Below, piece by piece: positions 1-64,000 of a stretch of 64,000 nucleotides of DNA (position 1 is its first letter; each line of letters begins with the position of its first letter). A program made the translations under genes and the position numbers. The stretch covers positions 192,001 to 256,000 of the forward strand of contig JAFGAR010000088.1 of NCBI GenBank assembly GCA_016933575.1. Direction: 5' to 3'. The DNA comes from Candidatus Thorarchaeota archaeon. Its GTDB lineage: Archaea > Asgardarchaeota > Thorarchaeia > Thorarchaeales > Thorarchaeaceae. The notes beneath the pieces were generated by a model. It was given only the letters and a program-made list of their open reading frames with translations, was not told the origin of the DNA and made no database searches.

Positions 1-1269
1 TACATCTTGAAAAACTTCACGAGCTGCACGACCGACCTTTGCTCGATTTTTATCGAAGGTATACACACGAATCACATCGAGATATCCTTTCATCATTTCT
101 GCAATATTTGAATAATCAGAGAGATTGTGAGATACTTTCTTTCCGTCCACAATTTCAAAGATTGCTATCTCCATTGGATCAAGCTGGTGAGGATTATATG
201 GTACGGAAGGTAGAGTAGGTACATCAACAATGACTTCGTAAGGTTCTACATCTGCTATTGAAGCGATTTCTTCTTCAATACTCTCACGAACTTTTCTTTT
301 TGTAAGAACTTTAGATACAAATCTGTCTTGAGTATGAAGAACCTTTTCAAAGGCAGACTTGTAGAGAATCCTCGAATCTAGTAGATTCATCATAGTTGCC
401 GCCTCCTTTGCATTCTCAGATTCTGATGGGTCAATATCTCGAACCATTGATACTAATGACATGTCATCTAACAGCAAGAATTCTTCAGGGGTTTCAAAAC
501 TTGTTAACTGTAATACATTATCTGCTGCGTTAATGAGTTTCACTAACATTACTTCTACACTACGAACCGTCTTGTGATAATATACGTTCAAGAACATCTC
601 ATATCGTGCTACAAGAAAAGCTTCTAGAGCGCCACGTGCTGCTATACTGAATTGTAATTGATTGTCTTTTGATATTTCAAGACTATCAATTAGTCTGTGT
701 ATATCAACTAGGCCATAATTGACGCCACAATAGAAAGAGTCACGGATTAGATAGTCCATCTTATCTGCATCTACTTGTCCTGCAACGATGCTACTCACAA
801 CCGAGTCCATCTTGGTGGTCCGACGCCCTCTAACTAAATCTGCAATTCTTTTCTTGGATATTCCACTGTTTTCGAGGATGTCTCCGACTTCACTTTCTAA
901 AATCAACCATTCGGTGACATCTTCATGATTCCACCCCCGCTTCTCAATAAGAGACTCTTCAAAGACATGACTAAAAGGTCCATGTCCAAGATCATGAAGA
1001 AGGCCAGCAACACGAACATCCTGGAGAACCTCATCACCTAATCCAATCTCTCCAAGAAGTTTTCGTCCAATACGCCCTGCAAGATACATGACTCCAATAC
1101 AGTGAGCAAACCGAGTGTGTTCTGCACTTGGATAAACAAAGTGACCGCCGGAAAGCTGCTTGATCCGGCGAAGTCTTTGATAGGTTTCAGAATTGATAAT
1201 CTTAGCCTCAACATCAGTCAGTCCAATGAAATCATGAATAGGATCATTGATTTCCATTACGAACTCCAT
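1..1269 (-). CDS. HD-domain phosphohydrolase (dNTP triphosphohydrolase-like), 3' end runs off window
   Basis: Manual translation: MEFVMEINDPIHDFI...QRLRRIKQLSGGHFVYPSAEHTRFAHCIG...LLHDLGHGPFSH, the typical SAMHD1/YdhJ-like HD motifs. Confidence 0.9.
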   Translation of the reverse strand, partial: MEFVMEINDPIHDFIGLTDVEAKIINSETYQRLRRIKQLSGGHFVYPSAEHTRFAHCIGVMYLAGRIGRKLLGEIGLGDEVLQDVRVAGLLHDLGHGPFSHVFEESLIEKRGWNHEDVTEWLILESEVGDILENSGISKKRIADLVRGRRTTKMDSVVSSIVAGQVDADKMDYLIRDSFYCGVNYGLVDIHRLIDSLEISKDNQLQFSIAARGALEAFLVARYEMFLNVYYHKTVRSVEVMLVKLINAADNVLQLTSFETPEEFLLLDDMSLVSMVRDIDPSESENAKEAATMMNLLDSRILYKSAFEKVLHTQDRFVSKVLTKRKVRESIEEEIASIADVEPYEVIVDVPTLPSVPYNPHQLDPMEIAIFEIVDGKKVSHNLSDYSNIAEMMKGYLDVIRVYTFDKNRAKVGRAAREVFQDV

Positions 1270-1291
1270 ATCGGCCACTCCATTTTTAGGA

Positions 1292-2035
1292 CTATATTTT
1301 AGGTTCAAACGAGCGGATTTCGCTTATTAGATCTCCAGCGGATTCTATTTCTGAAACACAGAGAGGAAGATGGATACTATCTGCGATTTTTACTGCTAGC
1401 GGATCAAGTTCTTTGACCCCCTGAAGAATTACAACCGCAGGTTTCACTGCAACAGATGTCCCTATTTGACTTGCCTTAATGGCTACCATAGGGGATCTTC
1501 CACTCGATACATTCGTGAGAACTGCGGCACGTTGGGTTGTTCCACCATATAGTCGTAAGAGCTGCTGTGGTGTAAGACTGACGATTGCTTTGATACTATC
1601 TAATGCAGTATAGCCATAGATATCCCTATCAAGCAAATTGTGATGAGTGAGAACCTTGCAATTGAGATATTCTACAAACAATTTGGCAGGGATTGGAAAC
1701 CCAAATTCACGACTATCAAGGATTGCATCAGATGCAATCTCAGGGGCTATTAACTTTTCAAGAGCGACTGCAATACGACCTCCATCTTCGGCATCCATTT
1801 CTATAAGACCAGTGACGAAGCGTTTGATGGTTTCCACTCTTGGTGATTTTCGACGACCACTCTCATAATCGCTAATTACTGACGGAGAGACGTCAAGATA
1901 TTTTGCTAAGCTCTTCTGAGATATGTGGAAGCGTTCACGCCATCTTCTCATAACTGAACCAGGATCATTTTCTGCTAGGCAGATTTCCCCTGCCATTGCT
2001 TCTGCAAGCCTCTGAAGAGCCTCACTAGTATCCAT
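1292..2035 (-). CDS. XRE-type HTH transcriptional regulator (archaeal conserved family)
   Basis: HTH SQKSLAKYLDVSPSVISDYESGRRKSP plus conserved C-terminal SSGRSPMVAIK. Confidence 0.85.
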   Translation of the reverse strand: MDTSEALQRLAEAMAGEICLAENDPGSVMRRWRERFHISQKSLAKYLDVSPSVISDYESGRRKSPRVETIKRFVTGLIEMDAEDGGRIAVALEKLIAPEIASDAILDSREFGFPIPAKLFVEYLNCKVLTHHNLLDRDIYGYTALDSIKAIVSLTPQQLLRLYGGTTQRAAVLTNVSSGRSPMVAIKASQIGTSVAVKPAVVILQGVKELDPLAVKIADSIHLPLCVSEIESAGDLISEIRSFEPKI

Positions 2036-2150
2036 ACTTCCACTCCTTTCCTAGTTTGTAGATAAGACTTGCGTAGAATGCGAAGAAGGAAATTTGAAAC
2101 CAACCGAAGAACTCAAAGCCGAATGTTCATTCGCTCAATTGGTTCTGAAT

Positions 2151-2915
2151 ATGTTCTTCGTATTTCTTGTTGGAACTGCTGGTTCAGGTAAATCCCTCCT
2201 TACTGCATCGTTTGAGAAGTGGTTAGTGGGATCAGACCTGAGTGTAACTGTTGTGAATATTGACCCAGGGGTTGATAATCCGCCATATACAAGTGATATC
2301 GATATACGGGAGTATGTGGATTATGGAGAAGTTATGAATAACTTTGGACTTGGTCCAAATGGTGCATTAGTTGCATCCTTGGACATGGGAGTCAGTAGTG
2401 TTGATGATTTGAGAGAAGAAATTATTGAAACTGAGAGAGACTATGTTTTGGTTGACTGTCCGGGTCAGATGGAGCTTTTTGCATATCGAAATTCTGGACC
2501 TTTGATGGTATCCGGTCTCAGAGGAGATGATACAGCAGTATCATTATATCTTCTTGACTCGAATATTGCTAGAACGCCAACTGGATACCTTTCATCAATG
2601 CTACTTGGACTTTCAATCAATATTCGGTTCGGACTACCGCAATTGAACCTCCTAAGCAAATCAGATATTATCATGGAAGATGAAATTGAAGAAATAGTTC
2701 AGTGGGGTTCCGAGATAAACATGCTCGAACAGGCTCTGGACCAATCATCTGAGGGATTGATTAGGGAATACTCAAAATCGATTCTGGATATGCTTGAAAG
2801 CATTGGTATCGCTAGTGGGGTGATACCGATTTCAGCTAAGGACATGACTGGATTTGATATTCTCTATGGAGAGTTACAGAGAATCTTTTCCGGCGGAGAT
2901 AATCTTTACGAGTAG
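2151..2915 (+). CDS. GPN-loop GTPase
   Basis: GTAGSGKS P-loop, GLGPNG loop, DCPGQMELF; likely start at ATG 2151. Confidence 0.93.
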   Translation: MFFVFLVGTAGSGKSLLTASFEKWLVGSDLSVTVVNIDPGVDNPPYTSDIDIREYVDYGEVMNNFGLGPNGALVASLDMGVSSVDDLREEIIETERDYVLVDCPGQMELFAYRNSGPLMVSGLRGDDTAVSLYLLDSNIARTPTGYLSSMLLGLSINIRFGLPQLNLLSKSDIIMEDEIEEIVQWGSEINMLEQALDQSSEGLIREYSKSILDMLESIGIASGVIPISAKDMTGFDILYGELQRIFSGGDNLYE

Positions 2916-3954
2916 TGATGCTTCTTTGTTCAAGTATTTTGCATATGTTTCTGGTGAAAACCAAGAATTGGCAAGAGCAGAACTTGAGTCTTTACTGAAT
3001 CTTTTTCCTTGTGATGTTGAAACTAGATGGTTGAATCGAGTAGTAATACTGGAATCACACATTAGTCCAATCGAGTTTCTTCTTGAGAGATCTGCACTGA
3101 TTCAAAAAGCAGGAGTAGTTCTTATTGAATATAATTCAAATCAATGGTCAAAAGATATGACACCAAGTGATGGTTGGGAGAATTATCTGACAGCTGGTGA
3201 TGAGTTTGCGGTTAGAACTCTTTGCATTGAAGGAGCGACTAATAGTACAAGAGAAAGAGATAGGATTGAATGGGATCTTGGAGCATCTATTAAGAATAGA
3301 ACTAATGCTAGAGTCAATTTGAAGAATCCAGCCAAAGAGATTCTAGTCATTCTTGGTCCTGAAAATATCCTAATTTGTGAGTCTCAGAACTCTAAACTTC
3401 GTCACCTTCTTAGACAACGAGAACCTGGGAAAAAAATGTTCTTTCATCCAAGTATGATGAATAGTACATTATCAAGAGTCATGTGCAATCTTGCTGGGGT
3501 AATGCCCGATGATATCGTACTGGACCCATTTTGTGGTGGCGGTGGAATTCTCTGTGAAGCATCATACATTGGTGCAAGACCAATAGGTTGTGATTTGAAC
3601 TGGAAAATGCTAACCGGAGCCAAGAGGAATCTAGATCAAATCAAAGGGGAATATTCTTTGATACAAGCAGATGCACAGAACATTCCAGTTCAATCTGTGG
3701 ACTGTATTGTTACAGATCCACCATATGGTAGAGCCAGTTCTACAAGAGGCGGTGAATCGATAGAACTTGTAAGTACTCTAATGAGCACTGCTAGTTCCAT
3801 CCTGACTTCTAGAGGTGAACATCTATGTATTTGTGGTAGTAGTGAGATGGGGTTACTAGAAATTGCACAGAAACAGGGGCTTGCAGTGGGTAAGCATTTG
3901 AGAATTAGAGTTCATAGTGGACTTGTGAGGGAGCTTGTGACCATTGTAATCTAA
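2854..3954 (+). CDS. trm11: tRNA (guanine10-N2)-methyltransferase, THUMP + Rossmann MTase (true start probably ~2926)
   Basis: LDPFCGGGGIL SAM motif, TDPPYGR motif, THUMP-like N-terminal half. Confidence 0.85.
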   Translation: MIFSMESYRESFPAEIIFTSSDASLFKYFAYVSGENQELARAELESLLNLFPCDVETRWLNRVVILESHISPIEFLLERSALIQKAGVVLIEYNSNQWSKDMTPSDGWENYLTAGDEFAVRTLCIEGATNSTRERDRIEWDLGASIKNRTNARVNLKNPAKEILVILGPENILICESQNSKLRHLLRQREPGKKMFFHPSMMNSTLSRVMCNLAGVMPDDIVLDPFCGGGGILCEASYIGARPIGCDLNWKMLTGAKRNLDQIKGEYSLIQADAQNIPVQSVDCIVTDPPYGRASSTRGGESIELVSTLMSTASSILTSRGEHLCICGSSEMGLLEIAQKQGLAVGKHLRIRVHSGLVRELVTIVI

Positions 3955-4379
3955 GTTACAATCTTTCCATCTTTTGTTCTAGGACTAAACCAATCAAGAA
4001 AATCGTTAAAATGAGTATGATTTTTAAAATTGAACTGAAGTTTTATCGAACCAAGAGGCGTATTTTGATCAAGGTAATCTATCAGTCTTATTTTGCCTAA
4101 GTAAGCGGCTTGTTTATCAAGATAAAGAGTAGTCGAACAATCTAGATCATTATAATTTTTCAAGAGTTGTTGACGCACTGCTGAAATTATCCGTTTGTCA
4201 TGAATCATCTGGCGTGTGATGGAAATATTACTCCGGTCAATATTTGAAGAAACCAGAGTACAGAAAGCTTCATTCTCAATCTTGTCGAGTTTTATTTTAC
4301 CGAGATTACTTTCAATAGCTCTCTTGACCCTCTCGATATCTTCAGTTGGATTGACTGAACATTGAACACTCGTGTTCAT
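3951..4379 (-). CDS. UPF0201/DUF54 RNA-binding family protein
   Basis: VNPTEDIERVKRAI, LDKQAAYLG, WFSPRTKDG motifs. Confidence 0.8.
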   Translation of the reverse strand: MNTSVQCSVNPTEDIERVKRAIESNLGKIKLDKIENEAFCTLVSSNIDRSNISITRQMIHDKRIISAVRQQLLKNYNDLDCSTTLYLDKQAAYLGKIRLIDYLDQNTPLGSIKLQFNFKNHTHFNDFLDWFSPRTKDGKIVT

Positions 4380-4380
4380 T

Positions 4381-4935
4381 TTAGACCATCTTTTTTACGA
4401 TTTCTTGTGAGTGGGAACGTATTTCTTCCAGAGTGCCATCATTTACTATCATTATATCACTTAGTGCAATCACACCACCCAAGCCGACTGAGATTTCTCG
4501 TAGGTCGCGCTCCCGAAAGACTTCCCATGTGTCAGGAGCATCAGAACGGTTGCGTTCTCGAAGACGTAAGTAACGTATCTTTGGTGACGCGTGTACACAT
4601 ATTATTTGTACTTCATCTGCATAATCATCAAAAACATCGATTTCTGCAATGCTTCTACAACCTTCAATGACAACTATATCTGAATCAAGATTTTGAAGAC
4701 TATCGAGACAATGTGATGCTATTGCTCCCGGACCGCCAATCTCTCGTAACTCGAGCATTATCTTTCGAGTGTTTTCGGGATTTGCTTCCAGACCTCGACG
4801 CCGAGTTTCTTCCCGTACAATATCACCCATGATAATGACCGGAATGTTCGCATTCCGAAATGCATTTGCAACTTCGCTTTTCCCAGCACCAGGCATACCA
4901 GTAACAATTACAATCTTCACACTCTCATCCGCCAT
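4381..4935 (-). CDS. UPF0200 nucleotide kinase (dephospho-CoA kinase-like)
   Basis: VTGMPGAGKS, MGDIVREE, RDLREISVG. Confidence 0.85.
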   Translation of the reverse strand: MADESVKIVIVTGMPGAGKSEVANAFRNANIPVIIMGDIVREETRRRGLEANPENTRKIMLELREIGGPGAIASHCLDSLQNLDSDIVVIEGCRSIAEIDVFDDYADEVQIICVHASPKIRYLRLRERNRSDAPDTWEVFRERDLREISVGLGGVIALSDIMIVNDGTLEEIRSHSQEIVKKMV

Positions 4936-4950
4936 ATTTCTTCTAATTGG

Positions 4951-6099
4951 TTATATTGTATAGGTAGGTTTACTCTTTGTTTCGATTTTGTCAAGCACTT
5001 TTCGCAAGATTTCAGAAGTTATCGTAGTAGAGCCATCAATTATCGCTGTGTGAAGTGACTCTTTTAATATCCGGTCTCGAAGATCTCTTCCTGATAATCC
5101 TTCAGTCTTCTTAGCAACCTCTAACAAATCAGCCTCAATTTTAAGTGGCAAACGTTCAGCATATAACTTGAGAATTTGGTAACGCTCTTCGAGTGTGGGG
5201 AGAGCAAATTCAAATACTGTATCAAAGCGATTTCGGATTGCGGGATCGATAAGTGGTAATGCATTCGTTGCTCCTATTACGACAACTCCAGACTCTTCAC
5301 TGGTTTGGTCTAGCTCTCCAAGTAAGGCGGTGACAACTTCAGATACATCACCACGAATCGATTGGAATGAACGGGCTAGGCCAATCGCATCAAGTTCGTC
5401 AATGAATATGATACTGGGGGATTGTTTACGTGCGTCCTCAAATAATGCACTAATTCTTCTTCCACCATCTCCAACATGAACACCAATCAAATCTGATGCT
5501 TTGGCTAAGAATATCTTTGCTTTTGCCTCATTGGCAACCGCTCTGGCGGTCATGGTCTTTCCGGTGCCTGGAAGGCCATGGAACAGTATTGCACGCGGAG
5601 CCCATTCGCCAAACATGGATGGATTTTGAAGATATTCTAAGATTATCTTACATTTGCTTTTGACGGATTCGTGGCCAATGAGTTCTTCAAGGCTTATTTG
5701 AGTTGCACTGGTAGTATTTGGGGTATCAGTTTGTGAGTGAAGAATGATTTCCGTGCTTTTTGAAATAACAGATTCCTCTGGGTCAACATCTTGGACTTGA
5801 AAGGCATAGTCAGGCATAATATAGCGGTCAAAAAGATAGATACCAGATCGTACAACAGTTCCCATCCATTGTTCTCTAGCATAGTCTGCGAATAGTTCAA
5901 GACTGTCAACTTCAAGACCCATTGGTTTTGGATCGCCTCTTATTCTAAAAGGGTATCCAATATCTCGTAGAAGCAATCTGTGAGCATTAGGAACCTCGAC
6001 GCCTCTTCGTTTGGATGTCTTCTGGGCAGTTTCCTTAGAAGGTGATGGTACTTCTACAGGTGCATCTTTTCGTTTCGTCAATTTACTGAATGGCTCCAT
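4951..6099 (-). CDS. Archaeal AAA+ ATPase (COG1223-type)
   Basis: [25 protein letters not shown]-domain, RGDVSEVVTALL. Confidence 0.88.
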   Translation of the reverse strand: MEPFSKLTKRKDAPVEVPSPSKETAQKTSKRRGVEVPNAHRLLLRDIGYPFRIRGDPKPMGLEVDSLELFADYAREQWMGTVVRSGIYLFDRYIMPDYAFQVQDVDPEESVISKSTEIILHSQTDTPNTTSATQISLEELIGHESVKSKCKIILEYLQNPSMFGEWAPRAILFHGLPGTGKTMTARAVANEAKAKIFLAKASDLIGVHVGDGGRRISALFEDARKQSPSIIFIDELDAIGLARSFQSIRGDVSEVVTALLGELDQTSEESGVVVIGATNALPLIDPAIRNRFDTVFEFALPTLEERYQILKLYAERLPLKIEADLLEVAKKTEGLSGRDLRDRILKESLHTAIIDGSTTITSEILRKVLDKIETKSKPTYTI

Positions 6100-6203
6100 T
6101 TCAGCATCTAGCGATTGTCCTTTAAGAGTTATCTTAGAACCAATGCATCGTCATGGTAATATCTTAGATATTATTCAATAAAGAGTGGATTGGAGAGATT
6201 ATT

Positions 6204-6764
6204 ATGAATAGTGCTATCAGAGTGTTTCTGAGTGTTGATATTGATACTCCGCCATTGATATCTCGTATTTCAGAAATCCAGCGAAAATTGAACAAAGAAG
6301 CGGCAAAAATGAAACTTGTCGAAGCTGACAATATCCATTTTACATTACGTTTCTTTGGTGATACTCCTGTAACAAAGGTACAAGAGATTAAAGAGTGTCT
6401 TAGTGGGATTAGTATTAGACCATTTGATATCAAAATTTCAGGAGTTGGAGCCTTTCCAAACAAACGACGGCCAAGAGTAATTTGGATTGGTGTCACTGAA
6501 AATTCACAAATTATGACGGATTTGAAACTTAAGGTTGATGAACTGCTGAGAAAAATCGGGTACCAACCTGAAAAAACGAAGTTCACACCTCATGCTACCA
6601 TTGCACGGATTCGTAATATCAAAGACTCACAGCTTATGTCTAGCAATCTTGATGATTTAATAGATGAGCCTGTGGGAAATATGAAGGTATCAAAGGTGAA
6701 CATGAAAAAGAGTACACTTACACCCTCAGGACCGATCTACGAAACTCTTTGGTACATAGAATAA
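6204..6764 (+). CDS. thpR: RNA 2',3'-cyclic phosphodiesterase (2H family)
   Basis: Two HxT motifs (HFTL, HATI) and GAFPNKRRPRVIW. Confidence 0.92.
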   Translation: MNSAIRVFLSVDIDTPPLISRISEIQRKLNKEAAKMKLVEADNIHFTLRFFGDTPVTKVQEIKECLSGISIRPFDIKISGVGAFPNKRRPRVIWIGVTENSQIMTDLKLKVDELLRKIGYQPEKTKFTPHATIARIRNIKDSQLMSSNLDDLIDEPVGNMKVSKVNMKKSTLTPSGPIYETLWYIE

Positions 6765-6770
6765 TCAAAA

Positions 6771-6909
6771 TGGTGGGCCGGGGGAGACATATTCCAACAG
6801 GGGGATTTCCCCAGTTGTTTGAACTCCCGGTCTCTTGCATTCTGTGACTCGAGGCAGGATGTCTTGAATCGCCCCAAGCAAGAATCATACCAAGCTAGAC
6901 TACCGACCC
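6771..6909 (-). tRNA. tRNA-Pro(GGG) with two introns (37/38 at 6840-6871; T-loop ~58/59 at 6789-6818), CCA encoded
   Basis: GGGTCGG/CCGGCCC acceptor, CTTGC-TTGGGG..T-GCAAG anticodon arm, GGGAG-TTCAA..-CTCCC T arm; both insertions fold as BHB. Confidence 0.88.
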
Positions 6910-6968
6910 ATGCTGAAAAGTCGATGTTTGAATTCAAGATAAAGATTGCCTCAAGAAGTATATATTTG

Positions 6969-6980
6969 GAACACGTGTTC
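6969..6980. promoter_or_regulatory. GAACACGTGTTC palindrome upstream of deacetylase gene
   Basis: Perfect 12-bp palindrome, also at 40919 and 41165. Confidence 0.55.
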
Positions 6981-7035
6981 TATGATTGTGTGACCATACT
7001 TCATACTTATCTGAGGATTAATCTCATGTAATAGT

Positions 7036-8118
7036 GTGTCAATACAAAGAGGAAGGAACAACTCATTGGTTACAGATCTTGTATATCACGAGTCTTTTGT
7101 TAAACATGAGATGTCAATTGGACATCCTGAGAGTCCTGATAGACTAAGAAGTGCGATGAGATATATCAATGATAGAGGCCTATTTGAGGGCTCAGGACTG
7201 ACTCTATTGAATCCTACACCCGTTAAACTTGAAGAGGTATATCAAATTCATGGAGAGAGATATCTTCAAAGTATCAAGGAGAGATCTGAAAGGGGTGGGG
7301 GATTCTATACGTTAGACACAGAAGTTAATGCCCATACATATAATGCAGCAATACTGGCAGCTGGTGGAGGAATCAATGCTGTAGACAGAATAATGATGGG
7401 AATTTCTGATAATGCCTTTGTCTTATGCAGACCACCAGGACATCATGCAGAATATGAAAGAGCATTCGGATTCTGCTTTATTAACAACATTGCAGTTGCA
7501 GCCAGTCATCTAATACAGCAACATGGACTAAATCGAATTATGATTGTAGATTATGATGCTCATCATGGAAATGGGACTCAAAATACGTTTTATTCTTCAC
7601 CGCAGGTATTGTACGTTGGACTTCACCAAGATGGAAGAAGTCTTTTTCCTGGCTCCGGTTTTCCGGATGAAATGGGGGAAGGAAAAGGATTTGGTTATAC
7701 GGTTAATTTAGCCATGTACCCAGGAGCTGGTGATGTGTCCTATAATTTAGCATTTACAGATGTAATTGAACCAGTAGCTAGTGCATTCAAACCCGAGTTC
7801 ATACTCGTATCAGTGGGTTTTGATAGTCATTATAATGACCCACTTACTTCATTGGGTCTAACATCGTCTGGATTCAGAATGATTAACTCAAAACTCAGTG
7901 AGATTGCATCTGCATACACCTCTGGAAAAATTGCTTACTTTCTTGAAGGCGGTTACAATATAGAAACAATGGGTATGGGTGCTTTGAATTTAGTAGAAGA
8001 ATTGTTAGGGATTTCTACAACAGCTTTCGATGATTCTTACTCGGAAAGTAACACATGTACAGAGTATACGAAGGCTTTGATTGATCGAATTAGAAGTACT
8101 GCTCCATTGTTACTCTAG
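7036..8118 (+). CDS. Histone deacetylase family (Zn-dependent) protein
   Basis: HPESPDRL, RPPGHHA, GFCFINN, DYDAHHGNGTQ, LEGGY. Confidence 0.95.
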   Translation: MSIQRGRNNSLVTDLVYHESFVKHEMSIGHPESPDRLRSAMRYINDRGLFEGSGLTLLNPTPVKLEEVYQIHGERYLQSIKERSERGGGFYTLDTEVNAHTYNAAILAAGGGINAVDRIMMGISDNAFVLCRPPGHHAEYERAFGFCFINNIAVAASHLIQQHGLNRIMIVDYDAHHGNGTQNTFYSSPQVLYVGLHQDGRSLFPGSGFPDEMGEGKGFGYTVNLAMYPGAGDVSYNLAFTDVIEPVASAFKPEFILVSVGFDSHYNDPLTSLGLTSSGFRMINSKLSEIASAYTSGKIAYFLEGGYNIETMGMGALNLVEELLGISTTAFDDSYSESNTCTEYTKALIDRIRSTAPLLL

Positions 8119-10370
8119 GTAAAGTCATCAAGTAAGGTCTGTATAGAATCGAAGTCTTCTTCACTCTCATCAATTATTGAAGAGTGTGTCGTGTCGCTAG
8201 ATTTCACTTTAACACCAAGTTGTTTCTTGATTGATTCAGCTATAGATGTGCCAATAGTTGGAATCCTTGCAAGCTCGTTAAGAGGAATATTGTATAGATC
8301 AACCAGGGTCTTTAGACCTTGATTGTACAACATTCGTCCACGAACCCTACCAATTCCTCTAAGATTAACAAGCTCCAAAATGTCTTCACGAACACCATAT
8401 TTGAGTCTAGAATTAATGCTTTTTAGAGAAGGAATGTGTTTGGGGTTATTGGTTATTCGGGCTATCTCAGAGGCCGAATATACCAACCACTCTGCAGATT
8501 GAACAAATCTGTGAACGTCCCCCATACCAACATTATAGCTCTCTGTAATATCCTTCTCTGTAGCTTCTGATATCCAATCAGAAAGTATGCGTGCGGTCTT
8601 TACTTCACCAAGAAACTCTGAGTATTTTTCATCACCAATATCTGGTTGTTCAATCATCAATTCTTTTGCATAGTCATCAACTAGAATCTCGTATTCCTCA
8701 GTTTCTGATCTTGATACATAGGTTACTGGTTGATCGGGCGAATGACAAATTAGATGTAAGATACCAAAAAGTGTGTGGTCTTCATACTGAGATAATGCAT
8801 CACGGAACAAAATTGCTGTCTGAGGATCGATATAGAGTTGTGATGCTCGTTTTCCCAGAGGTGTTGCTGAATAGCGACTTGAAGACGCTATTTCAATCAA
8901 TTTTCCATTTTCTAAGAAAGAGAGAGCTGATAAGATGTGATGAGCTATTGTACTCTGTTCGTTTTGACATGCATAGAAGGTATTTGATATGAGTCCGTCA
9001 ATCTCATTGGAAGTATTCGTTAGCTCTGCAGCGATTGATGCTAAGAGATGGAATTGTAATGCTGCAGGAGAAGCAAGTCGAGAGTATATTTCTTCAGGAT
9101 CAGATAACGTATAGTGGTCAATCAAGGCATCTTTTTCAGATTCTGTCCTCGCAAAAAGGACAGCTTCTCCATACTTGTCATATTTTGGTCGCCCTGCACG
9201 TCCAGCCATTTGTTTGTATTCAAGAATTGGAATAGGGTAACTTCCGCGATTTTGATCAAACCTTCTGTAGTCACGAATAATGACACGTCTTGCAGGAAGA
9301 TTAACTCCTGCTGCAAGGGTAGGTGTAGCAACAACGACTTTCAACAAATTGTCTTTGAATGCATCTTCAACAAGCATTCGTTCTTTGTTATCAAGACCAG
9401 CATGATGAAATGCAATTCCATCTGCAACAAGCTTTGAGAGAAGCCGAGATGCCTCGGGGGTTGATGGCGTGTTGCCTATCTTCTTAGCAATTCCTAACAA
9501 TCGACTTATTGATTCGTTAGTTAGATATTGTCTAATGGAAGAAACAAGTCGTTTTGCCATAGAAACTGTAGACTTACGACTTGATACAAAAAGAAGAACT
9601 TGCCCGTTCTCATCCAATGTATCACAAACAATATCAGCTAACTCTTCTTTCCGTTTCCTAGGAACAAATCTTACAGATCTTTTCTCAAATAGACTGTCTT
9701 CAAAGAAATCTATCTCTCCATCAAGATAGACTCCTTCGCTCAATGGTACAGGTCGCCACGTACTTTTAACTAAATCAGCCTCAAGCCAACTAGCAATCTC
9801 ATCAGCATTTGAGATAGTTGCACTTAAAGCAACAATCTGGGCTTTTGCCATTTGCATTAGTTTTGCTAAGACCATTTCAAGGGTAGGACCTCTCGTTGAA
9901 TCATTTACAAGATGAATTTCATCAACAATAATTATCCCAATCTCTTCTATCCAGTCAGATTTGTGTCGAACTAAGGAGTCAGCTCGCTCTGTGGTCAAAA
10001 TCAAAATGTCAGCTTCACGCATCTTCGTGCCAGGAGAGTCATAATCCCCAACAGACATTGCAACGGTTATACCTAAGGATTCATACTTCTTAAAGTCATT
10101 ATATTTTTCCCGTGCGAGAGACTTCAACGGAACTAAATAGAGCGCCTTTCCACGACCATCAAGGATTGCTTTCAACATACATACTTCAGCAACAAGTGTT
10201 TTTCCAGAGCTTGTTGGGATTGCAAGAACGAGGTTCTTGCCTTCTAGTACACCAGTATTGAAAGCTTCTTCTTGCGGAGGAAAAAGGTCTATTATACCTA
10301 GATTCTTGAGATGAGTTATCACCTTCTTATTGATAGGAAGCTCGTCGAGTCGTGTCATATTATTTCCCAC
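8115..10370 (-). CDS. hel308: Ski2-like DNA helicase Hel308
   Basis: PTSSGKT, DEIH, TPTLAAGVNLPA, QMAGRAGRP, C-terminal HhH. Confidence 0.93.
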   Translation of the reverse strand: MGNNMTRLDELPINKKVITHLKNLGIIDLFPPQEEAFNTGVLEGKNLVLAIPTSSGKTLVAEVCMLKAILDGRGKALYLVPLKSLAREKYNDFKKYESLGITVAMSVGDYDSPGTKMREADILILTTERADSLVRHKSDWIEEIGIIIVDEIHLVNDSTRGPTLEMVLAKLMQMAKAQIVALSATISNADEIASWLEADLVKSTWRPVPLSEGVYLDGEIDFFEDSLFEKRSVRFVPRKRKEELADIVCDTLDENGQVLLFVSSRKSTVSMAKRLVSSIRQYLTNESISRLLGIAKKIGNTPSTPEASRLLSKLVADGIAFHHAGLDNKERMLVEDAFKDNLLKVVVATPTLAAGVNLPARRVIIRDYRRFDQNRGSYPIPILEYKQMAGRAGRPKYDKYGEAVLFARTESEKDALIDHYTLSDPEEIYSRLASPAALQFHLLASIAAELTNTSNEIDGLISNTFYACQNEQSTIAHHILSALSFLENGKLIEIASSSRYSATPLGKRASQLYIDPQTAILFRDALSQYEDHTLFGILHLICHSPDQPVTYVSRSETEEYEILVDDYAKELMIEQPDIGDEKYSEFLGEVKTARILSDWISEATEKDITESYNVGMGDVHRFVQSAEWLVYSASEIARITNNPKHIPSLKSINSRLKYGVREDILELVNLRGIGRVRGRMLYNQGLKTLVDLYNIPLNELARIPTIGTSIAESIKKQLGVKVKSSDTTHSSIIDESEEDFDSIQTLLDDFT

Positions 10371-10398
10371 GATTGGTTACAATATTTCAAAGGGTGTC

Positions 10399-12474
10399 TT
10401 AACTCTGGGAATGCCTTATTTTTCCTTCACGTGGACTGTACAGTATGCCTTCTGCCAACAGCTTCTCAATTACCTCTTCAGCCTGTTCACGAACTAGGCC
10501 CATCGTCACAGCTTTTTGAACTAACACATCTCTGTTGACTGTTGAGGCCCCTTCAGATTCCAGATCTTTAATTGCCTTAATGATGATATCAGAAGAACTA
10601 CGTTGAGAAGCACTCATTTTTGAAACAATACTATCTATGTCAATTTTGCCAGTAACACGATCTAGTGCAACCATTCTGAGAGATTCTTCCATTAACCGAA
10701 CAGCAGCCTGTGCATCTTCTTTTGTGACTTTGGGACGCAATGCCATTCGAGCTCTTGCTTCTGCTAGACGTACAAGAGACTCCAGTTGTCTTGCTGTGAT
10801 TGGGACAGCAGCACCCCCTTCAGCACTCTTTCGTAGACCAACATAAAAATTCTCGATTTCTTCGGCAGCTTCTGCAGAGAGTACTGGAATCACATAACGA
10901 TTCGCATACCCGATATACTTTTTCAGGAAACTTGGAGAGACTGGAGGAATTGCTGGTTCTGATTTTGTCTTCTTCATTTGGTGCATATTCAGAATAAACT
11001 GAGCAATTTCGCGATCTCTTGTCGCCTCAATAGTATCAACCATAATCCAGATTAAATCAAATCTTGAGAGAATAGTAAAAGGAAGTCGAATGTTATCCTG
11101 AACAGATAATTGTGGTTCATAGCGGCCTAGAGTAGGATTTGCGGCAGCAAGAATCGATGTTCTTGCATTTAGTGTTGCTACAATACCAGCTTTGGCAATA
11201 CTTACTGTGTGTTGTTCCATTGCTTCGTGGATTGCAGTTCTATCATTTGGGTCCATTTTATCAAATTCATCAATACATGCGATACCTTGATCAGAAAGGA
11301 CCAATGCACCAGCTTCGAGAGTCATGGCACCGGACTCGGTATCATGAACAACTGCTGCTGTGAGACCTGCAGCTGTAGTTCCTTTTCCAGATGTATAGAG
11401 ACCTCTGGCTGCAAGTCCTGCTACGAATTTAAGAATTTGACTTTTCCCAGTTCCAGGATCACCAATCATTAGAATGTTTGATTTACCACGAAGCCTAGTT
11501 CCATCAGGCAATGTTTTTCCAACACCGCCAAAGAGTAAAAGAGCAATAGATTCCTTGATGGAAGTATGACCTTGTATTGATGGTGCGATTGATGCGATGA
11601 TTCTCTCATGAACGTATGGATCTTCTTTTAATTCTTGAATCTGTTTTTCATCTTCTTCGGATATTTCAAGCTGTTCATATTCCTTCTCAGAGATTTCCAC
11701 ACCGTTGGCTTCAATAAATATATTGAAGGTTGCTAATTTTCCACCCCTTCGAGAGAAATCTGGTGTTGTTTGTAACAGCCCTGTTACTTTCACAAGATCA
11801 CCAGGTCGTGATATATCAACAATATCGCCTTCCAGAATAATATCAACTGATCGCGGCATTTGACCAGGAGGTAGTTCATCAGGAGATTCTTGAATTCTTA
11901 CTTTTTGCCAATCTCTAAATTGAGACTCATGAGGAAGCAGTCTCATCGGTGTTTTTTTATCGCAGAGTGGGCAACGAGCAGGTTCTGTATACCTTCCTTC
12001 TTCTTGCGTCTGAGGAATCTTCTCATCACAGATACGACACTGAAACATAGCCTGTACTAGAAGGGGTTTTACTTCACTAGCCCGCATCATAATCCCACTC
12101 ACATGTACAAGTTTTCCAATGTGTTTTGAGCGAATAGCACGAAGTGCTACATGGTCGCTATAGTTCGTAATTCTTGCTTTGATGGTTGTTATGTCGATAC
12201 TGTTAACGTAATCGGGATCTTCTATCCTGAGAACAGAAACGAGTGCCTCATTGACTGTGTCAATGAATTTCTGAGGATTCTCAGTTGCTAGAGCTAAGAA
12301 CAAATTATCAAAACTGATTAAATCTTGGAAATCAATAGACAATGAAACTTCATCATTGATAGACATTTGTTGAACCCGGGTCCAATATGCCAGAGCTCCT
12401 TGTTCATCCTTATAGGTTCTGAGAAATTCCTCAAATCGCTCTTGTGATTCATCATAGCTGGACATCATAATCAT
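10399..12474 (-). CDS. mcm: MCM replicative helicase
   Basis: GDPGTGKSQ, IDEFDKM, LSRFD, ITARQLES, C4 zinc finger. Confidence 0.97.
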   Translation of the reverse strand: MIMMSSYDESQERFEEFLRTYKDEQGALAYWTRVQQMSINDEVSLSIDFQDLISFDNLFLALATENPQKFIDTVNEALVSVLRIEDPDYVNSIDITTIKARITNYSDHVALRAIRSKHIGKLVHVSGIMMRASEVKPLLVQAMFQCRICDEKIPQTQEEGRYTEPARCPLCDKKTPMRLLPHESQFRDWQKVRIQESPDELPPGQMPRSVDIILEGDIVDISRPGDLVKVTGLLQTTPDFSRRGGKLATFNIFIEANGVEISEKEYEQLEISEEDEKQIQELKEDPYVHERIIASIAPSIQGHTSIKESIALLLFGGVGKTLPDGTRLRGKSNILMIGDPGTGKSQILKFVAGLAARGLYTSGKGTTAAGLTAAVVHDTESGAMTLEAGALVLSDQGIACIDEFDKMDPNDRTAIHEAMEQHTVSIAKAGIVATLNARTSILAAANPTLGRYEPQLSVQDNIRLPFTILSRFDLIWIMVDTIEATRDREIAQFILNMHQMKKTKSEPAIPPVSPSFLKKYIGYANRYVIPVLSAEAAEEIENFYVGLRKSAEGGAAVPITARQLESLVRLAEARARMALRPKVTKEDAQAAVRLMEESLRMVALDRVTGKIDIDSIVSKMSASQRSSSDIIIKAIKDLESEGASTVNRDVLVQKAVTMGLVREQAEEVIEKLLAEGILYSPREGKIRHSQS

Positions 12475-12562
12475 CCTCGATATTTATACAAAGACACTCG
12501 TACATCTGCATTCAGATTCCTGTTCTTGAGGGTTTGTATTTAAGGGCACTAATACTCACAGC

Positions 12563-13120
12563 CTATTCTGACATATTTTGGCGCCAACTAGAGAATAATT
12601 CAATTAGTTCTTCACATAACCAACGTTCATGAAGGGCCATTTGCTGCTTCTTCTCAGTATATGCATTGGATTTAGCTACTCGAAGTATCTTTGAAAGTCG
12701 TGTTTCGATTAATGATGGAGGAATTTTCAATAAATCTTCAACTGCTTCATATTCTCGAGGGTCTGTTGATGTCATATCGCTTTGCAACCGCAATATCTTA
12801 CGATTCATTGCTGTGTAGAGAAATGGATGAAATGTCTGGAGCACATGAGGTTTTTTCTCTTCTTCGCGGGATAAATTTTGGAGTCTTCGTAAGGACTCGT
12901 ATGCTGCTTCTGGAGCGACTTCGGCGTATTTTAGTTTGATTAGCTGCTCTATAATCCAGTTCGGTAGTTCAGCCCTATCGCCTTTCTTGTATGAACCTAT
13001 CCTTATACCAGCTACTGGAGTTTCAGGTATATCTTTCAAAAAGATACACTCCCGGATTTCGTTAAGGAAAAGCATCTCAAATCTCTTCATGGCTTCTTTT
13101 GAATCAGTGCAAATTCTCAT
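12563..13120 (-). CDS. gins23: GINS subunit Gins23 (B-domain at N-terminus)
   Basis: FLKDIPE...GDRAELPNW B-domain followed by a helical A-domain; directly upstream of mcm. Confidence 0.75.
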   Translation of the reverse strand: MRICTDSKEAMKRFEMLFLNEIRECIFLKDIPETPVAGIRIGSYKKGDRAELPNWIIEQLIKLKYAEVAPEAAYESLRRLQNLSREEEKKPHVLQTFHPFLYTAMNRKILRLQSDMTSTDPREYEAVEDLLKIPPSLIETRLSKILRVAKSNAYTEKKQQMALHERWLCEELIELFSSWRQNMSE

Positions 13121-13309
13121 GGCTGTACATGTTATCCTATCTTTATCGAGATAAAGGCCTTGCTCTACAAACCTGAGTAATAGGGATTAATTACGGTAGT
13201 TAATTCATAGAAAATGGTGACTCCAGAGTTTTCTGGAGAATCTTTTAAGAGGTTAATAATGCCTGTTCGAAGTAACTGATGGATTATTACAAAATGGTGG
13301 GAAGCCCTG

Positions 13310-14272
13310 ATGGATTTAGACTTGTGGACTGAGAAATATCGACCTCCTACTCTAAAAGAAATCCTTGGTCAACAGCCAATAATTGAGAGTTTAATGAAAT
13401 TTGTAGAAAGCAAAGCAGTACCTCATTGCCTCTTCACAGGTCCGCCTGGTACGAGTAAAACTACGGCTGCTACTGCAATGGCAAAAGATCTGTTTGGAGC
13501 AAGCCATGAACGTAATTTCATGGAACTCAATGCTAGTGATGAGAGAGGAATTGATGTTGTCAGAAATCAGATTAAGAATTTTGCACGGACCATGCCCTCT
13601 GGAGATGCACCATTCAAGATACTTGTATTGGATGAAGCAGATCATTTGACTGCTGATGCACAACATGCCCTACGGAGAACTATGGAGTCTTATGCTCAAT
13701 CTTGCAGAATGGTTCTAATTTGCAATTATTCAAGTCGAATAATCCCGCCAATTCAATCAAGGTGTGCAATTTTCCGCTTTTCACGATTGGATGATGATGA
13801 AATATCTTCGCGTTTAGAATATATAGCAAAACAAGAAAAATTAAAGCTCGATTCAAATGGAACTAAAGCCATTCTTTATCTTACAGAGGGCGATATGAGA
13901 GCCGCTATAAACTTGCTTCAGGCTGCATCATCAACAGGTCAAGTAATCACAGAGAAGATTGTTTATGCAATTTCCGGTAGAGCAAGCCCCGAAACAATAA
14001 AGACAATGCTTGCTCATGCTCACGAGAGAAAATATACTGATTCTCTTCAATTGCTCAAATCTTTACTACATCATGAGGGTATATCGCCAAATGATTTAGT
14101 CAAACAAATACATAAAGAGGTTCAATCATTGAATCTATCTAATCGACAACAGATGAATGTCTTAGAACAAATAGCTGAAGTCGAGTTTAGAATTGGTGAA
14201 GGTGCTAATGGAGAAATCCAGCTAGGTGCATTGTTGGCATATATAGGGTCGGGCAGTGATACCAGTGAATGA
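13310..14272 (+). CDS. rfcS: Replication factor C small subunit
   Basis: WTEKYRP, ELNASDERGID, LDEAD, IQSRC. Confidence 0.96.
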   Translation: MDLDLWTEKYRPPTLKEILGQQPIIESLMKFVESKAVPHCLFTGPPGTSKTTAATAMAKDLFGASHERNFMELNASDERGIDVVRNQIKNFARTMPSGDAPFKILVLDEADHLTADAQHALRRTMESYAQSCRMVLICNYSSRIIPPIQSRCAIFRFSRLDDDEISSRLEYIAKQEKLKLDSNGTKAILYLTEGDMRAAINLLQAASSTGQVITEKIVYAISGRASPETIKTMLAHAHERKYTDSLQLLKSLLHHEGISPNDLVKQIHKEVQSLNLSNRQQMNVLEQIAEVEFRIGEGANGEIQLGALLAYIGSGSDTSE

Positions 14273-15485
14273 AGATAGTCTTCCTTGGCCTGAAAAACAC
14301 AGACCAACCAGTCTAAAGTTCATCGTAGGTAACTCGGACACAATAGATATGTTAAAGAAATGGGTCCTATCTTGGAATAAAGGAGTTCCTGATAAACGGG
14401 CTGTTCTGTTAATCGGACCTCCTGGTACTGGGAAGACTGCGACTATTGGAGCTCTGTCACATGATTTGAATATGGAACTGGTTGAATTCAACTCAAGTGA
14501 TAAACGGAATAAGGATAGTATTGAAACACTTGTTTGGAGAGCTGCTTCGCAGCAGACACTTGATGGTCGGTCTCGAATTATACTTTTAGACGAAGTAGAT
14601 GGTCTTTCAGGAACAAGTGATAGAGGCGGAGTTGGTGCAATACAGAAAATCATCAAAGAAACGGTACATCCCATAATGATGACAGCTAATGACCCAGAGA
14701 GTCCTCGATTGAAGGACTTGTTCAAAATTTGTCAAGTCTTTACTTTTGAGCCAATTGATATCAATGAGATTATACAGGTACTAACAAAAATAGTCAGACT
14801 TAACAAAGCTGAAGTTTCTGAAGATGTTATCAACCAAATTGCAGAGAATTCTGCAGGAGACCTTCGTGCAGCAATATCCGATTTGGAAACATATGTGAAA
14901 CGTGGTGTAGTATCAGAATCTATCGAATCAGTAACAAGAGATGTAAGACGCGGAACAGAAGAAACCCTTAGTAGACTTTTCATGACCAATGACTCAGGTT
15001 TCGCTCGAAGAGTGCTGTCTGAGTCCGAATTGGATCATGATATGCTAGTTCTATGGTTAGAAGAGAATCTGCATCTTCATCTTCTTTCTCCAAAGGAATT
15101 GGATCAGGGATTTGAAGCACTATCACTTGCTGATTTGACCTTGGGGAGAATCATGCTAAATCAGAATTGGAAGCTTCTTTCTTACCTGTATGATTTTATT
15201 GCATTAGGTGTCATAGGAAGTAGGACTGAAACACCTTATAGAAAGATTAGTTATTCAAGACCGACATGGCCTCTTCTTGTTTGGCAAGGAAACAAATCGC
15301 GAGATAAACGATCAGATATTCTTTCAGCACTAGCAAGTCTGACAGGTGTTTCTAAACGGAGAGTAATGCAAACCCATTTCGATACTATTACCGAGATAAT
15401 TGGTATCAGACCTGGATTAATCAAAGACTATGCAAGTTGGTTGAATGTTGAGAAAACATCATTGAAGAAGCAAAGTAATCGGTAA
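14256..15485 (+). CDS. rfcL: Replication factor C large subunit
   Basis: WPEKHRP, GPPGTGKT, EFNSSDKR, LDEVDG; follows rfcS. Confidence 0.92.
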   Translation: MIPVNEDSLPWPEKHRPTSLKFIVGNSDTIDMLKKWVLSWNKGVPDKRAVLLIGPPGTGKTATIGALSHDLNMELVEFNSSDKRNKDSIETLVWRAASQQTLDGRSRIILLDEVDGLSGTSDRGGVGAIQKIIKETVHPIMMTANDPESPRLKDLFKICQVFTFEPIDINEIIQVLTKIVRLNKAEVSEDVINQIAENSAGDLRAAISDLETYVKRGVVSESIESVTRDVRRGTEETLSRLFMTNDSGFARRVLSESELDHDMLVLWLEENLHLHLLSPKELDQGFEALSLADLTLGRIMLNQNWKLLSYLYDFIALGVIGSRTETPYRKISYSRPTWPLLVWQGNKSRDKRSDILSALASLTGVSKRRVMQTHFDTITEIIGIRPGLIKDYASWLNVEKTSLKKQSNR

Positions 15486-16278
15486 TACCAGACAGAGTTA
15501 GACTTGATCTTCTAAGAAAGTCTTGTCGGGTACTTAGGTATTTGTGGATTCTTCTCAATGCATATTTACTGGATATTAACCGTAGGGGAACAATAGTTTC
15601 TACTAATACGAGATTTTCAGGTGGTGCAGGTTCAATTCCACCACGAAAAGTTCTGTGACTGCCTTTTAGTACTTCTAAAACTACATCAGGTTTTTTCTTG
15701 CCTTGACCAATCTCAGTCAACAGTGTTACAACTTTTCTTACAAATTTCCAGAGAAAGCTCGTTCCAAAAACATCCAAGAAAAAAACTCCAGAAAACTCTG
15801 CAACTGCCATGTTGAGTACAGTAGTGACAGTATTTCGCCTTTCGTCAGGTTTTGATAAGAATTGAAAGTCATTAGAGCCAAGTAGTAAATGAATCGCTTT
15901 TCTTATGTTTTTCAGGTCGATTGTCTTCCAAGAGTCATCAAGAAAGTACCTGTAATGGCGCATCAATACACTTGAACGAGGTTTAAAGTCTTCAGGGGCT
16001 ATTATCTTAGCCCATAGTACAATATCTTCAGGAAGATGTTTGTTAATTCCTTCAATACTGATTTTCCTATCAGTAGTTATTAGAGCTAACTGACCAAGGC
16101 TATGAACACCACGATCAGTTCTTCCGGATAAATGAACGGTTTGAGGTGAGTGTGATTCTCCACTCCATTTTGAAATAGCTCTAATTAGCTCGCCTTGAAC
16201 TGTTCTCAAACCAGGTTGATGTTGTGAACCGTGATAGTGGTCTCCGAGGTAGAACAGACGTGCCAAGTAATCTGGCAT
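15421..16278 (-). CDS. truA: tRNA pseudouridine(38-40) synthase
   Basis: GSQHQPG, SGRTDRGVH, SFLWKFVR. Confidence 0.92.
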   Translation of the reverse strand: MPDYLARLFYLGDHYHGSQHQPGLRTVQGELIRAISKWSGESHSPQTVHLSGRTDRGVHSLGQLALITTDRKISIEGINKHLPEDIVLWAKIIAPEDFKPRSSVLMRHYRYFLDDSWKTIDLKNIRKAIHLLLGSNDFQFLSKPDERRNTVTTVLNMAVAEFSGVFFLDVFGTSFLWKFVRKVVTLLTEIGQGKKKPDVVLEVLKGSHRTFRGGIEPAPPENLVLVETIVPLRLISSKYALRRIHKYLSTRQDFLRRSSLTLSGITDYFASSMMFSQHSTNLHSL

Positions 16279-16294
16279 TCAACAATTTCACTCC

Positions 16295-16579
16295 TTATGA
16301 TTCCCAAAGATCAAAGAAATTTCGTAATGAACGTGCTCGTAGGTCTTCAATCTTGTAGCGATAGATCTTAATCCTGCCAAACTTCTTTTCTTCAATTAAT
16401 CCAGAGCTCATCAATACTTCTAGATGTGACTTTGTAGAACTATGATTTAACTCCACTCTTCTACAGAGCTCGGAGATATTTAGTTCAGTGGCTTTTGCTA
16501 GTTCTTTCAAAATCTTAATTCTCCCTCTAGAGGAAAAAAGATCTTCAATGGCAACCTTTGGAAACTTCTCAGTTTTCAA
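16295..16579 (-). CDS. ArsR-like winged-helix protein (downstream of cdc6)
   Basis: FSSRGRIKILKEL...ELNISELCRR...GLIEEKKFGRIKIY. Confidence 0.8.
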   Translation of the reverse strand: MKTEKFPKVAIEDLFSSRGRIKILKELAKATELNISELCRRVELNHSSTKSHLEVLMSSGLIEEKKFGRIKIYRYKIEDLRARSLRNFFDLWES

Positions 16580-16586
16580 TAGTATT

Positions 16587-17792
16587 TCACAGCTCCTGTG
16601 AATCTAGTATAGTTGTAATGTAGCTCTCCAACATTTCAGCAGGAACTTCAGAAAGCCCAATTAGTGTTGTTTGTCCACGTTGACCACTGCCTGATCGTTT
16701 TGTATCAATAATTCCGTGAGCATTAAGATCTTGAATCCATTCCCAAATTTGAGTGTGGGCTCTAGGTTCTTCATTATACTCCTCGCATGAGGAACGGTAC
16801 ATGTCTTCAACTTCACCCATGGTGACATAGGCGCTGCGAGTTTCTTTTAGTTGACGAGCTGTAGCTAAAAGAAGTAGCTTATGTTGTGGGGAGAGAGTAC
16901 TGAATATTTCTTTTCGTAATTCAGGATGCGTATCTGCCTTTGCTTGTCGTGCATAGTCAGGAACTACAATATCGGTTTGATCATTATCAGCTTGTTTTCC
17001 AGCACGCCAAAGTAATTCTATAGCATATCTTGCATCTCCACGTTCTGCTGCAATGTCTGCGATTACATGTATGGTTTCGTCCATTACTGAGCTTTTCTCA
17101 AATGCCATTTCAACGCGGTTTCGGAGTATATCATATAATGCATCTCTATCATATCTTGAAAAACGTAGAATGTTTCGTTGAAGTGTACTAAGTGTGCTCG
17201 AGTCAAGAATATCTTCATCAAGTGGGATTTTACGACCGATTCCAATCATCGAAACACGCTGACGAGCATTGAGTTGATCGTCTGTGAGTCGGGTCAAATC
17301 ATATAGAATATCAGCCCCTCTCTGTCTGATGAAATAATCAAGTTCATCAAGAATGAGAAGTAAATATCTATCTTCTTCATCGAGAACCTCAACTAACATC
17401 TGTAGGAGTTCTTCTGGTGAGTGACCACGACGAGGAAATTCTGGCTTGAATTCTCTAAGGGCTCGAAGAAAGACAAGATAGGCTGTCTTATTTACACGAC
17501 AATTGATGTGAATATTATGGAGATTGATGTTTCGGCGTTCAGCTGCTTGGACCATCTGTTCAGCAAATCTCTTTGCAACAGCAGTCTTTCCAGTTCCAAC
17601 TGGACCTTCAATGATGAATTTATGACTGGTTCGCCCTGGAGAGTTAATCAATGTCTTAAAATTCTGTGCAAGAGTTCTAAGCTCAGATTGACGGTGAGGA
17701 AGGCTCTCAGGTACATAGTCGATTGATAGGAACTGCTCAGATTTGAAAACACTGCGTTTGCTTAGTTCATCCTCAATATAATCATGCACCAT
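16587..17792 (-). CDS. cdc6: Orc1/Cdc6 replication initiator
   Basis: YVPESLPHR, GPVGTGKT, LDELD, GDARYAI, C-terminal wH. Confidence 0.95.
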   Translation of the reverse strand: MVHDYIEDELSKRSVFKSEQFLSIDYVPESLPHRQSELRTLAQNFKTLINSPGRTSHKFIIEGPVGTGKTAVAKRFAEQMVQAAERRNINLHNIHINCRVNKTAYLVFLRALREFKPEFPRRGHSPEELLQMLVEVLDEEDRYLLLILDELDYFIRQRGADILYDLTRLTDDQLNARQRVSMIGIGRKIPLDEDILDSSTLSTLQRNILRFSRYDRDALYDILRNRVEMAFEKSSVMDETIHVIADIAAERGDARYAIELLWRAGKQADNDQTDIVVPDYARQAKADTHPELRKEIFSTLSPQHKLLLLATARQLKETRSAYVTMGEVEDMYRSSCEEYNEEPRAHTQIWEWIQDLNAHGIIDTKRSGSGQRGQTTLIGLSEVPAEMLESYITTILDSQEL

Positions 17793-17860
17793 AACAGACC
17801 AATGTAATTTTTATCAGAACCACCTTAAAAGCATTTGCGGATTGTACGATTAAAAGTACA

Positions 17861-17987
17861 TTATGAGGGGAGGTTGCCGAAAGTATTGGCGAGCTCCTAA
17901 CTCAAGATCCATATCATTGTCATAAAGACTCATCGGGGTCATAGCAATCATCACTCGCCAAATGATTAGAGGATAGTTCCCCCATAA
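17861..17987 (-). ncRNA. Candidate structured small RNA downstream of tRNA-Gly (C/D-box-like motifs)
   Basis: Nested complementary arms (17861-17871/17978-17987; 17886-17893/17954-17961); GTGATGA, ATGA-ccc-CGATGA and TTGA on the minus strand. Confidence 0.35.
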
Positions 17988-18001
17988 ACTTGACGACAAA
18001 A

Positions 18002-18076
18002 TGGTGCGACCGCCGGGATTTGAACCCGGGTCACAGGCTTGGGAAGCCTGCATCTTAACCCCTAGACAACGGTCGC
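18002..18076 (-). tRNA. tRNA-Gly(CCC), no intron, CCA encoded
   Basis: GCGACCG...CAGGC-TTCCCAA-GCCTG...GGTTCAAATCC...CGGTCGCACCA. Confidence 0.96.
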
Positions 18077-18172
18077 TGTGCAAATCACTCAGACTGTGGT
18101 TGATAAAAGACTATCGGCAAATGCTATTCGAATTTGTCCTAAGAATATGCTTATCTGACTCCTGTAGTCAAA

Positions 18173-19324
18173 ATGGACTCGAGAGATACGAATATGGCTC
18201 CAAATATACGTACTAATTTCTGGCAGGGAAACCAAGCTTGTGCAGAAGCAGCAATAGCTGCAGGCTGTAGATTCTTTGCAGGTTATCCAATAACACCGGC
18301 TTCTGAGATTGCAGAAATTATGTCCCTTAGACTGCCCAAAGTAAATGGTGTATATATTCAGATGGAAGATGAAATAGCTGCTATTTCTGCTATAATTGGA
18401 GCATCTTGGGGTGGTATAATGACAATGACTGCTACTTCGGGTCCTGGTTTTAGTCTCATGCAAGAAAATCTTGGTTATGCAATAATGACTGAAACTCCAT
18501 GTGTCATTGTTGATGTACAAAGAGGTGGACCTAGCACTGGTCAGGCAACAAAAGCTGCGCAGGGAGATGTTATGCAAGCAAGATGGGGCACTCATGGAGA
18601 CCATGAGATGATTGCATTAGTTCCCAATTCACCTCAGGAAACATACGAACTTACAATTAAAGCATTCAAACTCTCTGAAGAACTTAGACATCCTGTCATT
18701 CTTTTATCCGATGAAATTGTAGCACACTCCAGAGAAAGAGTAGTGGTTGATGTACCATCAAAACCTTTGGTTAAAAGAAGATTTACAAGAAAAGATCAGC
18801 CACCCTTTGGAGGTGTTGATGATGATGGACATGCATTAATGCCAAAATTTGGTGATGGACATAATCTGTTGGTAACAGGTTCAACTCATGATAATGATGG
18901 ATTAAGAAAAACTTCAGAGTCTGAAGCACATGATAAACTTGTTCGGCGGCTCAATCAAAAAATTTGTGATGCACAAAATCTCTTAGAGGATGTTGTAATA
19001 TCTGGTCCAGAAACTGCTGAATGGGGAATTATTTCTTATGGATCAACTTCAAGATCTGTCGATGAATTAATGATTACCAATACTTCTGGTCTAACAATTA
19101 AGTCAATGAGACTGAGAACAGTATGGCCTTTTCCAGATGAATTTGTCAAAGAGTTTAGCTGTACTGTGGATAAGTTGCTTGTACCAGAATTAAACCTTGG
19201 ACAATTGTCAAGAGAAGTTACACGTGTAGTACGAAAAGGAGTTGATGTCGTTTCTTTGAACAAGATTGGGGGAGGACGTATGATAGAGCCACATGAATTA
19301 TTGGATAAAATGAAGCAGTCATAA
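18173..19324 (+). CDS. 2-oxoacid:ferredoxin oxidoreductase alpha subunit
   Basis: FFAGYPITPASE, QMEDE, TATSGPGFSLMQE, QRGGPSTG. Confidence 0.93.
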   Translation: MDSRDTNMAPNIRTNFWQGNQACAEAAIAAGCRFFAGYPITPASEIAEIMSLRLPKVNGVYIQMEDEIAAISAIIGASWGGIMTMTATSGPGFSLMQENLGYAIMTETPCVIVDVQRGGPSTGQATKAAQGDVMQARWGTHGDHEMIALVPNSPQETYELTIKAFKLSEELRHPVILLSDEIVAHSRERVVVDVPSKPLVKRRFTRKDQPPFGGVDDDGHALMPKFGDGHNLLVTGSTHDNDGLRKTSESEAHDKLVRRLNQKICDAQNLLEDVVISGPETAEWGIISYGSTSRSVDELMITNTSGLTIKSMRLRTVWPFPDEFVKEFSCTVDKLLVPELNLGQLSREVTRVVRKGVDVVSLNKIGGGRMIEPHELLDKMKQS

Positions 19325-21027
19325 TATGATGGTGTTTCTTGTGGAGAGATATTCTCAGGCAGTTCTTCACCAGTACTTGATTCAATGATTATGTTAGATA
19401 ATGTTGTTCTCATCCATATTGTTACGTTAATTGATTCGATGGATGATAAAAAGTATGATGCCGCTGTTTCAAAGTGGATTTTGTGTATACCTGGAACTAG
19501 CCAATAGGGTAGCTGTATGGATATCATTTGTGTCGAATTGAGATTTTCAATAGTTGCAAAGGGGAAGAGTTCATCAAAATAATACAGAGATAGTTTAACA
19601 ATCTCCACGGAATTGTTGTTTTGGTCATACGCGTTCAAGTCGATTTGTATAGATTCGCCATAATATATGGTGTCAATTGAAAAGTTAACATTTAGTTCAC
19701 CAATAATGAACAATTGAAACTCTGGGGATTCAGTTGAGAAATTATAGTACTCACTTTTGCTTTTTATTTGAATTAGATGAGGTCCAACTGATAGATTGTG
19801 CCAAGCTTCTATTTTTTGAAAAGTTATAGAATCTGGAAAAACATCAAAAAGGAGTTCAATTTCGCCTAAATTGTCAGATAATTCTAATGGAATAGATTGG
19901 TTCCAAGTAAAAGTTTCACTAATTATAAATTCAATCGTTACATTACTACCTATGATAACAGACCAGTTGCTCTGTGTTGGATAGAACTGCAGTATGTTTT
20001 TAAAAACAGAAACAATAACGGTTTCCGTCGCTGTTTGGAATTGAGAATTGATAGCGGTAATGTTGATTTGATAAGAACCAGGACCTGTTTGAAAAGGGAT
20101 TACAACTTCATACTCGCCACTACTTTTGTCTGTAAATAGTCCATTACCAAAACTAGAATTCCAAAAAATTGTACTACCTATTATAGCTGTATGATCTTCA
20201 GTTTCGTGATATAGTGAGATATTGGCATATTCAAAGTCACTCCCATCGGGTGACTGACTTAGGATAGAGTCAGGTTTTTGGTCAATTACAATATTAGAAG
20301 CCGCAGGGACGACAGAGATTGTTAGTTCTTTTGAGAATGAGAGAAAATCGTTGTTGCCGAACCCTGTAATTATTAAATCATAAATACCTGGCTCGCTCAA
20401 AGAGCCATTCCAATATAGATTGAAAGTGCCTTCAGAATTGGTTGTTTTATTTTCATTGATAATGGTTTCAAAGCTGGGATTAACGACTTGAATATTGACA
20501 AGTTCATTATTGTAAGTTATATTTTCGTTATGTATACTCTCAACATTCAAAGTAAAAGTAGTACTATTGCCAGATACTGCAGTTAACGGTGTTTCTGGTG
20601 TCACCGTAAGATGACCTCGCATTATTGTTACTATAACACTGTCACCAGCTCCTTGAGACACTGTGTCGAATATTTCCACATTGAATAGTACAAAAGCTTG
20701 AGTTCCGTTTATACCGGGATTGGTATGTTCTGGGAGAATTGAGTACGAGGAGTTCACAAAACGTTCATTTGGTGATGGTGGGATAAAGAACTCGTCTGCA
20801 AAAGCAGGGCCAAGATCGGTTACTACTGCAAAGGAAACATAGCACCATCCCTCGACTCCGAAATCAGCAATTATCTTGGAAACCATGTCAATCGTTTCCC
20901 CTACTTCATAGACCAGTTTATCGGTTTCAAAATATTGAAAATCAAAATAGAATGCTGATGCAGGAATTACCAAACTAAATACGACTATGAAAGATAGTGA
21001 TATTTTTATCAAAGTCTTCTTTTGCAC
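19036..21027 (-). CDS. Secreted/surface protein with Ig-like beta-sandwich repeats
   Basis: Signal peptide (KKTLIKISLSFIVVFSLVIPASA); beta-rich repeats with PGxYxLxI/VGPHLI motifs; many NxS/T sequons. C-terminus overlaps the antisense gene and is uncertain. Confidence 0.7.
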   Translation of the reverse strand: MQKKTLIKISLSFIVVFSLVIPASAFYFDFQYFETDKLVYEVGETIDMVSKIIADFGVEGWCYVSFAVVTDLGPAFADEFFIPPSPNERFVNSSYSILPEHTNPGINGTQAFVLFNVEIFDTVSQGAGDSVIVTIMRGHLTVTPETPLTAVSGNSTTFTLNVESIHNENITYNNELVNIQVVNPSFETIINENKTTNSEGTFNLYWNGSLSEPGIYDLIITGFGNNDFLSFSKELTISVVPAASNIVIDQKPDSILSQSPDGSDFEYANISLYHETEDHTAIIGSTIFWNSSFGNGLFTDKSSGEYEVVIPFQTGPGSYQINITAINSQFQTATETVIVSVFKNILQFYPTQSNWSVIIGSNVTIEFIISETFTWNQSIPLELSDNLGEIELLFDVFPDSITFQKIEAWHNLSVGPHLIQIKSKSEYYNFSTESPEFQLFIIGELNVNFSIDTIYYGESIQIDLNAYDQNNNSVEIVKLSLYYFDELFPFATIENLNSTQMISIQLPYWLVPGIHKIHFETAASYFLSSIESINVTIWMRTTLSNIIIESSTGEELPENISPQETPSYYDCFILSNNSCGSIIRPPPILFKETTSTPFRTTRVTSLDNCPRFNSGTSNLSTVQLNSLTNSSGKGHTVLSLIDLIVRPEVLVIINSSTDLEVDP

Positions 21028-21150
21028 TAGCTAGCACCAGTAAACAGTCTTGATTTTCCCTAAAAAGGACCACATGGAAATAACGACAGGTTTAATTCAA
21101 GACCAAACCAGCCTTTTGATAGTGCCTCCAAGATTATGGAGTAAATTTAC

Positions 21151-21516
21151 ATGGTAATCCGACTCAAAGATGCAATTATTGATTCTGTTGATGACACAGA
21201 AACTAGAAGACTGAGATTGTTGAAAATATCATCAAAAAGTGATGGTGCAGCACTTACTCTTGAACTACCAGAAGCGCTCTGTGGTGCATTAAATACAAGT
21301 GATGTAGTCGATATTGTTGTTGATTCAAAACCAATTCCTAAAAGTGACGCTTCTAAGTTATATATTGAAGGCACAGTGTTCAAGAAATCTGATAAGAAGG
21401 GACTAGAGGTAATTGGTTCGATTGGTGGTCTTCGTTTTGTGATTAATATTGCAAAGGCAACACCAAGCCAGATTAGTACGTTTGATACGGAAAAATTCTA
21501 TCTGACGATTAAATAG
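21151..21516 (+). CDS. rpo8: RNA polymerase subunit Rpo8 (RpoG/RPB8)
   Basis: LTLELP, LYIEGTVFK and SIGGLRF match the RPB8 YxMxGxVYK / SxGGLL pattern; OB-fold size. Confidence 0.7.
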   Translation: MVIRLKDAIIDSVDDTETRRLRLLKISSKSDGAALTLELPEALCGALNTSDVVDIVVDSKPIPKSDASKLYIEGTVFKKSDKKGLEVIGSIGGLRFVINIAKATPSQISTFDTEKFYLTIK

Positions 21517-21669
21517 ATCTGGCAAAAAGGCCCAAGAATACTTTCGGGCACCTCTATCTGACTGGGCTTTTTGTGTCTATAGTGTGGAGTTTGTTGTTCA
21601 TTCAAGTGAATATCTGACAAGCACTAATGAACAAAGACCTTCTGAAATCCAGTTAGGGAAACGTGTTCG

Positions 21670-22725
21670 TTGTTTTTATGGGTGTGGTTTTTGACTGATG
21701 GAACATTTGAAAATAATTCGACGCACTTACTATCATGTCCCGACTGTAATGGCTTCTTAATTACAAGTCAAGGATACATAGTATGTGGAGAATGTGGACT
21801 AGTAATTTCAAGAGAATATGTTTCTCCTACTTATCAAATGGGGGAACAACAAAATAGTGAAACTCCTGATGCTTCAATGTATGTATCTCTGGGTAATAGA
21901 ATGCATATTGTTGATGGATTAGGAAGTTACATAGGATTTCACAAAGACAAGTACTTTCAAGACGCTCATGGACAAGCTCTAACAGGGAGAACACAGAAAA
22001 AATTCAAACGGCTTAAAACAATATATAGCACTAGGATTCGGATTGGAAAAAATGAGGCTAAGTATCGAGCCCTAAGAACTCTCAATCATGTTTCAAAACT
22101 ACTAATGTTGAATGAACAAGTTCGTGATCGTACTGCATATCTATACAAAAAGGTTGTATCAGAATCAGTAGAAAAGGTTAGCAACAACATTCTCCTTGTT
22201 GCGGTATGTCTTCTTATGGCAGTGAGAGAGTATAAGAATGATGCTCCAATCACGCTAGACGAGATTGCAGATGTATTTGAAAAATGTGGACATCGTGTCA
22301 ATGTGAGAGCAATAGTACGGGAGGCTCTTAGGCTTAAATCACTAACAGGTTATGCGCCAGAGATTAGAAAACCAAAGGACTATGTCCCAAGAGTGCTTTC
22401 GATGTTAATGAATAGTACAAAGGTTTTGAACAAAGTCAAATCTCGAGGATGGGACCCTAGTGAATATGAGAATGCACTCAGAAACAAAATTATGGGCGTA
22501 CTAGAGATGATACCCGCATCGAAACGGGGTGGGCGTAATCCGTTTATATTTACAGTATCTGTAGCTTATGCAAGCGATCGTTTGATTGCCGCACAGAATG
22601 ATAAACGTCCAGTTCTAACACAAAGGTTGACATCAACAGCAACGGAAGTTGCAGAGTATAGCATTAGAGACCATTTTGGAATGATGAAAAAGATTGTCGA
22701 GATACCTGATGAGATTGTACAGTAA
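21670..22725 (+). CDS. Divergent TFIIB/TFB paralog
   Basis: CPDC..CGECGLV zinc ribbon, cyclin-fold repeats (PITLDEIA, GRNP, LTQR..VAEYSIR). Confidence 0.8.
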   Translation: MFLWVWFLTDGTFENNSTHLLSCPDCNGFLITSQGYIVCGECGLVISREYVSPTYQMGEQQNSETPDASMYVSLGNRMHIVDGLGSYIGFHKDKYFQDAHGQALTGRTQKKFKRLKTIYSTRIRIGKNEAKYRALRTLNHVSKLLMLNEQVRDRTAYLYKKVVSESVEKVSNNILLVAVCLLMAVREYKNDAPITLDEIADVFEKCGHRVNVRAIVREALRLKSLTGYAPEIRKPKDYVPRVLSMLMNSTKVLNKVKSRGWDPSEYENALRNKIMGVLEMIPASKRGGRNPFIFTVSVAYASDRLIAAQNDKRPVLTQRLTSTATEVAEYSIRDHFGMMKKIVEIPDEIVQ

Positions 22726-22771
22726 GTTGCATCCTTTGACATACTGTTGGTTAGAGGAGTGTCAGTAGCGA

Positions 22772-24448
22772 ATGAAACAAAATGTGAATGTCATTCATTG
22801 TTCTTCAGGTCGTTGTGATAGATGTTCTGAAAGAGCTGGAGAATCATGTCAGAAACTAAGAGAGCTAGGTGAAAATCCTGATTGTTCAGTTCTTCTTTTA
22901 GAAAGCAATAGTGGATTAATACATTTTAATATTGCAGGAAGTCCTATTCCAAATCAACCACCATGGGTTTCAGATAGATGGGAAACTGTGTTTATTGGAC
23001 AGGACGATGATTTGTTTTCTGAACTCGATTTCGTAGCTGGAGCTTATTGTGTTGGGCCCTATCTCTCTCTTTTCTCAAAGCAATCTGGTGATTATCAGGT
23101 GAGATATACAAGTCTACCGATAGTAAGGACATCATTAGAATTAGCATTACTAAACCAGCTTGTGAATGAGAATAGGATTTTTTTCAAAAATTCAGGCAAT
23201 TCTAGAGAGAAACTAACAGAACAACAAACGCGTTTAATGCTTGAGATTTCGGAATACATTAAAAAACACATACCGGAAATAAATGAGAATACAAGAACGA
23301 GATTGTCACAGATTGCGGCGCATCAAAGAAATGTTCTTGGACCACTGTTTCCTTTACTAATGGATGAATCGATTGAGGAGATATATCTAGATAGACCAAG
23401 ATCAACAATTTATTTTGATCATCAAGAACTAGGAAGATGTAATACATCATTCACATATAATGAGAAAGATGTATCACGGATTATAACCTTCATGAGATCA
23501 GAGAGTAATTTACATCTTGATAGAAGTAATCCATCTCTAAAAATGGATCTTGATGTTTTAGGTAATCGCCTCAGATTGTCTGCAAGTGTTCCGCCCCTTA
23601 GCTTAGAAGGAGTTCATCTTGAGATACGACGAGCACGCAGAAAGCCTTTCACTCTATACGACTTGATTGACAATGATACTATCACCTACGAAGCTTCTGC
23701 AATTCTGCTATTAGCAATAGCCAGTAGATTGAATATTACGATAACAGGTGGACCGGGAACAGGAAAAACAACCCTTCTTAATGCTCTGGATATGACAACT
23801 CCGCGGATATGGAGAAAAATCTATGTTGAAGATGCTATTGAAAGTAGACTGTTAATGGACCATCATCAAGTGAAGCTACAAGTTGACCCTGTAGATGAAT
23901 CTCATAGAAAATTGAGTAAAAGTGATGAGATAATCAAGTGTCTTCATCGTTCGCCAGACTATTTGATTCTTGGCGAAATTCAGACTATTGAACATAGTAA
24001 AGCTCTGTTTCAAGCAATTGCTGCAGGGCTAAAATCAGTGCAGACCTGTCACAGCAATTCGGCGTCTAATCTCATTTCTAGATGGATATGGGGACATGGT
24101 ATTGAACGAAGCAATCTCGCCATGATGGATTTGATTGTAACTCTCGAAAGACCAATACCAGGTCAATCACTAAGAAGAGTGAGTGAGATTGTTGAAATAC
24201 GTAGAGGTAAAGAGAATGGTCTTCAAACTTTTCTAGGAACAAACACAATTTATGATGGAGAAGAACTTGGAGATTGGGCGGATGATGGAGCCTTCATGAT
24301 TCATGCAAGAAACGCAGGAATAGAAAACCTTGATGATGTAATGAATGCACTAATATCATCTCTTCAAAACCAAGGCAATTATGCTAATTTAGAAACTCTT
24401 AGCGAAATACTTTGGTCATATGGTCATCCAATGAAATTCACAGGTTAA
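22772..24448 (+). CDS. Type II/IV secretion ATPase (TadA/CpaF/VirB11 family)
   Basis: GGPGTGKTT, VEDAIE Asp box, RSPDYLILGEI Walker B, QTCHS His box. Confidence 0.88.
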   Translation: MKQNVNVIHCSSGRCDRCSERAGESCQKLRELGENPDCSVLLLESNSGLIHFNIAGSPIPNQPPWVSDRWETVFIGQDDDLFSELDFVAGAYCVGPYLSLFSKQSGDYQVRYTSLPIVRTSLELALLNQLVNENRIFFKNSGNSREKLTEQQTRLMLEISEYIKKHIPEINENTRTRLSQIAAHQRNVLGPLFPLLMDESIEEIYLDRPRSTIYFDHQELGRCNTSFTYNEKDVSRIITFMRSESNLHLDRSNPSLKMDLDVLGNRLRLSASVPPLSLEGVHLEIRRARRKPFTLYDLIDNDTITYEASAILLLAIASRLNITITGGPGTGKTTLLNALDMTTPRIWRKIYVEDAIESRLLMDHHQVKLQVDPVDESHRKLSKSDEIIKCLHRSPDYLILGEIQTIEHSKALFQAIAAGLKSVQTCHSNSASNLISRWIWGHGIERSNLAMMDLIVTLERPIPGQSLRRVSEIVEIRRGKENGLQTFLGTNTIYDGEELGDWADDGAFMIHARNAGIENLDDVMNALISSLQNQGNYANLETLSEILWSYGHPMKFTG

Positions 24449-24525
24449 ATTCTAAATACTGAGATTTTGAATTTTCTTTAGGACCTTAAAAGGTTCGAAG
24501 GTGAAAAGAGCTTGAGGTGTAGCTA

Positions 24526-24732
24526 TTGGATAATCATGAATTCATTGGTAATGAACAAGGCGGTCCCTTGGTAGAAGAGAGCCTCTTGCTTGGCCTTGCT
24601 GTAGTTACTGTTTCAATAGTAATTGCTGTAATTCTGCAAGCTACAGGTTGGGCACAAGATGTCATTACTGGACTTTTACAACTGTTACAAGATAGTTGGG
24701 GAAATCTTACTCAGCTATTTGGAGCCCCGTAG
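24526..24732 (+). CDS. Flp-like prepilin
   Basis: NEQG^GPLVE class III-like cleavage site with Glu+5, then a hydrophobic helix; 68 aa; GAGGTG RBS; follows the secretion ATPase. Confidence 0.65.
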   Translation: MDNHEFIGNEQGGPLVEESLLLGLAVVTVSIVIAVILQATGWAQDVITGLLQLLQDSWGNLTQLFGAP

Positions 24733-24834
24733 CGCGAAAATCTTGTTTTATATTGATGATGTTCTAATTGCAGGGGGAAAGGCTTATTTGCAGTCGGAGA
24801 GGGTTGCCTCTACGCTCCGGGCTGGCATACCAAA

Positions 24835-24944
24835 GCTCCGGTAGATCATCCTAGTATTTTCTATGATGATACCGATTGTAGTCCGGCCCAGCATGGGGGA
24901 CTCTCGATCCCCCGACCCGGGTTCAAATCCCGGCCGGAGCACCA
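24835..24944 (+). tRNA. tRNA-Glu(CTC) with 32-nt intron at 10/11 (24845-24876), CCA encoded
   Basis: GCTCCGG/CCGGAGC acceptor; GGGGA-CTCTCGA-TCCCC anticodon arm; removing the insertion restores GCTCCGGTAG|TGTAGTCCGG. Confidence 0.88.
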
Positions 24945-24957
24945 ATTTTCATGTTTT

Positions 24958-26925
24958 CTATCGTAGTAGATACTTTTTTCGTAGAGTTGGTATGAGTATA
25001 ATACTAAGAGACGCAAGTAGACTAACTGAAAACCCGTTAATTCCAATGCCTTGAGCTGCTAGTAGATCTACTATAGAGATAGAAATACTAATGAAACCTA
25101 CACTATTCTCTACTCCTGAATTCTCTTTAATTATGTAATTCAATGAATAATTGCCGCTAATTGATGGAAGAGGAAGATGCAGTTGTATTATACCATTTTC
25201 TTGAGAGAGTAATCTATATTCTAAAGTCAACCATACAAAAGATGCATGTAAACCCTCTAATAGTGTCCCATTCAAACATACTATTTGAAGAGTTACTACT
25301 ACTTCTTGGAATGGATGAATCACCTCAAAATTCTCTAATATCACACGAACAGGAATTATTCTACTGACGATAAGATAGTAATCAAATCCTGCTGAGAGAG
25401 CATATTGTATCATATCACCAAGATAATTAAAGGATAGATTATAGTGACCTTCTGAACTTGGAACTGAAATTGAAAACGAAACTATTCCTTCACTATTTGT
25501 TACTAATGATGTTAAAATCGTATCATTGATTAAAAGCTGAATTGTTCTGGAAGTACAGTTTCCGTTCCAATCGGTCATTCTGATTGTAAATATAGTGACT
25601 TGATTGGGGGATGCATATTGGTCAATATTTGTATCTTCAAGTGTTAGCTTCGGTAGTGACCAGACTGTACAATTTCTGGAATAACTACCATTAGTAAGAA
25701 ACTGGTTTTCAATTTCTAGAGATATTGTATGCAGTCCTACAGGATTAGTTATTGAAAATAAGGCATTAATGAATGAGACACTCTCTTGTAATTGTATACT
25801 CCTATTGAAGCCGCTCACTAAATCAACGATTTTTATTGTCGTATCGCCTATTGGCCGTCCGAGAATATCTAGTATGGACAATGATAGATTGACTTCTGTT
25901 CCAAGTATTGCATTTTCAGGGATATCAAGGGTTATTATGGCGGGGCTATTGATATTAAAATTCAAGATAGCAAAAGTATCCGTGTAACGATCAGTTCCAT
26001 TATAGAAGAATCCTAGAGAATGCGTACCCAATGAATATTGATTATTAATACTAAGGATTAGAGTCCCATTACCAAAGCTATCGGTTACAATATTGCAAAC
26101 GAATTTTGCATCGACAAATATTCCAATATCCTCGGATAGACCTCCTTCAGGTCCAAAAAGATTCATTTCAATGACCAAGTCTTCACCAAGCAAGACTTCG
26201 TTCTGCCAATCTATCAGTTCTATTGTAGATTGTATCTGTTGGATATTGACAATGACTGTTTTTTCTGTTCTTGCCAAAAAATGCTCCAAATCTTGTTCAA
26301 AGATCAATCTAATTGTATTCTCTCCTAGAATACACCAAGAAGTATTACAATTTAATACAAATGAGGCAATTCCAGAAGAATTGGTAGTCAATATAGAAAT
26401 AATATCGACACCGTGAAAGACACTAATTGTGGCATCTTGTATTGGTAAACCTAAATCATCAAGAAGACGGGCAGAAAAAGAAAGTGTATCTCCTGGTGCT
26501 AGTGATTGATTGTCATAATCAATGATAATTTCTGTTGCTGCAATAATATGCATAATCGTCCATTGACAAGAGGATGCAAGATAGAGTGTATCATTTCCCC
26601 TAAATGTTGCATTGATGAATACAGGACCAAGGGGATAGATACCGGGAATATTCCAATCAATTGTTGCCAAACCGCTAGAATCGGTGATATCATAACCTAT
26701 CATAATGTCATGTGTCTGATCAAAGAATTCAATCAATTGATTTGGTACAGGATCACCATAGGTTCCATTCTGTAGTAATAGTGTAGAGATGTTTACTCTT
26801 TCGCCCCGTTGGACTACAGTTTCTCCTTCAGCGGTGGCAATATTGGTATTTGAGGTAATAATGATTAAAGATATCAGTCCTAGAATGAGGAAGATTGTAA
26901 ACCTGCTCATCTTTATCAGATACAT
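24958..26925 (-). CDS. Membrane-anchored surface protein with Ig-like repeats
   Basis: Signal peptide, repeated TDSSG/TNSSG/TDSFG/TNSEG motifs, C-terminal TM helix plus basic tail (LRKKYLLR). Confidence 0.8.
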   Translation of the reverse strand: MYLIKMSRFTIFLILGLISLIIITSNTNIATAEGETVVQRGERVNISTLLLQNGTYGDPVPNQLIEFFDQTHDIMIGYDITDSSGLATIDWNIPGIYPLGPVFINATFRGNDTLYLASSCQWTIMHIIAATEIIIDYDNQSLAPGDTLSFSARLLDDLGLPIQDATISVFHGVDIISILTTNSSGIASFVLNCNTSWCILGENTIRLIFEQDLEHFLARTEKTVIVNIQQIQSTIELIDWQNEVLLGEDLVIEMNLFGPEGGLSEDIGIFVDAKFVCNIVTDSFGNGTLILSINNQYSLGTHSLGFFYNGTDRYTDTFAILNFNINSPAIITLDIPENAILGTEVNLSLSILDILGRPIGDTTIKIVDLVSGFNRSIQLQESVSFINALFSITNPVGLHTISLEIENQFLTNGSYSRNCTVWSLPKLTLEDTNIDQYASPNQVTIFTIRMTDWNGNCTSRTIQLLINDTILTSLVTNSEGIVSFSISVPSSEGHYNLSFNYLGDMIQYALSAGFDYYLIVSRIIPVRVILENFEVIHPFQEVVVTLQIVCLNGTLLEGLHASFVWLTLEYRLLSQENGIIQLHLPLPSISGNYSLNYIIKENSGVENSVGFISISISIVDLLAAQGIGINGFSVSLLASLSIILIPTLRKKYLLR

Positions 26926-27161
26926 TCCTCCTTTGAATTAATCATAGATTCAAACACTATTTTTCATACCCCAATATTGGTCAAGTATAATATCAAGTTC
27001 TTCTTCATTCAGTCAGTTCAGTGGTTTTTAATCTCCTATTGGGTGATGATGGGGTGTTTTCCACGTTGAGGGGAGTTCTTATGTCAAACTCTAGCACAAG
27101 GGTTTGGTTCGATTGAAGTGATATCCATAAGAGGAATCAAAGACTGAGGGAGCAATTCTAG

Positions 27162-30100
27162 ATGTCATTCAAAACATCCTGCAAACGTACGAAGACTGAT
27201 GCAGCAAAGGGTCATGCATTTAGCACATGTCTTTGGATACGTCGGTTTTGGATTATTGGATTCTCAGTCACGGTAGTATATTTTCTAGTTATCTATTTGT
27301 TGCCACTTTCCAGAGTGATTGGCACCCCGATAGTTCCTTTCAAACTTGCCATAGAATTAGTGATTTGCATAATTCCAATTTTCACTAGTATTGTTCTAGC
27401 CAGACAAGAGATTGTACAAATAGAAACATCGATTTCTTTTGAGAATGAGGTTCTCATAGTGAACAAAGGTGCTTTAATCACTGGAATATGCTGTTTAGAG
27501 ATTGTATCCGTATCAGGTTCTGTCATTTCTGATGATGATGGACATGTCAAATATAATACATCGATGTTATTAGCTATTAGAGTAGGGATGCACAAATCAG
27601 TAAAGATAGCTTTTGAAGCAGGTGTATCAAAAGGAGAACCGTATCTTCGAATTTTCATTGCTGTTACTGGTAATGAACTTAATAACATCAAGGAAGTTTT
27701 GAGAAGAGAAGCAACTAGAGCTGAAGCTATTCTTTTAGCGTCGCTCAATGCTGTAGAATTACGGATACTTGAAAACAACGATTTAATGCAAGCAGTGGGT
27801 TTGTTATCAGGAGATTTAATTCCGGATTTTGGCACTGTAGATGATACAAATGAAACTAAGACATTAATATTTCTAAAAGGAAGTCCACGTGTTAATCCAT
27901 CCGTTGAGACATCACAAATTGGAACTTTTATTTCCACCGCATTGAAACAGGACTATTCTGTTAGTTTAACGTGTGTCTTTTCTGTAGCAAAACCTGGAAG
28001 AGAGAGACAGAAATTGGAGGGCAGATGGAAAACAATTCAATCGAAAGAAAAACGAAAAGAAGAAACTTTGAGAGATCATGCAGAGAAGAAGAAACTCATA
28101 ACACAATACGAAGAGATACAGGATAATGTTGGATGGTTTGATTCATCAGTATATTTTGTTGTTAAGGCATCAGAATCAGAAGATATCAACGTACTTCAAG
28201 AAGGAGTCAGTGGTCTAATCCAATCTATTTGGGGAGGAGATAATAAAATCAAGTTGGTATCTCAAACCATTTCCAAAAGAAATGCGTTCAGATTACTTAC
28301 AAGAGAACATATGAAAAAACAGAGAGTGCATGTTAGCAGTCTTGCCTCATTTGTAAACACGCCTATTCGAAAATTACCAATAATTAGCCCAGAACTTGCA
28401 CCAATATTTCCGGTCCCTCCACGAAACATGGTAAGCAATGAACTGGTTATCGGTGATTCTATTTTTGATGGGAAACCATATTCAAGTGTGGGTTTGAAGA
28501 TAGAATGGTTGCGAGAACATGTTGCTGTTTTGGGTGCAACGGGTACTGGAAAAACAACACTTGTTAAACATCTCATCACTCAACTCAGTAAAAAAACAAG
28601 TGTTCCTTGGTGGATTTTTGATATCAAAGGATCTGAGTATGCAGGTCTTATTGGACATATTGATGGTGAAGTGATTATTCTCAAACCAGGATTGGATCCA
28701 AAATTTGTAATTAGTCTGATGAATCCTGATACAAGTAATGATGAGAGTAGTGCATATTCAACATTCATTATTTTAAGAGAACTCCTGAAAGAAAGAGGTG
28801 AATCATCCGAACTCTCTCCAGCTATGGAGAAATTACTCAGAGAATCAGTAATCAAACTAGCATCATCTCTTGACAATAGTAACTCAATTCAATCTCTTAT
28901 TGAAATGATAGTTAAACAAACTACTGATGATAGAATGGGAAAAATGACAAGTGATGCTCTTCTCAATAGGCTTCAGATATTGAACCAAGAACCACTGGGA
29001 AGCATACTTCGTGGTGGTTCATCTGCAATTAACATTTCAGAGTTATTGGACAAAAGGGTAATTCTAGATTTAAGTTATGTATCTAGAATAGGAGGAATGG
29101 AGTCAACTCGTATTCTCTACAATCTTATTGCTAAGCATATCTTTGAAAGTGCTATGAAGAGAGGTATAGTGCCTGGAATACATCATGTCGTGGTCCTCGA
29201 AGAAGCAAGTAACCTAGTCCCCGAGAGTTATTCAAGGCATTCATCAGCTGATGTGACTACAGGAGAATCCATGGTTATGTTGCAACGTGCTACGGGACAA
29301 GGTGTAATTGTTGTATCAACCAGACCCAATATATCATCAAATATACTTGCAAACACGTCTACAAAAATCACCTTCAGACTTCCTTATGATAGTCAGATAG
29401 GTGGTAAGTTTCTATCGCTTGAAGATAATCAGGAAGTCTATTTGAGAGGATTAAAGCGAGGGAGAGCTCTTATAGCAATCCCAAACACAGATACTTTTGA
29501 AATTGCTACGAAACCCTTTGTTGATATGCCTCCTATAAGTTCGGATGCATCTCATCAAATACCAAAAGAAGAGAGAAGAGAAACAGATCCTAAAGATGAG
29601 ATTATAGAATTTGAAAAACAAAAAACTCGGGCACTTGAAGATGAAGCTAAGACTGTCATTTTTGATAGAGTCGGACGATTTGGTAATCATATAGTTGCTT
29701 TCTTGGCTTCTAAAGGGATGTCGACAGAACAAGAAATTCGAGAGCTTCTATCTACAATTGACTCGAGTGTGATGGAGGATGATATTTCTGAGGTGATTAG
29801 AAACCTTATCTCATTAGGTACCATTGAGAGAGAGTCTCTAGCACTTGTACCAGGAGGCTTTCTGTATACTTTACCGGATAGAGGATTGGAAGCAATTCGA
29901 ACAGTAATTGTTCAATACATTTTTGATAGACTGGAAATAGAGGAAAATGAAGCTCTTCGGAAAATGCATCATCCAAATTGGCCAGATATAATCATTGAAG
30001 ACAAAGCGGTTGTCATTATACCTGATCATCTTAGAGCTTCGTCAATGGAATCGACCTTGGACAAAATCAGACAACATATGGGTATTCTTGGAAATGGTAT

Positions 30101-30938
30101 CAATGAACTTTTCATTGTGGTAAGAGGAAGCGTAGCAGCAGCTAAACTTCGAGAACTTCTTGATAGTTCTGAGGATTATAATGCAGTGACCGTGATTTCT
30201 GCATTCCCAAGCTCTCTTGATTCGATGATAGAAAATATCGGTGGTAATACTCAATCTCCCGATGAAAAGATAACAGACAGTGAACCCTTGACCGATACTG
30301 AAAACAAGGAAGATACGGGATTGATTGGAGCTATGCATGAGATTGGACCAGCTACAAGTAGAGCCATTCAGATTCGATTATGGTTTGGTCTTATTCAGGA
30401 TTTTGTTGATTTATCAAATGGTCAAGTAGGATGGGATGTATTATTAGACTTCATTGAAACGACAGCACTTCAATCGTTGAAAGGGAGATCAGCTCCATTA
30501 ACTGTTGAAGAGGGGAGACGGGCGCTAACAGAGTTGCTTGCTGATGAGGTGCTTATAGCAGTACGTACAAATGAAGATAGTAAATTTATTGATGTCAAGC
30601 AAGGCCTATGGATAGTGAACTCAACAGTCTTACAAACCTTCAGAGAGAATGCTATTGGAGTGATTGAAGGTGAACTTAGGAAACATCACTCTAATGTTAC
30701 AAGAAGTCATGGATATTACGATCTTTGTGCTGGAAATACGTCATATGTGGTATTTCCAAATCAACAACAATTAAGCACATTGTTAAATCTTCACAGTGAT
30801 GTAGCATGCAGAACATGCAAATCGACTCAGGTAATATGTATCCTTACAGCATCAGAATATCTTGAAGATAATATGGTTACGCCAGGTAATTTGATTGTGA
30901 AAACGATGGATGATAGCTTATCTGCATTGGTGAGCTAA
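27162..30938 (+). CDS. Membrane-anchored HerA/VirB4-like ATPase (DUF87-type) with long C-terminal extension
   Basis: Two N-terminal TM helices; HVAVLGATGTGKT, FDIKGSEY, VVVLEEA, STRP, ILANTSTKITFRL. Confidence 0.8.
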   Translation: MSFKTSCKRTKTDAAKGHAFSTCLWIRRFWIIGFSVTVVYFLVIYLLPLSRVIGTPIVPFKLAIELVICIIPIFTSIVLARQEIVQIETSISFENEVLIVNKGALITGICCLEIVSVSGSVISDDDGHVKYNTSMLLAIRVGMHKSVKIAFEAGVSKGEPYLRIFIAVTGNELNNIKEVLRREATRAEAILLASLNAVELRILENNDLMQAVGLLSGDLIPDFGTVDDTNETKTLIFLKGSPRVNPSVETSQIGTFISTALKQDYSVSLTCVFSVAKPGRERQKLEGRWKTIQSKEKRKEETLRDHAEKKKLITQYEEIQDNVGWFDSSVYFVVKASESEDINVLQEGVSGLIQSIWGGDNKIKLVSQTISKRNAFRLLTREHMKKQRVHVSSLASFVNTPIRKLPIISPELAPIFPVPPRNMVSNELVIGDSIFDGKPYSSVGLKIEWLREHVAVLGATGTGKTTLVKHLITQLSKKTSVPWWIFDIKGSEYAGLIGHIDGEVIILKPGLDPKFVISLMNPDTSNDESSAYSTFIILRELLKERGESSELSPAMEKLLRESVIKLASSLDNSNSIQSLIEMIVKQTTDDRMGKMTSDALLNRLQILNQEPLGSILRGGSSAINISELLDKRVILDLSYVSRIGGMESTRILYNLIAKHIFESAMKRGIVPGIHHVVVLEEASNLVPESYSRHSSADVTTGESMVMLQRATGQGVIVVSTRPNISSNILANTSTKITFRLPYDSQIGGKFLSLEDNQEVYLRGLKRGRALIAIPNTDTFEIATKPFVDMPPISSDASHQIPKEERRETDPKDEIIEFEKQKTRALEDEAKTVIFDRVGRFGNHIVAFLASKGMSTEQEIRELLSTIDSSVMEDDISEVIRNLISLGTIERESLALVPGGFLYTLPDRGLEAIRTVIVQYIFDRLEIEENEALRKMHHPNWPDIIIEDKAVVIIPDHLRASSMESTLDKIRQHMGILGNGINELFIVVRGSVAAAKLRELLDSSEDYNAVTVISAFPSSLDSMIENIGGNTQSPDEKITDSEPLTDTENKEDTGLIGAMHEIGPATSRAIQIRLWFGLIQDFVDLSNGQVGWDVLLDFIETTALQSLKGRSAPLTVEEGRRALTELLADEVLIAVRTNEDSKFIDVKQGLWIVNSTVLQTFRENAIGVIEGELRKHHSNVTRSHGYYDLCAGNTSYVVFPNQQQLSTLLNLHSDVACRTCKSTQVICILTASEYLEDNMVTPGNLIVKTMDDSLSALVS

Positions 30939-31732
30939 TTCAGCGAGATTCTTGTACATATTATTGGTTTGCCTAGAAACAGATTTGTTAATCGATTTGG
31001 GATAAGGAGATTGAATATCACTACATCTATCTTGTGATTAGCCAAGTCTAGAAGCTCGCTAATTTTTTTCGCCATTCCTCCGGTTACATCAATACTTGAA
31101 GATGGACCTGTTAGTGCGAGAATTTGGTCTTTGTTTGTTTTATCTATCAGAGGAATGTGTTTTGCATCGGGATTAATTTCAGGATTCTCGGTAAGAACTC
31201 CATCAACATTTGTTCCAATGAAAACAGACTTTGCCTGAAATTTTTCTGCGAGAAATACTGCAATGGTATCTCCACTGAGAATTGATGCAGCTTTCTTCAT
31301 ATCGATACAGACATCTCCGTGGATAATCACTGAAATACCTGCATTAAGTGTCTGTTCAATTATTTCAGTTGGAAAGTTATGGATAAAACCATCATGAAGA
31401 GTGACAAAGTTGAAAGGCGAGAAAATTGCTCCTAAAACTCCTTGCTGACTAAGTTCTTCTTCAACTCTTGAAGCAAGTTGAGACATATTACGCCGGATGT
31501 CAGGTATTCCTAAAAGCAGTCTATCTGGAGGCGTATTTGGATTACCAAATCCATGTTTATGAGCAGCTTGATGTCCATGAGCACCACCACCTAGAACGAT
31601 AAGAAGTGGGGCGCCACATACAGCAATTTCTTTTGCAATCCGTCTTAGTGACTTAAGATTGACCCTTGGAGGCATGGATTTCTTATCTGTTATTACTGAT
31701 CCACCAAGCTTGATTACAATAAGATTCTCCAA
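30935..31732 (-). CDS. ipk: Isopentenyl phosphate kinase
   Basis: IKLGGSVITDK, GGGAHGH, SGDTIA, DVTGGMAKK. Confidence 0.9.
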   Translation of the reverse strand: MENLIVIKLGGSVITDKKSMPPRVNLKSLRRIAKEIAVCGAPLLIVLGGGAHGHQAAHKHGFGNPNTPPDRLLLGIPDIRRNMSQLASRVEEELSQQGVLGAIFSPFNFVTLHDGFIHNFPTEIIEQTLNAGISVIIHGDVCIDMKKAASILSGDTIAVFLAEKFQAKSVFIGTNVDGVLTENPEINPDAKHIPLIDKTNKDQILALTGPSSSIDVTGGMAKKISELLDLANHKIDVVIFNLLIPNRLTNLFLGKPIICTRISLN

Positions 31733-31873
31733 ATGAAACACGATTTGTGCTGAACATATCATCGACTTATGGACGTTACCATACCTGTGGAACATTCATT
31801 CACAAGACAAGCTTTTTATCCAGTTCACTTTCCAAAGCCTTGGACACCTCTTAAGACTGAGAGTGATTACAGT

Positions 31874-32185
31874 ATGACTCAAAGAGCAAGAATTCGATTA
31901 TCAAGCACGAGTACAGAACATCTGGATGGAGTCTGTAATCAAATCAAGAGAATTACACGAAAGACAGGTGTCCGTATGGCAGGCCCTATTCCCTTGCCTA
32001 CACGGAGAATGGTAATTCCTACTCGAAAGACTCCATGTGGTCAAGGTTCCGAGTCATGGGATAAATGGGAAATGAGAGTACATAAACGTCTCATTGATAT
32101 CGATGCTGATGAACGGGCTATTAGACAAATAATGCGTGTAAGAATTCCTGATTCGGTATATATTGAGATTGAGTTAACCGGGTAG
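31874..32185 (+). CDS. rps10: 30S ribosomal protein S10 (uS10)
   Basis: [28 protein letters not shown]. Confidence 0.97.
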
Positions 32186-32267
32186 ATTAGTGCGTTTCTA
32201 TCCAAATACAAAGCCTTTTTGCATGATTATACAACGCTTACTTATTCTGCCTTGAGGAATCTTACCT

Positions 32268-34094
32268 ATGTGCGGTATAATTGGTGTTGTGCAGAAACGA
32301 GGAGATGTCGCTCCATTTCTACATCAAGCCCTAAAACGACTTGAGTATAGAGGGTACGATTCGGTTGGAGTGACAACCATTGCAGATGGAAGATTACATA
32401 TTAAAAAAGAGAAAGGCAAAATCGAAGAAGTCCATAGAAAATTAAATCTTGATGAAATGCCTGGATCCATGGGCATTGGACACACTCGTTGGGCAACTCA
32501 TGGAATCCCATCCATGCTTAACTCGCATCCTCATTTTGATTGTTCAGGAAAAATTGCAGTGGTTCATAATGGGGTAATTGATAATTTTATGGAACTGAGA
32601 GCAGAGCTACGTGAAAAAGGTCACAAACTTCAATCAGAAACCGATACTGAGGTCATCCCACACCTGATTGAGGATTTTATGAGAGATGGTATGGATTTAG
32701 TACACGCAGTCAGAGAAACAACAAAACGGATTCAAGGCACATATGCAATTGTAGCAATGAGTACAAATGCTGAAGAAAATTATCTTGTCTGTACAAGAGA
32801 TGGAAATCCTCTTGTCATTGGCAGGAAAAAGGACGTGTCATATGTATCTTCGGATATTCCAGCATTTTTACCCATGACGAATGATATGATACTTCTTCTT
32901 GATGGTGAAATTGCAAGCCTTTCAGCTGATGGTATAAAAATTGAAAAAATATCGGATGAAAGTGAAGTACATCGAGATAGTATCAGAATCAGCTGGACCG
33001 CGGATCAAGCTCAAAAAAGTGGTTATCCTCATTTTATGCTCAAGGAGATTCATGAACAGCCTGACGCGATTCGAAACACCTTAAGACTCAGAAGTGAAGT
33101 GATTAGAGAAGCTGCAGAGATAATAAATTCATCAGAACGCATCTTCATGCTAGCGATGGGGACATCAGGGCATGCTGCAAGAGCTGGAAGACATATGTTC
33201 TCTTCGATTGCTGGAATACTTCCAGTGTTCGAACTTGCAAGTGACTTTTCGGATACTGTCTATGGCGCCTTATCAGACAAAGACTGTATAATTGCAATAA
33301 CTCAATCAGGAGAAACTACGGATACAATATCTGCGGTGAAGTATGCAAAGGAACATGGAGCAAAAATAATAGCTATCACAAATGTTGTAGGAAGTTCGAT
33401 AACAAGGCTAGCAGATCATACTATATTGACTCAAGCTGGTCCGGAGATTGGAGTGGCGGCTACGAAGACTTTCATGGTACAATTGACCTCCCTAGCACTT
33501 CTTGCTCTAAGCGTGGGAGAACTAACAGGCTTTGCTGATTCAAGAGTTATTAAGACAAAACGTGAGTTCTTGGAAAAACTACCTGACATTATTTCTGACA
33601 CAATTTCAAGGAATGAAGAACCAGCCAGAAGACTAGCAGGCCAAATATATGATAAACCAAGTCTCCTCTTCTTGGGAAGAGGAGTATCCATGGCTACTGC
33701 AGAAGAGGGTGCTCTCAAACTCAAAGAGATAGCCTATAATCATGCTGAAGCATATTCTGCAGGAGAGTCAAAACATGGTCCAATTGCTCTGGTTCAAAAT
33801 GATTATCCTGTGATATTTGTGGTTCCAAATGATGAAACCCGTAGTAGAATGATAGGTAATATTATGGAAATGAAGGCAAGAGGAGCCCTTGTAATCTCTG
33901 TAATATCAAAGGATGACAAGGAACTAGAGAGCCTTTCTAATCATATCTTTACTATTCCATGGGATATAGAACCTGAGTTCTCTACAATGGCATTCATAAT
34001 TCCGCTTCAACTCTTTAGCTATTATATGGCGTTAAGAAAAGGATATGATCCAGATAAACCACGCAACTTGGCAAAATCAGTGACAGTACTTTAG
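32268..34094 (+). CDS. glmS: Glutamine--fructose-6-phosphate aminotransferase
   Basis: MCGIIG, LEYRGYDS, GHTRWATHG, KPRNLAKSVTV. Confidence 0.97.
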   Translation: MCGIIGVVQKRGDVAPFLHQALKRLEYRGYDSVGVTTIADGRLHIKKEKGKIEEVHRKLNLDEMPGSMGIGHTRWATHGIPSMLNSHPHFDCSGKIAVVHNGVIDNFMELRAELREKGHKLQSETDTEVIPHLIEDFMRDGMDLVHAVRETTKRIQGTYAIVAMSTNAEENYLVCTRDGNPLVIGRKKDVSYVSSDIPAFLPMTNDMILLLDGEIASLSADGIKIEKISDESEVHRDSIRISWTADQAQKSGYPHFMLKEIHEQPDAIRNTLRLRSEVIREAAEIINSSERIFMLAMGTSGHAARAGRHMFSSIAGILPVFELASDFSDTVYGALSDKDCIIAITQSGETTDTISAVKYAKEHGAKIIAITNVVGSSITRLADHTILTQAGPEIGVAATKTFMVQLTSLALLALSVGELTGFADSRVIKTKREFLEKLPDIISDTISRNEEPARRLAGQIYDKPSLLFLGRGVSMATAEEGALKLKEIAYNHAEAYSAGESKHGPIALVQNDYPVIFVVPNDETRSRMIGNIMEMKARGALVISVISKDDKELESLSNHIFTIPWDIEPEFSTMAFIIPLQLFSYYMALRKGYDPDKPRNLAKSVTVL

Positions 34095-34143
34095 GGACTT
34101 TATATCCTCTGTTATAGATAGATAATTGTAAGAGGAATAACAA

Positions 34144-34392
34144 ATGCCTTTCTATCTTCTAAGCCCTCTATCGGACTTTGCCAATCTCATTGCAGGATAT
34201 TTAATGGAGATATGGGACTTTCTCATTTTTATTGGAAATATCTCATCTTTCATCATTGTATTGATAGGAGCAATTCTCTGGTTTACAGACGTTAATGCAA
34301 AGAGAGGGAAAGGGTTAGTCTTGGGAGGCGTTCTTCTTGCAATAACTGTTCAATATTTCGTATTCTTCCCACCAGCTTTCACGTTCTTCTGA
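34144..34392 (+). CDS. Small two-TM protein, VirB2/TrbC/CedA1-pilin-like
   Basis: Amphipathic helix, TM (IIVLIGAILWF), basic loop KRGKG, second TM. Confidence 0.5.
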   Translation: MPFYLLSPLSDFANLIAGYLMEIWDFLIFIGNISSFIIVLIGAILWFTDVNAKRGKGLVLGGVLLAITVQYFVFFPPAFTFF

Positions 34393-34406
34393 TATCTCGT
34401 AGAGAG

Positions 34407-35621
34407 TCACATCAAATCTTTTGAAATGATTGTTAGAGTATCAGTAAGACGATCAATATCTTCAATTGAATTGTAAGCATGAACAGATGCTTGAATTAAT
34501 CCGTCAAGTGATATTGATTGAATAAGTGGATGAGCACAAATGAGACCGCTTCTTACAGCAATATTTGACTCATCAAGAAATAATGCTATATCATGACAAC
34601 CAATTTCAGAAGAATCGCCAAGATTGAATCCAACGATTGTGGTTTCATTATTGGGTCGACCATAGAGTGTTAGAGTATCAATCTCTTCAAGCCGTTGTCG
34701 CATATAGTTTACCAGCTGTGTGATGTATTTTGTCATTCCATTTGCATGCAGATTGGTGAGATAATTTATAGAAGCACCCAAACCTGCTATTGCTGGAACA
34801 TTGATATAACCAGATTCGAACTTATCAGGTTGAAGAGCAATTTCATAGGATTTCCCTACTACATTTGAAACTGAGGAACCGCCAAGAATACCAGGTATAT
34901 GGTTTCTTTCGATAGACGGATTGATCCATTGAACTGTCAGTCCTGGTGGAGCCATTAGACCGATATTTGCGGAGAAGACGAGAATATCGCAATCAAGATG
35001 AATTGGGGACTTTTCTGTAATACCAACAGATCTTGTTGCATCTGTTAACAGAAGAGCATCATGCGAATGTACAACTTCTGCAATTTTTGATACAGGGTTT
35101 CTTGTACCAATTCCAGGAACTATATGACTGACAGCGACAATTCCAGTTCTCTCATTGACCATATCTTCAAGTGAAGATAATGAAACAGCTCCATCATCTT
35201 CGATTGGTACGATATCCACTTCGATATTCAGAACTTCAGCGGATCGTAATAATGAAACTAAGACTGAGTTTTCCTCGCCTTGAGAGATAGCAATTCTATC
35301 TTTCTTCTTTTGCTTCCAATCATATCCATATATCAGAGAAGCAATTGATGAAGGTATAGACTTTTGAAATGATAAAGAGGCTGGTTCTGCTTCAAGAAAT
35401 TGAGACAAGGATTTTCGAGTGTTTTCAACAATAGTACTACCTTGGATAGCTAGCTTGTGAGCTCCTTTTCTTGCGGAAGATACTATTTTATCAAGGAAGT
35501 ATGTTGTTGCTTGGATAGAAGTTCGAGGAACAAGTGTCGTACTTGCAGAATCTAAATAGACAAGATCTGGAATCTTCTCGAAGACACCAAAGTCTGATTT
35601 GATATCCAATTTAGCTGTCAT
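34407..35621 (-). CDS. SufS/cysteine desulfurase-like class V aminotransferase with degenerate PLP site
   Basis: VYLDSAST, KFESG, AVRSGLICAHP; SGHK motif replaced by SANI. Confidence 0.8.
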   Translation of the reverse strand: MTAKLDIKSDFGVFEKIPDLVYLDSASTTLVPRTSIQATTYFLDKIVSSARKGAHKLAIQGSTIVENTRKSLSQFLEAEPASLSFQKSIPSSIASLIYGYDWKQKKKDRIAISQGEENSVLVSLLRSAEVLNIEVDIVPIEDDGAVSLSSLEDMVNERTGIVAVSHIVPGIGTRNPVSKIAEVVHSHDALLLTDATRSVGITEKSPIHLDCDILVFSANIGLMAPPGLTVQWINPSIERNHIPGILGGSSVSNVVGKSYEIALQPDKFESGYINVPAIAGLGASINYLTNLHANGMTKYITQLVNYMRQRLEEIDTLTLYGRPNNETTIVGFNLGDSSEIGCHDIALFLDESNIAVRSGLICAHPLIQSISLDGLIQASVHAYNSIEDIDRLTDTLTIISKDLM

Positions 35622-35674
35622 TATAGTCTATTGTTGAATAAACTGCTTTAATACCATACTATATTCATTCGAGA

Positions 35675-36670
35675 TTGATGACTTTCCCAACTAATCTTGT
35701 TGAGGGGTTTTTCCTCATCACTTCGGACAATCTAATCTTTGAAGTAAAAGGATCAATACACCCGCCAGATCGTGTCATAGCTTATGTAAGATACGTCCCT
35801 AAGTGTGCTGGTAGCACTAGTTACCAAAAGGTGTATGATTTGAGAGAGAGAGAGAGTTATTTGAAAAGTAAATTTCCGAATTATTTGTGGTACAGTGGGG
35901 TACATGGGAGAATCTTACAGTCAGTGTCATATGATAGAATCAAGAAGATATTCAATCCTGTTGAAAAAATATCTCAAATGAAGAAGAATTTTGTAAGTCT
36001 ATCAGATATTGGACAAACAACTATTATGCTAACCAATAGATTGTTGGAATTCACAGGTATCTCAGAAACCAGCATCGGGGTCACAGGTTCTCAACTGGTA
36101 GATTTAGCAAGCAAGAAATCTGATATCGATATTGTGATTTATGGTGAAGATGTTTGTCGTGGCTTCTATGACCAACTAGCAAATAGCTATAATTTGATTC
36201 CTGGGATTAAAGAGTATTCGGGCTCATTGTTGGATAAACACTTGAAGTTTAGATGGAGAAATTTGATTAATCACAGGAAAATTCTAAGAGAGATAGAAAG
36301 AAAAAAGAAATTGCAAGGTATTTTTGAGGGGAGAGAGTTCTTCATCCGATTAGTTAGGTTTCCTGAAGATGTTGATGAAGTATATGGACTCAAAAAATAT
36401 GAGTTGTTGGAACCTTGTGAAATTACAGGAATCATCACCGATGATTCAGATTCTATATTTTCTCCCTGCAGCTATCAGGTTGAGTCATTAGAAAGGCCTA
36501 ATCTGAAAAGACTAGTCAGTTTTCGAGGAAGGTTTACCGAGCAGGTTTCGAAAGGAGATTCAGTTAGAGCAAGAGGACGACTTGAAAGAGTGATTAATAA
36601 CAAATCTGGAGAGTCCTTCGATCAACTTGTACTAGGTGAGAGTTCTTCTGACTATCTGATGCCCTTCTGA
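35675..36670 (+). CDS. Predicted nucleotidyltransferase (archaeal COG1665-like)
   Basis: FEVKGSIHPPDR, GVTGS..SDIDIVIYG, SFRGRFTEQ. Confidence 0.8.
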   Translation: MMTFPTNLVEGFFLITSDNLIFEVKGSIHPPDRVIAYVRYVPKCAGSTSYQKVYDLRERESYLKSKFPNYLWYSGVHGRILQSVSYDRIKKIFNPVEKISQMKKNFVSLSDIGQTTIMLTNRLLEFTGISETSIGVTGSQLVDLASKKSDIDIVIYGEDVCRGFYDQLANSYNLIPGIKEYSGSLLDKHLKFRWRNLINHRKILREIERKKKLQGIFEGREFFIRLVRFPEDVDEVYGLKKYELLEPCEITGIITDDSDSIFSPCSYQVESLERPNLKRLVSFRGRFTEQVSKGDSVRARGRLERVINNKSGESFDQLVLGESSSDYLMPF

Positions 36671-36820
36671 TTTTCACATAGTCACTTCATCAACAACAGT
36701 TCACAATATATTCCTGTGAATGGCGCCAATATTGTGAATACTCTGGAAAAATCAGCGTTTTGAGTGCTTATTCTAGAAAATTTGACAATGATATATCTCC
36801 TTATACCTGTGAATAGACAC

Positions 36821-36842
36821 ACCCCTTCGTTTCCAGTGGAAC
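36821..36842 (-). promoter_or_regulatory. ORB (origin recognition box)
   Basis: Minus strand GTTCCACTGGAAACGAAGGGGT, the classical TCCA-TGGAAAC + G-string. Confidence 0.75.
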
Positions 36843-37124
36843 TAAGTAATTGGACATATGAAATCCTTATGGACTTATTCACATATCCCATAATTTAGTG
36901 AATGATAAAAAGACTGGAGAATTATCTTATTTTTGGTAATAGGGCTCTCATAATGCTTTTTTATCATTTATGAGATGTCACAGGACGTGAGCACATAATA
37001 TACGGAGCGGACGTGTTCTATATGTTAGCAGACGCACTATGTAGCTCTTATCTTGGTATATCTAATTCACATACTCACACTTATTTGGAATGTACGAGTA
37101 GTCTATTGTGAATGAATTGTTTAG

Positions 37125-37781
37125 ATGGTATACTCTAAAGGTGAAAAGAAATTGAATGATGGAGACCGCACTAACAAGATCTATGAGTTTACCTATAGTT
37201 CTGCACCAGGTCTCCGGGAGATTTTTCAATGTAAATATGTAAGCCCGAGTGAAGCTCTTAACAGATTTAGTAAGATACTTTCCTTGACTGAATCGCCCTT
37301 TGATTTCAAAATTGTTGTGTCAGATGAAACAATGGGAGAAGAATCTAGTTTTCAGGTAAAAGGTGGGAGTATTGAAGAGATGTTCGCTAAGTTCAAAGTC
37401 TTTCTGGAAACAAGCACTGGGTTCACCTTTGAAGATGTTGTAAGTGAAATACAAGATACTGATTATGATGAAGCACGATTTGATACTATGAGTAATTATG
37501 AAAAGATGCAGCTAATCATCTATGCATCTTTTAAACATGGGAAATTTTCATCATTGGATGTGGCAGAAATATATGAGGATTCATTCAATGAAGACCTACC
37601 GAAGAGTACTGCTTCGACATATCTAGCTAGAATGTGGAATAACGGAAAAGGGCATTTGGAACGGTATGGAAATCGATCTGGATACACCTATCGACTCAAA
37701 ACAGAACTAAAGGAAGTTCAAAAAGAAACAGATAGGGCAGAAGAGCTTCTTGCAGCAATCCAGATGCGAGTCCGCGATTAG
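37125..37781 (+). CDS. Hypothetical protein with C-terminal winged helix
   Basis: FSSLDVAEIYEDSF..LPKSTASTYLARM..LERYG..YTYRL wHTH pattern. Confidence 0.7.
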   Translation: MVYSKGEKKLNDGDRTNKIYEFTYSSAPGLREIFQCKYVSPSEALNRFSKILSLTESPFDFKIVVSDETMGEESSFQVKGGSIEEMFAKFKVFLETSTGFTFEDVVSEIQDTDYDEARFDTMSNYEKMQLIIYASFKHGKFSSLDVAEIYEDSFNEDLPKSTASTYLARMWNNGKGHLERYGNRSGYTYRLKTELKEVQKETDRAEELLAAIQMRVRD

Positions 37782-37821
37782 TCTATTTTATAATAGCTCC
37801 TCTGCATTTGTATTTGTTGTA

Positions 37822-39138
37822 TTACAAATCCATAGTATGTTCTTCAAGTGCGATATCTAGACCAGCGAGCTCTTCAAGAATTGGTTCATAAATCTCTGGA
37901 ATGATTGGTCGATATACTCCTGTAAGATTTATTCTTCCTTCGAGTATCATTCTACTGGCAATAGCCACTGGAAGTGCAACAGTTCGTGACATAGAACTAT
38001 CTCCGTTAGGAATACCATAGTCAATGAGGGTTGAGGTGATTTTTTGCTTCTTTCCAGGATATTCCACAATGAACTCATGATGCATGACAATCATATCACG
38101 CTCGCCAGGTGTGTATTGCATCTTCTCTTCGAACAAATGGCAGAGTGCGTCGAGTCTCGTGTTTATACCTGATGGAATCAGTCTTTCTTCAAATAGTCCT
38201 AACCATTCAAGACGTGTAATAATTTGGTGATTAATATCAATTTTACAGAATTTTGCCACTGCTTCTTTGATGTCATTGCTTCCTGCAGATGTCAATTCCT
38301 GAATCATTGCGGCATATGTTATCCCATCTAAAGATCGTTCTTCAATATCGAGCAGACCTAAATCAGCAATTTTATCGAGCGTTTCACACCAACCAACATT
38401 TCTGAATGTACCTCTAAGCATGGTCTTTGTTTCTGGAATGTTGTAAATGTCAATGTAGGACATACTGTCTCGATTAGGATACCCTTCGAATGTACCGATT
38501 CCAGGGACCTCCATGAGTTCATAGTTTTCGAAGAGCTCAGCTCCAGGTATTTTGACATCTTTACCATCACGGAGGAAATGAGCATCGTTTCTCCCAGCAA
38601 GAAGAACACCCCGAGGACTCCATGATAGTTTGTATCCATAGGGATTGTTGTTCGAATCGGGTGCAGGGAGTCCACCTGTAAAAGATGTGAAGCTTGCAAT
38701 TTTTCCGCCATTATCATGAACATTGTCAATGATTTTCATAGCGCTCATGTGATCTATACCAGGATCAACACCGCATTCATTGAGCAATAAAACACCTGCA
38801 GACTTTGCGTCTTTCTCTAGAGCTTTCATCTCATCTGAAATATAAGAAGTGGTACAGAATGGTTTCTTGTGTTTAATTGCAACTTTTGCAGCTTTCACAT
38901 GGTATGTGTATGGAAGAAGAGAACAGACAAGATCAACCTTTGCAGTTAGTTCCTCGAGAAGATTATCATCTTTTGCGATATTGAAAGCAAGAGCTTCAGC
39001 ATTTTCACAGCCCTTAATCAGACGTTCAGCCTTCTCCTTTGTTCTACTAGCAACCAATACATGGAAGCCGTTCTCACTCAAATAGTGGATATAAGGACGG
39101 GCTACAAGCCCGGCACCTAGACAGAGTACTTTTTTCAT
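37822..39138 (-). CDS. Saccharopine dehydrogenase (L-glutamate-forming, Lys9/SDH type)
   Basis: LGAGLVA, ECGVDPGIDHM, YKLSWSPRG, YPNRDS, MSRTVALP. Confidence 0.92.
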   Translation of the reverse strand: MKKVLCLGAGLVARPYIHYLSENGFHVLVASRTKEKAERLIKGCENAEALAFNIAKDDNLLEELTAKVDLVCSLLPYTYHVKAAKVAIKHKKPFCTTSYISDEMKALEKDAKSAGVLLLNECGVDPGIDHMSAMKIIDNVHDNGGKIASFTSFTGGLPAPDSNNNPYGYKLSWSPRGVLLAGRNDAHFLRDGKDVKIPGAELFENYELMEVPGIGTFEGYPNRDSMSYIDIYNIPETKTMLRGTFRNVGWCETLDKIADLGLLDIEERSLDGITYAAMIQELTSAGSNDIKEAVAKFCKIDINHQIITRLEWLGLFEERLIPSGINTRLDALCHLFEEKMQYTPGERDMIVMHHEFIVEYPGKKQKITSTLIDYGIPNGDSSMSRTVALPVAIASRMILEGRINLTGVYRPIIPEIYEPILEELAGLDIALEEHTMDL

Positions 39139-40457
39139 TTGGTTTTGTCCTCCCTCAATAGATACTCATTGAGATATTGATAACTCGGGGTTAGTTTTCC
39201 ACGATAAACAATAACTGCATCTTTTAGCTCCCTAGGCAGATTGACTTCATCAATAGAAGGAGCTTTAAAGTCAGCATTTGCAAAATCGGGAAGAAAACGG
39301 ATTAGTGTTTCACCAAAGGATGTTGATGATTCCCGCGGAAGTTCGCATGGGAGATTATCAACTGCCATGATAACAGGACCTTCTCCTATAACACCTGTTT
39401 CAGCACGATCTTCATCAATTATATAACAAAAAGCAGGTTTTCCGGGCGTAGTACACTTGACAGTGAACTCGATTGCACCTCCGACATCACATGAGATGTC
39501 ACCGATGACGCGGAGTTTTCGATTAGCTTCATTCCAATGCTTGCGAATAAAGTCCTTTGTTATCAGTCGTGGATATTTATCAGTCCAATAGATACAATTC
39601 ATGATAACTGTCATGTATTGAACATACTCATGAAACACGCCAGTGTAGTTTTTCTTCCCATTCTTGTAATAGTCCTGAAGATTAAAATCAGAGTTTGGAT
39701 CTTTTGGTTTCACTAGGTGCTCTTCTTTAAAGATGCATTTATACAAGAGATTCTGCTCTGGTTCAAGATTTGGCAAATCAGCAGGTTCCACTATTTTGTG
39801 TGGGAGAATGTCGAATATTTCTTGAGCTCCCCGCGACACGTTACCATAGCCTGCAAAACCAACTACAAACGGAATCAATTCCTTTGGAAGACCTTGTTCC
39901 TTAATCTGATTCCCGATACGTCCGAATTCTGCCTTAACAGCATCTAAGCCCTTTAGATCTAATGTAGATTTCATCTGTCTAAAGGGATTGGGGCTGATAC
40001 CCTCAAATTCAAGACGTTTTCCAAGAACACGAAAAGTATCAGAGATACCTGCCATTCCAGCCCAGTTTCCAAAGAATATCAAACGACGACCTTTGTCATC
40101 TGTAACTCGTTCATAATCAATCAGAGTGGCGCCTGTTTCTATAATATTCCGGAGTAGAGGCATATTGTACGCCTGCCCTTTGATAGTGTGGCTGAAGAAT
40201 ACATAGACTGCATCGCTCTCAAAGAATCCAATAGGCATTTCCTTGATTCCGAAAATTACAGGAACACCGCTTCCCTTCAAAGGTTTGATAGTTGCTCCAA
40301 CTTGCGCATATTCTTCTTCTGTAAAAGCGCGTTGATCATTGGGTTCAACAACGAAATCGATGCCGCTTTGTTCTCGCAAAAACTTGACTTGATCGGGTGT
40401 TAATGGAACTCGTGCTTCAAATGCTTTTTCTTCCTTACGTAAACCGATGCGGTTCAT
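39135..40457 (-). CDS. Lysine-ketoglutarate reductase / saccharopine dehydrogenase (LKR/Lys1 type)
   Basis: EARVPLTP, FFSHTIKGQAYNM, IDYE, DISCD, MAVDNLPCELPRESS. Confidence 0.9.
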   Translation of the reverse strand: MNRIGLRKEEKAFEARVPLTPDQVKFLREQSGIDFVVEPNDQRAFTEEEYAQVGATIKPLKGSGVPVIFGIKEMPIGFFESDAVYVFFSHTIKGQAYNMPLLRNIIETGATLIDYERVTDDKGRRLIFFGNWAGMAGISDTFRVLGKRLEFEGISPNPFRQMKSTLDLKGLDAVKAEFGRIGNQIKEQGLPKELIPFVVGFAGYGNVSRGAQEIFDILPHKIVEPADLPNLEPEQNLLYKCIFKEEHLVKPKDPNSDFNLQDYYKNGKKNYTGVFHEYVQYMTVIMNCIYWTDKYPRLITKDFIRKHWNEANRKLRVIGDISCDVGGAIEFTVKCTTPGKPAFCYIIDEDRAETGVIGEGPVIMAVDNLPCELPRESSTSFGETLIRFLPDFANADFKAPSIDEVNLPRELKDAVIVYRGKLTPSYQYLNEYLLREDKTK

Positions 40458-40582
40458 GCAATTTCCTCCAGAGCCAGATAATGACCGAAGCTGTTCTGAG
40501 GCTGCGAGCCAAGCTACTGACGCTTAACCTTTTCCCTGCCGGCCATGACCAGTATTTGTTGTATTACACAATTTGAAAATCA

Positions 40583-40594
40583 GAACATGTGTTC
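40583..40594. promoter_or_regulatory. GAACATGTGTTC near-palindrome
   Basis: One-mismatch variant of the GAACACGTGTTC motif, upstream of the 40616 ORF. Confidence 0.5.
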
Positions 40595-40615
40595 TTCAAT
40601 TTGGGTTTCAAGATA

Positions 40616-40912
40616 ATGTCAGCTACGTATCTCTATCTCTATGACTGTCGACGGGCAAGACAAACAAATGCACGTCGAGTTGCATTTACTAAGGAGCTCT
40701 ATGGGTATACATATACTTGGAAAACAAAATCAGGGGTTAGAGAAAAACGCAAGCCAGGTCTCTTGGATGAGTGTCTTGGAACTGAAGCTGTGGCGGACTC
40801 GGCAATTCTAGTACCTAATGAACACCGAACGATTTTTGACAGTCTGTTTTCGACCTATCAAGATATTCTCAAACTCAAAGTCTATGAAATTGTACAAGAG
40901 ATCTTTCAATGA
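40616..40912 (+). CDS. Small hypothetical protein, possible Cas2/VapD-like ferredoxin fold
   Basis: YLYLYD...RRVAFTKELYGY...GLL...DSAILVP pattern. Confidence 0.6.
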   Translation: MSATYLYLYDCRRARQTNARRVAFTKELYGYTYTWKTKSGVREKRKPGLLDECLGTEAVADSAILVPNEHRTIFDSLFSTYQDILKLKVYEIVQEIFQ

Positions 40913-40918
40913 GATTTG

Positions 40919-41196
40919 GAACACGTGTTCGAGTTAATCTCATGCAAAGATGTTTCCAGATAATGGTTGTAGATTATGTGGATAATACCCCTTCATTTCC
41001 TATGGAAATGGAAAAATGGAGTGATCATGAGCGGTCATTCTAATAATGATAAAAATGGAGATAAATAAGAGCTGTGTAAACAACTATTTATACTTATTGA
41101 TAACTATTCTAATAGACTTCTGATTAATATTTCTAGTGGAAATGATGGGGTACTATAGAACTTAGAACACGTGTTCTAATGTATTACATGTATTAC
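40919..41196. other. Probable replication origin (oriC)
   Basis: Inverted ORB-like boxes 40987-41008 and 41130-41151 around an AT-rich ~120-bp core, bracketed by GAACACGTGTTC at 40919 and 41165. Confidence 0.7.
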
Positions 41197-41298
41197 GGAT
41201 ATAAAGAAACCTAGTAGACAAAAATAATCCAATACCACAAGACTGATACAGTGTTCTTAATGCAAACCGGCATACGTTAGAAAGTGGAGGATCCATGA

Positions 41299-43191
41299 TT
41301 GGCGAAACCTCAAGAATTGCTTGAAGACACACCTGGAAAAGAAGTACTACTTCTAGCGAACGAGGCGATTGCTCGTGGAGTGTTAGAGGCTGGAGTTCGA
41401 CTTGTTTCTCTCTATCCAGGCACACCTAGCAGCGAAATTGGAAACAATCTTACTTTCATGGCACCGCATATTCCAAATTTCTACTTTGAATTCAGTACAA
41501 ATGAAAAGGTAGCCTTGGAAGTTGCTGGAGCTGCTGCAGTGGCTGGTGTTAGATCCATGATGGTCTGTAAAGGACCTGGACTGAATGTTGCCGCAGATCC
41601 ATTCTTTTCTCTTGCATACGTAGGAGTACGCGCTGGAATGGTCATTGTTGTTGCTGATGATCCTAGTATGTGGAGCTCACAAAATGAGAATGATAGTCGA
41701 TATTATGCATTAATGGGAAACATGCCAATGATGGAACCTGCAGATCCTATCGAAGCAAAATCAATGCTACTTGAAGCATTCAAGTTTTCTGAAATATTTG
41801 AACTTCCAGTTCTGTTTAGAACAACAACCCGTGTGAATCATACTAGAGCTCCCATAAGATATGGACCAATTCTTCCACGTCCTGACAAAGTAGAATTCAA
41901 AAAGGATCCTTTCAGATTTGTACCAATTCCATCCGTTGCTAGAACTAGACATCCATGGTTACTTGCTCAAATCGAGAAAGCACGAGAAGTATCTGAAACC
42001 AGTCCTCTTAATTTTACAGAGGGTCAAGGAGATTTAGGAATTATTACTAGTGGTGTTTCATATAATTATGTGAAAGAAGCTCTTGTTGTAATGAACCTTA
42101 AAGCTGAAGTCTTGAAGCTTGGAATCACTCATCCAATACCTGAGAAGAAGATTATTGATTTTCTTAAGCGACATAACAAGGTAGTCATCGTAGAAGAGCT
42201 TGAACCCTTCATCGAAACACATACTCGCCGATTATCACAGCTGCATTCTATCAAAGTGGAAATACTCGGCAAAGATCAGGGCTATTTCTCTCGTGTTGGT
42301 GAATACAGTCCTCGAATAGTTATGGAAGTCCTGTGCACAATTAATAATTGTAATACACCTATTAATTGGACAGAGATTGACAATAGAGTAGGAAAGATAC
42401 CCGACTTACCACCAAGACCTCCTCTGCTATGCGCAGGTTGTCCTCATCGAGCATCTTACTATGCCATTCGAACAGCAACTAGAGGAAAAGCAATCTATCC
42501 TTCTGATATCGGTTGCTATACTTTGAGTATAGCTCCGCCTCTGGAAACAGCAGACATTCTCTTTGATATGGGTTCGTCGATTTCTACTGCATGTGGAATA
42601 GCAGAAGTAACTGACCAAGATGTTGTAGCAACAATTGGCGATAGTACCTTCTTTGCATCCGGATTGCCCGGAATTGTTAATGCGGTATACAATCAACATC
42701 GAATTTGTCTTGTTGTTCTTGACAACAGAACAACAGCAATGACTGGGCATCAACCACATCCTGGTACAGGGATTACAGGTATGCAAAAGAAAGTTACACC
42801 TCTAGACATCGAAGATGTATGTAAGGGTCTCGGTGTGAAATATGTTAAAACAATCAATCCTTTTGAATCAGTAGCTGGTCTTGTTGGCGAAGTTCGAGAG
42901 ATGGTAAAATGGTCTAGAGAGAATCATAGTCCTGCAGTACTAGTTTCCAAAGAACCATGTGCTTTGCTGACAGCTGCTGATCGTCGTCGTCAAGGACTTA
43001 CTCCACCAAAATACTATGTTGATTCAGAAACATGTACTGCCTGCAAACGTTGCCTTAATCGTTTATCTTGTCCTGCAATGTACATGGACCCTGATACAGA
43101 AAAAGCAGTCATAGATGAAACACTCTGTAATCTATGTGGAACATGTGTAGCAGTCTGCCCTCAAGGTGCAATTAAGCAGGAGGGTAAATAA
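41299..43191 (+). CDS. iorA: Indolepyruvate:ferredoxin oxidoreductase alpha
   Basis: YPGTPSSE, NEKVALE, LCAGCPHR, GDSTF, TAMTGHQ, C-terminal ferredoxin. Confidence 0.95.
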   Translation: MAKPQELLEDTPGKEVLLLANEAIARGVLEAGVRLVSLYPGTPSSEIGNNLTFMAPHIPNFYFEFSTNEKVALEVAGAAAVAGVRSMMVCKGPGLNVAADPFFSLAYVGVRAGMVIVVADDPSMWSSQNENDSRYYALMGNMPMMEPADPIEAKSMLLEAFKFSEIFELPVLFRTTTRVNHTRAPIRYGPILPRPDKVEFKKDPFRFVPIPSVARTRHPWLLAQIEKAREVSETSPLNFTEGQGDLGIITSGVSYNYVKEALVVMNLKAEVLKLGITHPIPEKKIIDFLKRHNKVVIVEELEPFIETHTRRLSQLHSIKVEILGKDQGYFSRVGEYSPRIVMEVLCTINNCNTPINWTEIDNRVGKIPDLPPRPPLLCAGCPHRASYYAIRTATRGKAIYPSDIGCYTLSIAPPLETADILFDMGSSISTACGIAEVTDQDVVATIGDSTFFASGLPGIVNAVYNQHRICLVVLDNRTTAMTGHQPHPGTGITGMQKKVTPLDIEDVCKGLGVKYVKTINPFESVAGLVGEVREMVKWSRENHSPAVLVSKEPCALLTAADRRRQGLTPPKYYVDSETCTACKRCLNRLSCPAMYMDPDTEKAVIDETLCNLCGTCVAVCPQGAIKQEGK

Positions 43192-43806
43192 ATGAGTCGT
43201 AATACTAGTAATACAATTATCAACATAGCTATATCCGGCGTTGGCGGTCAAGGTGTCTTGACTCTTGCAGAACTTCTTGCAAAGGCAGCCCTGAAAGAAG
43301 GCTTGAACGTGCGGGTCGGTGAGATTCATGGAATGGCTCAACGAGGTGGTCATGTAGTATGTACCGTTAGAATCGGTGATGCTCACGGTCCAGTAATTGA
43401 CACAGGTACTGCAGATCTATTAGTTGGTTTTGAACCGGTTGAAACATTAAGAGAAATTCATCTAGTCAAAAGGGGTGGATATGTGCTGATGAGTTCACAT
43501 ATTCAATTTCCTGTAGCAGTATCTATGGGGAAGGCCAAGTACCCAAGTAATGATGAAATCCTAGACACAATCAAGACATTCACGAACAAGATTATTGAAT
43601 TCGATGCAATGGAGGTCGCCCGGAACTCAGGAAGTTCCAGAGCATTAAACATGGTCATGTTTGGTGGAATCATCGGCACTGGTCTTGTTCCAATTAGCAA
43701 AGATGCTGCTCTTCAAGTCATACGTGAATCGTTTCCCTCTAAATTTGAGAAAATAAACACAATTGCAGCAGAAACGGGTATCAACAAGGTCAAGCAATTG
43801 CTCTAA
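43192..43806 (+). CDS. iorB: Indolepyruvate:ferredoxin oxidoreductase beta
   Basis: GVGGQG, EIHGMAQRGG. Confidence 0.95.
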   Translation: MSRNTSNTIINIAISGVGGQGVLTLAELLAKAALKEGLNVRVGEIHGMAQRGGHVVCTVRIGDAHGPVIDTGTADLLVGFEPVETLREIHLVKRGGYVLMSSHIQFPVAVSMGKAKYPSNDEILDTIKTFTNKIIEFDAMEVARNSGSSRALNMVMFGGIIGTGLVPISKDAALQVIRESFPSKFEKINTIAAETGINKVKQLL

Positions 43807-43829
43807 TTATGTATTAATTGTATTACATA

Positions 43830-46190
43830 TTATGACCACTGATTGACGAACAGAGCTGCACTACTTGCAACTTGTCCTGCTGATACTCCACCATCGCCAG
43901 GTGGAATAATTGAATGAAATATAGGAACCAATCCAGACCGCTTCACTTGTTTCCCAATTGCTGATGTGATAATCCGATTAAGAGCCACCCCACCAGAAAA
44001 TCCAATATGTAACACTCCTTCTTCTTCAGCCACATCACAGGCAAGCTTTGCAAGACTCTCACCTAAATGCCATTGAGCGATATATGCAAGTTCCTTTCTA
44101 CTGACTCCTTTATTCTTGAGATCAAGAATCTCCAAGAGTGAATTAGTAGTGTCCAAAACAGGACCATAATCTGCTTCTACAAATCTTGGTTCGATTCTAA
44201 TATCACTAGGATGAGCGACTGCCTCCAATTTTATTGGACACTCACCATCATACGAGTTTTCTGAGCAAATATCCAGGGCAAGAGCTATAGCATCAAGAAA
44301 TCGACCAGCACTCGTACTTGAAATCGTGTTTATTCTCTGTCTTTCAGATTTGAGTAGAGTTTCCAATACTTGTTCAGAAATTGGTGTATTAGGTCCCACT
44401 TGGGATGATCCTAACATATCCAGGAGTTTCTTACTATCTATCTCTTCTCCAACAATTCCAATGAGTGATCGTGCAGCATAGACTGCAGACAAATCACCAC
44501 CTGTGTATACCTGAGAAACAAGCCCTCCTCTTCTCTCAGATTCTTCACAATTACCAACAAGAATCTCACCACCCCAAGCAGTTCCATCTGTTCCATATCC
44601 ATATCCATCAGCTGTAATACAAACAATACGACTATCACAGGGAATCACACCATCAACCATTACTGCTGCAAGATGTGCGTGATGATGTTGAATACGAAAG
44701 AGGGGAACATTGTTGCTGTTAGACAATCTTTGAGCCAATTCAGTGCTCAAGAATTCAGGATGCAAATCACAGGCAACAGCATCTAACTTATTGACATCAA
44801 GAAGATGTAACATATGTTCAATTGCATCAGAGAGAAAATCAATATTTTCTGATTGATCAGTATCTCCAATGTATTGTGTCATATATATTCGACCAGATTT
44901 TAGGACCGCCCCTGTTGTTTTTTCTTCTGGACCAACACCAATAATTCTGAGAGATCTCCATGGCCCGCCAAAGTGAAGTGGTTCTGGTACGTAGCCCCTT
45001 GCACGTCTGATGAAAACAGGACTTGTATCATCTAACAATTTGACAACTGAATCATCAGCCCGTTGATGGATCCTTCGGTTGTGAACTAAGAAATAATCGA
45101 CAATATCGCTCAGTTCACTCATTATTTTACTCGAATCAATGTACATAGGGACCCCAGTAGGGTTCGCACTTGTCATGACCAAAGCTGGTTCCTTAGTGTA
45201 CTTGAAAAGAAGATGATGCATTGGTGCGTATGGTAACATGACTCCGATACTGTCCAAGTTCGGAGCTATAGCATCTAAGACATCATGCTGTAATATCTGT
45301 AATACATTATTTTCAAAGTTCTTCTTCGCCAAGACTATAGGTCTTCTCCATGAAGTGAGAATTCTTTCTTCAACTTCATTGATATTAACGATACCTTTGA
45401 GAGTTTTCAAATCCCGAACCATAATCGCAAATGGTTGGGTTGGTCTTCCTTTTCTTAGTCTTAATCTATGAATTACTCTATGATCACTAGTCTTTGTTGC
45501 AATGTGAGTTCCAGATATTCCTTGAAGTGCGACTATCTTATCACGGTCAATTAGATTCGCAGTCATTTCAATTGGATTTCTATCAGAGACCGTTTCACTA
45601 TCTTTGTCAAGAAGTCGGTAAATTGGACCACACGTTTCACAGGCTGTTGTCTGAGCATGATATCTTCTATCAAAGGGATTTGTATAACCTGTATTACAAA
45701 TATTACATAATGGAAAATCTATCATAGTAGTATTTGGTCTATCGTAAGGAAGATCTGTAACAGTTGAGAACCTTGGTCCACACGCCGCACATGATGTGAA
45801 TGGGTAGAGATACCAATGAGATGTTGGATCATCTAGATCCCTGATGCAATCATCACAGATTGCAATGTCTGGTGGTAATACAGGAATAGCGTCTTTATTT
45901 CTCTCTGTTGAAGACTTACGGATTTCGAACTCTCTGAATACCTTCTGTGAATTTGACCATTGTACGTCGAGCGAATCTATCCTTGATATCGAAGGAGAAT
46001 CATGTTTAATATTCCAAATCAAATTTTGAATACTTTCTTCTTCACCTTCAACAATAATCTCAACACCTGCATCACCAAGATTCTTGACATAGCCATCAAG
46101 CGACAATGACTTTGCAATACGATAGATGAAAGGTCTAAATCCTACTCCTTGAACGATTCCAGTTACATGGATTGTCGCTTGTTTTTGCAC
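43830..46190 (-). CDS. hypF: Hydrogenase maturation carbamoyltransferase
   Basis: GIVQGVGFRP, CGPRF, HAQTTAC, QHHHAH, PGDGG. Confidence 0.96.
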   Translation of the reverse strand: MQKQATIHVTGIVQGVGFRPFIYRIAKSLSLDGYVKNLGDAGVEIIVEGEEESIQNLIWNIKHDSPSISRIDSLDVQWSNSQKVFREFEIRKSSTERNKDAIPVLPPDIAICDDCIRDLDDPTSHWYLYPFTSCAACGPRFSTVTDLPYDRPNTTMIDFPLCNICNTGYTNPFDRRYHAQTTACETCGPIYRLLDKDSETVSDRNPIEMTANLIDRDKIVALQGISGTHIATKTSDHRVIHRLRLRKGRPTQPFAIMVRDLKTLKGIVNINEVEERILTSWRRPIVLAKKNFENNVLQILQHDVLDAIAPNLDSIGVMLPYAPMHHLLFKYTKEPALVMTSANPTGVPMYIDSSKIMSELSDIVDYFLVHNRRIHQRADDSVVKLLDDTSPVFIRRARGYVPEPLHFGGPWRSLRIIGVGPEEKTTGAVLKSGRIYMTQYIGDTDQSENIDFLSDAIEHMLHLLDVNKLDAVACDLHPEFLSTELAQRLSNSNNVPLFRIQHHHAHLAAVMVDGVIPCDSRIVCITADGYGYGTDGTAWGGEILVGNCEESERRGGLVSQVYTGGDLSAVYAARSLIGIVGEEIDSKKLLDMLGSSQVGPNTPISEQVLETLLKSERQRINTISSTSAGRFLDAIALALDICSENSYDGECPIKLEAVAHPSDIRIEPRFVEADYGPVLDTTNSLLEILDLKNKGVSRKELAYIAQWHLGESLAKLACDVAEEEGVLHIGFSGGVALNRIITSAIGKQVKRSGLVPIFHSIIPPGDGGVSAGQVASSAALFVNQWS

Positions 46191-46348
46191 TGTAGTAGCT
46201 CCTTCACATTTTAATATTCAAACTAAATATTAATCCAATGACGTGGTCCTATAACGACTTAATGTATCGTAATACAAATAATACAATCATATATTCTACT
46301 TAGTATAGGTCCTCTTAAGGCTTGAAACATATAAACATCTGATCAGGC

Positions 46349-46762
46349 TTGACGACTAACACTCCTATCAAATCATTAGTTCACGAACCAGAGACAACCC
46401 CCTCAGTCTTAGCTTCAATTCCTGACAGTCTCAAGTATACACTTCTTGAGTCTATCAGTGTTGAGAAAAAATCAAGAAAATCAATACTTGTTTCAAGTAA
46501 CAATCTCACAAATCGTTTCATTCTATCAAGATGGGGAATTCGACCATCTCAGCGAAGGCGATACAAGAATCTATTTTCATCGATAAGAAAACACTGCCGA
46601 ATACTCTTTCAACATTATCTTCTTCGTGGACGTATAGAATGGATTGATAATTCAGGAAAACATCTCTTTGGTGTTTTCAAATTTGATGAAGTACGTGGCA
46701 ATCTAATCTTGGGATTTGTTCCAATGTCTCCAGAATCCGAATGGACTCTTTCTAATCGATGA
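46349..46762 (+). CDS. Hypothetical basic protein
   Basis: 137-aa ORF filling the intergenic space; no family recognised. Confidence 0.55.
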   Translation: MTTNTPIKSLVHEPETTPSVLASIPDSLKYTLLESISVEKKSRKSILVSSNNLTNRFILSRWGIRPSQRRRYKNLFSSIRKHCRILFQHYLLRGRIEWIDNSGKHLFGVFKFDEVRGNLILGFVPMSPESEWTLSNR

Positions 46763-46948
46763 CATCCATTAGCGTTTTCTGTAATACAAGTATCACAATA
46801 TTTAAAGAAGAGGAATAAGTTATCTACCTTTGTATACAATATTGTATCCGTGCAGAACAACAGACTTCACATTGAAGGAAATGCGTTATTGGTGGCTTAG
46901 AAGGCTTTTAGAAGCATTTTCTATCTACCATGAAGGAGCACTACCAGG

Positions 46949-47479
46949 ATGAACAATAATGATAAAAAAATGAGGGAGATAGCATCTGGAACAAAACAGG
47001 TATTACAAGAACCAATTCTTAGACTACTACAAGCCGGGTCTGTACTAAGTCTCCCACAGCTTGAAACACTTCTAATAGATTTGGTCATCGAAGACAACTA
47101 TGGTACTCATATCACTTATGATGATAAAGCATCTTTTAGATCCAAATCCGGAACTAGATCAAAAGGCGTTTCAAGAGGTGCATTCAATAGAACATTAAAA
47201 CAAGCCAGAAAAAATGTGACAAGGTGTCTCTATACAATGCTACTCCTTACTTACCTTGGTTTGTTTGAACTTACGATATTTCGTCCTTTCGAAGAAGTTG
47301 CAGCTCGTATCGGCGATTATCGTAGAATCAGAGAAATACTCGCAGGGAAGACAGACTTGAGTCAAGAGGATCTAGAAAGCATCAAAGTCACTGAACGTAC
47401 GATTATTGCAGCCTTAGAAGATTTAGTTTCATCTCTTGCATTAAAGACCGAAACTTCAAGAAGGAAACCTATGGAATAA
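46949..47479 (+). CDS. Hypothetical HTH-like protein
   Basis: GVSRGAFNRTLKQARKN resembles a recognition helix; GGAG upstream. Confidence 0.65.
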   Translation: MNNNDKKMREIASGTKQVLQEPILRLLQAGSVLSLPQLETLLIDLVIEDNYGTHITYDDKASFRSKSGTRSKGVSRGAFNRTLKQARKNVTRCLYTMLLLTYLGLFELTIFRPFEEVAARIGDYRRIREILAGKTDLSQEDLESIKVTERTIIAALEDLVSSLALKTETSRRKPME

Positions 47480-47564
47480 TTTGAAAATATGTATTATTTG
47501 TATTACATCATGAATTCTAGATAGTCCTAGAATTTTAGTCAGAGCTGTAAAAAAGAAACGGCTC

Positions 47565-47751
47565 GAGTGTGTCGTACAGAAGAAGCGCGACAGACATCTG
47601 GAATCACATTCCGGCACTAGCGCATTCAAGCTACCGTTAAGTCATCCTGGAGATTTTTTGAGGAGATAGAGATGACAATGAAAGTACCTGAAACGTCAGA
47701 GTGATTGTGATCCATCGACGTCAGCCTATCTTCCATTGTTACAACACACTC
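47565..47751 (-). ncRNA. Candidate ~190-nt multibranched structured RNA
   Basis: 12-bp terminal stem plus four internal stems; followed by TTTCTTTTTT on the minus strand. Confidence 0.55.
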
Positions 47752-47980
47752 ATACAATGACATGTAACAATTGTACATAGTTCTAATCTTAGAACGAGAA
47801 ATTCTAGGTCAAATCATCAAAGTCTTGGCGCGAAATTATATCGAAAGGATTAGAATCTCCATATATCTAATACTAGTAATACAAATAATACATTTTCTAC
47901 TCAATAGCACAATTAATCACATAAGTATGAGAACCATATCAAAAGTAAACCAATGATTATCAAAATCACGAGGTCCAGTA

Positions 47981-49210
47981 TTGTCTGAAGAAAAGAATCG
48001 TTCATCAATCCTGAAAGCCGCAAAAGACCGCGCAAGGCAATCAGAAATGCAATCAAATATTCAAATGATTACTGATGCCATTGGAGACCGAAGGGATCGC
48101 GACCTATTAGACATTCTTTCCCAATTGGAACAAGATACTGGTTGGCCAATCGCTCTCGAGTATCTACTTGAAGCAAAAGACTTTTGCTACTCACTTCCAA
48201 TTGGATCTGGTCCAATAAGGACTCAACTAGAACCCCTCAAGTATCGAGAGATGGTATTTTCCATTTTTTCATGTGATGGACTTGAGCCAATTATCACGCC
48301 TACCATTGAACTACTAACTCCTTTGAAAGACGAGCACTCCCTTCTGGATGCATCTCGCAAATTGCGCAACAGAATCGAGCAATTAGCTATGAATCAAATT
48401 CAATCTGGAGATACATTGTTTTTCGACTCTTCAGATTTTGGAATCTCATTTTCAAAAGAATTCTCAAACACACTTGATCAAATGATGAACAAACAAATCC
48501 ATGGACTGGTCTTGGAGAAACATAATGATGAGATTGACATCAGTCCTCTTTGGCAATATGAAACAGGTCGTTTAACATTATCAAAATTGGGAATTAGAGG
48601 GAAGGAGATAGATCTTGAAACTGCTAATCTAGTATTATCTGTAATACAACAACCAATCACAATCTCTAATTCTTCTACACACAATAGTTCCCCATTACAT
48701 CATCCAACAAATCCAAAATACAGGGAATTGCTTGACTGCATTATTGAACAGAACATCGATGGACTGCGTTCATTGTCAAGTAGACATTCTTACATTATAC
48801 TAAAACAACTATTAGAGGAAGCAATAGATCGATATGCTCAAACATCATCAAGTCTAGATTATAGACGAATTCTAAATCTTATCAATGCTCATGTCAGAAT
48901 CCGAACTCCAGAATCAATTCAATTACTTCAACTTCTCATAAATCACAAGGATATACGTATTGCATCTGTGGCAATCACGGCTTTGGGCAACTTCTATCAC
49001 GAGTCAGCTGTATATGTCTTGGTGGATTCTTTATGTGATACCAAAAATATGGAGATTGTAAGAAGAACCACAGCTGCAATCAAAACCATTGCACGAAGGT
49101 GTCCAGAAACCAATTATGTAATCATGCAAGCTCTTGAATCTGCATGTACACACAAAGCTCGATTACGACATATACAGAAGGAAATTGGCAAGCAAAAGGC
49201 TTTGTATTAA
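47981..49210 (+). CDS. Hypothetical protein with C-terminal HEAT repeats
   Basis: ASVAITALGNF...AVYVLVDSL...IVRRTTAAI HEAT-like helices. Confidence 0.7.
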   Translation: MSEEKNRSSILKAAKDRARQSEMQSNIQMITDAIGDRRDRDLLDILSQLEQDTGWPIALEYLLEAKDFCYSLPIGSGPIRTQLEPLKYREMVFSIFSCDGLEPIITPTIELLTPLKDEHSLLDASRKLRNRIEQLAMNQIQSGDTLFFDSSDFGISFSKEFSNTLDQMMNKQIHGLVLEKHNDEIDISPLWQYETGRLTLSKLGIRGKEIDLETANLVLSVIQQPITISNSSTHNSSPLHHPTNPKYRELLDCIIEQNIDGLRSLSSRHSYIILKQLLEEAIDRYAQTSSSLDYRRILNLINAHVRIRTPESIQLLQLLINHKDIRIASVAITALGNFYHESAVYVLVDSLCDTKNMEIVRRTTAAIKTIARRCPETNYVIMQALESACTHKARLRHIQKEIGKQKALY

Positions 49211-49274
49211 TAGTATTACATGTATTTTATTACTCTCGACAGACATAAATCGTATTCGTATCAGGCGTCAGATT

Positions 49275-50660
49275 ATGACAGGTTCTCATGACGAAATTTT
49301 CCAAAGTATTGATCCTTTCTTCAACCCAAAACGTGTAGCTTTAGTTGGTGCATCTGCAGACTATCGGAAACTAGGGAATTCAATTCTAATGAATCTCTTA
49401 GCTTCAGAAATTGAAGTGTATCCAATAACTCATAGCAGAGAACACGTTCTTGGAGTAAAAGCATACCCCAGTCTTTCTAATTTGCCAGAACCTGTTGATC
49501 TTGTGATAGTGGTAGTCGCTGCTAGACATTGCCCTCCACTAATGTCGGAGATAAGAAAGGCTGGAGCTAAGAATGCTGTGATAATATCTGGTGGGTTTAG
49601 TGAGACCGGTCCTGAGGGGCAGGAACATGAAAGAGAATTGGTAAAAGCAGCAAGAGATTCAAATGTAAGAATAATTGGTCCTAATTGTGTTGGCGTTTCT
49701 AATAGTCGTCTCTTTAATGGTACCTTTACAATGATGCCAGAAAGAGGAAATATCGCATTTGTATCTCAGAGTGGTGCTCTTGGAGGTATGAGTATATACA
49801 CAACAAGAGCGAAAAGAATCGGAATGAGTAAATTTGCAAGCATTGGTAATTCAGCTGATGTAGGATTCGTTGAAATCTTGGATTACTTCACACAAGACTC
49901 TAAGTCAACTGTAATTGCAGTGTATATTGAAGGTGTCAATGATGGGCGTGCATTATTTGAATCACTTCAAAGAGCAGCCGTAGTGAAACCAGTTGTTGTA
50001 TTAAAAGGTGGAAGAAGTGAAGCCGGAGGACATGCAACCCAATCGCATACTGGTTCTCTTGCCGGTTCATCACAAATCTTTGATGGGATGCTTCGTCAAG
50101 CTGGTTGTGTGACAGCTCCCACTCTTGACACACTTTTTGAAATATGCAAGCTCTTTGATTATCAACCTCTCCCCAGAGGTTGTAATATTGGTATTATTAG
50201 TAATACAGGAGGAGCAGGAGTACTAGCAACAGATTCTGCTTCAGTATCTGGACTATCTATTGCTTCATTTGAGGACGAAACAAAACACGAATTACGTCAA
50301 GTATTGTCACCCATAGCATCTGTCAATAATCCTATCGATGTTGTTGCAAGTGGTGGAAGGAGAGAATATCGAATTGCCACGGAGCTTCTTCTGAAAGATC
50401 CAAATGTAGACATGCTGCTTGTCATTTGTGGAGTACCAACATTTGCAGGAATGACACAGACAGAACACGCGGCAGGGACTCTTGAAGGTGTAAGGATGGC
50501 TTCAACTGAGAAACCTGTTATCGGAGTATGGCTTGCAGGTGACGTTGGAAAACCTGGCAAGGATTTGTTAGAAATGAACAGAATCCCATGCTTCGATGAT
50601 CCTGCCTTGGCTGCACTCTGCATGTCGCGAATTGCTGAATATGCTAGGAATCACAAATAA
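49275..50660 (+). CDS. acdA: ADP-forming acyl-CoA synthetase alpha subunit
   Basis: FNPKRVALVGAS, IIGPNCVG, SQSGALG, SHTGSLAG, NPID. Confidence 0.92.
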   Translation: MTGSHDEIFQSIDPFFNPKRVALVGASADYRKLGNSILMNLLASEIEVYPITHSREHVLGVKAYPSLSNLPEPVDLVIVVVAARHCPPLMSEIRKAGAKNAVIISGGFSETGPEGQEHERELVKAARDSNVRIIGPNCVGVSNSRLFNGTFTMMPERGNIAFVSQSGALGGMSIYTTRAKRIGMSKFASIGNSADVGFVEILDYFTQDSKSTVIAVYIEGVNDGRALFESLQRAAVVKPVVVLKGGRSEAGGHATQSHTGSLAGSSQIFDGMLRQAGCVTAPTLDTLFEICKLFDYQPLPRGCNIGIISNTGGAGVLATDSASVSGLSIASFEDETKHELRQVLSPIASVNNPIDVVASGGRREYRIATELLLKDPNVDMLLVICGVPTFAGMTQTEHAAGTLEGVRMASTEKPVIGVWLAGDVGKPGKDLLEMNRIPCFDDPALAALCMSRIAEYARNHK

Positions 50661-50693
50661 CGATGTATGTAATACAAATATTACAACACTGGA

Positions 50694-50993
50694 CTACTTG
50701 AGATATTCCTCTGCGATTTGGGGAAATTGTCTTGTTATTGCTTCACGAAGCTGTTGCTCAACCCACATACTCAGATTAATTGCATTATTCTTTCGAATAG
50801 CTTTTAGACATGCTCGAAGATCCATTGGTATTGAAAATGATACAATAGGACTCTTTCGTTCCTTATTGGGTACAGCCGCAAGCATCTCAGTTGTCTTTGT
50901 CAAAGCTTGTGATTCACGAGAAACTGATTTTGTGGTTGGACTCTCTTCTTCTTTTTCAGCTTCTTCACGTCTATATTTTCCAAGTAGACTCAT
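50694..50993 (-). CDS. Ribbon-helix-helix DNA-binding protein with disordered N-terminal tail
   Basis: IVSFSIP beta strand, MDLRACLKAIRK helix, INLSMWVEQQLREAI helix; starts 1 nt after the ATPase stop. Confidence 0.7.
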   Translation of the reverse strand: MSLLGKYRREEAEKEEESPTTKSVSRESQALTKTTEMLAAVPNKERKSPIVSFSIPMDLRACLKAIRKNNAINLSMWVEQQLREAITRQFPQIAEEYLK

Positions 50994-50994
50994 A

Positions 50995-51975
50995 TTATTG
51001 TACCTCCTTGAGTAGGGATGCATAAGCCTCAGCAACAAGTTCAGCAATCTCTTGGGTCACAGTTGGATCATTATTTTTCCTAAGAGTTTCAGCTGCTACT
51101 TGTTGGCACCCACGTGCTAACATTCTGATATCGCGTGGGTTTCCTTTTGCTGCATCATTAATCACTTTGATTGCATCTTCACTGAATGGATAGACTTCAA
51201 AAGTATCAGGGTTGAAACTGTCTATCCTTCCTTGCGCATATGCAATTCTTCTACCAATGAACTCTCGTGCTTTCTCTGTACTAAGTGGTGGTACGTCAAG
51301 TGGCTCAGTACGATCAGCAATCTGTGGTAAGAATGATAACATAGCATTCCAATACATCGTAGTTCCAGACATGACCAATGTGACAATTGGTTCATCAAGA
51401 ACTTGAGACTTGCCATATGTATCAACCATTTCTTCCGTAGGCAAATCTGCTAGATAACGAAGTTTGTGAAATGCTGCTTCTTGATTATCTGCAACATCTT
51501 CAATGAATAATGCAGTCCTACTTTTTTCTTCGATATATCTTCTTAGACTTTCTTTTGCTACTGCATCAATTATTTGACTTGATTCCCATGATCTCTTGTA
51601 TTTCACTCTCAGTGAGTCTGCAATAGCTGCTGCCATTTGTTTCTCATAGAGTCCAGTCATTCCCACATATCCAGTGACGAATTTATTCCCTCGTCGATCT
51701 GCCAATGTAGGAAGGTCTCTTAGTGCCAAAAGCATTAGTGTACTCTTACCCGATCCGACTGGCCCCCTGATGAAAACATGCCTCTCGTTTGTGATTATCA
51801 AATCGACAATGGAATCCAAGAAGTTACTATCCTCGATATACAATCGGCTGTCAGGCATTTTGAAACCGCGAAATGGTGAAAACCTAGCACCAATTCTCTC
51901 TTCCCATGCTCGCAGGACTTCTTTACGAGTGTTAAAGTGTCGAATCAATGCACTTTCATGGATAGCAATCGTCAT
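50995..51975 (-). CDS. ExeA/TnsC-like AAA+ ATPase
   Basis: FSPF, GPVGSGKST, LFIED, LVMSG, IADR, PLS..FIGRRI, PFSEDAI..AKGNPRDI. Confidence 0.8.
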   Translation of the reverse strand: MTIAIHESALIRHFNTRKEVLRAWEERIGARFSPFRGFKMPDSRLYIEDSNFLDSIVDLIITNERHVFIRGPVGSGKSTLMLLALRDLPTLADRRGNKFVTGYVGMTGLYEKQMAAAIADSLRVKYKRSWESSQIIDAVAKESLRRYIEEKSRTALFIEDVADNQEAAFHKLRYLADLPTEEMVDTYGKSQVLDEPIVTLVMSGTTMYWNAMLSFLPQIADRTEPLDVPPLSTEKAREFIGRRIAYAQGRIDSFNPDTFEVYPFSEDAIKVINDAAKGNPRDIRMLARGCQQVAAETLRKNNDPTVTQEIAELVAEAYASLLKEVQ

Positions 51976-52196
51976 TTGCGTGGACCTCTATTCTCTGAAA
52001 TCATCGTATCACAAGTAGTGCTTGTAATACAATTTTTCATTTACGAATTCTGATATAAAAGGTGTGGTAAAAAGCTCCCGGAAGCGAATGATCGTTAAAG
52101 AACAGATTCTCCAATACGCAACCTTTTTGAATAGAATAAGATGGCAAGTACGCTGACCAACAAATTGGTCTTGAGCTCAACTAGGAGCTGTCTGAC

Positions 52197-52475
52197 ATGG
52201 ATATTGAACGTATTAAGCATATCATGAACTCTTTGATGATATTATCATTTCTCATATTCGGAGGACTATCTGCAATCATTCTGATTACAGATGTGCGTCT
52301 GAATAATGCAACTGTATCATTACCATTTGCTTTTCTGTTCATTTCCATGATCACATTCATTATTACAGGTCAGATTAACGATAAGCCTAAACTCGCACAG
52401 AAATATCTAAGAGATTGGCTCATCATCTGCACAATTGGAATAATTATCAGCAGTCTTGCGTTTACAATCTACTAA
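52197..52475 (+). CDS. Small three-TM membrane protein
   Basis: Three hydrophobic segments; AGGAG RBS. Confidence 0.7.
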   Translation: MDIERIKHIMNSLMILSFLIFGGLSAIILITDVRLNNATVSLPFAFLFISMITFIITGQINDKPKLAQKYLRDWLIICTIGIIISSLAFTIY

Positions 52476-52510
52476 GTTTCTCCTGCTTCTCAAGTATCGA
52501 AGTGATACAT

Positions 52511-53146
52511 ATGAGTAAGATTCTACCTGGTACAAAGACAACTCGGATGGAGCTTCTTGCTCTAAAGAATAGAATGAAGCTTGCTGAAAGAGGTCATGAT
52601 CTTCTTAGAGAGAAACGTGACTCATTGATAATGGAGTTCTTCAATGCCATAGCTGAAATCAAAGAAGCCCGAGAGAAGGTAGATTCAACTCTGTCTGATG
52701 CATTTTCTGCACTAACACAAGCAAAGATGGTTATGGGTCCTGCTAGAGTAATTGAGTTTGCCTATGCTAGTAAGTTCGAAGCTGATCTCAATATCGCTAC
52801 TAGATCTATGATGGGCGTAAGAGTTCCAGTTCTATCTGTTGAACAACGGAGTCCTGAATTGCCTTATTCTCTTTCAGACTCAAGTACCAAATTTGATGTA
52901 ATGGGTGAGAAATTTAAAGAAGCGCTAAAAGCAATAGTTCGTCTGGCAGAAATTGAATCAACAGTTAAACGCCTTGCCTTAGAAATTGAAAGGACGAAAA
53001 GACGTGTATCAGCTCTTGAAACAGTTGTTATCCCACGACTTGATGCAACAGTCCGTTTTGTAAAACTTGCTCTCGAAGAACGCGAACGCGAAGATTTCGT
53101 GCGACTCAAGATGGTTCGGGATTGGATAACTGCTGAGGAAGAATGA
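52511..53146 (+). CDS. atpD: A/V-type ATP synthase subunit D
   Basis: TRMELL, GHDLLREKRD, EIERTKRRVSALE, LEEREREDF. Confidence 0.95.
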   Translation: MSKILPGTKTTRMELLALKNRMKLAERGHDLLREKRDSLIMEFFNAIAEIKEAREKVDSTLSDAFSALTQAKMVMGPARVIEFAYASKFEADLNIATRSMMGVRVPVLSVEQRSPELPYSLSDSSTKFDVMGEKFKEALKAIVRLAEIESTVKRLALEIERTKRRVSALETVVIPRLDATVRFVKLALEEREREDFVRLKMVRDWITAEEE

Positions 53147-53182
53147 CGAAATGTATTACTAGTAATACAATATAGTTATGAC

Positions 53183-53581
53183 TCATTTAGTACGTAATTT
53201 TAGAATAGCTGCTGCTAAATCGCCTTCTGTTTCAATAAGAGCCTTTTTTGCAGTTTCAATATTAACACCTGTTTGACCTGCAACAAGAGCAGCATCTTCA
53301 ATTGGAATCTCAATCTCTTTGCTTAGTACTTCTTCTTCTGTACTTGGTGCAGCTATACTTTTTGTTGAACTCGATAATCCTCGTTCAGTCTTAGATCCAG
53401 ACACTTGATATGTTTCAATTCCAGCTTGTTTTACCATGGTCACTTGTGGCTTTGAAACCACCCACTCTTTATCCGCAAAACGAAATATCACCTCTTTGAC
53501 TCCTTCAAGATCTTTCTGCTCAATACCCATCTTTTTCATCATACGTTCAATTTGTTTAGGTGACATTCCTCTAAATCCCAT
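53183..53581 (-). CDS. nac: Nascent polypeptide-associated complex protein
   Basis: MMKKMGI, TYQV, C-terminal UBA-like GDLAAAILKL. Confidence 0.93.
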   Translation of the reverse strand: MGFRGMSPKQIERMMKKMGIEQKDLEGVKEVIFRFADKEWVVSKPQVTMVKQAGIETYQVSGSKTERGLSSSTKSIAAPSTEEEVLSKEIEIPIEDAALVAGQTGVNIETAKKALIETEGDLAAAILKLRTK

Positions 53582-53685
53582 ACAATCACATCTGTTGATA
53601 GATTCTAACTGCTGAATAGATTTCTATAAAATCTGTTACACATGTTGATGCTTTTATCTATGGATAAAATGATTACGCTTTGAAA

Positions 53686-54513
53686 TCATACCGGCTTGAC
53701 AGATATATCAAACACAACATGTTCTATTCCTGGTGAGTAATTCTTTATCTTTCGAGTATTGGTTAAGGACACAAATCCTCTCTGTAAACAGATTTCTGAA
53801 ATACTACTAATAATTGCACTTAGAGACTTATTTGGTAGAGCTAAGTGCATGTGAATAGTTCCCCCTTCTTCCACTAATGTGTCTAAGGCATATGGAAGAT
53901 ACGTTTCTGTATGATGAAGATAACCCATAACAACACGATTTGCACTGTGAGATGGATGAACTACTCGACAGTCCCCTAAAATAGCAGTCACCCTATCCTC
54001 AAGTCTATTCAGTCTTATATTTTCAACAAGATATCCATATGCTTCTGGGTTGAGTTCAATTGCAGTAACAGAAGCATATCCCCATTTAGCGATAGGAAGA
54101 GCAAATTGTCCCACACAGGAGAACATGTCAACTACTTTCTCACCTGCAGCAATACGCTTGTAGATGTTTATTCGTTCTTTTTTATTTCCACCAGAAAAAG
54201 TGATAGTGATAGGGTTGAATTTGTAAGAAATGCCATTCTCTACATGTATCGTAGTGGTATCATGATTTCCAGCAACTATCCTATAACTCGGTTTCCGTGT
54301 TTCCCCCTCAGTTGGTCCTGTTTGAATAGCCACTGTCTTTATTCTCTTGTCATATTTGAGAGTAGCCTCTCCAATCTTAGAATGATATTCTCTGAGTGTA
54401 GAATCCACATGTAATAGGGCAACATGTCCTACGACATGAAAACCTGAAGGGACGTTTGCATTTTCAGGCAAGCTATCCCTCAAATAAAATCTGAGGAATT
54501 CTTGATACCTCAT
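53686..54513 (-). CDS. Trm5/Taw2-family tRNA methyltransferase
   Basis: ENGISY, FSGGNKKER, DMFSCVGQF, ELNP, RVVMGY. Confidence 0.87.
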   Translation of the reverse strand: MRYQEFLRFYLRDSLPENANVPSGFHVVGHVALLHVDSTLREYHSKIGEATLKYDKRIKTVAIQTGPTEGETRKPSYRIVAGNHDTTTIHVENGISYKFNPITITFSGGNKKERINIYKRIAAGEKVVDMFSCVGQFALPIAKWGYASVTAIELNPEAYGYLVENIRLNRLEDRVTAILGDCRVVHPSHSANRVVMGYLHHTETYLPYALDTLVEEGGTIHMHLALPNKSLSAIISSISEICLQRGFVSLTNTRKIKNYSPGIEHVVFDISVKPV

Positions 54514-54543
54514 AGTTATCCCAATAATTACTAGAATCGAAGC

Positions 54544-55773
54544 CTAGCAGTACATACTGCTTGGAGCGTTGTCAGTTCCTCCGCGTTCTTGAACCTTTGA
54601 GATTGCCTTTTGAAAATCCTCTTGAGTCACACAAACACGTTTTTCCCGAATGGCAAACATACCCGCTTCAGTACAAATACTCTTGATATCTGCACCAGTT
54701 CTATCTTGAGTGATAGAAAGTAGTCTATCAAAATCAATTTTCTTCTCGATGTTCATTCCACGAGTATGAATCTTGAAAATCTCTCGTCTACTCGTTTCAT
54801 CTGGGAGTGGGAATTCAATTATTCTATCAAACCTCCCAGGTCTTAGTAGTGCTGGGTCTAGTATGTCCGGACGATTTGTTGCTCCTAGAACGGCAACTTG
54901 ACCACGAGCTTCGAATCCATCAAGTTCGCTAAGCAATTGCATTAATGTCCTCTGAACTTCTCTATCTCCTGATGTTGCAATATCGAGTCTATGAGACCCA
55001 ACCGCATCAAGTTCGTCAACGAAAATTATTGCTGGGGCTTTCTCTTTTGCTAGCATGAAAATTTCACGAACAAGTCTAGCCCCTTCACCGATAAACTTCT
55101 GAACAAGTTCTGATCCTATGACTCGAATGAATGTAGCATTTGTTTCATGTGCAACCGCTCTTGCACAGAGAGTTTTCCCTGTCCCAGGAAGTCCTGTCAG
55201 AAGTACTCCTTTTGGCGGTTCGATACCGACCTGTTCGAACAATTCTGGTTCAAGCAGAGGAAGCTCAACAGTTTCTCGAATCTCCTGAAGCTGATTCCTA
55301 AGTCCTCCTATATCAGTATAAGAAACATCAGGTGCGTCCTCAATCTCCATTGCTCTAATTAATGGATCTCGAGAAGGTGGAAGCTCTTGAGTGATCGCAA
55401 AAGAACGTTGATTCAGAGCCACAAGTGCACCAGGTTGCAACTTTTCCTGAGGAATAGATGATGCCACATGTACAACAAAATTTGGTCCAGTAGAGCTTTT
55501 GACTATGGCTCTTCCATCATCTAAGAGTTCGATGATGGTTGCTGTAATTAATGGAGATTGCCTTAGTTTTTCCAGCTCGGTTCTCAATGTCTGAGTTTCC
55601 TTCTCAAGCCTGCTACGTTCTGCTTGCAGAATTTGTTTTTCTGTTTCCAAGGCACGAAGTCTTCTTTCTAAGTGCCTGGTATAGCTCTGTGAGTAAGTGG
55701 AGTCGTCAACACTACCCTCGTCTTTTGCATCTGTAGTACCTGGCAAGAGATGGCACCTCAAGACCTCATCCAC
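54544..55773 (-). CDS. pan: Proteasome-activating nucleotidase
   Basis: Coiled coil + OB domain, [26 protein letters not shown]-terminal HbYX (MYC). Confidence 0.95.
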
Positions 55774-55894
55774 TGATGAGGTTTTAAGGCTTGCTTTGAG
55801 GGTTTCAATTCAATTTTTGAAAACTACAGATATGTCTGCTCGATAATCTTTATCAATATCCATCAAGAATCAATCCTATAAGAGGGAATCAATT

Positions 55895-56497
55895 GTGCCT
55901 AGTTGTGAATTATGCGGTAGAAGTATGAAAGGTCAAGGTCGAAATGTTATAGTCGAAGGGGCTTCGATGCTTCTTTGTCCTCAATGTGCTTCTAAATTCG
56001 GACAACAAACAGATAGTACTTCTCAGCGAGCTGAATCCAAGCCGCGATATAGTCCTTCTTGGATGGGAGGATCAGAACGACAATCACTCTCAGAAATCAA
56101 ACCCCGTTCTTCAGCAACACCTCCCATGAAAGTCAAACCAAAACCGAAGCCTAGGAAACAAGCAACAGGAATTCTACTTGAGGATCTAGAACTCGTAGAG
56201 GACTATGCCAATGTCATTCGGACCGCACGACAGAAAAAAGAGATGAGTCAGGATGAGCTCGCTCAGAGAGTCGGAGAAAGTATCTCAACTCTGAAAGCAA
56301 TTGAAGCTGGACGTCAGAAACCAACTGAAAAAACAATCAGAGGCCTTGAAAGGGAGTTAGATATATCACTTCTTGAGCCACTTGGTACGGTTCCATTAAA
56401 AGTAAGCAAGTCACAATCCATTGCTGGACCGACATTGGGAGATCGTGTTATCGTTAAGAGAAAGAAATCTCAAAAGGCTCGTAAGGATGATACTTAG
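55895..56497 (+). CDS. mbf1: Multiprotein bridging factor aMBF1
   Basis: CELCG..CPQC zinc ribbon plus HTH and TLGD motif. Confidence 0.92.
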   Translation: MPSCELCGRSMKGQGRNVIVEGASMLLCPQCASKFGQQTDSTSQRAESKPRYSPSWMGGSERQSLSEIKPRSSATPPMKVKPKPKPRKQATGILLEDLELVEDYANVIRTARQKKEMSQDELAQRVGESISTLKAIEAGRQKPTEKTIRGLERELDISLLEPLGTVPLKVSKSQSIAGPTLGDRVIVKRKKSQKARKDDT

Positions 56498-56656
56498 CCT
56501 ATAATACAGGAGTTGAATAATTAACTTCCTAAGAATAGGTCTTATATAGAGTGCAGTAGTATATAGTAATAGAACATTCCAACTGCGGATCTTTTCGCTG
56601 TGAATTAAAATATCAGACAACTGACCAGTTACTACATGTCTAGGTGATTTCATCAA

Positions 56657-57178
56657 ATGGTACATACAAACTTCAATCATGATCTCTTTCGTCTTGTAGT
56701 TGAAGAGATTGCTGGAAAAGAGGGTGTTGATGTTTCTACTGTCTTAGTGAATGCAGAAGAAACGACAGATGAAGAAATCGCTACGAAGACTGACTTGAAG
56801 TTGAATATTGTTCGAAGAATTCTATACAAATTACATGACAATCATCTTGCATCATATAGGCGAATCCGTGATGTAAATACAGGATGGTTCCTCTATTATT
56901 GGCGTATAGACCCAAAGAAAGCCCAAGCACTGGTTAACAGAAAGAAGCGTATGGTTCTCAACCTGCTTGAACAACGACTTGAACATGAAACCAATAATGA
57001 TCTCTACTCATGTGTGAACCGTGATTCTTCTCCCGTTCCCTTTGAAGAAGCTATGAATCTATCTTTTCGATGCCCAACATGTAATGGTCAGCTTGAGTAT
57101 GTCGACAACACAAAGGCAATCTCCTTTCTTAGAAAACGAGTTGAAGAGCTCAAGGCTGACTTGGAAGCCACAACCTAA
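56657..57178 (+). CDS. tfe: Transcription factor E alpha
   Basis: TDEEIA, VRRILYKL, GWFLYYW, FEEAM..FRCPTC. Confidence 0.95.
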   Translation: MVHTNFNHDLFRLVVEEIAGKEGVDVSTVLVNAEETTDEEIATKTDLKLNIVRRILYKLHDNHLASYRRIRDVNTGWFLYYWRIDPKKAQALVNRKKRMVLNLLEQRLEHETNNDLYSCVNRDSSPVPFEEAMNLSFRCPTCNGQLEYVDNTKAISFLRKRVEELKADLEATT

Positions 57179-57243
57179 TTTTAACCAGACCAGCCCCTTT
57201 TTCTGCAAATAATACCAAATAGCTAACTCACAGAGGAGATTAA

Positions 57244-58014
57244 TTGAAGACTATAACGTTGTTTTCAAGGGTTTATGGCCAATATAGAAATCGAATGTCT
57301 GAAACGGTTAAATCCGGTATCCATGAACTGATTCAGGATTTAGATGCTGATTTGGTGCGATTTGATATCGATAAAAGAGGGCATATTTCTGTTGAACTCA
57401 AGGGTCAAGATGCAGAATTTGCCATCAATTTTCTAACTAATGAGTATGGCACATCTGTTCCTCTTGAGAATGTAAAAGAAGGCGATATTCTTAGAGGTTC
57501 ATTAGTGGATGTGGGAAAGGTTGGGTATGGTCTATATGCAGATATTGGTGTTGTGAGTAAGGTGCGAGTCGATGCTCTTATTCCCTTGCATCGAATCCGT
57601 AATCAGTTTCAAAGTAACAGACCTTTAAGAGCTCTAGCACAATCACTTATGCTTGTAGAAAACCTTCCAGTCGAAGTATCGATAATTGATATCGATAGAA
57701 ACATACACAAGATAGAAGCTGAGTTTGCACAGAGCACATTAGACCGTATCAAAGAATGGAGTCAAGACAATCACGAACGTCTCTTGGTCTTTGGCGCCAA
57801 TCAAAATATGATTGAGGATGCATTGAAGAAGTCTAGTCATCTGGATGATATCTACAAGATTCACGAACTTGGCAAATTTGAGTTCGCACTTGTATGTAAA
57901 CGAAGCACACGGGCATCTGGCATTATTGCAGCGATTGGTCCTAAACTAAGAGGAGTTCCAATGCACATTTTTATTCCAAAAGAAATCGGGGAAAATTTTG
58001 ATGGTCCGCCTTGA
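57244..58014 (+). CDS. DUF2110 family protein
   Basis: GKVGYGLYADIG; typical position after tfe. Confidence 0.75.
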   Translation: MKTITLFSRVYGQYRNRMSETVKSGIHELIQDLDADLVRFDIDKRGHISVELKGQDAEFAINFLTNEYGTSVPLENVKEGDILRGSLVDVGKVGYGLYADIGVVSKVRVDALIPLHRIRNQFQSNRPLRALAQSLMLVENLPVEVSIIDIDRNIHKIEAEFAQSTLDRIKEWSQDNHERLLVFGANQNMIEDALKKSSHLDDIYKIHELGKFEFALVCKRSTRASGIIAAIGPKLRGVPMHIFIPKEIGENFDGPP

Positions 58015-58678
58015 TGTGTGGTTAGTCGAAACCCGCCATTTTACATCGCGTCAAGCTGCGAAGAGAGCAATCAAGGATGGATATGTTATTGTAAACGGAG
58101 ATTGTTCGAAACCTTCCTACAAAATCACTGGAAAAGAATCGATTCAGATATTAGATAACTATCCTAACATGCCAATGGGATTTCATAAGCTCAAAGCGAT
58201 TGATGATTCAATGGAGGAAGATCTTGTTACACCTCCTTGTTTAGCTCTTGATATAGGAAGTTCTGTAGGAGGATTTCTTTCTTATCTGAGTCAAAAAGGT
58301 GCTCGAGTCATCGGTGTTGAGATATCAAATCGATTTGAAAAAGAGTTGAAGAATCTGGTGGAATCCAATTCTCTTGTTTCAGTTGTTTATGCAGATGCTT
58401 TTGAGATAGAACCAACTTCTTTAGTTGACAAAGATAGTCTTGACATTCTCCTTATTGATGTCACAACCGATCCCTCTGGAACACTTCACTTAATCTCAAA
58501 ATTCTCTCCTTTTCTGAAGAAGAATGGAACCCTAGTTTCCGCGTTCAAAATTGAAAACAAATCTGAGATTGTATTACAACTATTAACAAACGTGGAGAAC
58601 CTTGGATATTCAGACATAAGAAGTCTTCATCTTGAAGACACAAGACAAGAAGTACATATCATTGCAAGGCGAATGTAA
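57998..58678 (+). CDS. TlyA-like S4-domain RNA methyltransferase
   Basis: RLDVWL..SRQAAKRAI S4 domain; ALDIGSSVGGF. Confidence 0.85.
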   Translation: MMVRLDVWLVETRHFTSRQAAKRAIKDGYVIVNGDCSKPSYKITGKESIQILDNYPNMPMGFHKLKAIDDSMEEDLVTPPCLALDIGSSVGGFLSYLSQKGARVIGVEISNRFEKELKNLVESNSLVSVVYADAFEIEPTSLVDKDSLDILLIDVTTDPSGTLHLISKFSPFLKKNGTLVSAFKIENKSEIVLQLLTNVENLGYSDIRSLHLEDTRQEVHIIARRM

Positions 58679-58714
58679 ACAACTTTTTATTGGAAAGGCT
58701 AAAGCCTCTCTTTA

Positions 58715-58824
58715 GGGCCGCTAGTCTAGCCCGGCTATGATGTCTCGTTTACACCGAGAATTATACCGAGTTTAATACTAGGTATTCTCGAGGGTCGCTG
58801 GTTCAAATCCGGCGCGGCCCACCA
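58715..58824 (+). tRNA. tRNA-Val(TAC) with 32-nt intron at ~44/45 (58761-58792), CCA encoded
   Basis: GGGCCGC/GCGGCCC acceptor; TCTCG-TTTACAC-CGAGA arm; BHB with CGAG/CTCG central helix. Confidence 0.9.
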
Positions 58825-58909
58825 CTTTCTAGAGAAGCTCCATAAAATTCTAGAATAGGTTTTGGTACCTTCGAGATATACAGACTGGTCCAAATTGGCC
58901 GGGAGTTCT

Positions 58910-59062
58910 GCGGGAGTAGCCAAGCCCGGTCAAAGGCGGCGGACTTAAGATCACATGAAGATAAGGGGTCATGTAGAGAAGTCATCCGCTCTCGTAGGAG
59001 TCCGTGGGTTCGAATGAATCCAGAGGTATCCTCTGATTCCGACTAGCCCACCTCCCGCACCA
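58910..59062 (+). tRNA. tRNA-Leu(TAA) with two introns (37/38 at 58950-58983; T-loop ~59015-59045), CCA encoded
   Basis: GCGGGAG/CTCCCGC acceptor; GCGGA-CTTAAG..A-TCCGC; long variable arm; GTGGG-TTCGAA..CCCAC. Confidence 0.88.
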
Positions 59063-59123
59063 TTTTCCATATTGAGTTCGTATACCAACTTCTAAAAGCA
59101 CCCTAAACAGGCAAACCGATACA

Positions 59124-59687
59124 ATGCCAATTCAGACCCTATTGTCTTCCATAAGTCTAATCTTACTAATGGAGTTAGGTGACAAGACGATGCTTACTAC
59201 CATGTGTCTGAGTGCACAGTATCGTCGACCCAAACTAGTACTTTTTGCAACTATGACTGCACTTGCTGCATCTTCAATTATTGCTATAGTCATAGGATTC
59301 ATTCTCTCGTATACGCTTCCTGTCGAAGCCATTACTTATGTTTCTGGAATATTATTTCTTGGCTTGGGTATCCTTACTTTAGTAAATTCTAACTCAGAGG
59401 TTCCTGATACATGTGATAATCCTGGGACTCTTTTTGGCATGTTTTCATTAGTTCTATTATCTGAGCTTGGCGATAAGAGCCAAATCGCAATTCTCGCATT
59501 AGCTGCTCAATCGGCATTTCCGATTTTTGTTTTTCTCGGTTCGGTTATTGCATTTCTCATAATCAATTCAATTGGCGCCGCGACTGGATATCATATTGCA
59601 GAACGTATTCCCCTAAAAATAGTGAAAAGAGTTGTTGGAATTATCTTCATTCTTTTCGGACTACTTGTCGTTTTTGGAATTCTATAG
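59124..59687 (+). CDS. TMEM165/GDT1 (UPF0016) cation transporter
   Basis: Two ELGDK(T/S) motifs. Confidence 0.93.
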   Translation: MPIQTLLSSISLILLMELGDKTMLTTMCLSAQYRRPKLVLFATMTALAASSIIAIVIGFILSYTLPVEAITYVSGILFLGLGILTLVNSNSEVPDTCDNPGTLFGMFSLVLLSELGDKSQIAILALAAQSAFPIFVFLGSVIAFLIINSIGAATGYHIAERIPLKIVKRVVGIIFILFGLLVVFGIL

Positions 59688-59751
59688 TCAGTGACGAAGC
59701 CTTTATGACCGAGCTATTCCCGTTGAGCTCAAGCTCGAAGGTGAGGATACA

Positions 59752-61101
59752 TTGAGTCTTGATGATTCTGGTTATAGTGGTACTCTTTTAGAAAAACTCT
59801 CCTTGCTTAAAATAAAGATTGGAGATACTATCAAAATCACACAAGGCGGCACTGAATACACAGGAGTATTAATGCCTAGAAGTCAAATTGGAGCTGACTC
59901 TGCTCATATAGTTATCAAGCTGAAAAGCGGGTACAATATTGGAATACGATTGGATGAAGATGCCATACTTCACCATATCCAAACCACCAAACGAAATCAT
60001 AGAAAATCCTCCAGTCCTGAAGTAGAGAGAGCCAATCTACAGAAAGTATCTATTCTAAGTACTGGTGGCACGATTGCAAGTAAGGTTGATTATCAGACTG
60101 GTGCAGTAAATCCAGCACTAACAGCGCAAGATCTCTATGACACAGTACCTGAACTCCAGAATTATGCTAATATTCAAGCAAAAGTTATCATGAGTATTCT
60201 TTCTGAGAATATCCGACCTACTGATTGGACAAAAATAGCTCAAAAAGTTGTATCTGAGATAAAAACTGGTTCAGATGGAGTCGTTGTAGCACATGGTACT
60301 GATACCCTTGGTTTCACTGCAGCCGCACTGTCATTCGCTCTTCAAAATCTTCCAGTACCTGTGATTCTCGTTGGTTCTCAGCGTTCTTCAGACCGTCCAT
60401 CTTCCGATTCCGCAATGAATCTCATAGGTGCAGTGAATTTGGCAGCAAAGGCTGATGTTGCTGAAGTCCTTATTCTGATGCATGCTGAAACTAGTGACAG
60501 TTTTCTTTATGCTCATCGAGGTACCAGAGTACGGAAGCTGCATACTAGTCGAAGAGATGCCTTTCAATCTGTGAATGACTATCCTCTATTTCGGATAGAA
60601 TCCGATACAATCGATGAATTACATACCCCATTACTACGAAGAGATAAGGACAGAAAGATTGCCTTGAAAACCAAATTCGAAGAAAAAGTGGCATTATTGA
60701 AAACATATCCTGGTATCGAACCCCTACTGATAGAACATCTAATCGACAGTGGTTATCGCGGACTAATAATAGAAGGAACCGGTCTTGGCCATACACCTGA
60801 TTGCATACAGTCGTCCATCAAGAGAGCAATTGACTCTGGAATTGTAGTTGCAATGACAAGCCAATGTCTTTTTGGAAGAACAGACATGAATGTCTATCGT
60901 TCTGGAGTAGAACTTCTTGAAATTGGAGTTATTTCTTGTGAGGATATGCTTCCTGAAACAGCTCTGGTAAAACTCATGTGGGCTTTAGCCAATACCAAAG
61001 ACCCTGAAGATGCAAAGAATCTCCTTTTGCAACCTCTTGTTGGTGAAATAGATCTGCGGAGTGAAGAATCCGAATACGTACCGAGAACAGGGAGATTTTG
61101 A
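59752..61101 (+). CDS. gatD: Glu-tRNA(Gln) amidotransferase subunit D
   Basis: KLKSGYNIG, TGGTIAS, HGTDT, SQRSSDRPSSD. Confidence 0.96.
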   Translation: MSLDDSGYSGTLLEKLSLLKIKIGDTIKITQGGTEYTGVLMPRSQIGADSAHIVIKLKSGYNIGIRLDEDAILHHIQTTKRNHRKSSSPEVERANLQKVSILSTGGTIASKVDYQTGAVNPALTAQDLYDTVPELQNYANIQAKVIMSILSENIRPTDWTKIAQKVVSEIKTGSDGVVVAHGTDTLGFTAAALSFALQNLPVPVILVGSQRSSDRPSSDSAMNLIGAVNLAAKADVAEVLILMHAETSDSFLYAHRGTRVRKLHTSRRDAFQSVNDYPLFRIESDTIDELHTPLLRRDKDRKIALKTKFEEKVALLKTYPGIEPLLIEHLIDSGYRGLIIEGTGLGHTPDCIQSSIKRAIDSGIVVAMTSQCLFGRTDMNVYRSGVELLEIGVISCEDMLPETALVKLMWALANTKDPEDAKNLLLQPLVGEIDLRSEESEYVPRTGRF

Positions 61102-61102
61102 A

Positions 61103-63019
61103 ATGGTCGACACAGAACGGTATCAGAAACTCGGATTGATGGTTGGTCTCGAGCTTCATCAGCAACTTAATACTGACAGAAAATTGTATTGTCATTGCCC
61201 TACAACAACTCGTGATGATGAACCTGATGGTACATTCATCAGAAGACTGCGACCTACTCAGAGTGAGATGGGTGAGGTTGACCCAGCAGCACTCTTCGAG
61301 TTTCAGAAACAGAAAAGATTCTGTTATGAGTACTATAACGAAACAACATGTCTTGTTGAATCTGATGAAGAACCTCCACATGATTTGTGTGAAGACGCGA
61401 TAGATATCTGTCTGACTGTCGCAAATTTTCTTCATTCCATGCCTGTTGATGAAATTCACCCAATGCGAAAGATTGTCATCGATGGATCGAACACCACAGG
61501 TTTTCAACGTACTGCAATTATTGCTAATGGCGGAGAGATATCTGTAGGCGGAAAATCCATTGGAATTCAGACCATTTGTCTCGAAGAAGATGCAGCCCGT
61601 AAGATTGCCGATGACGATAAAAATAACATGAGAATATACAGACTAGATCGTCTCGGTATCCCTTTAATTGAAGTTGCAACAGACCCCGATATTCGCTCTC
61701 CTTCTGAAGCACAAGAGGTCGCACTAGCAATAGGTCTTCTGTTAAGATCAACTGGACGAGTCAAACGAGGACTTGGAACAATTCGTCAAGATGTCAATGT
61801 ATCCATTAGGAATGGAGCTATCATTGAAATCAAAGGGTTTCAGCAACTTGATATGCTATCTACACTTATCGAATTAGAAGCTTTCCGACAAGCAAAATTA
61901 CTTGAAATCCGTGACACTCTGAAGACTCGCGGCATCACCCAAGAGGATATCAATCAAAAGTCCATTGATATTACGGACGTGTTCACAAAGACCGAATCAA
62001 AAGTGATTAGAAATGCCATCACGAATGATGGAGTTGTATATGCAATACGTCTTCCTGGTTTTTCAGGTCTTATTGGCATGGAAATTCAACCCGAACGTCG
62101 TCTAGGAACCGAATTTTCTGATTATGCAAAGTTCTGGGGAAGCGTAGGTGGAATATTCCACTCCGATGAACTACCAAAGTATGGAATTACAGATAATGAT
62201 GTATTAAAGGTCCGTAAATTGCTAAGAGCTAAAGAAGAAGATGCTGTAGTTATCGTTGCATCCTCAAAACAGAATTGTCAGGACGCTTTGGATGCAGTTA
62301 TTCTTCGTGCAAAAGAGGCTGTAAAAGGTGTGCCAGCCGAAACTCGAACTCCGCTTCCAAATGGCACTTCAAAGTATGCTCGTCCTAGACCTGGTTCATC
62401 ACGAATGTATCCCGAAACTGATGTGAGACCGGTAAAGATTACGGAGTTTCGTCTAAATAAAATCAAGAAGAATATGCCTGAAACAATAGAGCATCGTGAG
62501 AAGAGATTCATCAAAGAATACGGGTTGAGTGCTGACCTTGCGTATCAAATTACAAGGTCAATAAACCTAGATATTTTTGAACACGTGATCAAAGAAACCG
62601 AAGTCGCACCAACACTTGTTGCCGCAACTTTGGAAAATACTCTTGTTAGTCTCTCCAGAGATCAAGTTCCTACTGAGAATTTACAAGAACATCACTTTAT
62701 TGATCTATTCAAATCCATTGAGAAGAATAAATTATCATCAGAGGCAATACCAACAATACTCACTCATCTTGCCAACAATCCTAATCAAAGTATTGAAGCC
62801 GCCTTACAAGCTACAGACTTAGCTATGGCAAGTAGCATAGAAATTGAAGTTGCTATTAGGAGAATTGTAAAAGAAAGAGAAGGTTTCATTCGAGAACAAG
62901 GAGAGCGTTCGATAGGAGGGCTCATGGGCCTAGTCATGAAGGAATTTGGCGGAAAAATTGATGGGAAAATTGTTAGAGATCTTCTATTAGTAGAGATTCG
63001 AAAACTGCTAGAAATGTAA
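61103..63019 (+). CDS. gatE: Glu-tRNA(Gln) amidotransferase subunit E
   Basis: GLELHQQL, IDGSNTTGFQRT, RMYPETD. Confidence 0.96.
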   Translation: MVDTERYQKLGLMVGLELHQQLNTDRKLYCHCPTTTRDDEPDGTFIRRLRPTQSEMGEVDPAALFEFQKQKRFCYEYYNETTCLVESDEEPPHDLCEDAIDICLTVANFLHSMPVDEIHPMRKIVIDGSNTTGFQRTAIIANGGEISVGGKSIGIQTICLEEDAARKIADDDKNNMRIYRLDRLGIPLIEVATDPDIRSPSEAQEVALAIGLLLRSTGRVKRGLGTIRQDVNVSIRNGAIIEIKGFQQLDMLSTLIELEAFRQAKLLEIRDTLKTRGITQEDINQKSIDITDVFTKTESKVIRNAITNDGVVYAIRLPGFSGLIGMEIQPERRLGTEFSDYAKFWGSVGGIFHSDELPKYGITDNDVLKVRKLLRAKEEDAVVIVASSKQNCQDALDAVILRAKEAVKGVPAETRTPLPNGTSKYARPRPGSSRMYPETDVRPVKITEFRLNKIKKNMPETIEHREKRFIKEYGLSADLAYQITRSINLDIFEHVIKETEVAPTLVAATLENTLVSLSRDQVPTENLQEHHFIDLFKSIEKNKLSSEAIPTILTHLANNPNQSIEAALQATDLAMASSIEIEVAIRRIVKEREGFIREQGERSIGGLMGLVMKEFGGKIDGKIVRDLLLVEIRKLLEM

Positions 63020-63084
63020 TAGCCTGTACAGATTGAAGGTTAACTTTTAATAGATAATCTGAACGTGTGCCTCTACTTGATAAT

Positions 63085-63256
63085 GCCGCAGTGGCCTAGC
63101 CTGGTTAAGGCGCGAGACTCATAATCTGGCCGACATTGCGCGGTCTAAACTTGGGGTCACTGTCTCATGCCCGGCCCGAGATGCGAAATCTCGAAATCGG
63201 GGGCTCGAAACTTCATCACATAAAGTGATGATGCGAAAATCCCCCCTGCGGCACCA
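63085..63256 (+). tRNA. tRNA-Met(CAT), probably elongator, with two introns (37/38 at 63124-63187; 59/60 at 63210-63239), CCA encoded
   Basis: GCCGCAG/CTGCGGC acceptor; CGAGA-CTCATA..A-TCTCG; GGGGG-CTCGAA..T-CCCCC. Confidence 0.85.
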
Positions 63257-63290
63257 ATTCATTCAGTTAATCTTTTCTGAAGATTTCGTA

Positions 63291-63575
63291 ATGGATATAG
63301 ATTTTTTATGCCTCTACGTTGGAAATATTGTTGGTGTGAAAGTCGTGGAAGGATTTGAAGAATCAAACATCCCCAAACCGATTCATGAGCAATTGAGAAA
63401 TCATCTTGGCAAACACGTTAATGTTTGGGCTGCTGGTCGTGTATTGAGAAAGAGCGGAATATTATTGCAAGTTGGTTTGGATTATATAGAAATAGGTCAA
63501 GTTCGGAATGAAGAAGTTGTGGAACGCCAGTATATCCTTCTTAATCAAATTTTCCTCATAGAACCTAAAAAGTAA
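63291..63575 (+). CDS. Small hypothetical protein, possible Sm/SH3-like beta fold
   Basis: LGKHVNV..GILLQVGLDYIEI..YILLNQI pattern. Confidence 0.55.
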   Translation: MDIDFLCLYVGNIVGVKVVEGFEESNIPKPIHEQLRNHLGKHVNVWAAGRVLRKSGILLQVGLDYIEIGQVRNEEVVERQYILLNQIFLIEPKK

Positions 63576-63703
63576 GATATTGGTTTCTAATATGATACCG
63601 TTTCTTCATTTATAAAGAACATAGGGTTTCTATCCTTTTTAGTGCTCTTTTAGAATAACTAATTCATTGATGGGATTATTAGGAATAATCCACACTGAAG
63701 AAT

Positions 63704-63913
63704 ATGACATGCGAGAAATGGAAACTAGTTGGTGGTCGTGTCTATAGACTCGCAGAGGTCTTTGATAATATGTTAGACGCAGTAAGTCTTGCAAGAGAAA
63801 TGAAGAAATCAGATCATGTATTTCTATCGAAGACAAAGGACAACCAATGGGCTGTATACTGGCGAGCTAGACGACCTCAGATTCAATGTGAAGCGAAATA
63901 TTACAGCGTCTAA
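63704..63913 (+). CDS. Small hypothetical protein
   Basis: 69-aa ORF with plausible composition (WAVYWR). Confidence 0.55.
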   Translation: MTCEKWKLVGGRVYRLAEVFDNMLDAVSLAREMKKSDHVFLSKTKDNQWAVYWRARRPQIQCEAKYYSV

Positions 63914-64000
63914 CAATCATGTGGGTGTTTAATACCGTAGAACTATACCCAAGTCTATGATATCCGACCCACAATTTACTGAAGCTGGAATAGATGATAG

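Follow-up and report, generated by a model that had tools for sequence, protein, structure and literature searches.

Organisation of the locus

The window analysed here is a stretch of 64,000 nt (positions 192,001-256,000 of contig JAFGAR010000088.1, assembly GCA_016933575.1), and all coordinates are positions in it. As originally predicted, it carries a two-gene operon encoding an AAA+ ATPase and a small partner protein, with one base between the stop of the first gene and the start of the second. A field of GTAWTAC repeats in 9-bp phase extends from 37.8 to 53.2 kb (Table 1). We counted 14 arrays and three weaker ones, against about 17 sites in the original prediction, and the observation was not only confirmed but stronger than had been stated. 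The window contains 32 copies of the heptamer GTAWTAC versus 5.0 expected, with 24 of the 32 within 37.8-53.2 kb, and the paired form GTAWTAC-NN-GTAWTAC (at most one mismatch) was found 16 times versus 0.03 expected, always inside 41181-53168. A scan of the 3.47-Mb assembly, in which an array had to contain at least one perfect unit, recovered 16 arrays; 14 are at this locus, as the anticipated clustering implied, and the other two, on contigs C150 and C166, are about the number expected by chance. Offsets between units, collected from 12 syntenic loci, were 9 bp in 125 pairs and 18 bp in 20, and never 8, 10 or 11 bp.

Table 1. Features of the locus, with positions in the 64,000-nt window.
Feature	Position	Strand	Context
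Third ORB box, perfect match to local consensus	36822..36841	+	4 kb from the ORB pair
Weak array GTATTTG-TT-GTATTAC	37810..37825		Convergent gap unk218 / saccharopine dehydrogenase; arrays at the equivalent gap in L024 and L027
Weak array GTATTTG-TT-GTATTAC	40552..40567		Divergent gap AlaDH / P3small
Three GAACAYGTGTTC palindromes	40583-40594, 40919-40930, 41165-41176		Bracket P3small and the ORB pair
P3small, 98 aa, family unknown	40616..40912	+	Neighbour of the ORB pair in all lineages examined
Predicted oriC core, inverted ORB boxes	40988..41150		CCCCTTCATTTCCTATGGAA on plus strand (40988-41007), CCCCATCATTTCCACTAGAA on minus strand (41131-41150)
Array, 2 perfect units	41181..41196		Next to ORB2 and to a TATA-like box that precedes iorA
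Array, 2 perfect units	43199..43214		iorA/iorB junction
Array	43811..43826		Convergent gap iorB / hypF
Array	45290..45305		Intragenic, variable region of hypF; found in 4/9 relatives aligned
Three-unit array	45682..45706		Intragenic, hypF; kept across genera
Array	46269..46284		Divergent gap hypF / unk137
Array	46781..46796		Past unk137
Array	47491..47506		Past unk176
Three-unit array	47867..47891		Upstream of HEAT-repeat gene
Array	48632..48647		Intragenic, HEAT-repeat gene
Array	49204..49219		Junction HEAT-repeat gene / acetyl-CoA synthetase gene
Three-unit array	50182..50206		ADP-forming acetyl-CoA synthetase gene, codons for GIISNT; synonymous sites near-invariant
Array, one mismatch	50669..50684		Convergent gap acetyl-CoA synthetase gene / RHH-like gene
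Small partner protein, 99 aa	50694..50993	-	
AAA+ ATPase, 326 aa	50995..51975	-	
Operator-like triple GTATCAC-AA-GTAGTGC-TT-GTAATAC	52006..52030		Upstream of ATPase start
TATA-like box TTTTATATC	52052..52060	-	~22 nt upstream of the operator-like triple; conserved block in a 10-genome alignment
Array, 2 perfect units	53153..53168		Convergent gap atpD / NAC gene

The ATPase and its small partner

The ATPase has a classical Walker A motif (GPVGSGKS), a Walker B motif (LFIED), an invariant R222 as candidate arginine finger and a sensor-2 motif (GNPR) with an invariant R281. Its AF2 model (pLDDT 90) had Cdc6/Orc1 as top Foldseek matches and gave Z scores of 18.6-19.4 with Cdc6/Orc1, 18.4 with TnsC and 17.5 with MuB, DNA-bound TnsC and MuB filaments being among the matches. 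Sequence identity to the Orc1/Cdc6 structures is 11-16%. The winged-helix domain is absent, the structural alignments to Cdc6/Orc1 stopping at chain residues ~279-296 of 379-382. By its modelled fold the protein is a winged-helix-less AAA+ ATPase of the Orc1/Cdc6-TnsC-MuB group, and since the Z scores put TnsC and MuB level with Orc1/Cdc6, the fold by itself is no pointer to initiation. Profile matches were all sub-threshold, to AAA_22 (23.8 bits, cut-off 27), AAA_16 and TIGR03015 (28.2 bits, cut-off 324.5); TIGR02928 scored 15.9 bits (cut-off 181). The motor had been predicted to be an ExeA/TnsC/MuB-like AAA+ protein and neither ParA, actin nor tubulin. The AAA+ class and the likeness to TnsC and MuB held, but ExeA is matched only below threshold, Orc1/Cdc6 is at least as close, and the name 'ExeA' given by JGI to homologues is an annotation artefact. 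Elsewhere in the genome lie seven ParA/MinD-like P-loop matches, so that a conventional partition system is also possible there.

In the alignment, the partner has LGKYR as an invariant motif at its N-terminus, a variable acidic/polar linker and a C-terminal domain, in which residues ~48-90 make up an RHH-like strand-helix-helix. In an AF2 model of low confidence, residues 1-54 have no regular structure and are followed by helices, and the tail is predicted to be disordered. Its named feature and structure neighbours in the Atlas are all of RHH type (CopG, Arc, ParG, HicB; TM 0.60-0.72), several structure neighbours bearing no family name. The partner is probably an RHH-like DNA-binding protein, an assignment that agrees with the RHH adaptor and flexible N-tail originally proposed and that comes with no Pfam or PDB sequence match and no significant sequence or profile support for RHH. 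Three other proteins encoded nearby, unk176 (HTH-like), unk218 (wHTH-like) and P3small, are candidate DNA binders, any of which could read GTAWTAC.

The triple repeat described upstream of the ATPase gene is present and its outer units are kept in 9/9 relatives aligned, but only GTAATAC is perfect, GTATCAC having one mismatch and GTAGTGC two. Likewise, the double repeat past the end of the operon exists, with one mismatch. The TATA-like box, taken as the putative operon promoter, lies at a distance from the triple that puts the predicted transcription start inside it. The conserved operator would accordingly overlap the promoter of the operon, as the original reading of repeat sites at the operon start had it.

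The ATPase gene is single copy, present in 22/24 genomes from the genus and 41/43 from the family, and has a fixed synteny amid housekeeping genes. The protein is among the most conserved of the locus (87-90% identity within the genus, 75-92% among full-length Thorarchaeota matches). RHH proteins are often antitoxins, HicB is among the Atlas neighbours of the partner, and weak PADLOC matches were obtained, all of which would suit a selfish or defence element, such as a toxin-antitoxin or defence pair of RHH antitoxin and ATPase, or else debris of MITE-like repeats. We consider such an origin highly improbable, and it is largely refuted by the conservation and synteny of the ATPase together with the features of the repeats, which are 16-25 bp long, exactly phased, conserved in position and devoid of terminal inverted repeats. 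Moreover, the PADLOC matches are confined to the P-loop with E above 0.005, PHROG matches cover the P-loop only (best E 0.0014), and no integrase was seen in the locus.

Placement of the arrays

The arrays are distributed densely and regularly across the locus irrespective of transcription units, in all four convergent gaps, inside genes and at promoters; about half of the sites are in convergent 3' gaps or intragenic. Intragenic arrays are conserved at synonymous sites and under selection, the majority-codon fraction of their codons being 0.27 above the gene background, a value as high as which was reached in 0 of 20,000 permutations. This placement speaks against a rival explanation, namely that the partner is an autoregulated repressor acting in the manner of MetJ/CopG on the metabolic operons around it (iorAB, ADP-forming acetyl-CoA synthetase, hypF, saccharopine and alanine dehydrogenases), with the ATPase as a signal-sensing co-regulator and the proximity of the origin incidental. 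RHH operators are typically tandem short palindromes, many arrays are in 5' intergenic regions, TATA-like boxes adjoin the arrays of the ATPase promoter and of the iorA upstream region, and iorAB, acs and hypF could share an amino-acid-fermentation theme. However, the genes atpD, NAC and trm5, which also flank arrays, have no common pathway, no regulon site was found elsewhere in the 3.5-Mb genome apart from the two chance-level arrays, and the linkage of operon and origin persists in lineages where iorAB, acs, hypF and the other metabolic genes are not neighbours. A local regulon therefore appears improbable.

The dense and regular spacing of the sites would also fit a chromatin domain or boundary, in which the arrays nucleate a coated domain (an SMC/condensin loading site or an insulator) and the AAA+ protein serves as remodeller or loader and not as a mover of DNA. 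The AAA+ group includes ring loaders (ORC/Cdc6, clamp loaders), and complexes of SegB with DNA form chromatin-like higher-order structures (PMC8682754). Against it, neither an SMC nor a kleisin nor any further known partner was seen in the locus, and the proposal overlaps with a partition-like role, from which sequence cannot separate it. We hold it to be distinctly improbable as a separate explanation.

The replication origin and its linkage to the operon

The two inverted ORB boxes flank ~120 bp of AT-rich DNA and, by sequence criteria, the probable oriC of the original prediction can be considered a real, canonical archaeal origin. The ORB pair is conserved in 12/12 genomes compared (the window and 11 relatives), in which the intergenic region of the origin itself always holds an array, and the inverted-ORB/AT-rich arrangement was also seen in five further lineages. 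The GAACAYGTGTTC palindromes accompany ORBs in genomes G025, G030 and G040 as well. True Orc1/Cdc6 genes are located elsewhere on the contig.

Co-occurrence of gene pair, repeats and ORB origin was confirmed in relatives. The array field, the gene order and the ATPase-RHH operon are kept throughout the family (16 genera sampled), with typically 10-25 arrays versus 0-7 in the control, a few genomes being at or below control, and 80-93% of the arrays fall in one 12-15-kb locus in each of five genomes of 93-99% completeness. The order of ATPase then small protein is maintained in families f1, f2, f7 and f3, the partner looking RHH-like by eye in each, and GTAWTAC is found upstream of the ATPase even at only 29% ATPase identity. 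An ATPase gene 1-15 kb away from the best ORB cluster was seen in six lineages of four Asgard families, ORB positions pointing to the same linkage in a fifth family, and the genomes with this spacing are G000, G025, G026, G030, G063, G100 and G147. The large field is specific to one family, distant lineages retaining just 1-3 heptamers at the operon, whereas G025, G030, G040 and Odin-type genomes have operon and origin with 0-3 heptamers nearby, which indicates that the field is not essential to the conserved core function. The original reading as a whole is thus supported in part: clustering, co-occurrence, operator, RHH-like domain and AAA+ class all speak for it, but the multi-site field is limited to one family.

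Linkage to the origin in all five families examined invites a role in origin control, the ATPase being an accessory initiator, helicase-loading or licensing factor brought by the RHH protein, and the arrays a loading platform, titration sink or sequestration zone that tunes oriC firing. Besides the Cdc6/Orc1 fold matches and the constant array at the origin, this possibility draws on G030, where 1 kb separates the operon from the ORB pair and orc1/cdc6 flanks the pair on its other side, and on a distant haloarchaeal plasmid homologue paired with a separate wHTH protein, which resembles a split Orc1/Cdc6. Unlike initiator sites, however, the arrays span 15 kb, most of them at a considerable distance from the AT-rich stretch for unwinding, arrays are absent from a second locus with ORBs and palindromes on contig C7, the tie with TnsC and MuB weakens the argument from fold, and the operon layout and tail motif are of the partition-cassette type. 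We therefore judge origin control possible, yet on the whole unlikely.

A proposed partition-like module

We tentatively prefer, still short of even confidence, to read the locus as a nucleoprotein system in Thor-type Asgard archaea, linked to the origin and with the architecture of a partition cassette. In the mechanism that we propose, RHH-like dimers would bind the tandem palindromic GTAWTAC units cooperatively, one dimer to each 7-bp unit and spaced 9 bp apart, in the fashion of MetJ, omega and ParG on their own repeats. Some 15 arrays, which extend 3 kb to one side of oriC and 12 kb to the opposite side, could turn the origin region into a protein-coated, centromere-like domain, and the array at the transcription start would autoregulate the operon. 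The ATPase, which is Orc1/Cdc6-, TnsC- and MuB-like and lacks its own DNA-recognition domain, may form a ring or filament on duplex DNA in an ATP-dependent way, and the disordered tail with LGKYR would contact it, recruiting it to the arrays or triggering ATP hydrolysis there. The origin domain may in this manner gain position or direction for segregation, or else compaction and organisation. The assignment of the partner to RHH by a low-confidence model with no significant sequence match, the other candidate DNA binders nearby, the restriction of the large field to one family, the ParA/MinD-like matches elsewhere in the genome and the promoter-relevant positions of several arrays count against a partition role. 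We know of no partition system that uses an AAA+ NTPase, so that a motor function of the ATPase is drawn by analogy only. The layout looks like that of a system, of a type not described so far, for partitioning the chromosome or organising the origin, and our literature search found no published description of it.

Comparison with known systems

ExeA/GspA-type AAA_22 ATPases share only a weak profile similarity, far below cut-offs, with the ATPase, which has neither a peptidoglycan-binding domain nor secretion genes. Archaeal Orc1/Cdc6 proteins match best over the AAA+ base and lid and are likewise linked to ORB origins, but possess the C-terminal winged-helix domain that the ATPase lacks. TnsC, MuB and TniB are similar in size, tie in fold and also have no sequence-specific DNA-binding domain. 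They form ATP-dependent assemblies on duplex DNA, as PDB entry titles also state, and are disassembled by a partner protein. In contrast to them, the ATPase gene is vertically inherited and housekeeping-like, with no transposase, TniQ or transposon ends nearby.

Type Ib cassettes (ParF/ParG of TP228, delta/omega of pSM19035) and type II ParM/ParR consist, like the present operon, of an NTPase gene followed by a small RHH binder with a flexible N-tail, and have short phased tandem repeats with one set over the operon promoter (PMC8682754 and general knowledge). They differ in that their NTPase is a deviant-Walker ParA or an actin and not an AAA+ protein with a classical Walker A; the system described here is chromosomal, has ~15 arrays dispersed over 15 kb in place of one centromere, and is only inferred to act in partition. 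The centromere-binding proteins SegB, ParG and omega are of RHH type, and SegB and ParG each activate their NTPase through an N-terminus that is unstructured (PMC8682754). The sites bound by SegB are a repeat ahead of its operon and others elsewhere on the chromosome (PMC8682754; PMC12139799). Sulfolobus SegAB/segS is thus similarly archaeal and chromosomal, with an RHH protein and repeats upstream of its own operon, although SegA is ParA-like, SegB and the partner showed no relationship in sequence, and SegB sites are scattered over the chromosome whereas the arrays are confined to the origin neighbourhood. Compared with bacterial chromosomal ParABS, the locus has no ParB/CTPase fold and no ParA, and its sites are RHH-type heptamer arrays instead of 16-bp parS. 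ParABS systems have multiple centromere sites within ~15 kb around the par operon, near oriC, and this clustered multi-site arrangement close to the origin is common to the arrays described here.

A phased repeat field confined to one locus

The window contains 32 copies of the palindromic heptamer GTAWTAC, where 5 would be expected, and 24 of them lie within 37.8-53.2 kb. Pairs of the form GTAWTAC-NN-GTAWTAC (at most 1 mismatch) were found 16 times against 0.03 expected, each of them between 41181 and 53168. When one mismatch per unit was allowed, 14 arrays of 2-3 units were delineated, together with three weaker ones listed in the table. Across 12 syntenic loci the array consensus was T-GTAWTAC-WW-GTAWTAC-A, with 125 unit pairs offset by exactly 9 bp, 20 by 18 bp and none by 8, 10 or 11. 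The source assembly (3.47 Mb in 215 contigs, the window being C64:192001-256000) contains 245 heptamers in all, and only two arrays with a perfect unit were recovered outside the field, approximately the number expected by chance; the clustering at one locus claimed in the original prediction was thus upheld by the assembly-wide scan. Shuffled sequences ruled out chance or AT-rich composition as the source of the arrays, their absence elsewhere in the assembly ruled out a genome-wide promoter or terminator motif, and their positional conservation and exact phasing ruled out debris of MITEs or other mobile elements.

The gene order of this 17-kb region is retained in 11 genomes of the same genus, which also share the positions of the arrays. 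Arrays occupy convergent gaps (iorB/hypF, acs/RHH, atpD/NAC) and several 5' gaps; others lie inside the coding regions of hypF, acs and the HEAT gene. About one site in two falls where a promoter is not expected. Five genomes with a completeness of 93-99% have 80-93% of all their pattern matches in this one locus of 12-15 kb. Of another 45 genomes, which represent 16 genera of the family, most contain 10-25 matches versus 0-7 for a reversed-pattern control and, in those with listed match positions, the matches again adjoin the ATPase gene, around which synteny is fixed across the 16 genera. Control-level counts were obtained for G020, which has a marginal ATPase profile hit only, and for G005, G088 and G194, in which the ATPase was not found; since the contig may just be missing from these four assemblies, they do not constitute independent evidence. 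Outside the family no field was seen, with 0-3 matches in G025 (same gene order, ATPase 67% identical) and in other Asgard families. K-mer enrichment at the loci of G025, G030, G040 and Odin-type genomes yielded no alternative clustered motif, and the k-mers enriched there were rejected as codon-usage artefacts.

Codon alignments were used to examine the sites lying inside genes. At the 20 codons beneath them, the majority-codon fraction was 0.27 above the gene background, a value reached in none of 20,000 permutations; one array in a variable hypF region, kept in only 4 of 9 aligned relatives, was left out of this pooled test. The intragenic arrays are therefore selected as DNA.

Homologues of the window proteins are labelled Thorarchaeota, i.e. 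Asgard archaea. The 36-56 kb interval has an ordinary complement of housekeeping and metabolic genes, which encode a saccharopine dehydrogenase, an AlaDH/PNT-type dehydrogenase, the indolepyruvate:ferredoxin oxidoreductase IorAB, HypF, proteins of 137 and 176 aa of unknown family, a HEAT-repeat protein, an ADP-forming acetyl-CoA synthetase, the ATPase with its small partner, a 92-aa membrane ORF with A-type ATP synthase subunit D, NAC, a Trm5/Tyw2 methyltransferase and PAN. That the repeats simply serve a local regulon is quite unlikely, since sites occupy convergent gaps and coding sequence, none is found elsewhere in the genome, and the linkage to the origin described below is independent of the metabolic neighbours. 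The 92-aa membrane ORF is the sole companion of the subunit D gene, a pair kept in all relatives, and no other ATP synthase subunit was found among the ORFs scanned in 36-56 kb. Rfam and tRNA scans detected no known RNA in this interval; beyond it, a 107-nt tRNA match reported by Rfam and missed by ARAGORN is probably an intron-containing tRNA.

Features of the locus and related elements
Feature	Position	Strand	Remark
Orc1/Cdc6 paralogue gene	16587-17792	-	TIGR02928, 301 bits
tRNA-Gly	18002-18076	-	just upstream of the orc1/cdc6 gene
Third ORB box	36822
218-aa protein gene	37125-37781	+	also L034:13254-13778 (another genome)
Weaker arrays	37810; 40552; 52006
Perfect 12-bp palindromes GAACAYGTGTTC	40583-40594; 40919-40930; 41165-41176		bracketing the origin
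P3small gene	40616-40912	+	98 aa
ORB box CCCCTTCATTTCCTATGGAA	40988	+	P3small-iorA gap
ORB box CCCCATCATTTCCACTAGAA	41131	-	P3small-iorA gap
Array in variable hypF region	45290
176-aa protein gene	46949-47479	+	also L034:9333-9842 and L035:11308-11799 (other genomes)
RHH-like partner gene	50694-50993	-	99 aa
AAA+ ATPase gene	50995-51975	-	326 aa
A-type ATP synthase subunit D gene	52197-53146	+
tRNA match	58715-58821	+
Other orc1/cdc6 gene	C64:156272		same contig, outside the window
Second origin-like element	C7:90035-90190		contig C7, outside the window
Locus L038, with a distant ATPase homologue	279828-281406		Halobacterium noricense plasmid NZ_CP089469.1

The operon and its operator

The RHH-like gene begins one base past the ATPase stop codon, with an array just downstream of the operon and a conserved operator upstream. 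A TATA-like box precedes the ATPase gene in 10/10 aligned genomes and is followed in them, about 22 nt further, by GTATTAC-AA-GAAGTAC-TT-GTGATAC (coding strand), a spacing from which the transcription start is predicted to lie inside the repeat. Two features attributed to the operon, a partition-type layout (putative binder gene after the NTPase, repeats beside the operon) and a candidate self-operator, are borne out in sequence, the former by gene order, operator and downstream array, the latter by a repeat that overlaps the predicted start and is kept across the 10 aligned genomes. Heptamers were also seen just upstream of the ATPase gene in G025, G030 and G040, although the ATPase there is only 29-67% identical; no clear array was apparent upstream of the Odin operon.

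The 176-aa protein accompanies the ATPase in other Asgard families, being encoded in one operon with the ATPase and RHH genes in G030 and immediately upstream of the ATPase in Odin-type genomes. The sequence is HTH-like in appearance, and the protein may be a third component of the system.

A candidate replication origin within the field

The gap between iorA and the gene of a 98-aa protein, P3small, contains two inverted origin recognition boxes (ORB), CCCCTTCATTTCCTATGGAA and CCCCATCATTTCCACTAGAA, separated by about 120 bp of AT-rich DNA, which is the layout expected of an archaeal origin. The ORB boxes are conserved in 12/12 aligned genomes, along with 2-4 GAACAYGTGTTC palindromes and one heptamer array, and they form the only strong cluster in the assembly, one other strong match being located on contig C7. 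Judged from these sequence features, the region qualifies as the probable oriC that had been suggested. GC skew gave no clear origin signal over the window or the 268-kb contig; in the Odinarchaeum genome paper, the origin was picked by skew only. The assembly as a whole has just 13 copies of the GAACAYGTGTTC palindrome; it also occurs beside the ORB boxes in G025, G030 and G040 but not in Odin-type genomes, and it resembles a target of a dimeric HTH protein.

This ORB pair is also present in G025, G026, G030, G037 and G040, with a P3small homologue next to it each time, and in G030 it adjoins orc1/cdc6. Genome-wide scans of G026, G030, G063, G100 and G147 placed the best ORB cluster at a distance of 1-15 kb from the ATPase gene. 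The origin pair accounts for the only two ORB matches in G026, whose 1.4-Mb genome is complete. The linkage between operon and origin has thus outlived the rest of the gene order. The anticipated co-occurrence of gene pair, repeats and ORB boxes in relatives is likewise seen, as conserved order and arrays within the family and as ORB boxes in the 12 aligned genomes.

P3small belongs to no known family; in all Asgard lineages examined, the source genome included, it adjoins the two inverted ORB boxes. Its neighbours in the protein atlas are unnamed archaeal clusters (Aenigmatarchaeota, Methanobacteriota), and it may be a widespread origin-associated factor. The 218-aa protein is an origin neighbour in distant lineages too, and its homologue in G030 has a weak winged-helix (Penicillinase_R) match.

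The genome has two genuine orc1/cdc6 genes, neither of them with an ORB-like box next to it; the one in the window lies 23 kb from the ORB origin. On contig C7, the second origin-like element combines an ORB box carrying a G-string with a GAACACGTGTTC palindrome and an AT-rich stretch of about 90 bp; neither an orc1/cdc6 gene nor a heptamer array lies near it.

The AAA+ ATPase and its RHH-like partner

The ATPase carries a classical Walker A (GPVGSGKS), a Walker B (LFIED), an invariant R222 and a GNPR motif with an invariant R281. Its profile matches to AAA_22, AAA_16, NB-ARC, ExeA-like TIGR03015 and Orc1/Cdc6 all fall below cut-offs (15.9 bits for TIGR02928, cut-off 181.3). This is a very small family: among 1.84 billion cluster representatives, just 26 match at E < 0.001. 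It is nevertheless strongly conserved: full-length hits in Thorarchaeota show 75-92% identity, and the protein is among the best conserved of the locus (87-90% identity), with a single copy in 22/24 genus genomes and 41/43 family genomes. Six further families of the phylum also have strong full-length homologues, with 1.4-Mb Odin-type genomes among the carriers; several more families were sampled and yielded none. The ATPase gene being core, syntenic and single-copy, a defence or toxin-antitoxin pair was ruled out.

In the AlphaFold model (pLDDT 90), the best fold match was Cdc6/Orc1 (Z 18.6-19.4 over 250-268 residues), effectively tied with DNA-bound ShCAST TnsC (Z 18.4) and MuB filaments (Z 17.5); Z fell to about 15 for the next in rank, clamp loaders and Clp ATPases. 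Foldseek gave a TM of 0.67 by target for the TnsC/MuB/TniB group. The protein ends with its lid domain at residue 326, and the alignments stop before the winged helix of Orc1/Cdc6, a domain that it lacks. By its predicted fold, the ATPase is an AAA+ protein of the Orc1/Cdc6-TnsC group. The motor had been described as an ExeA/TnsC/MuB-like AAA+ protein rather than ParA: Walker A and fold agree with an AAA+ that is not ParA, and the likeness to ExeA was not supported, the TIGR03015 match being below cut-off. We consider a role in origin control unlikely, though the Orc1/Cdc6-like fold and, in G030, the close adjacency of operon and origin keep it alive; a chromatin-domain or loader role appears very improbable.

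A distant homologue (25% identity) is encoded on a haloarchaeal megaplasmid, where its gene is followed, with an overlap of a few bases, by that of a 145-aa winged-helix (ArsR-like) protein. This is the same layout of an AAA+ protein plus a small DNA binder, with another DNA-binding fold.

Among twelve orthologues of the partner, the N-terminal LGKYR motif is invariant and the C-terminal block conserved, with a variable linker in between. Sequence searches gave no match in Pfam, NCBIfam, PHROGs, PADLOC or a PDB profile search that included SegB chains. In the AlphaFold monomer, residues 1-54 are without regular structure and precede helices 55-68 and 76-89, and an extended segment is also modelled; with a pLDDT of 59, the model was too uncertain and was not used for fold search. 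Members of the RHH superfamily (CopG/Arc/MetJ/ParG) have a beta-strand at the N-terminus and two helices after it, and pair their strands into a ribbon as dimers. All protein-atlas neighbours bearing a family name are of RHH type (CopG, Arc, ParG, HicB; features and structure, TM 0.60-0.72), so that the partner is likely to be an RHH protein despite the lack of sequence matches and the low confidence of the model. The ATPase genes of G025, G030 and the Odin-type G026 are also followed by a small protein with a long tail and a strand-helix-helix pattern. Profile comparison of the Thorarchaeota partner with that of G030 was not significant (E 0.77), so that the partners of different families are homologous by position only. 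Prediction of the ATPase-RHH complex from two alignments scored 0.00 and weighs neither for nor against an interaction.

Discussion

The reading that we favour, a system for the segregation or organisation of the origin domain, falls just short of an even chance. All the proteins related to the ATPase by fold form ATP-dependent assemblies on duplex DNA, and TnsC and MuB are removed from DNA by a partner protein, which by analogy makes a ParA-like role mechanically plausible. Since the field is family-specific, the ancestral core consists of operon, operator and origin linkage, the array field being a later elaboration.

Three classes of partition NTPase are known: ParA, actin-like and tubulin-like. 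Possible but doubtful is a fourth class of DNA-segregation NTPase, in which an initiator-related AAA+ protein (Orc1/Cdc6-, TnsC- and MuB-like) would assemble on DNA, patterned by the RHH adaptor that would be bound to a centromere-like 15-kb array field enclosing the origin. If true, it would represent an Asgard-specific machine physically coupling origin and centromere, and might foreshadow the non-replicative, chromatin-organising roles of eukaryotic ORC-family ATPases. Should the ATPase be a motor or organiser, the partition NTPases would gain an AAA+ class related to replication initiators; an origin-regulating role would instead make it a new factor of initiation control in archaea. Under either reading, archaeal chromosome architecture gains a new feature, a conserved repeat field strictly confined to a single origin region, and the locus provides a directly testable set composed of a precisely defined candidate origin, about 15 candidate binding arrays and two small, highly conserved proteins.

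Our literature search recovered work on SegAB, HpaAB and ParABS, with no description of an AAA+/RHH pair or of Asgard origin-flanking repeats. ParA-type systems share with this locus a centromere-binder gene downstream of the NTPase, binding being putative here, and repeat sites beside the operon; they differ in their deviant Walker A (KGGxxK) and ParA/MinD fold, as opposed to GPVGSGKS and an AAA+ fold. Systems of that type also stabilise a replicon, with an NTPase stimulated by the centromere binder. SegA is likewise a ParA-like Walker ATPase, unlike the present one, and such ParA-like matches as the genome has are on different contigs or at a great distance from the locus. In its predicted domain order, a tail without regular structure before an RHH-like domain, the partner may correspond to SegB, an RHH protein with an activating unstructured N-terminus; no sequence match to SegB was found. 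With Orc1/Cdc6 the ATPase shares the AAA+ module of the initiator group, while the C-terminal winged helix that reads ORB DNA is missing. The AAA+ fold is also that of TnsC, MuB and TniB, which are transposon-encoded beside a transposase, whereas the ATPase has fixed synteny and no transposase among its neighbours. SegB, ParG and omega are direct precedents for the RHH adaptors of partition cassettes (PMC8682754, PMC12139799). The locus shares with such cassettes the arrangement of NTPase, flexible-tailed RHH adaptor, phased tandem repeats and self-operator, and differs from them in the class of its NTPase and in a dispersed field that encloses the origin.
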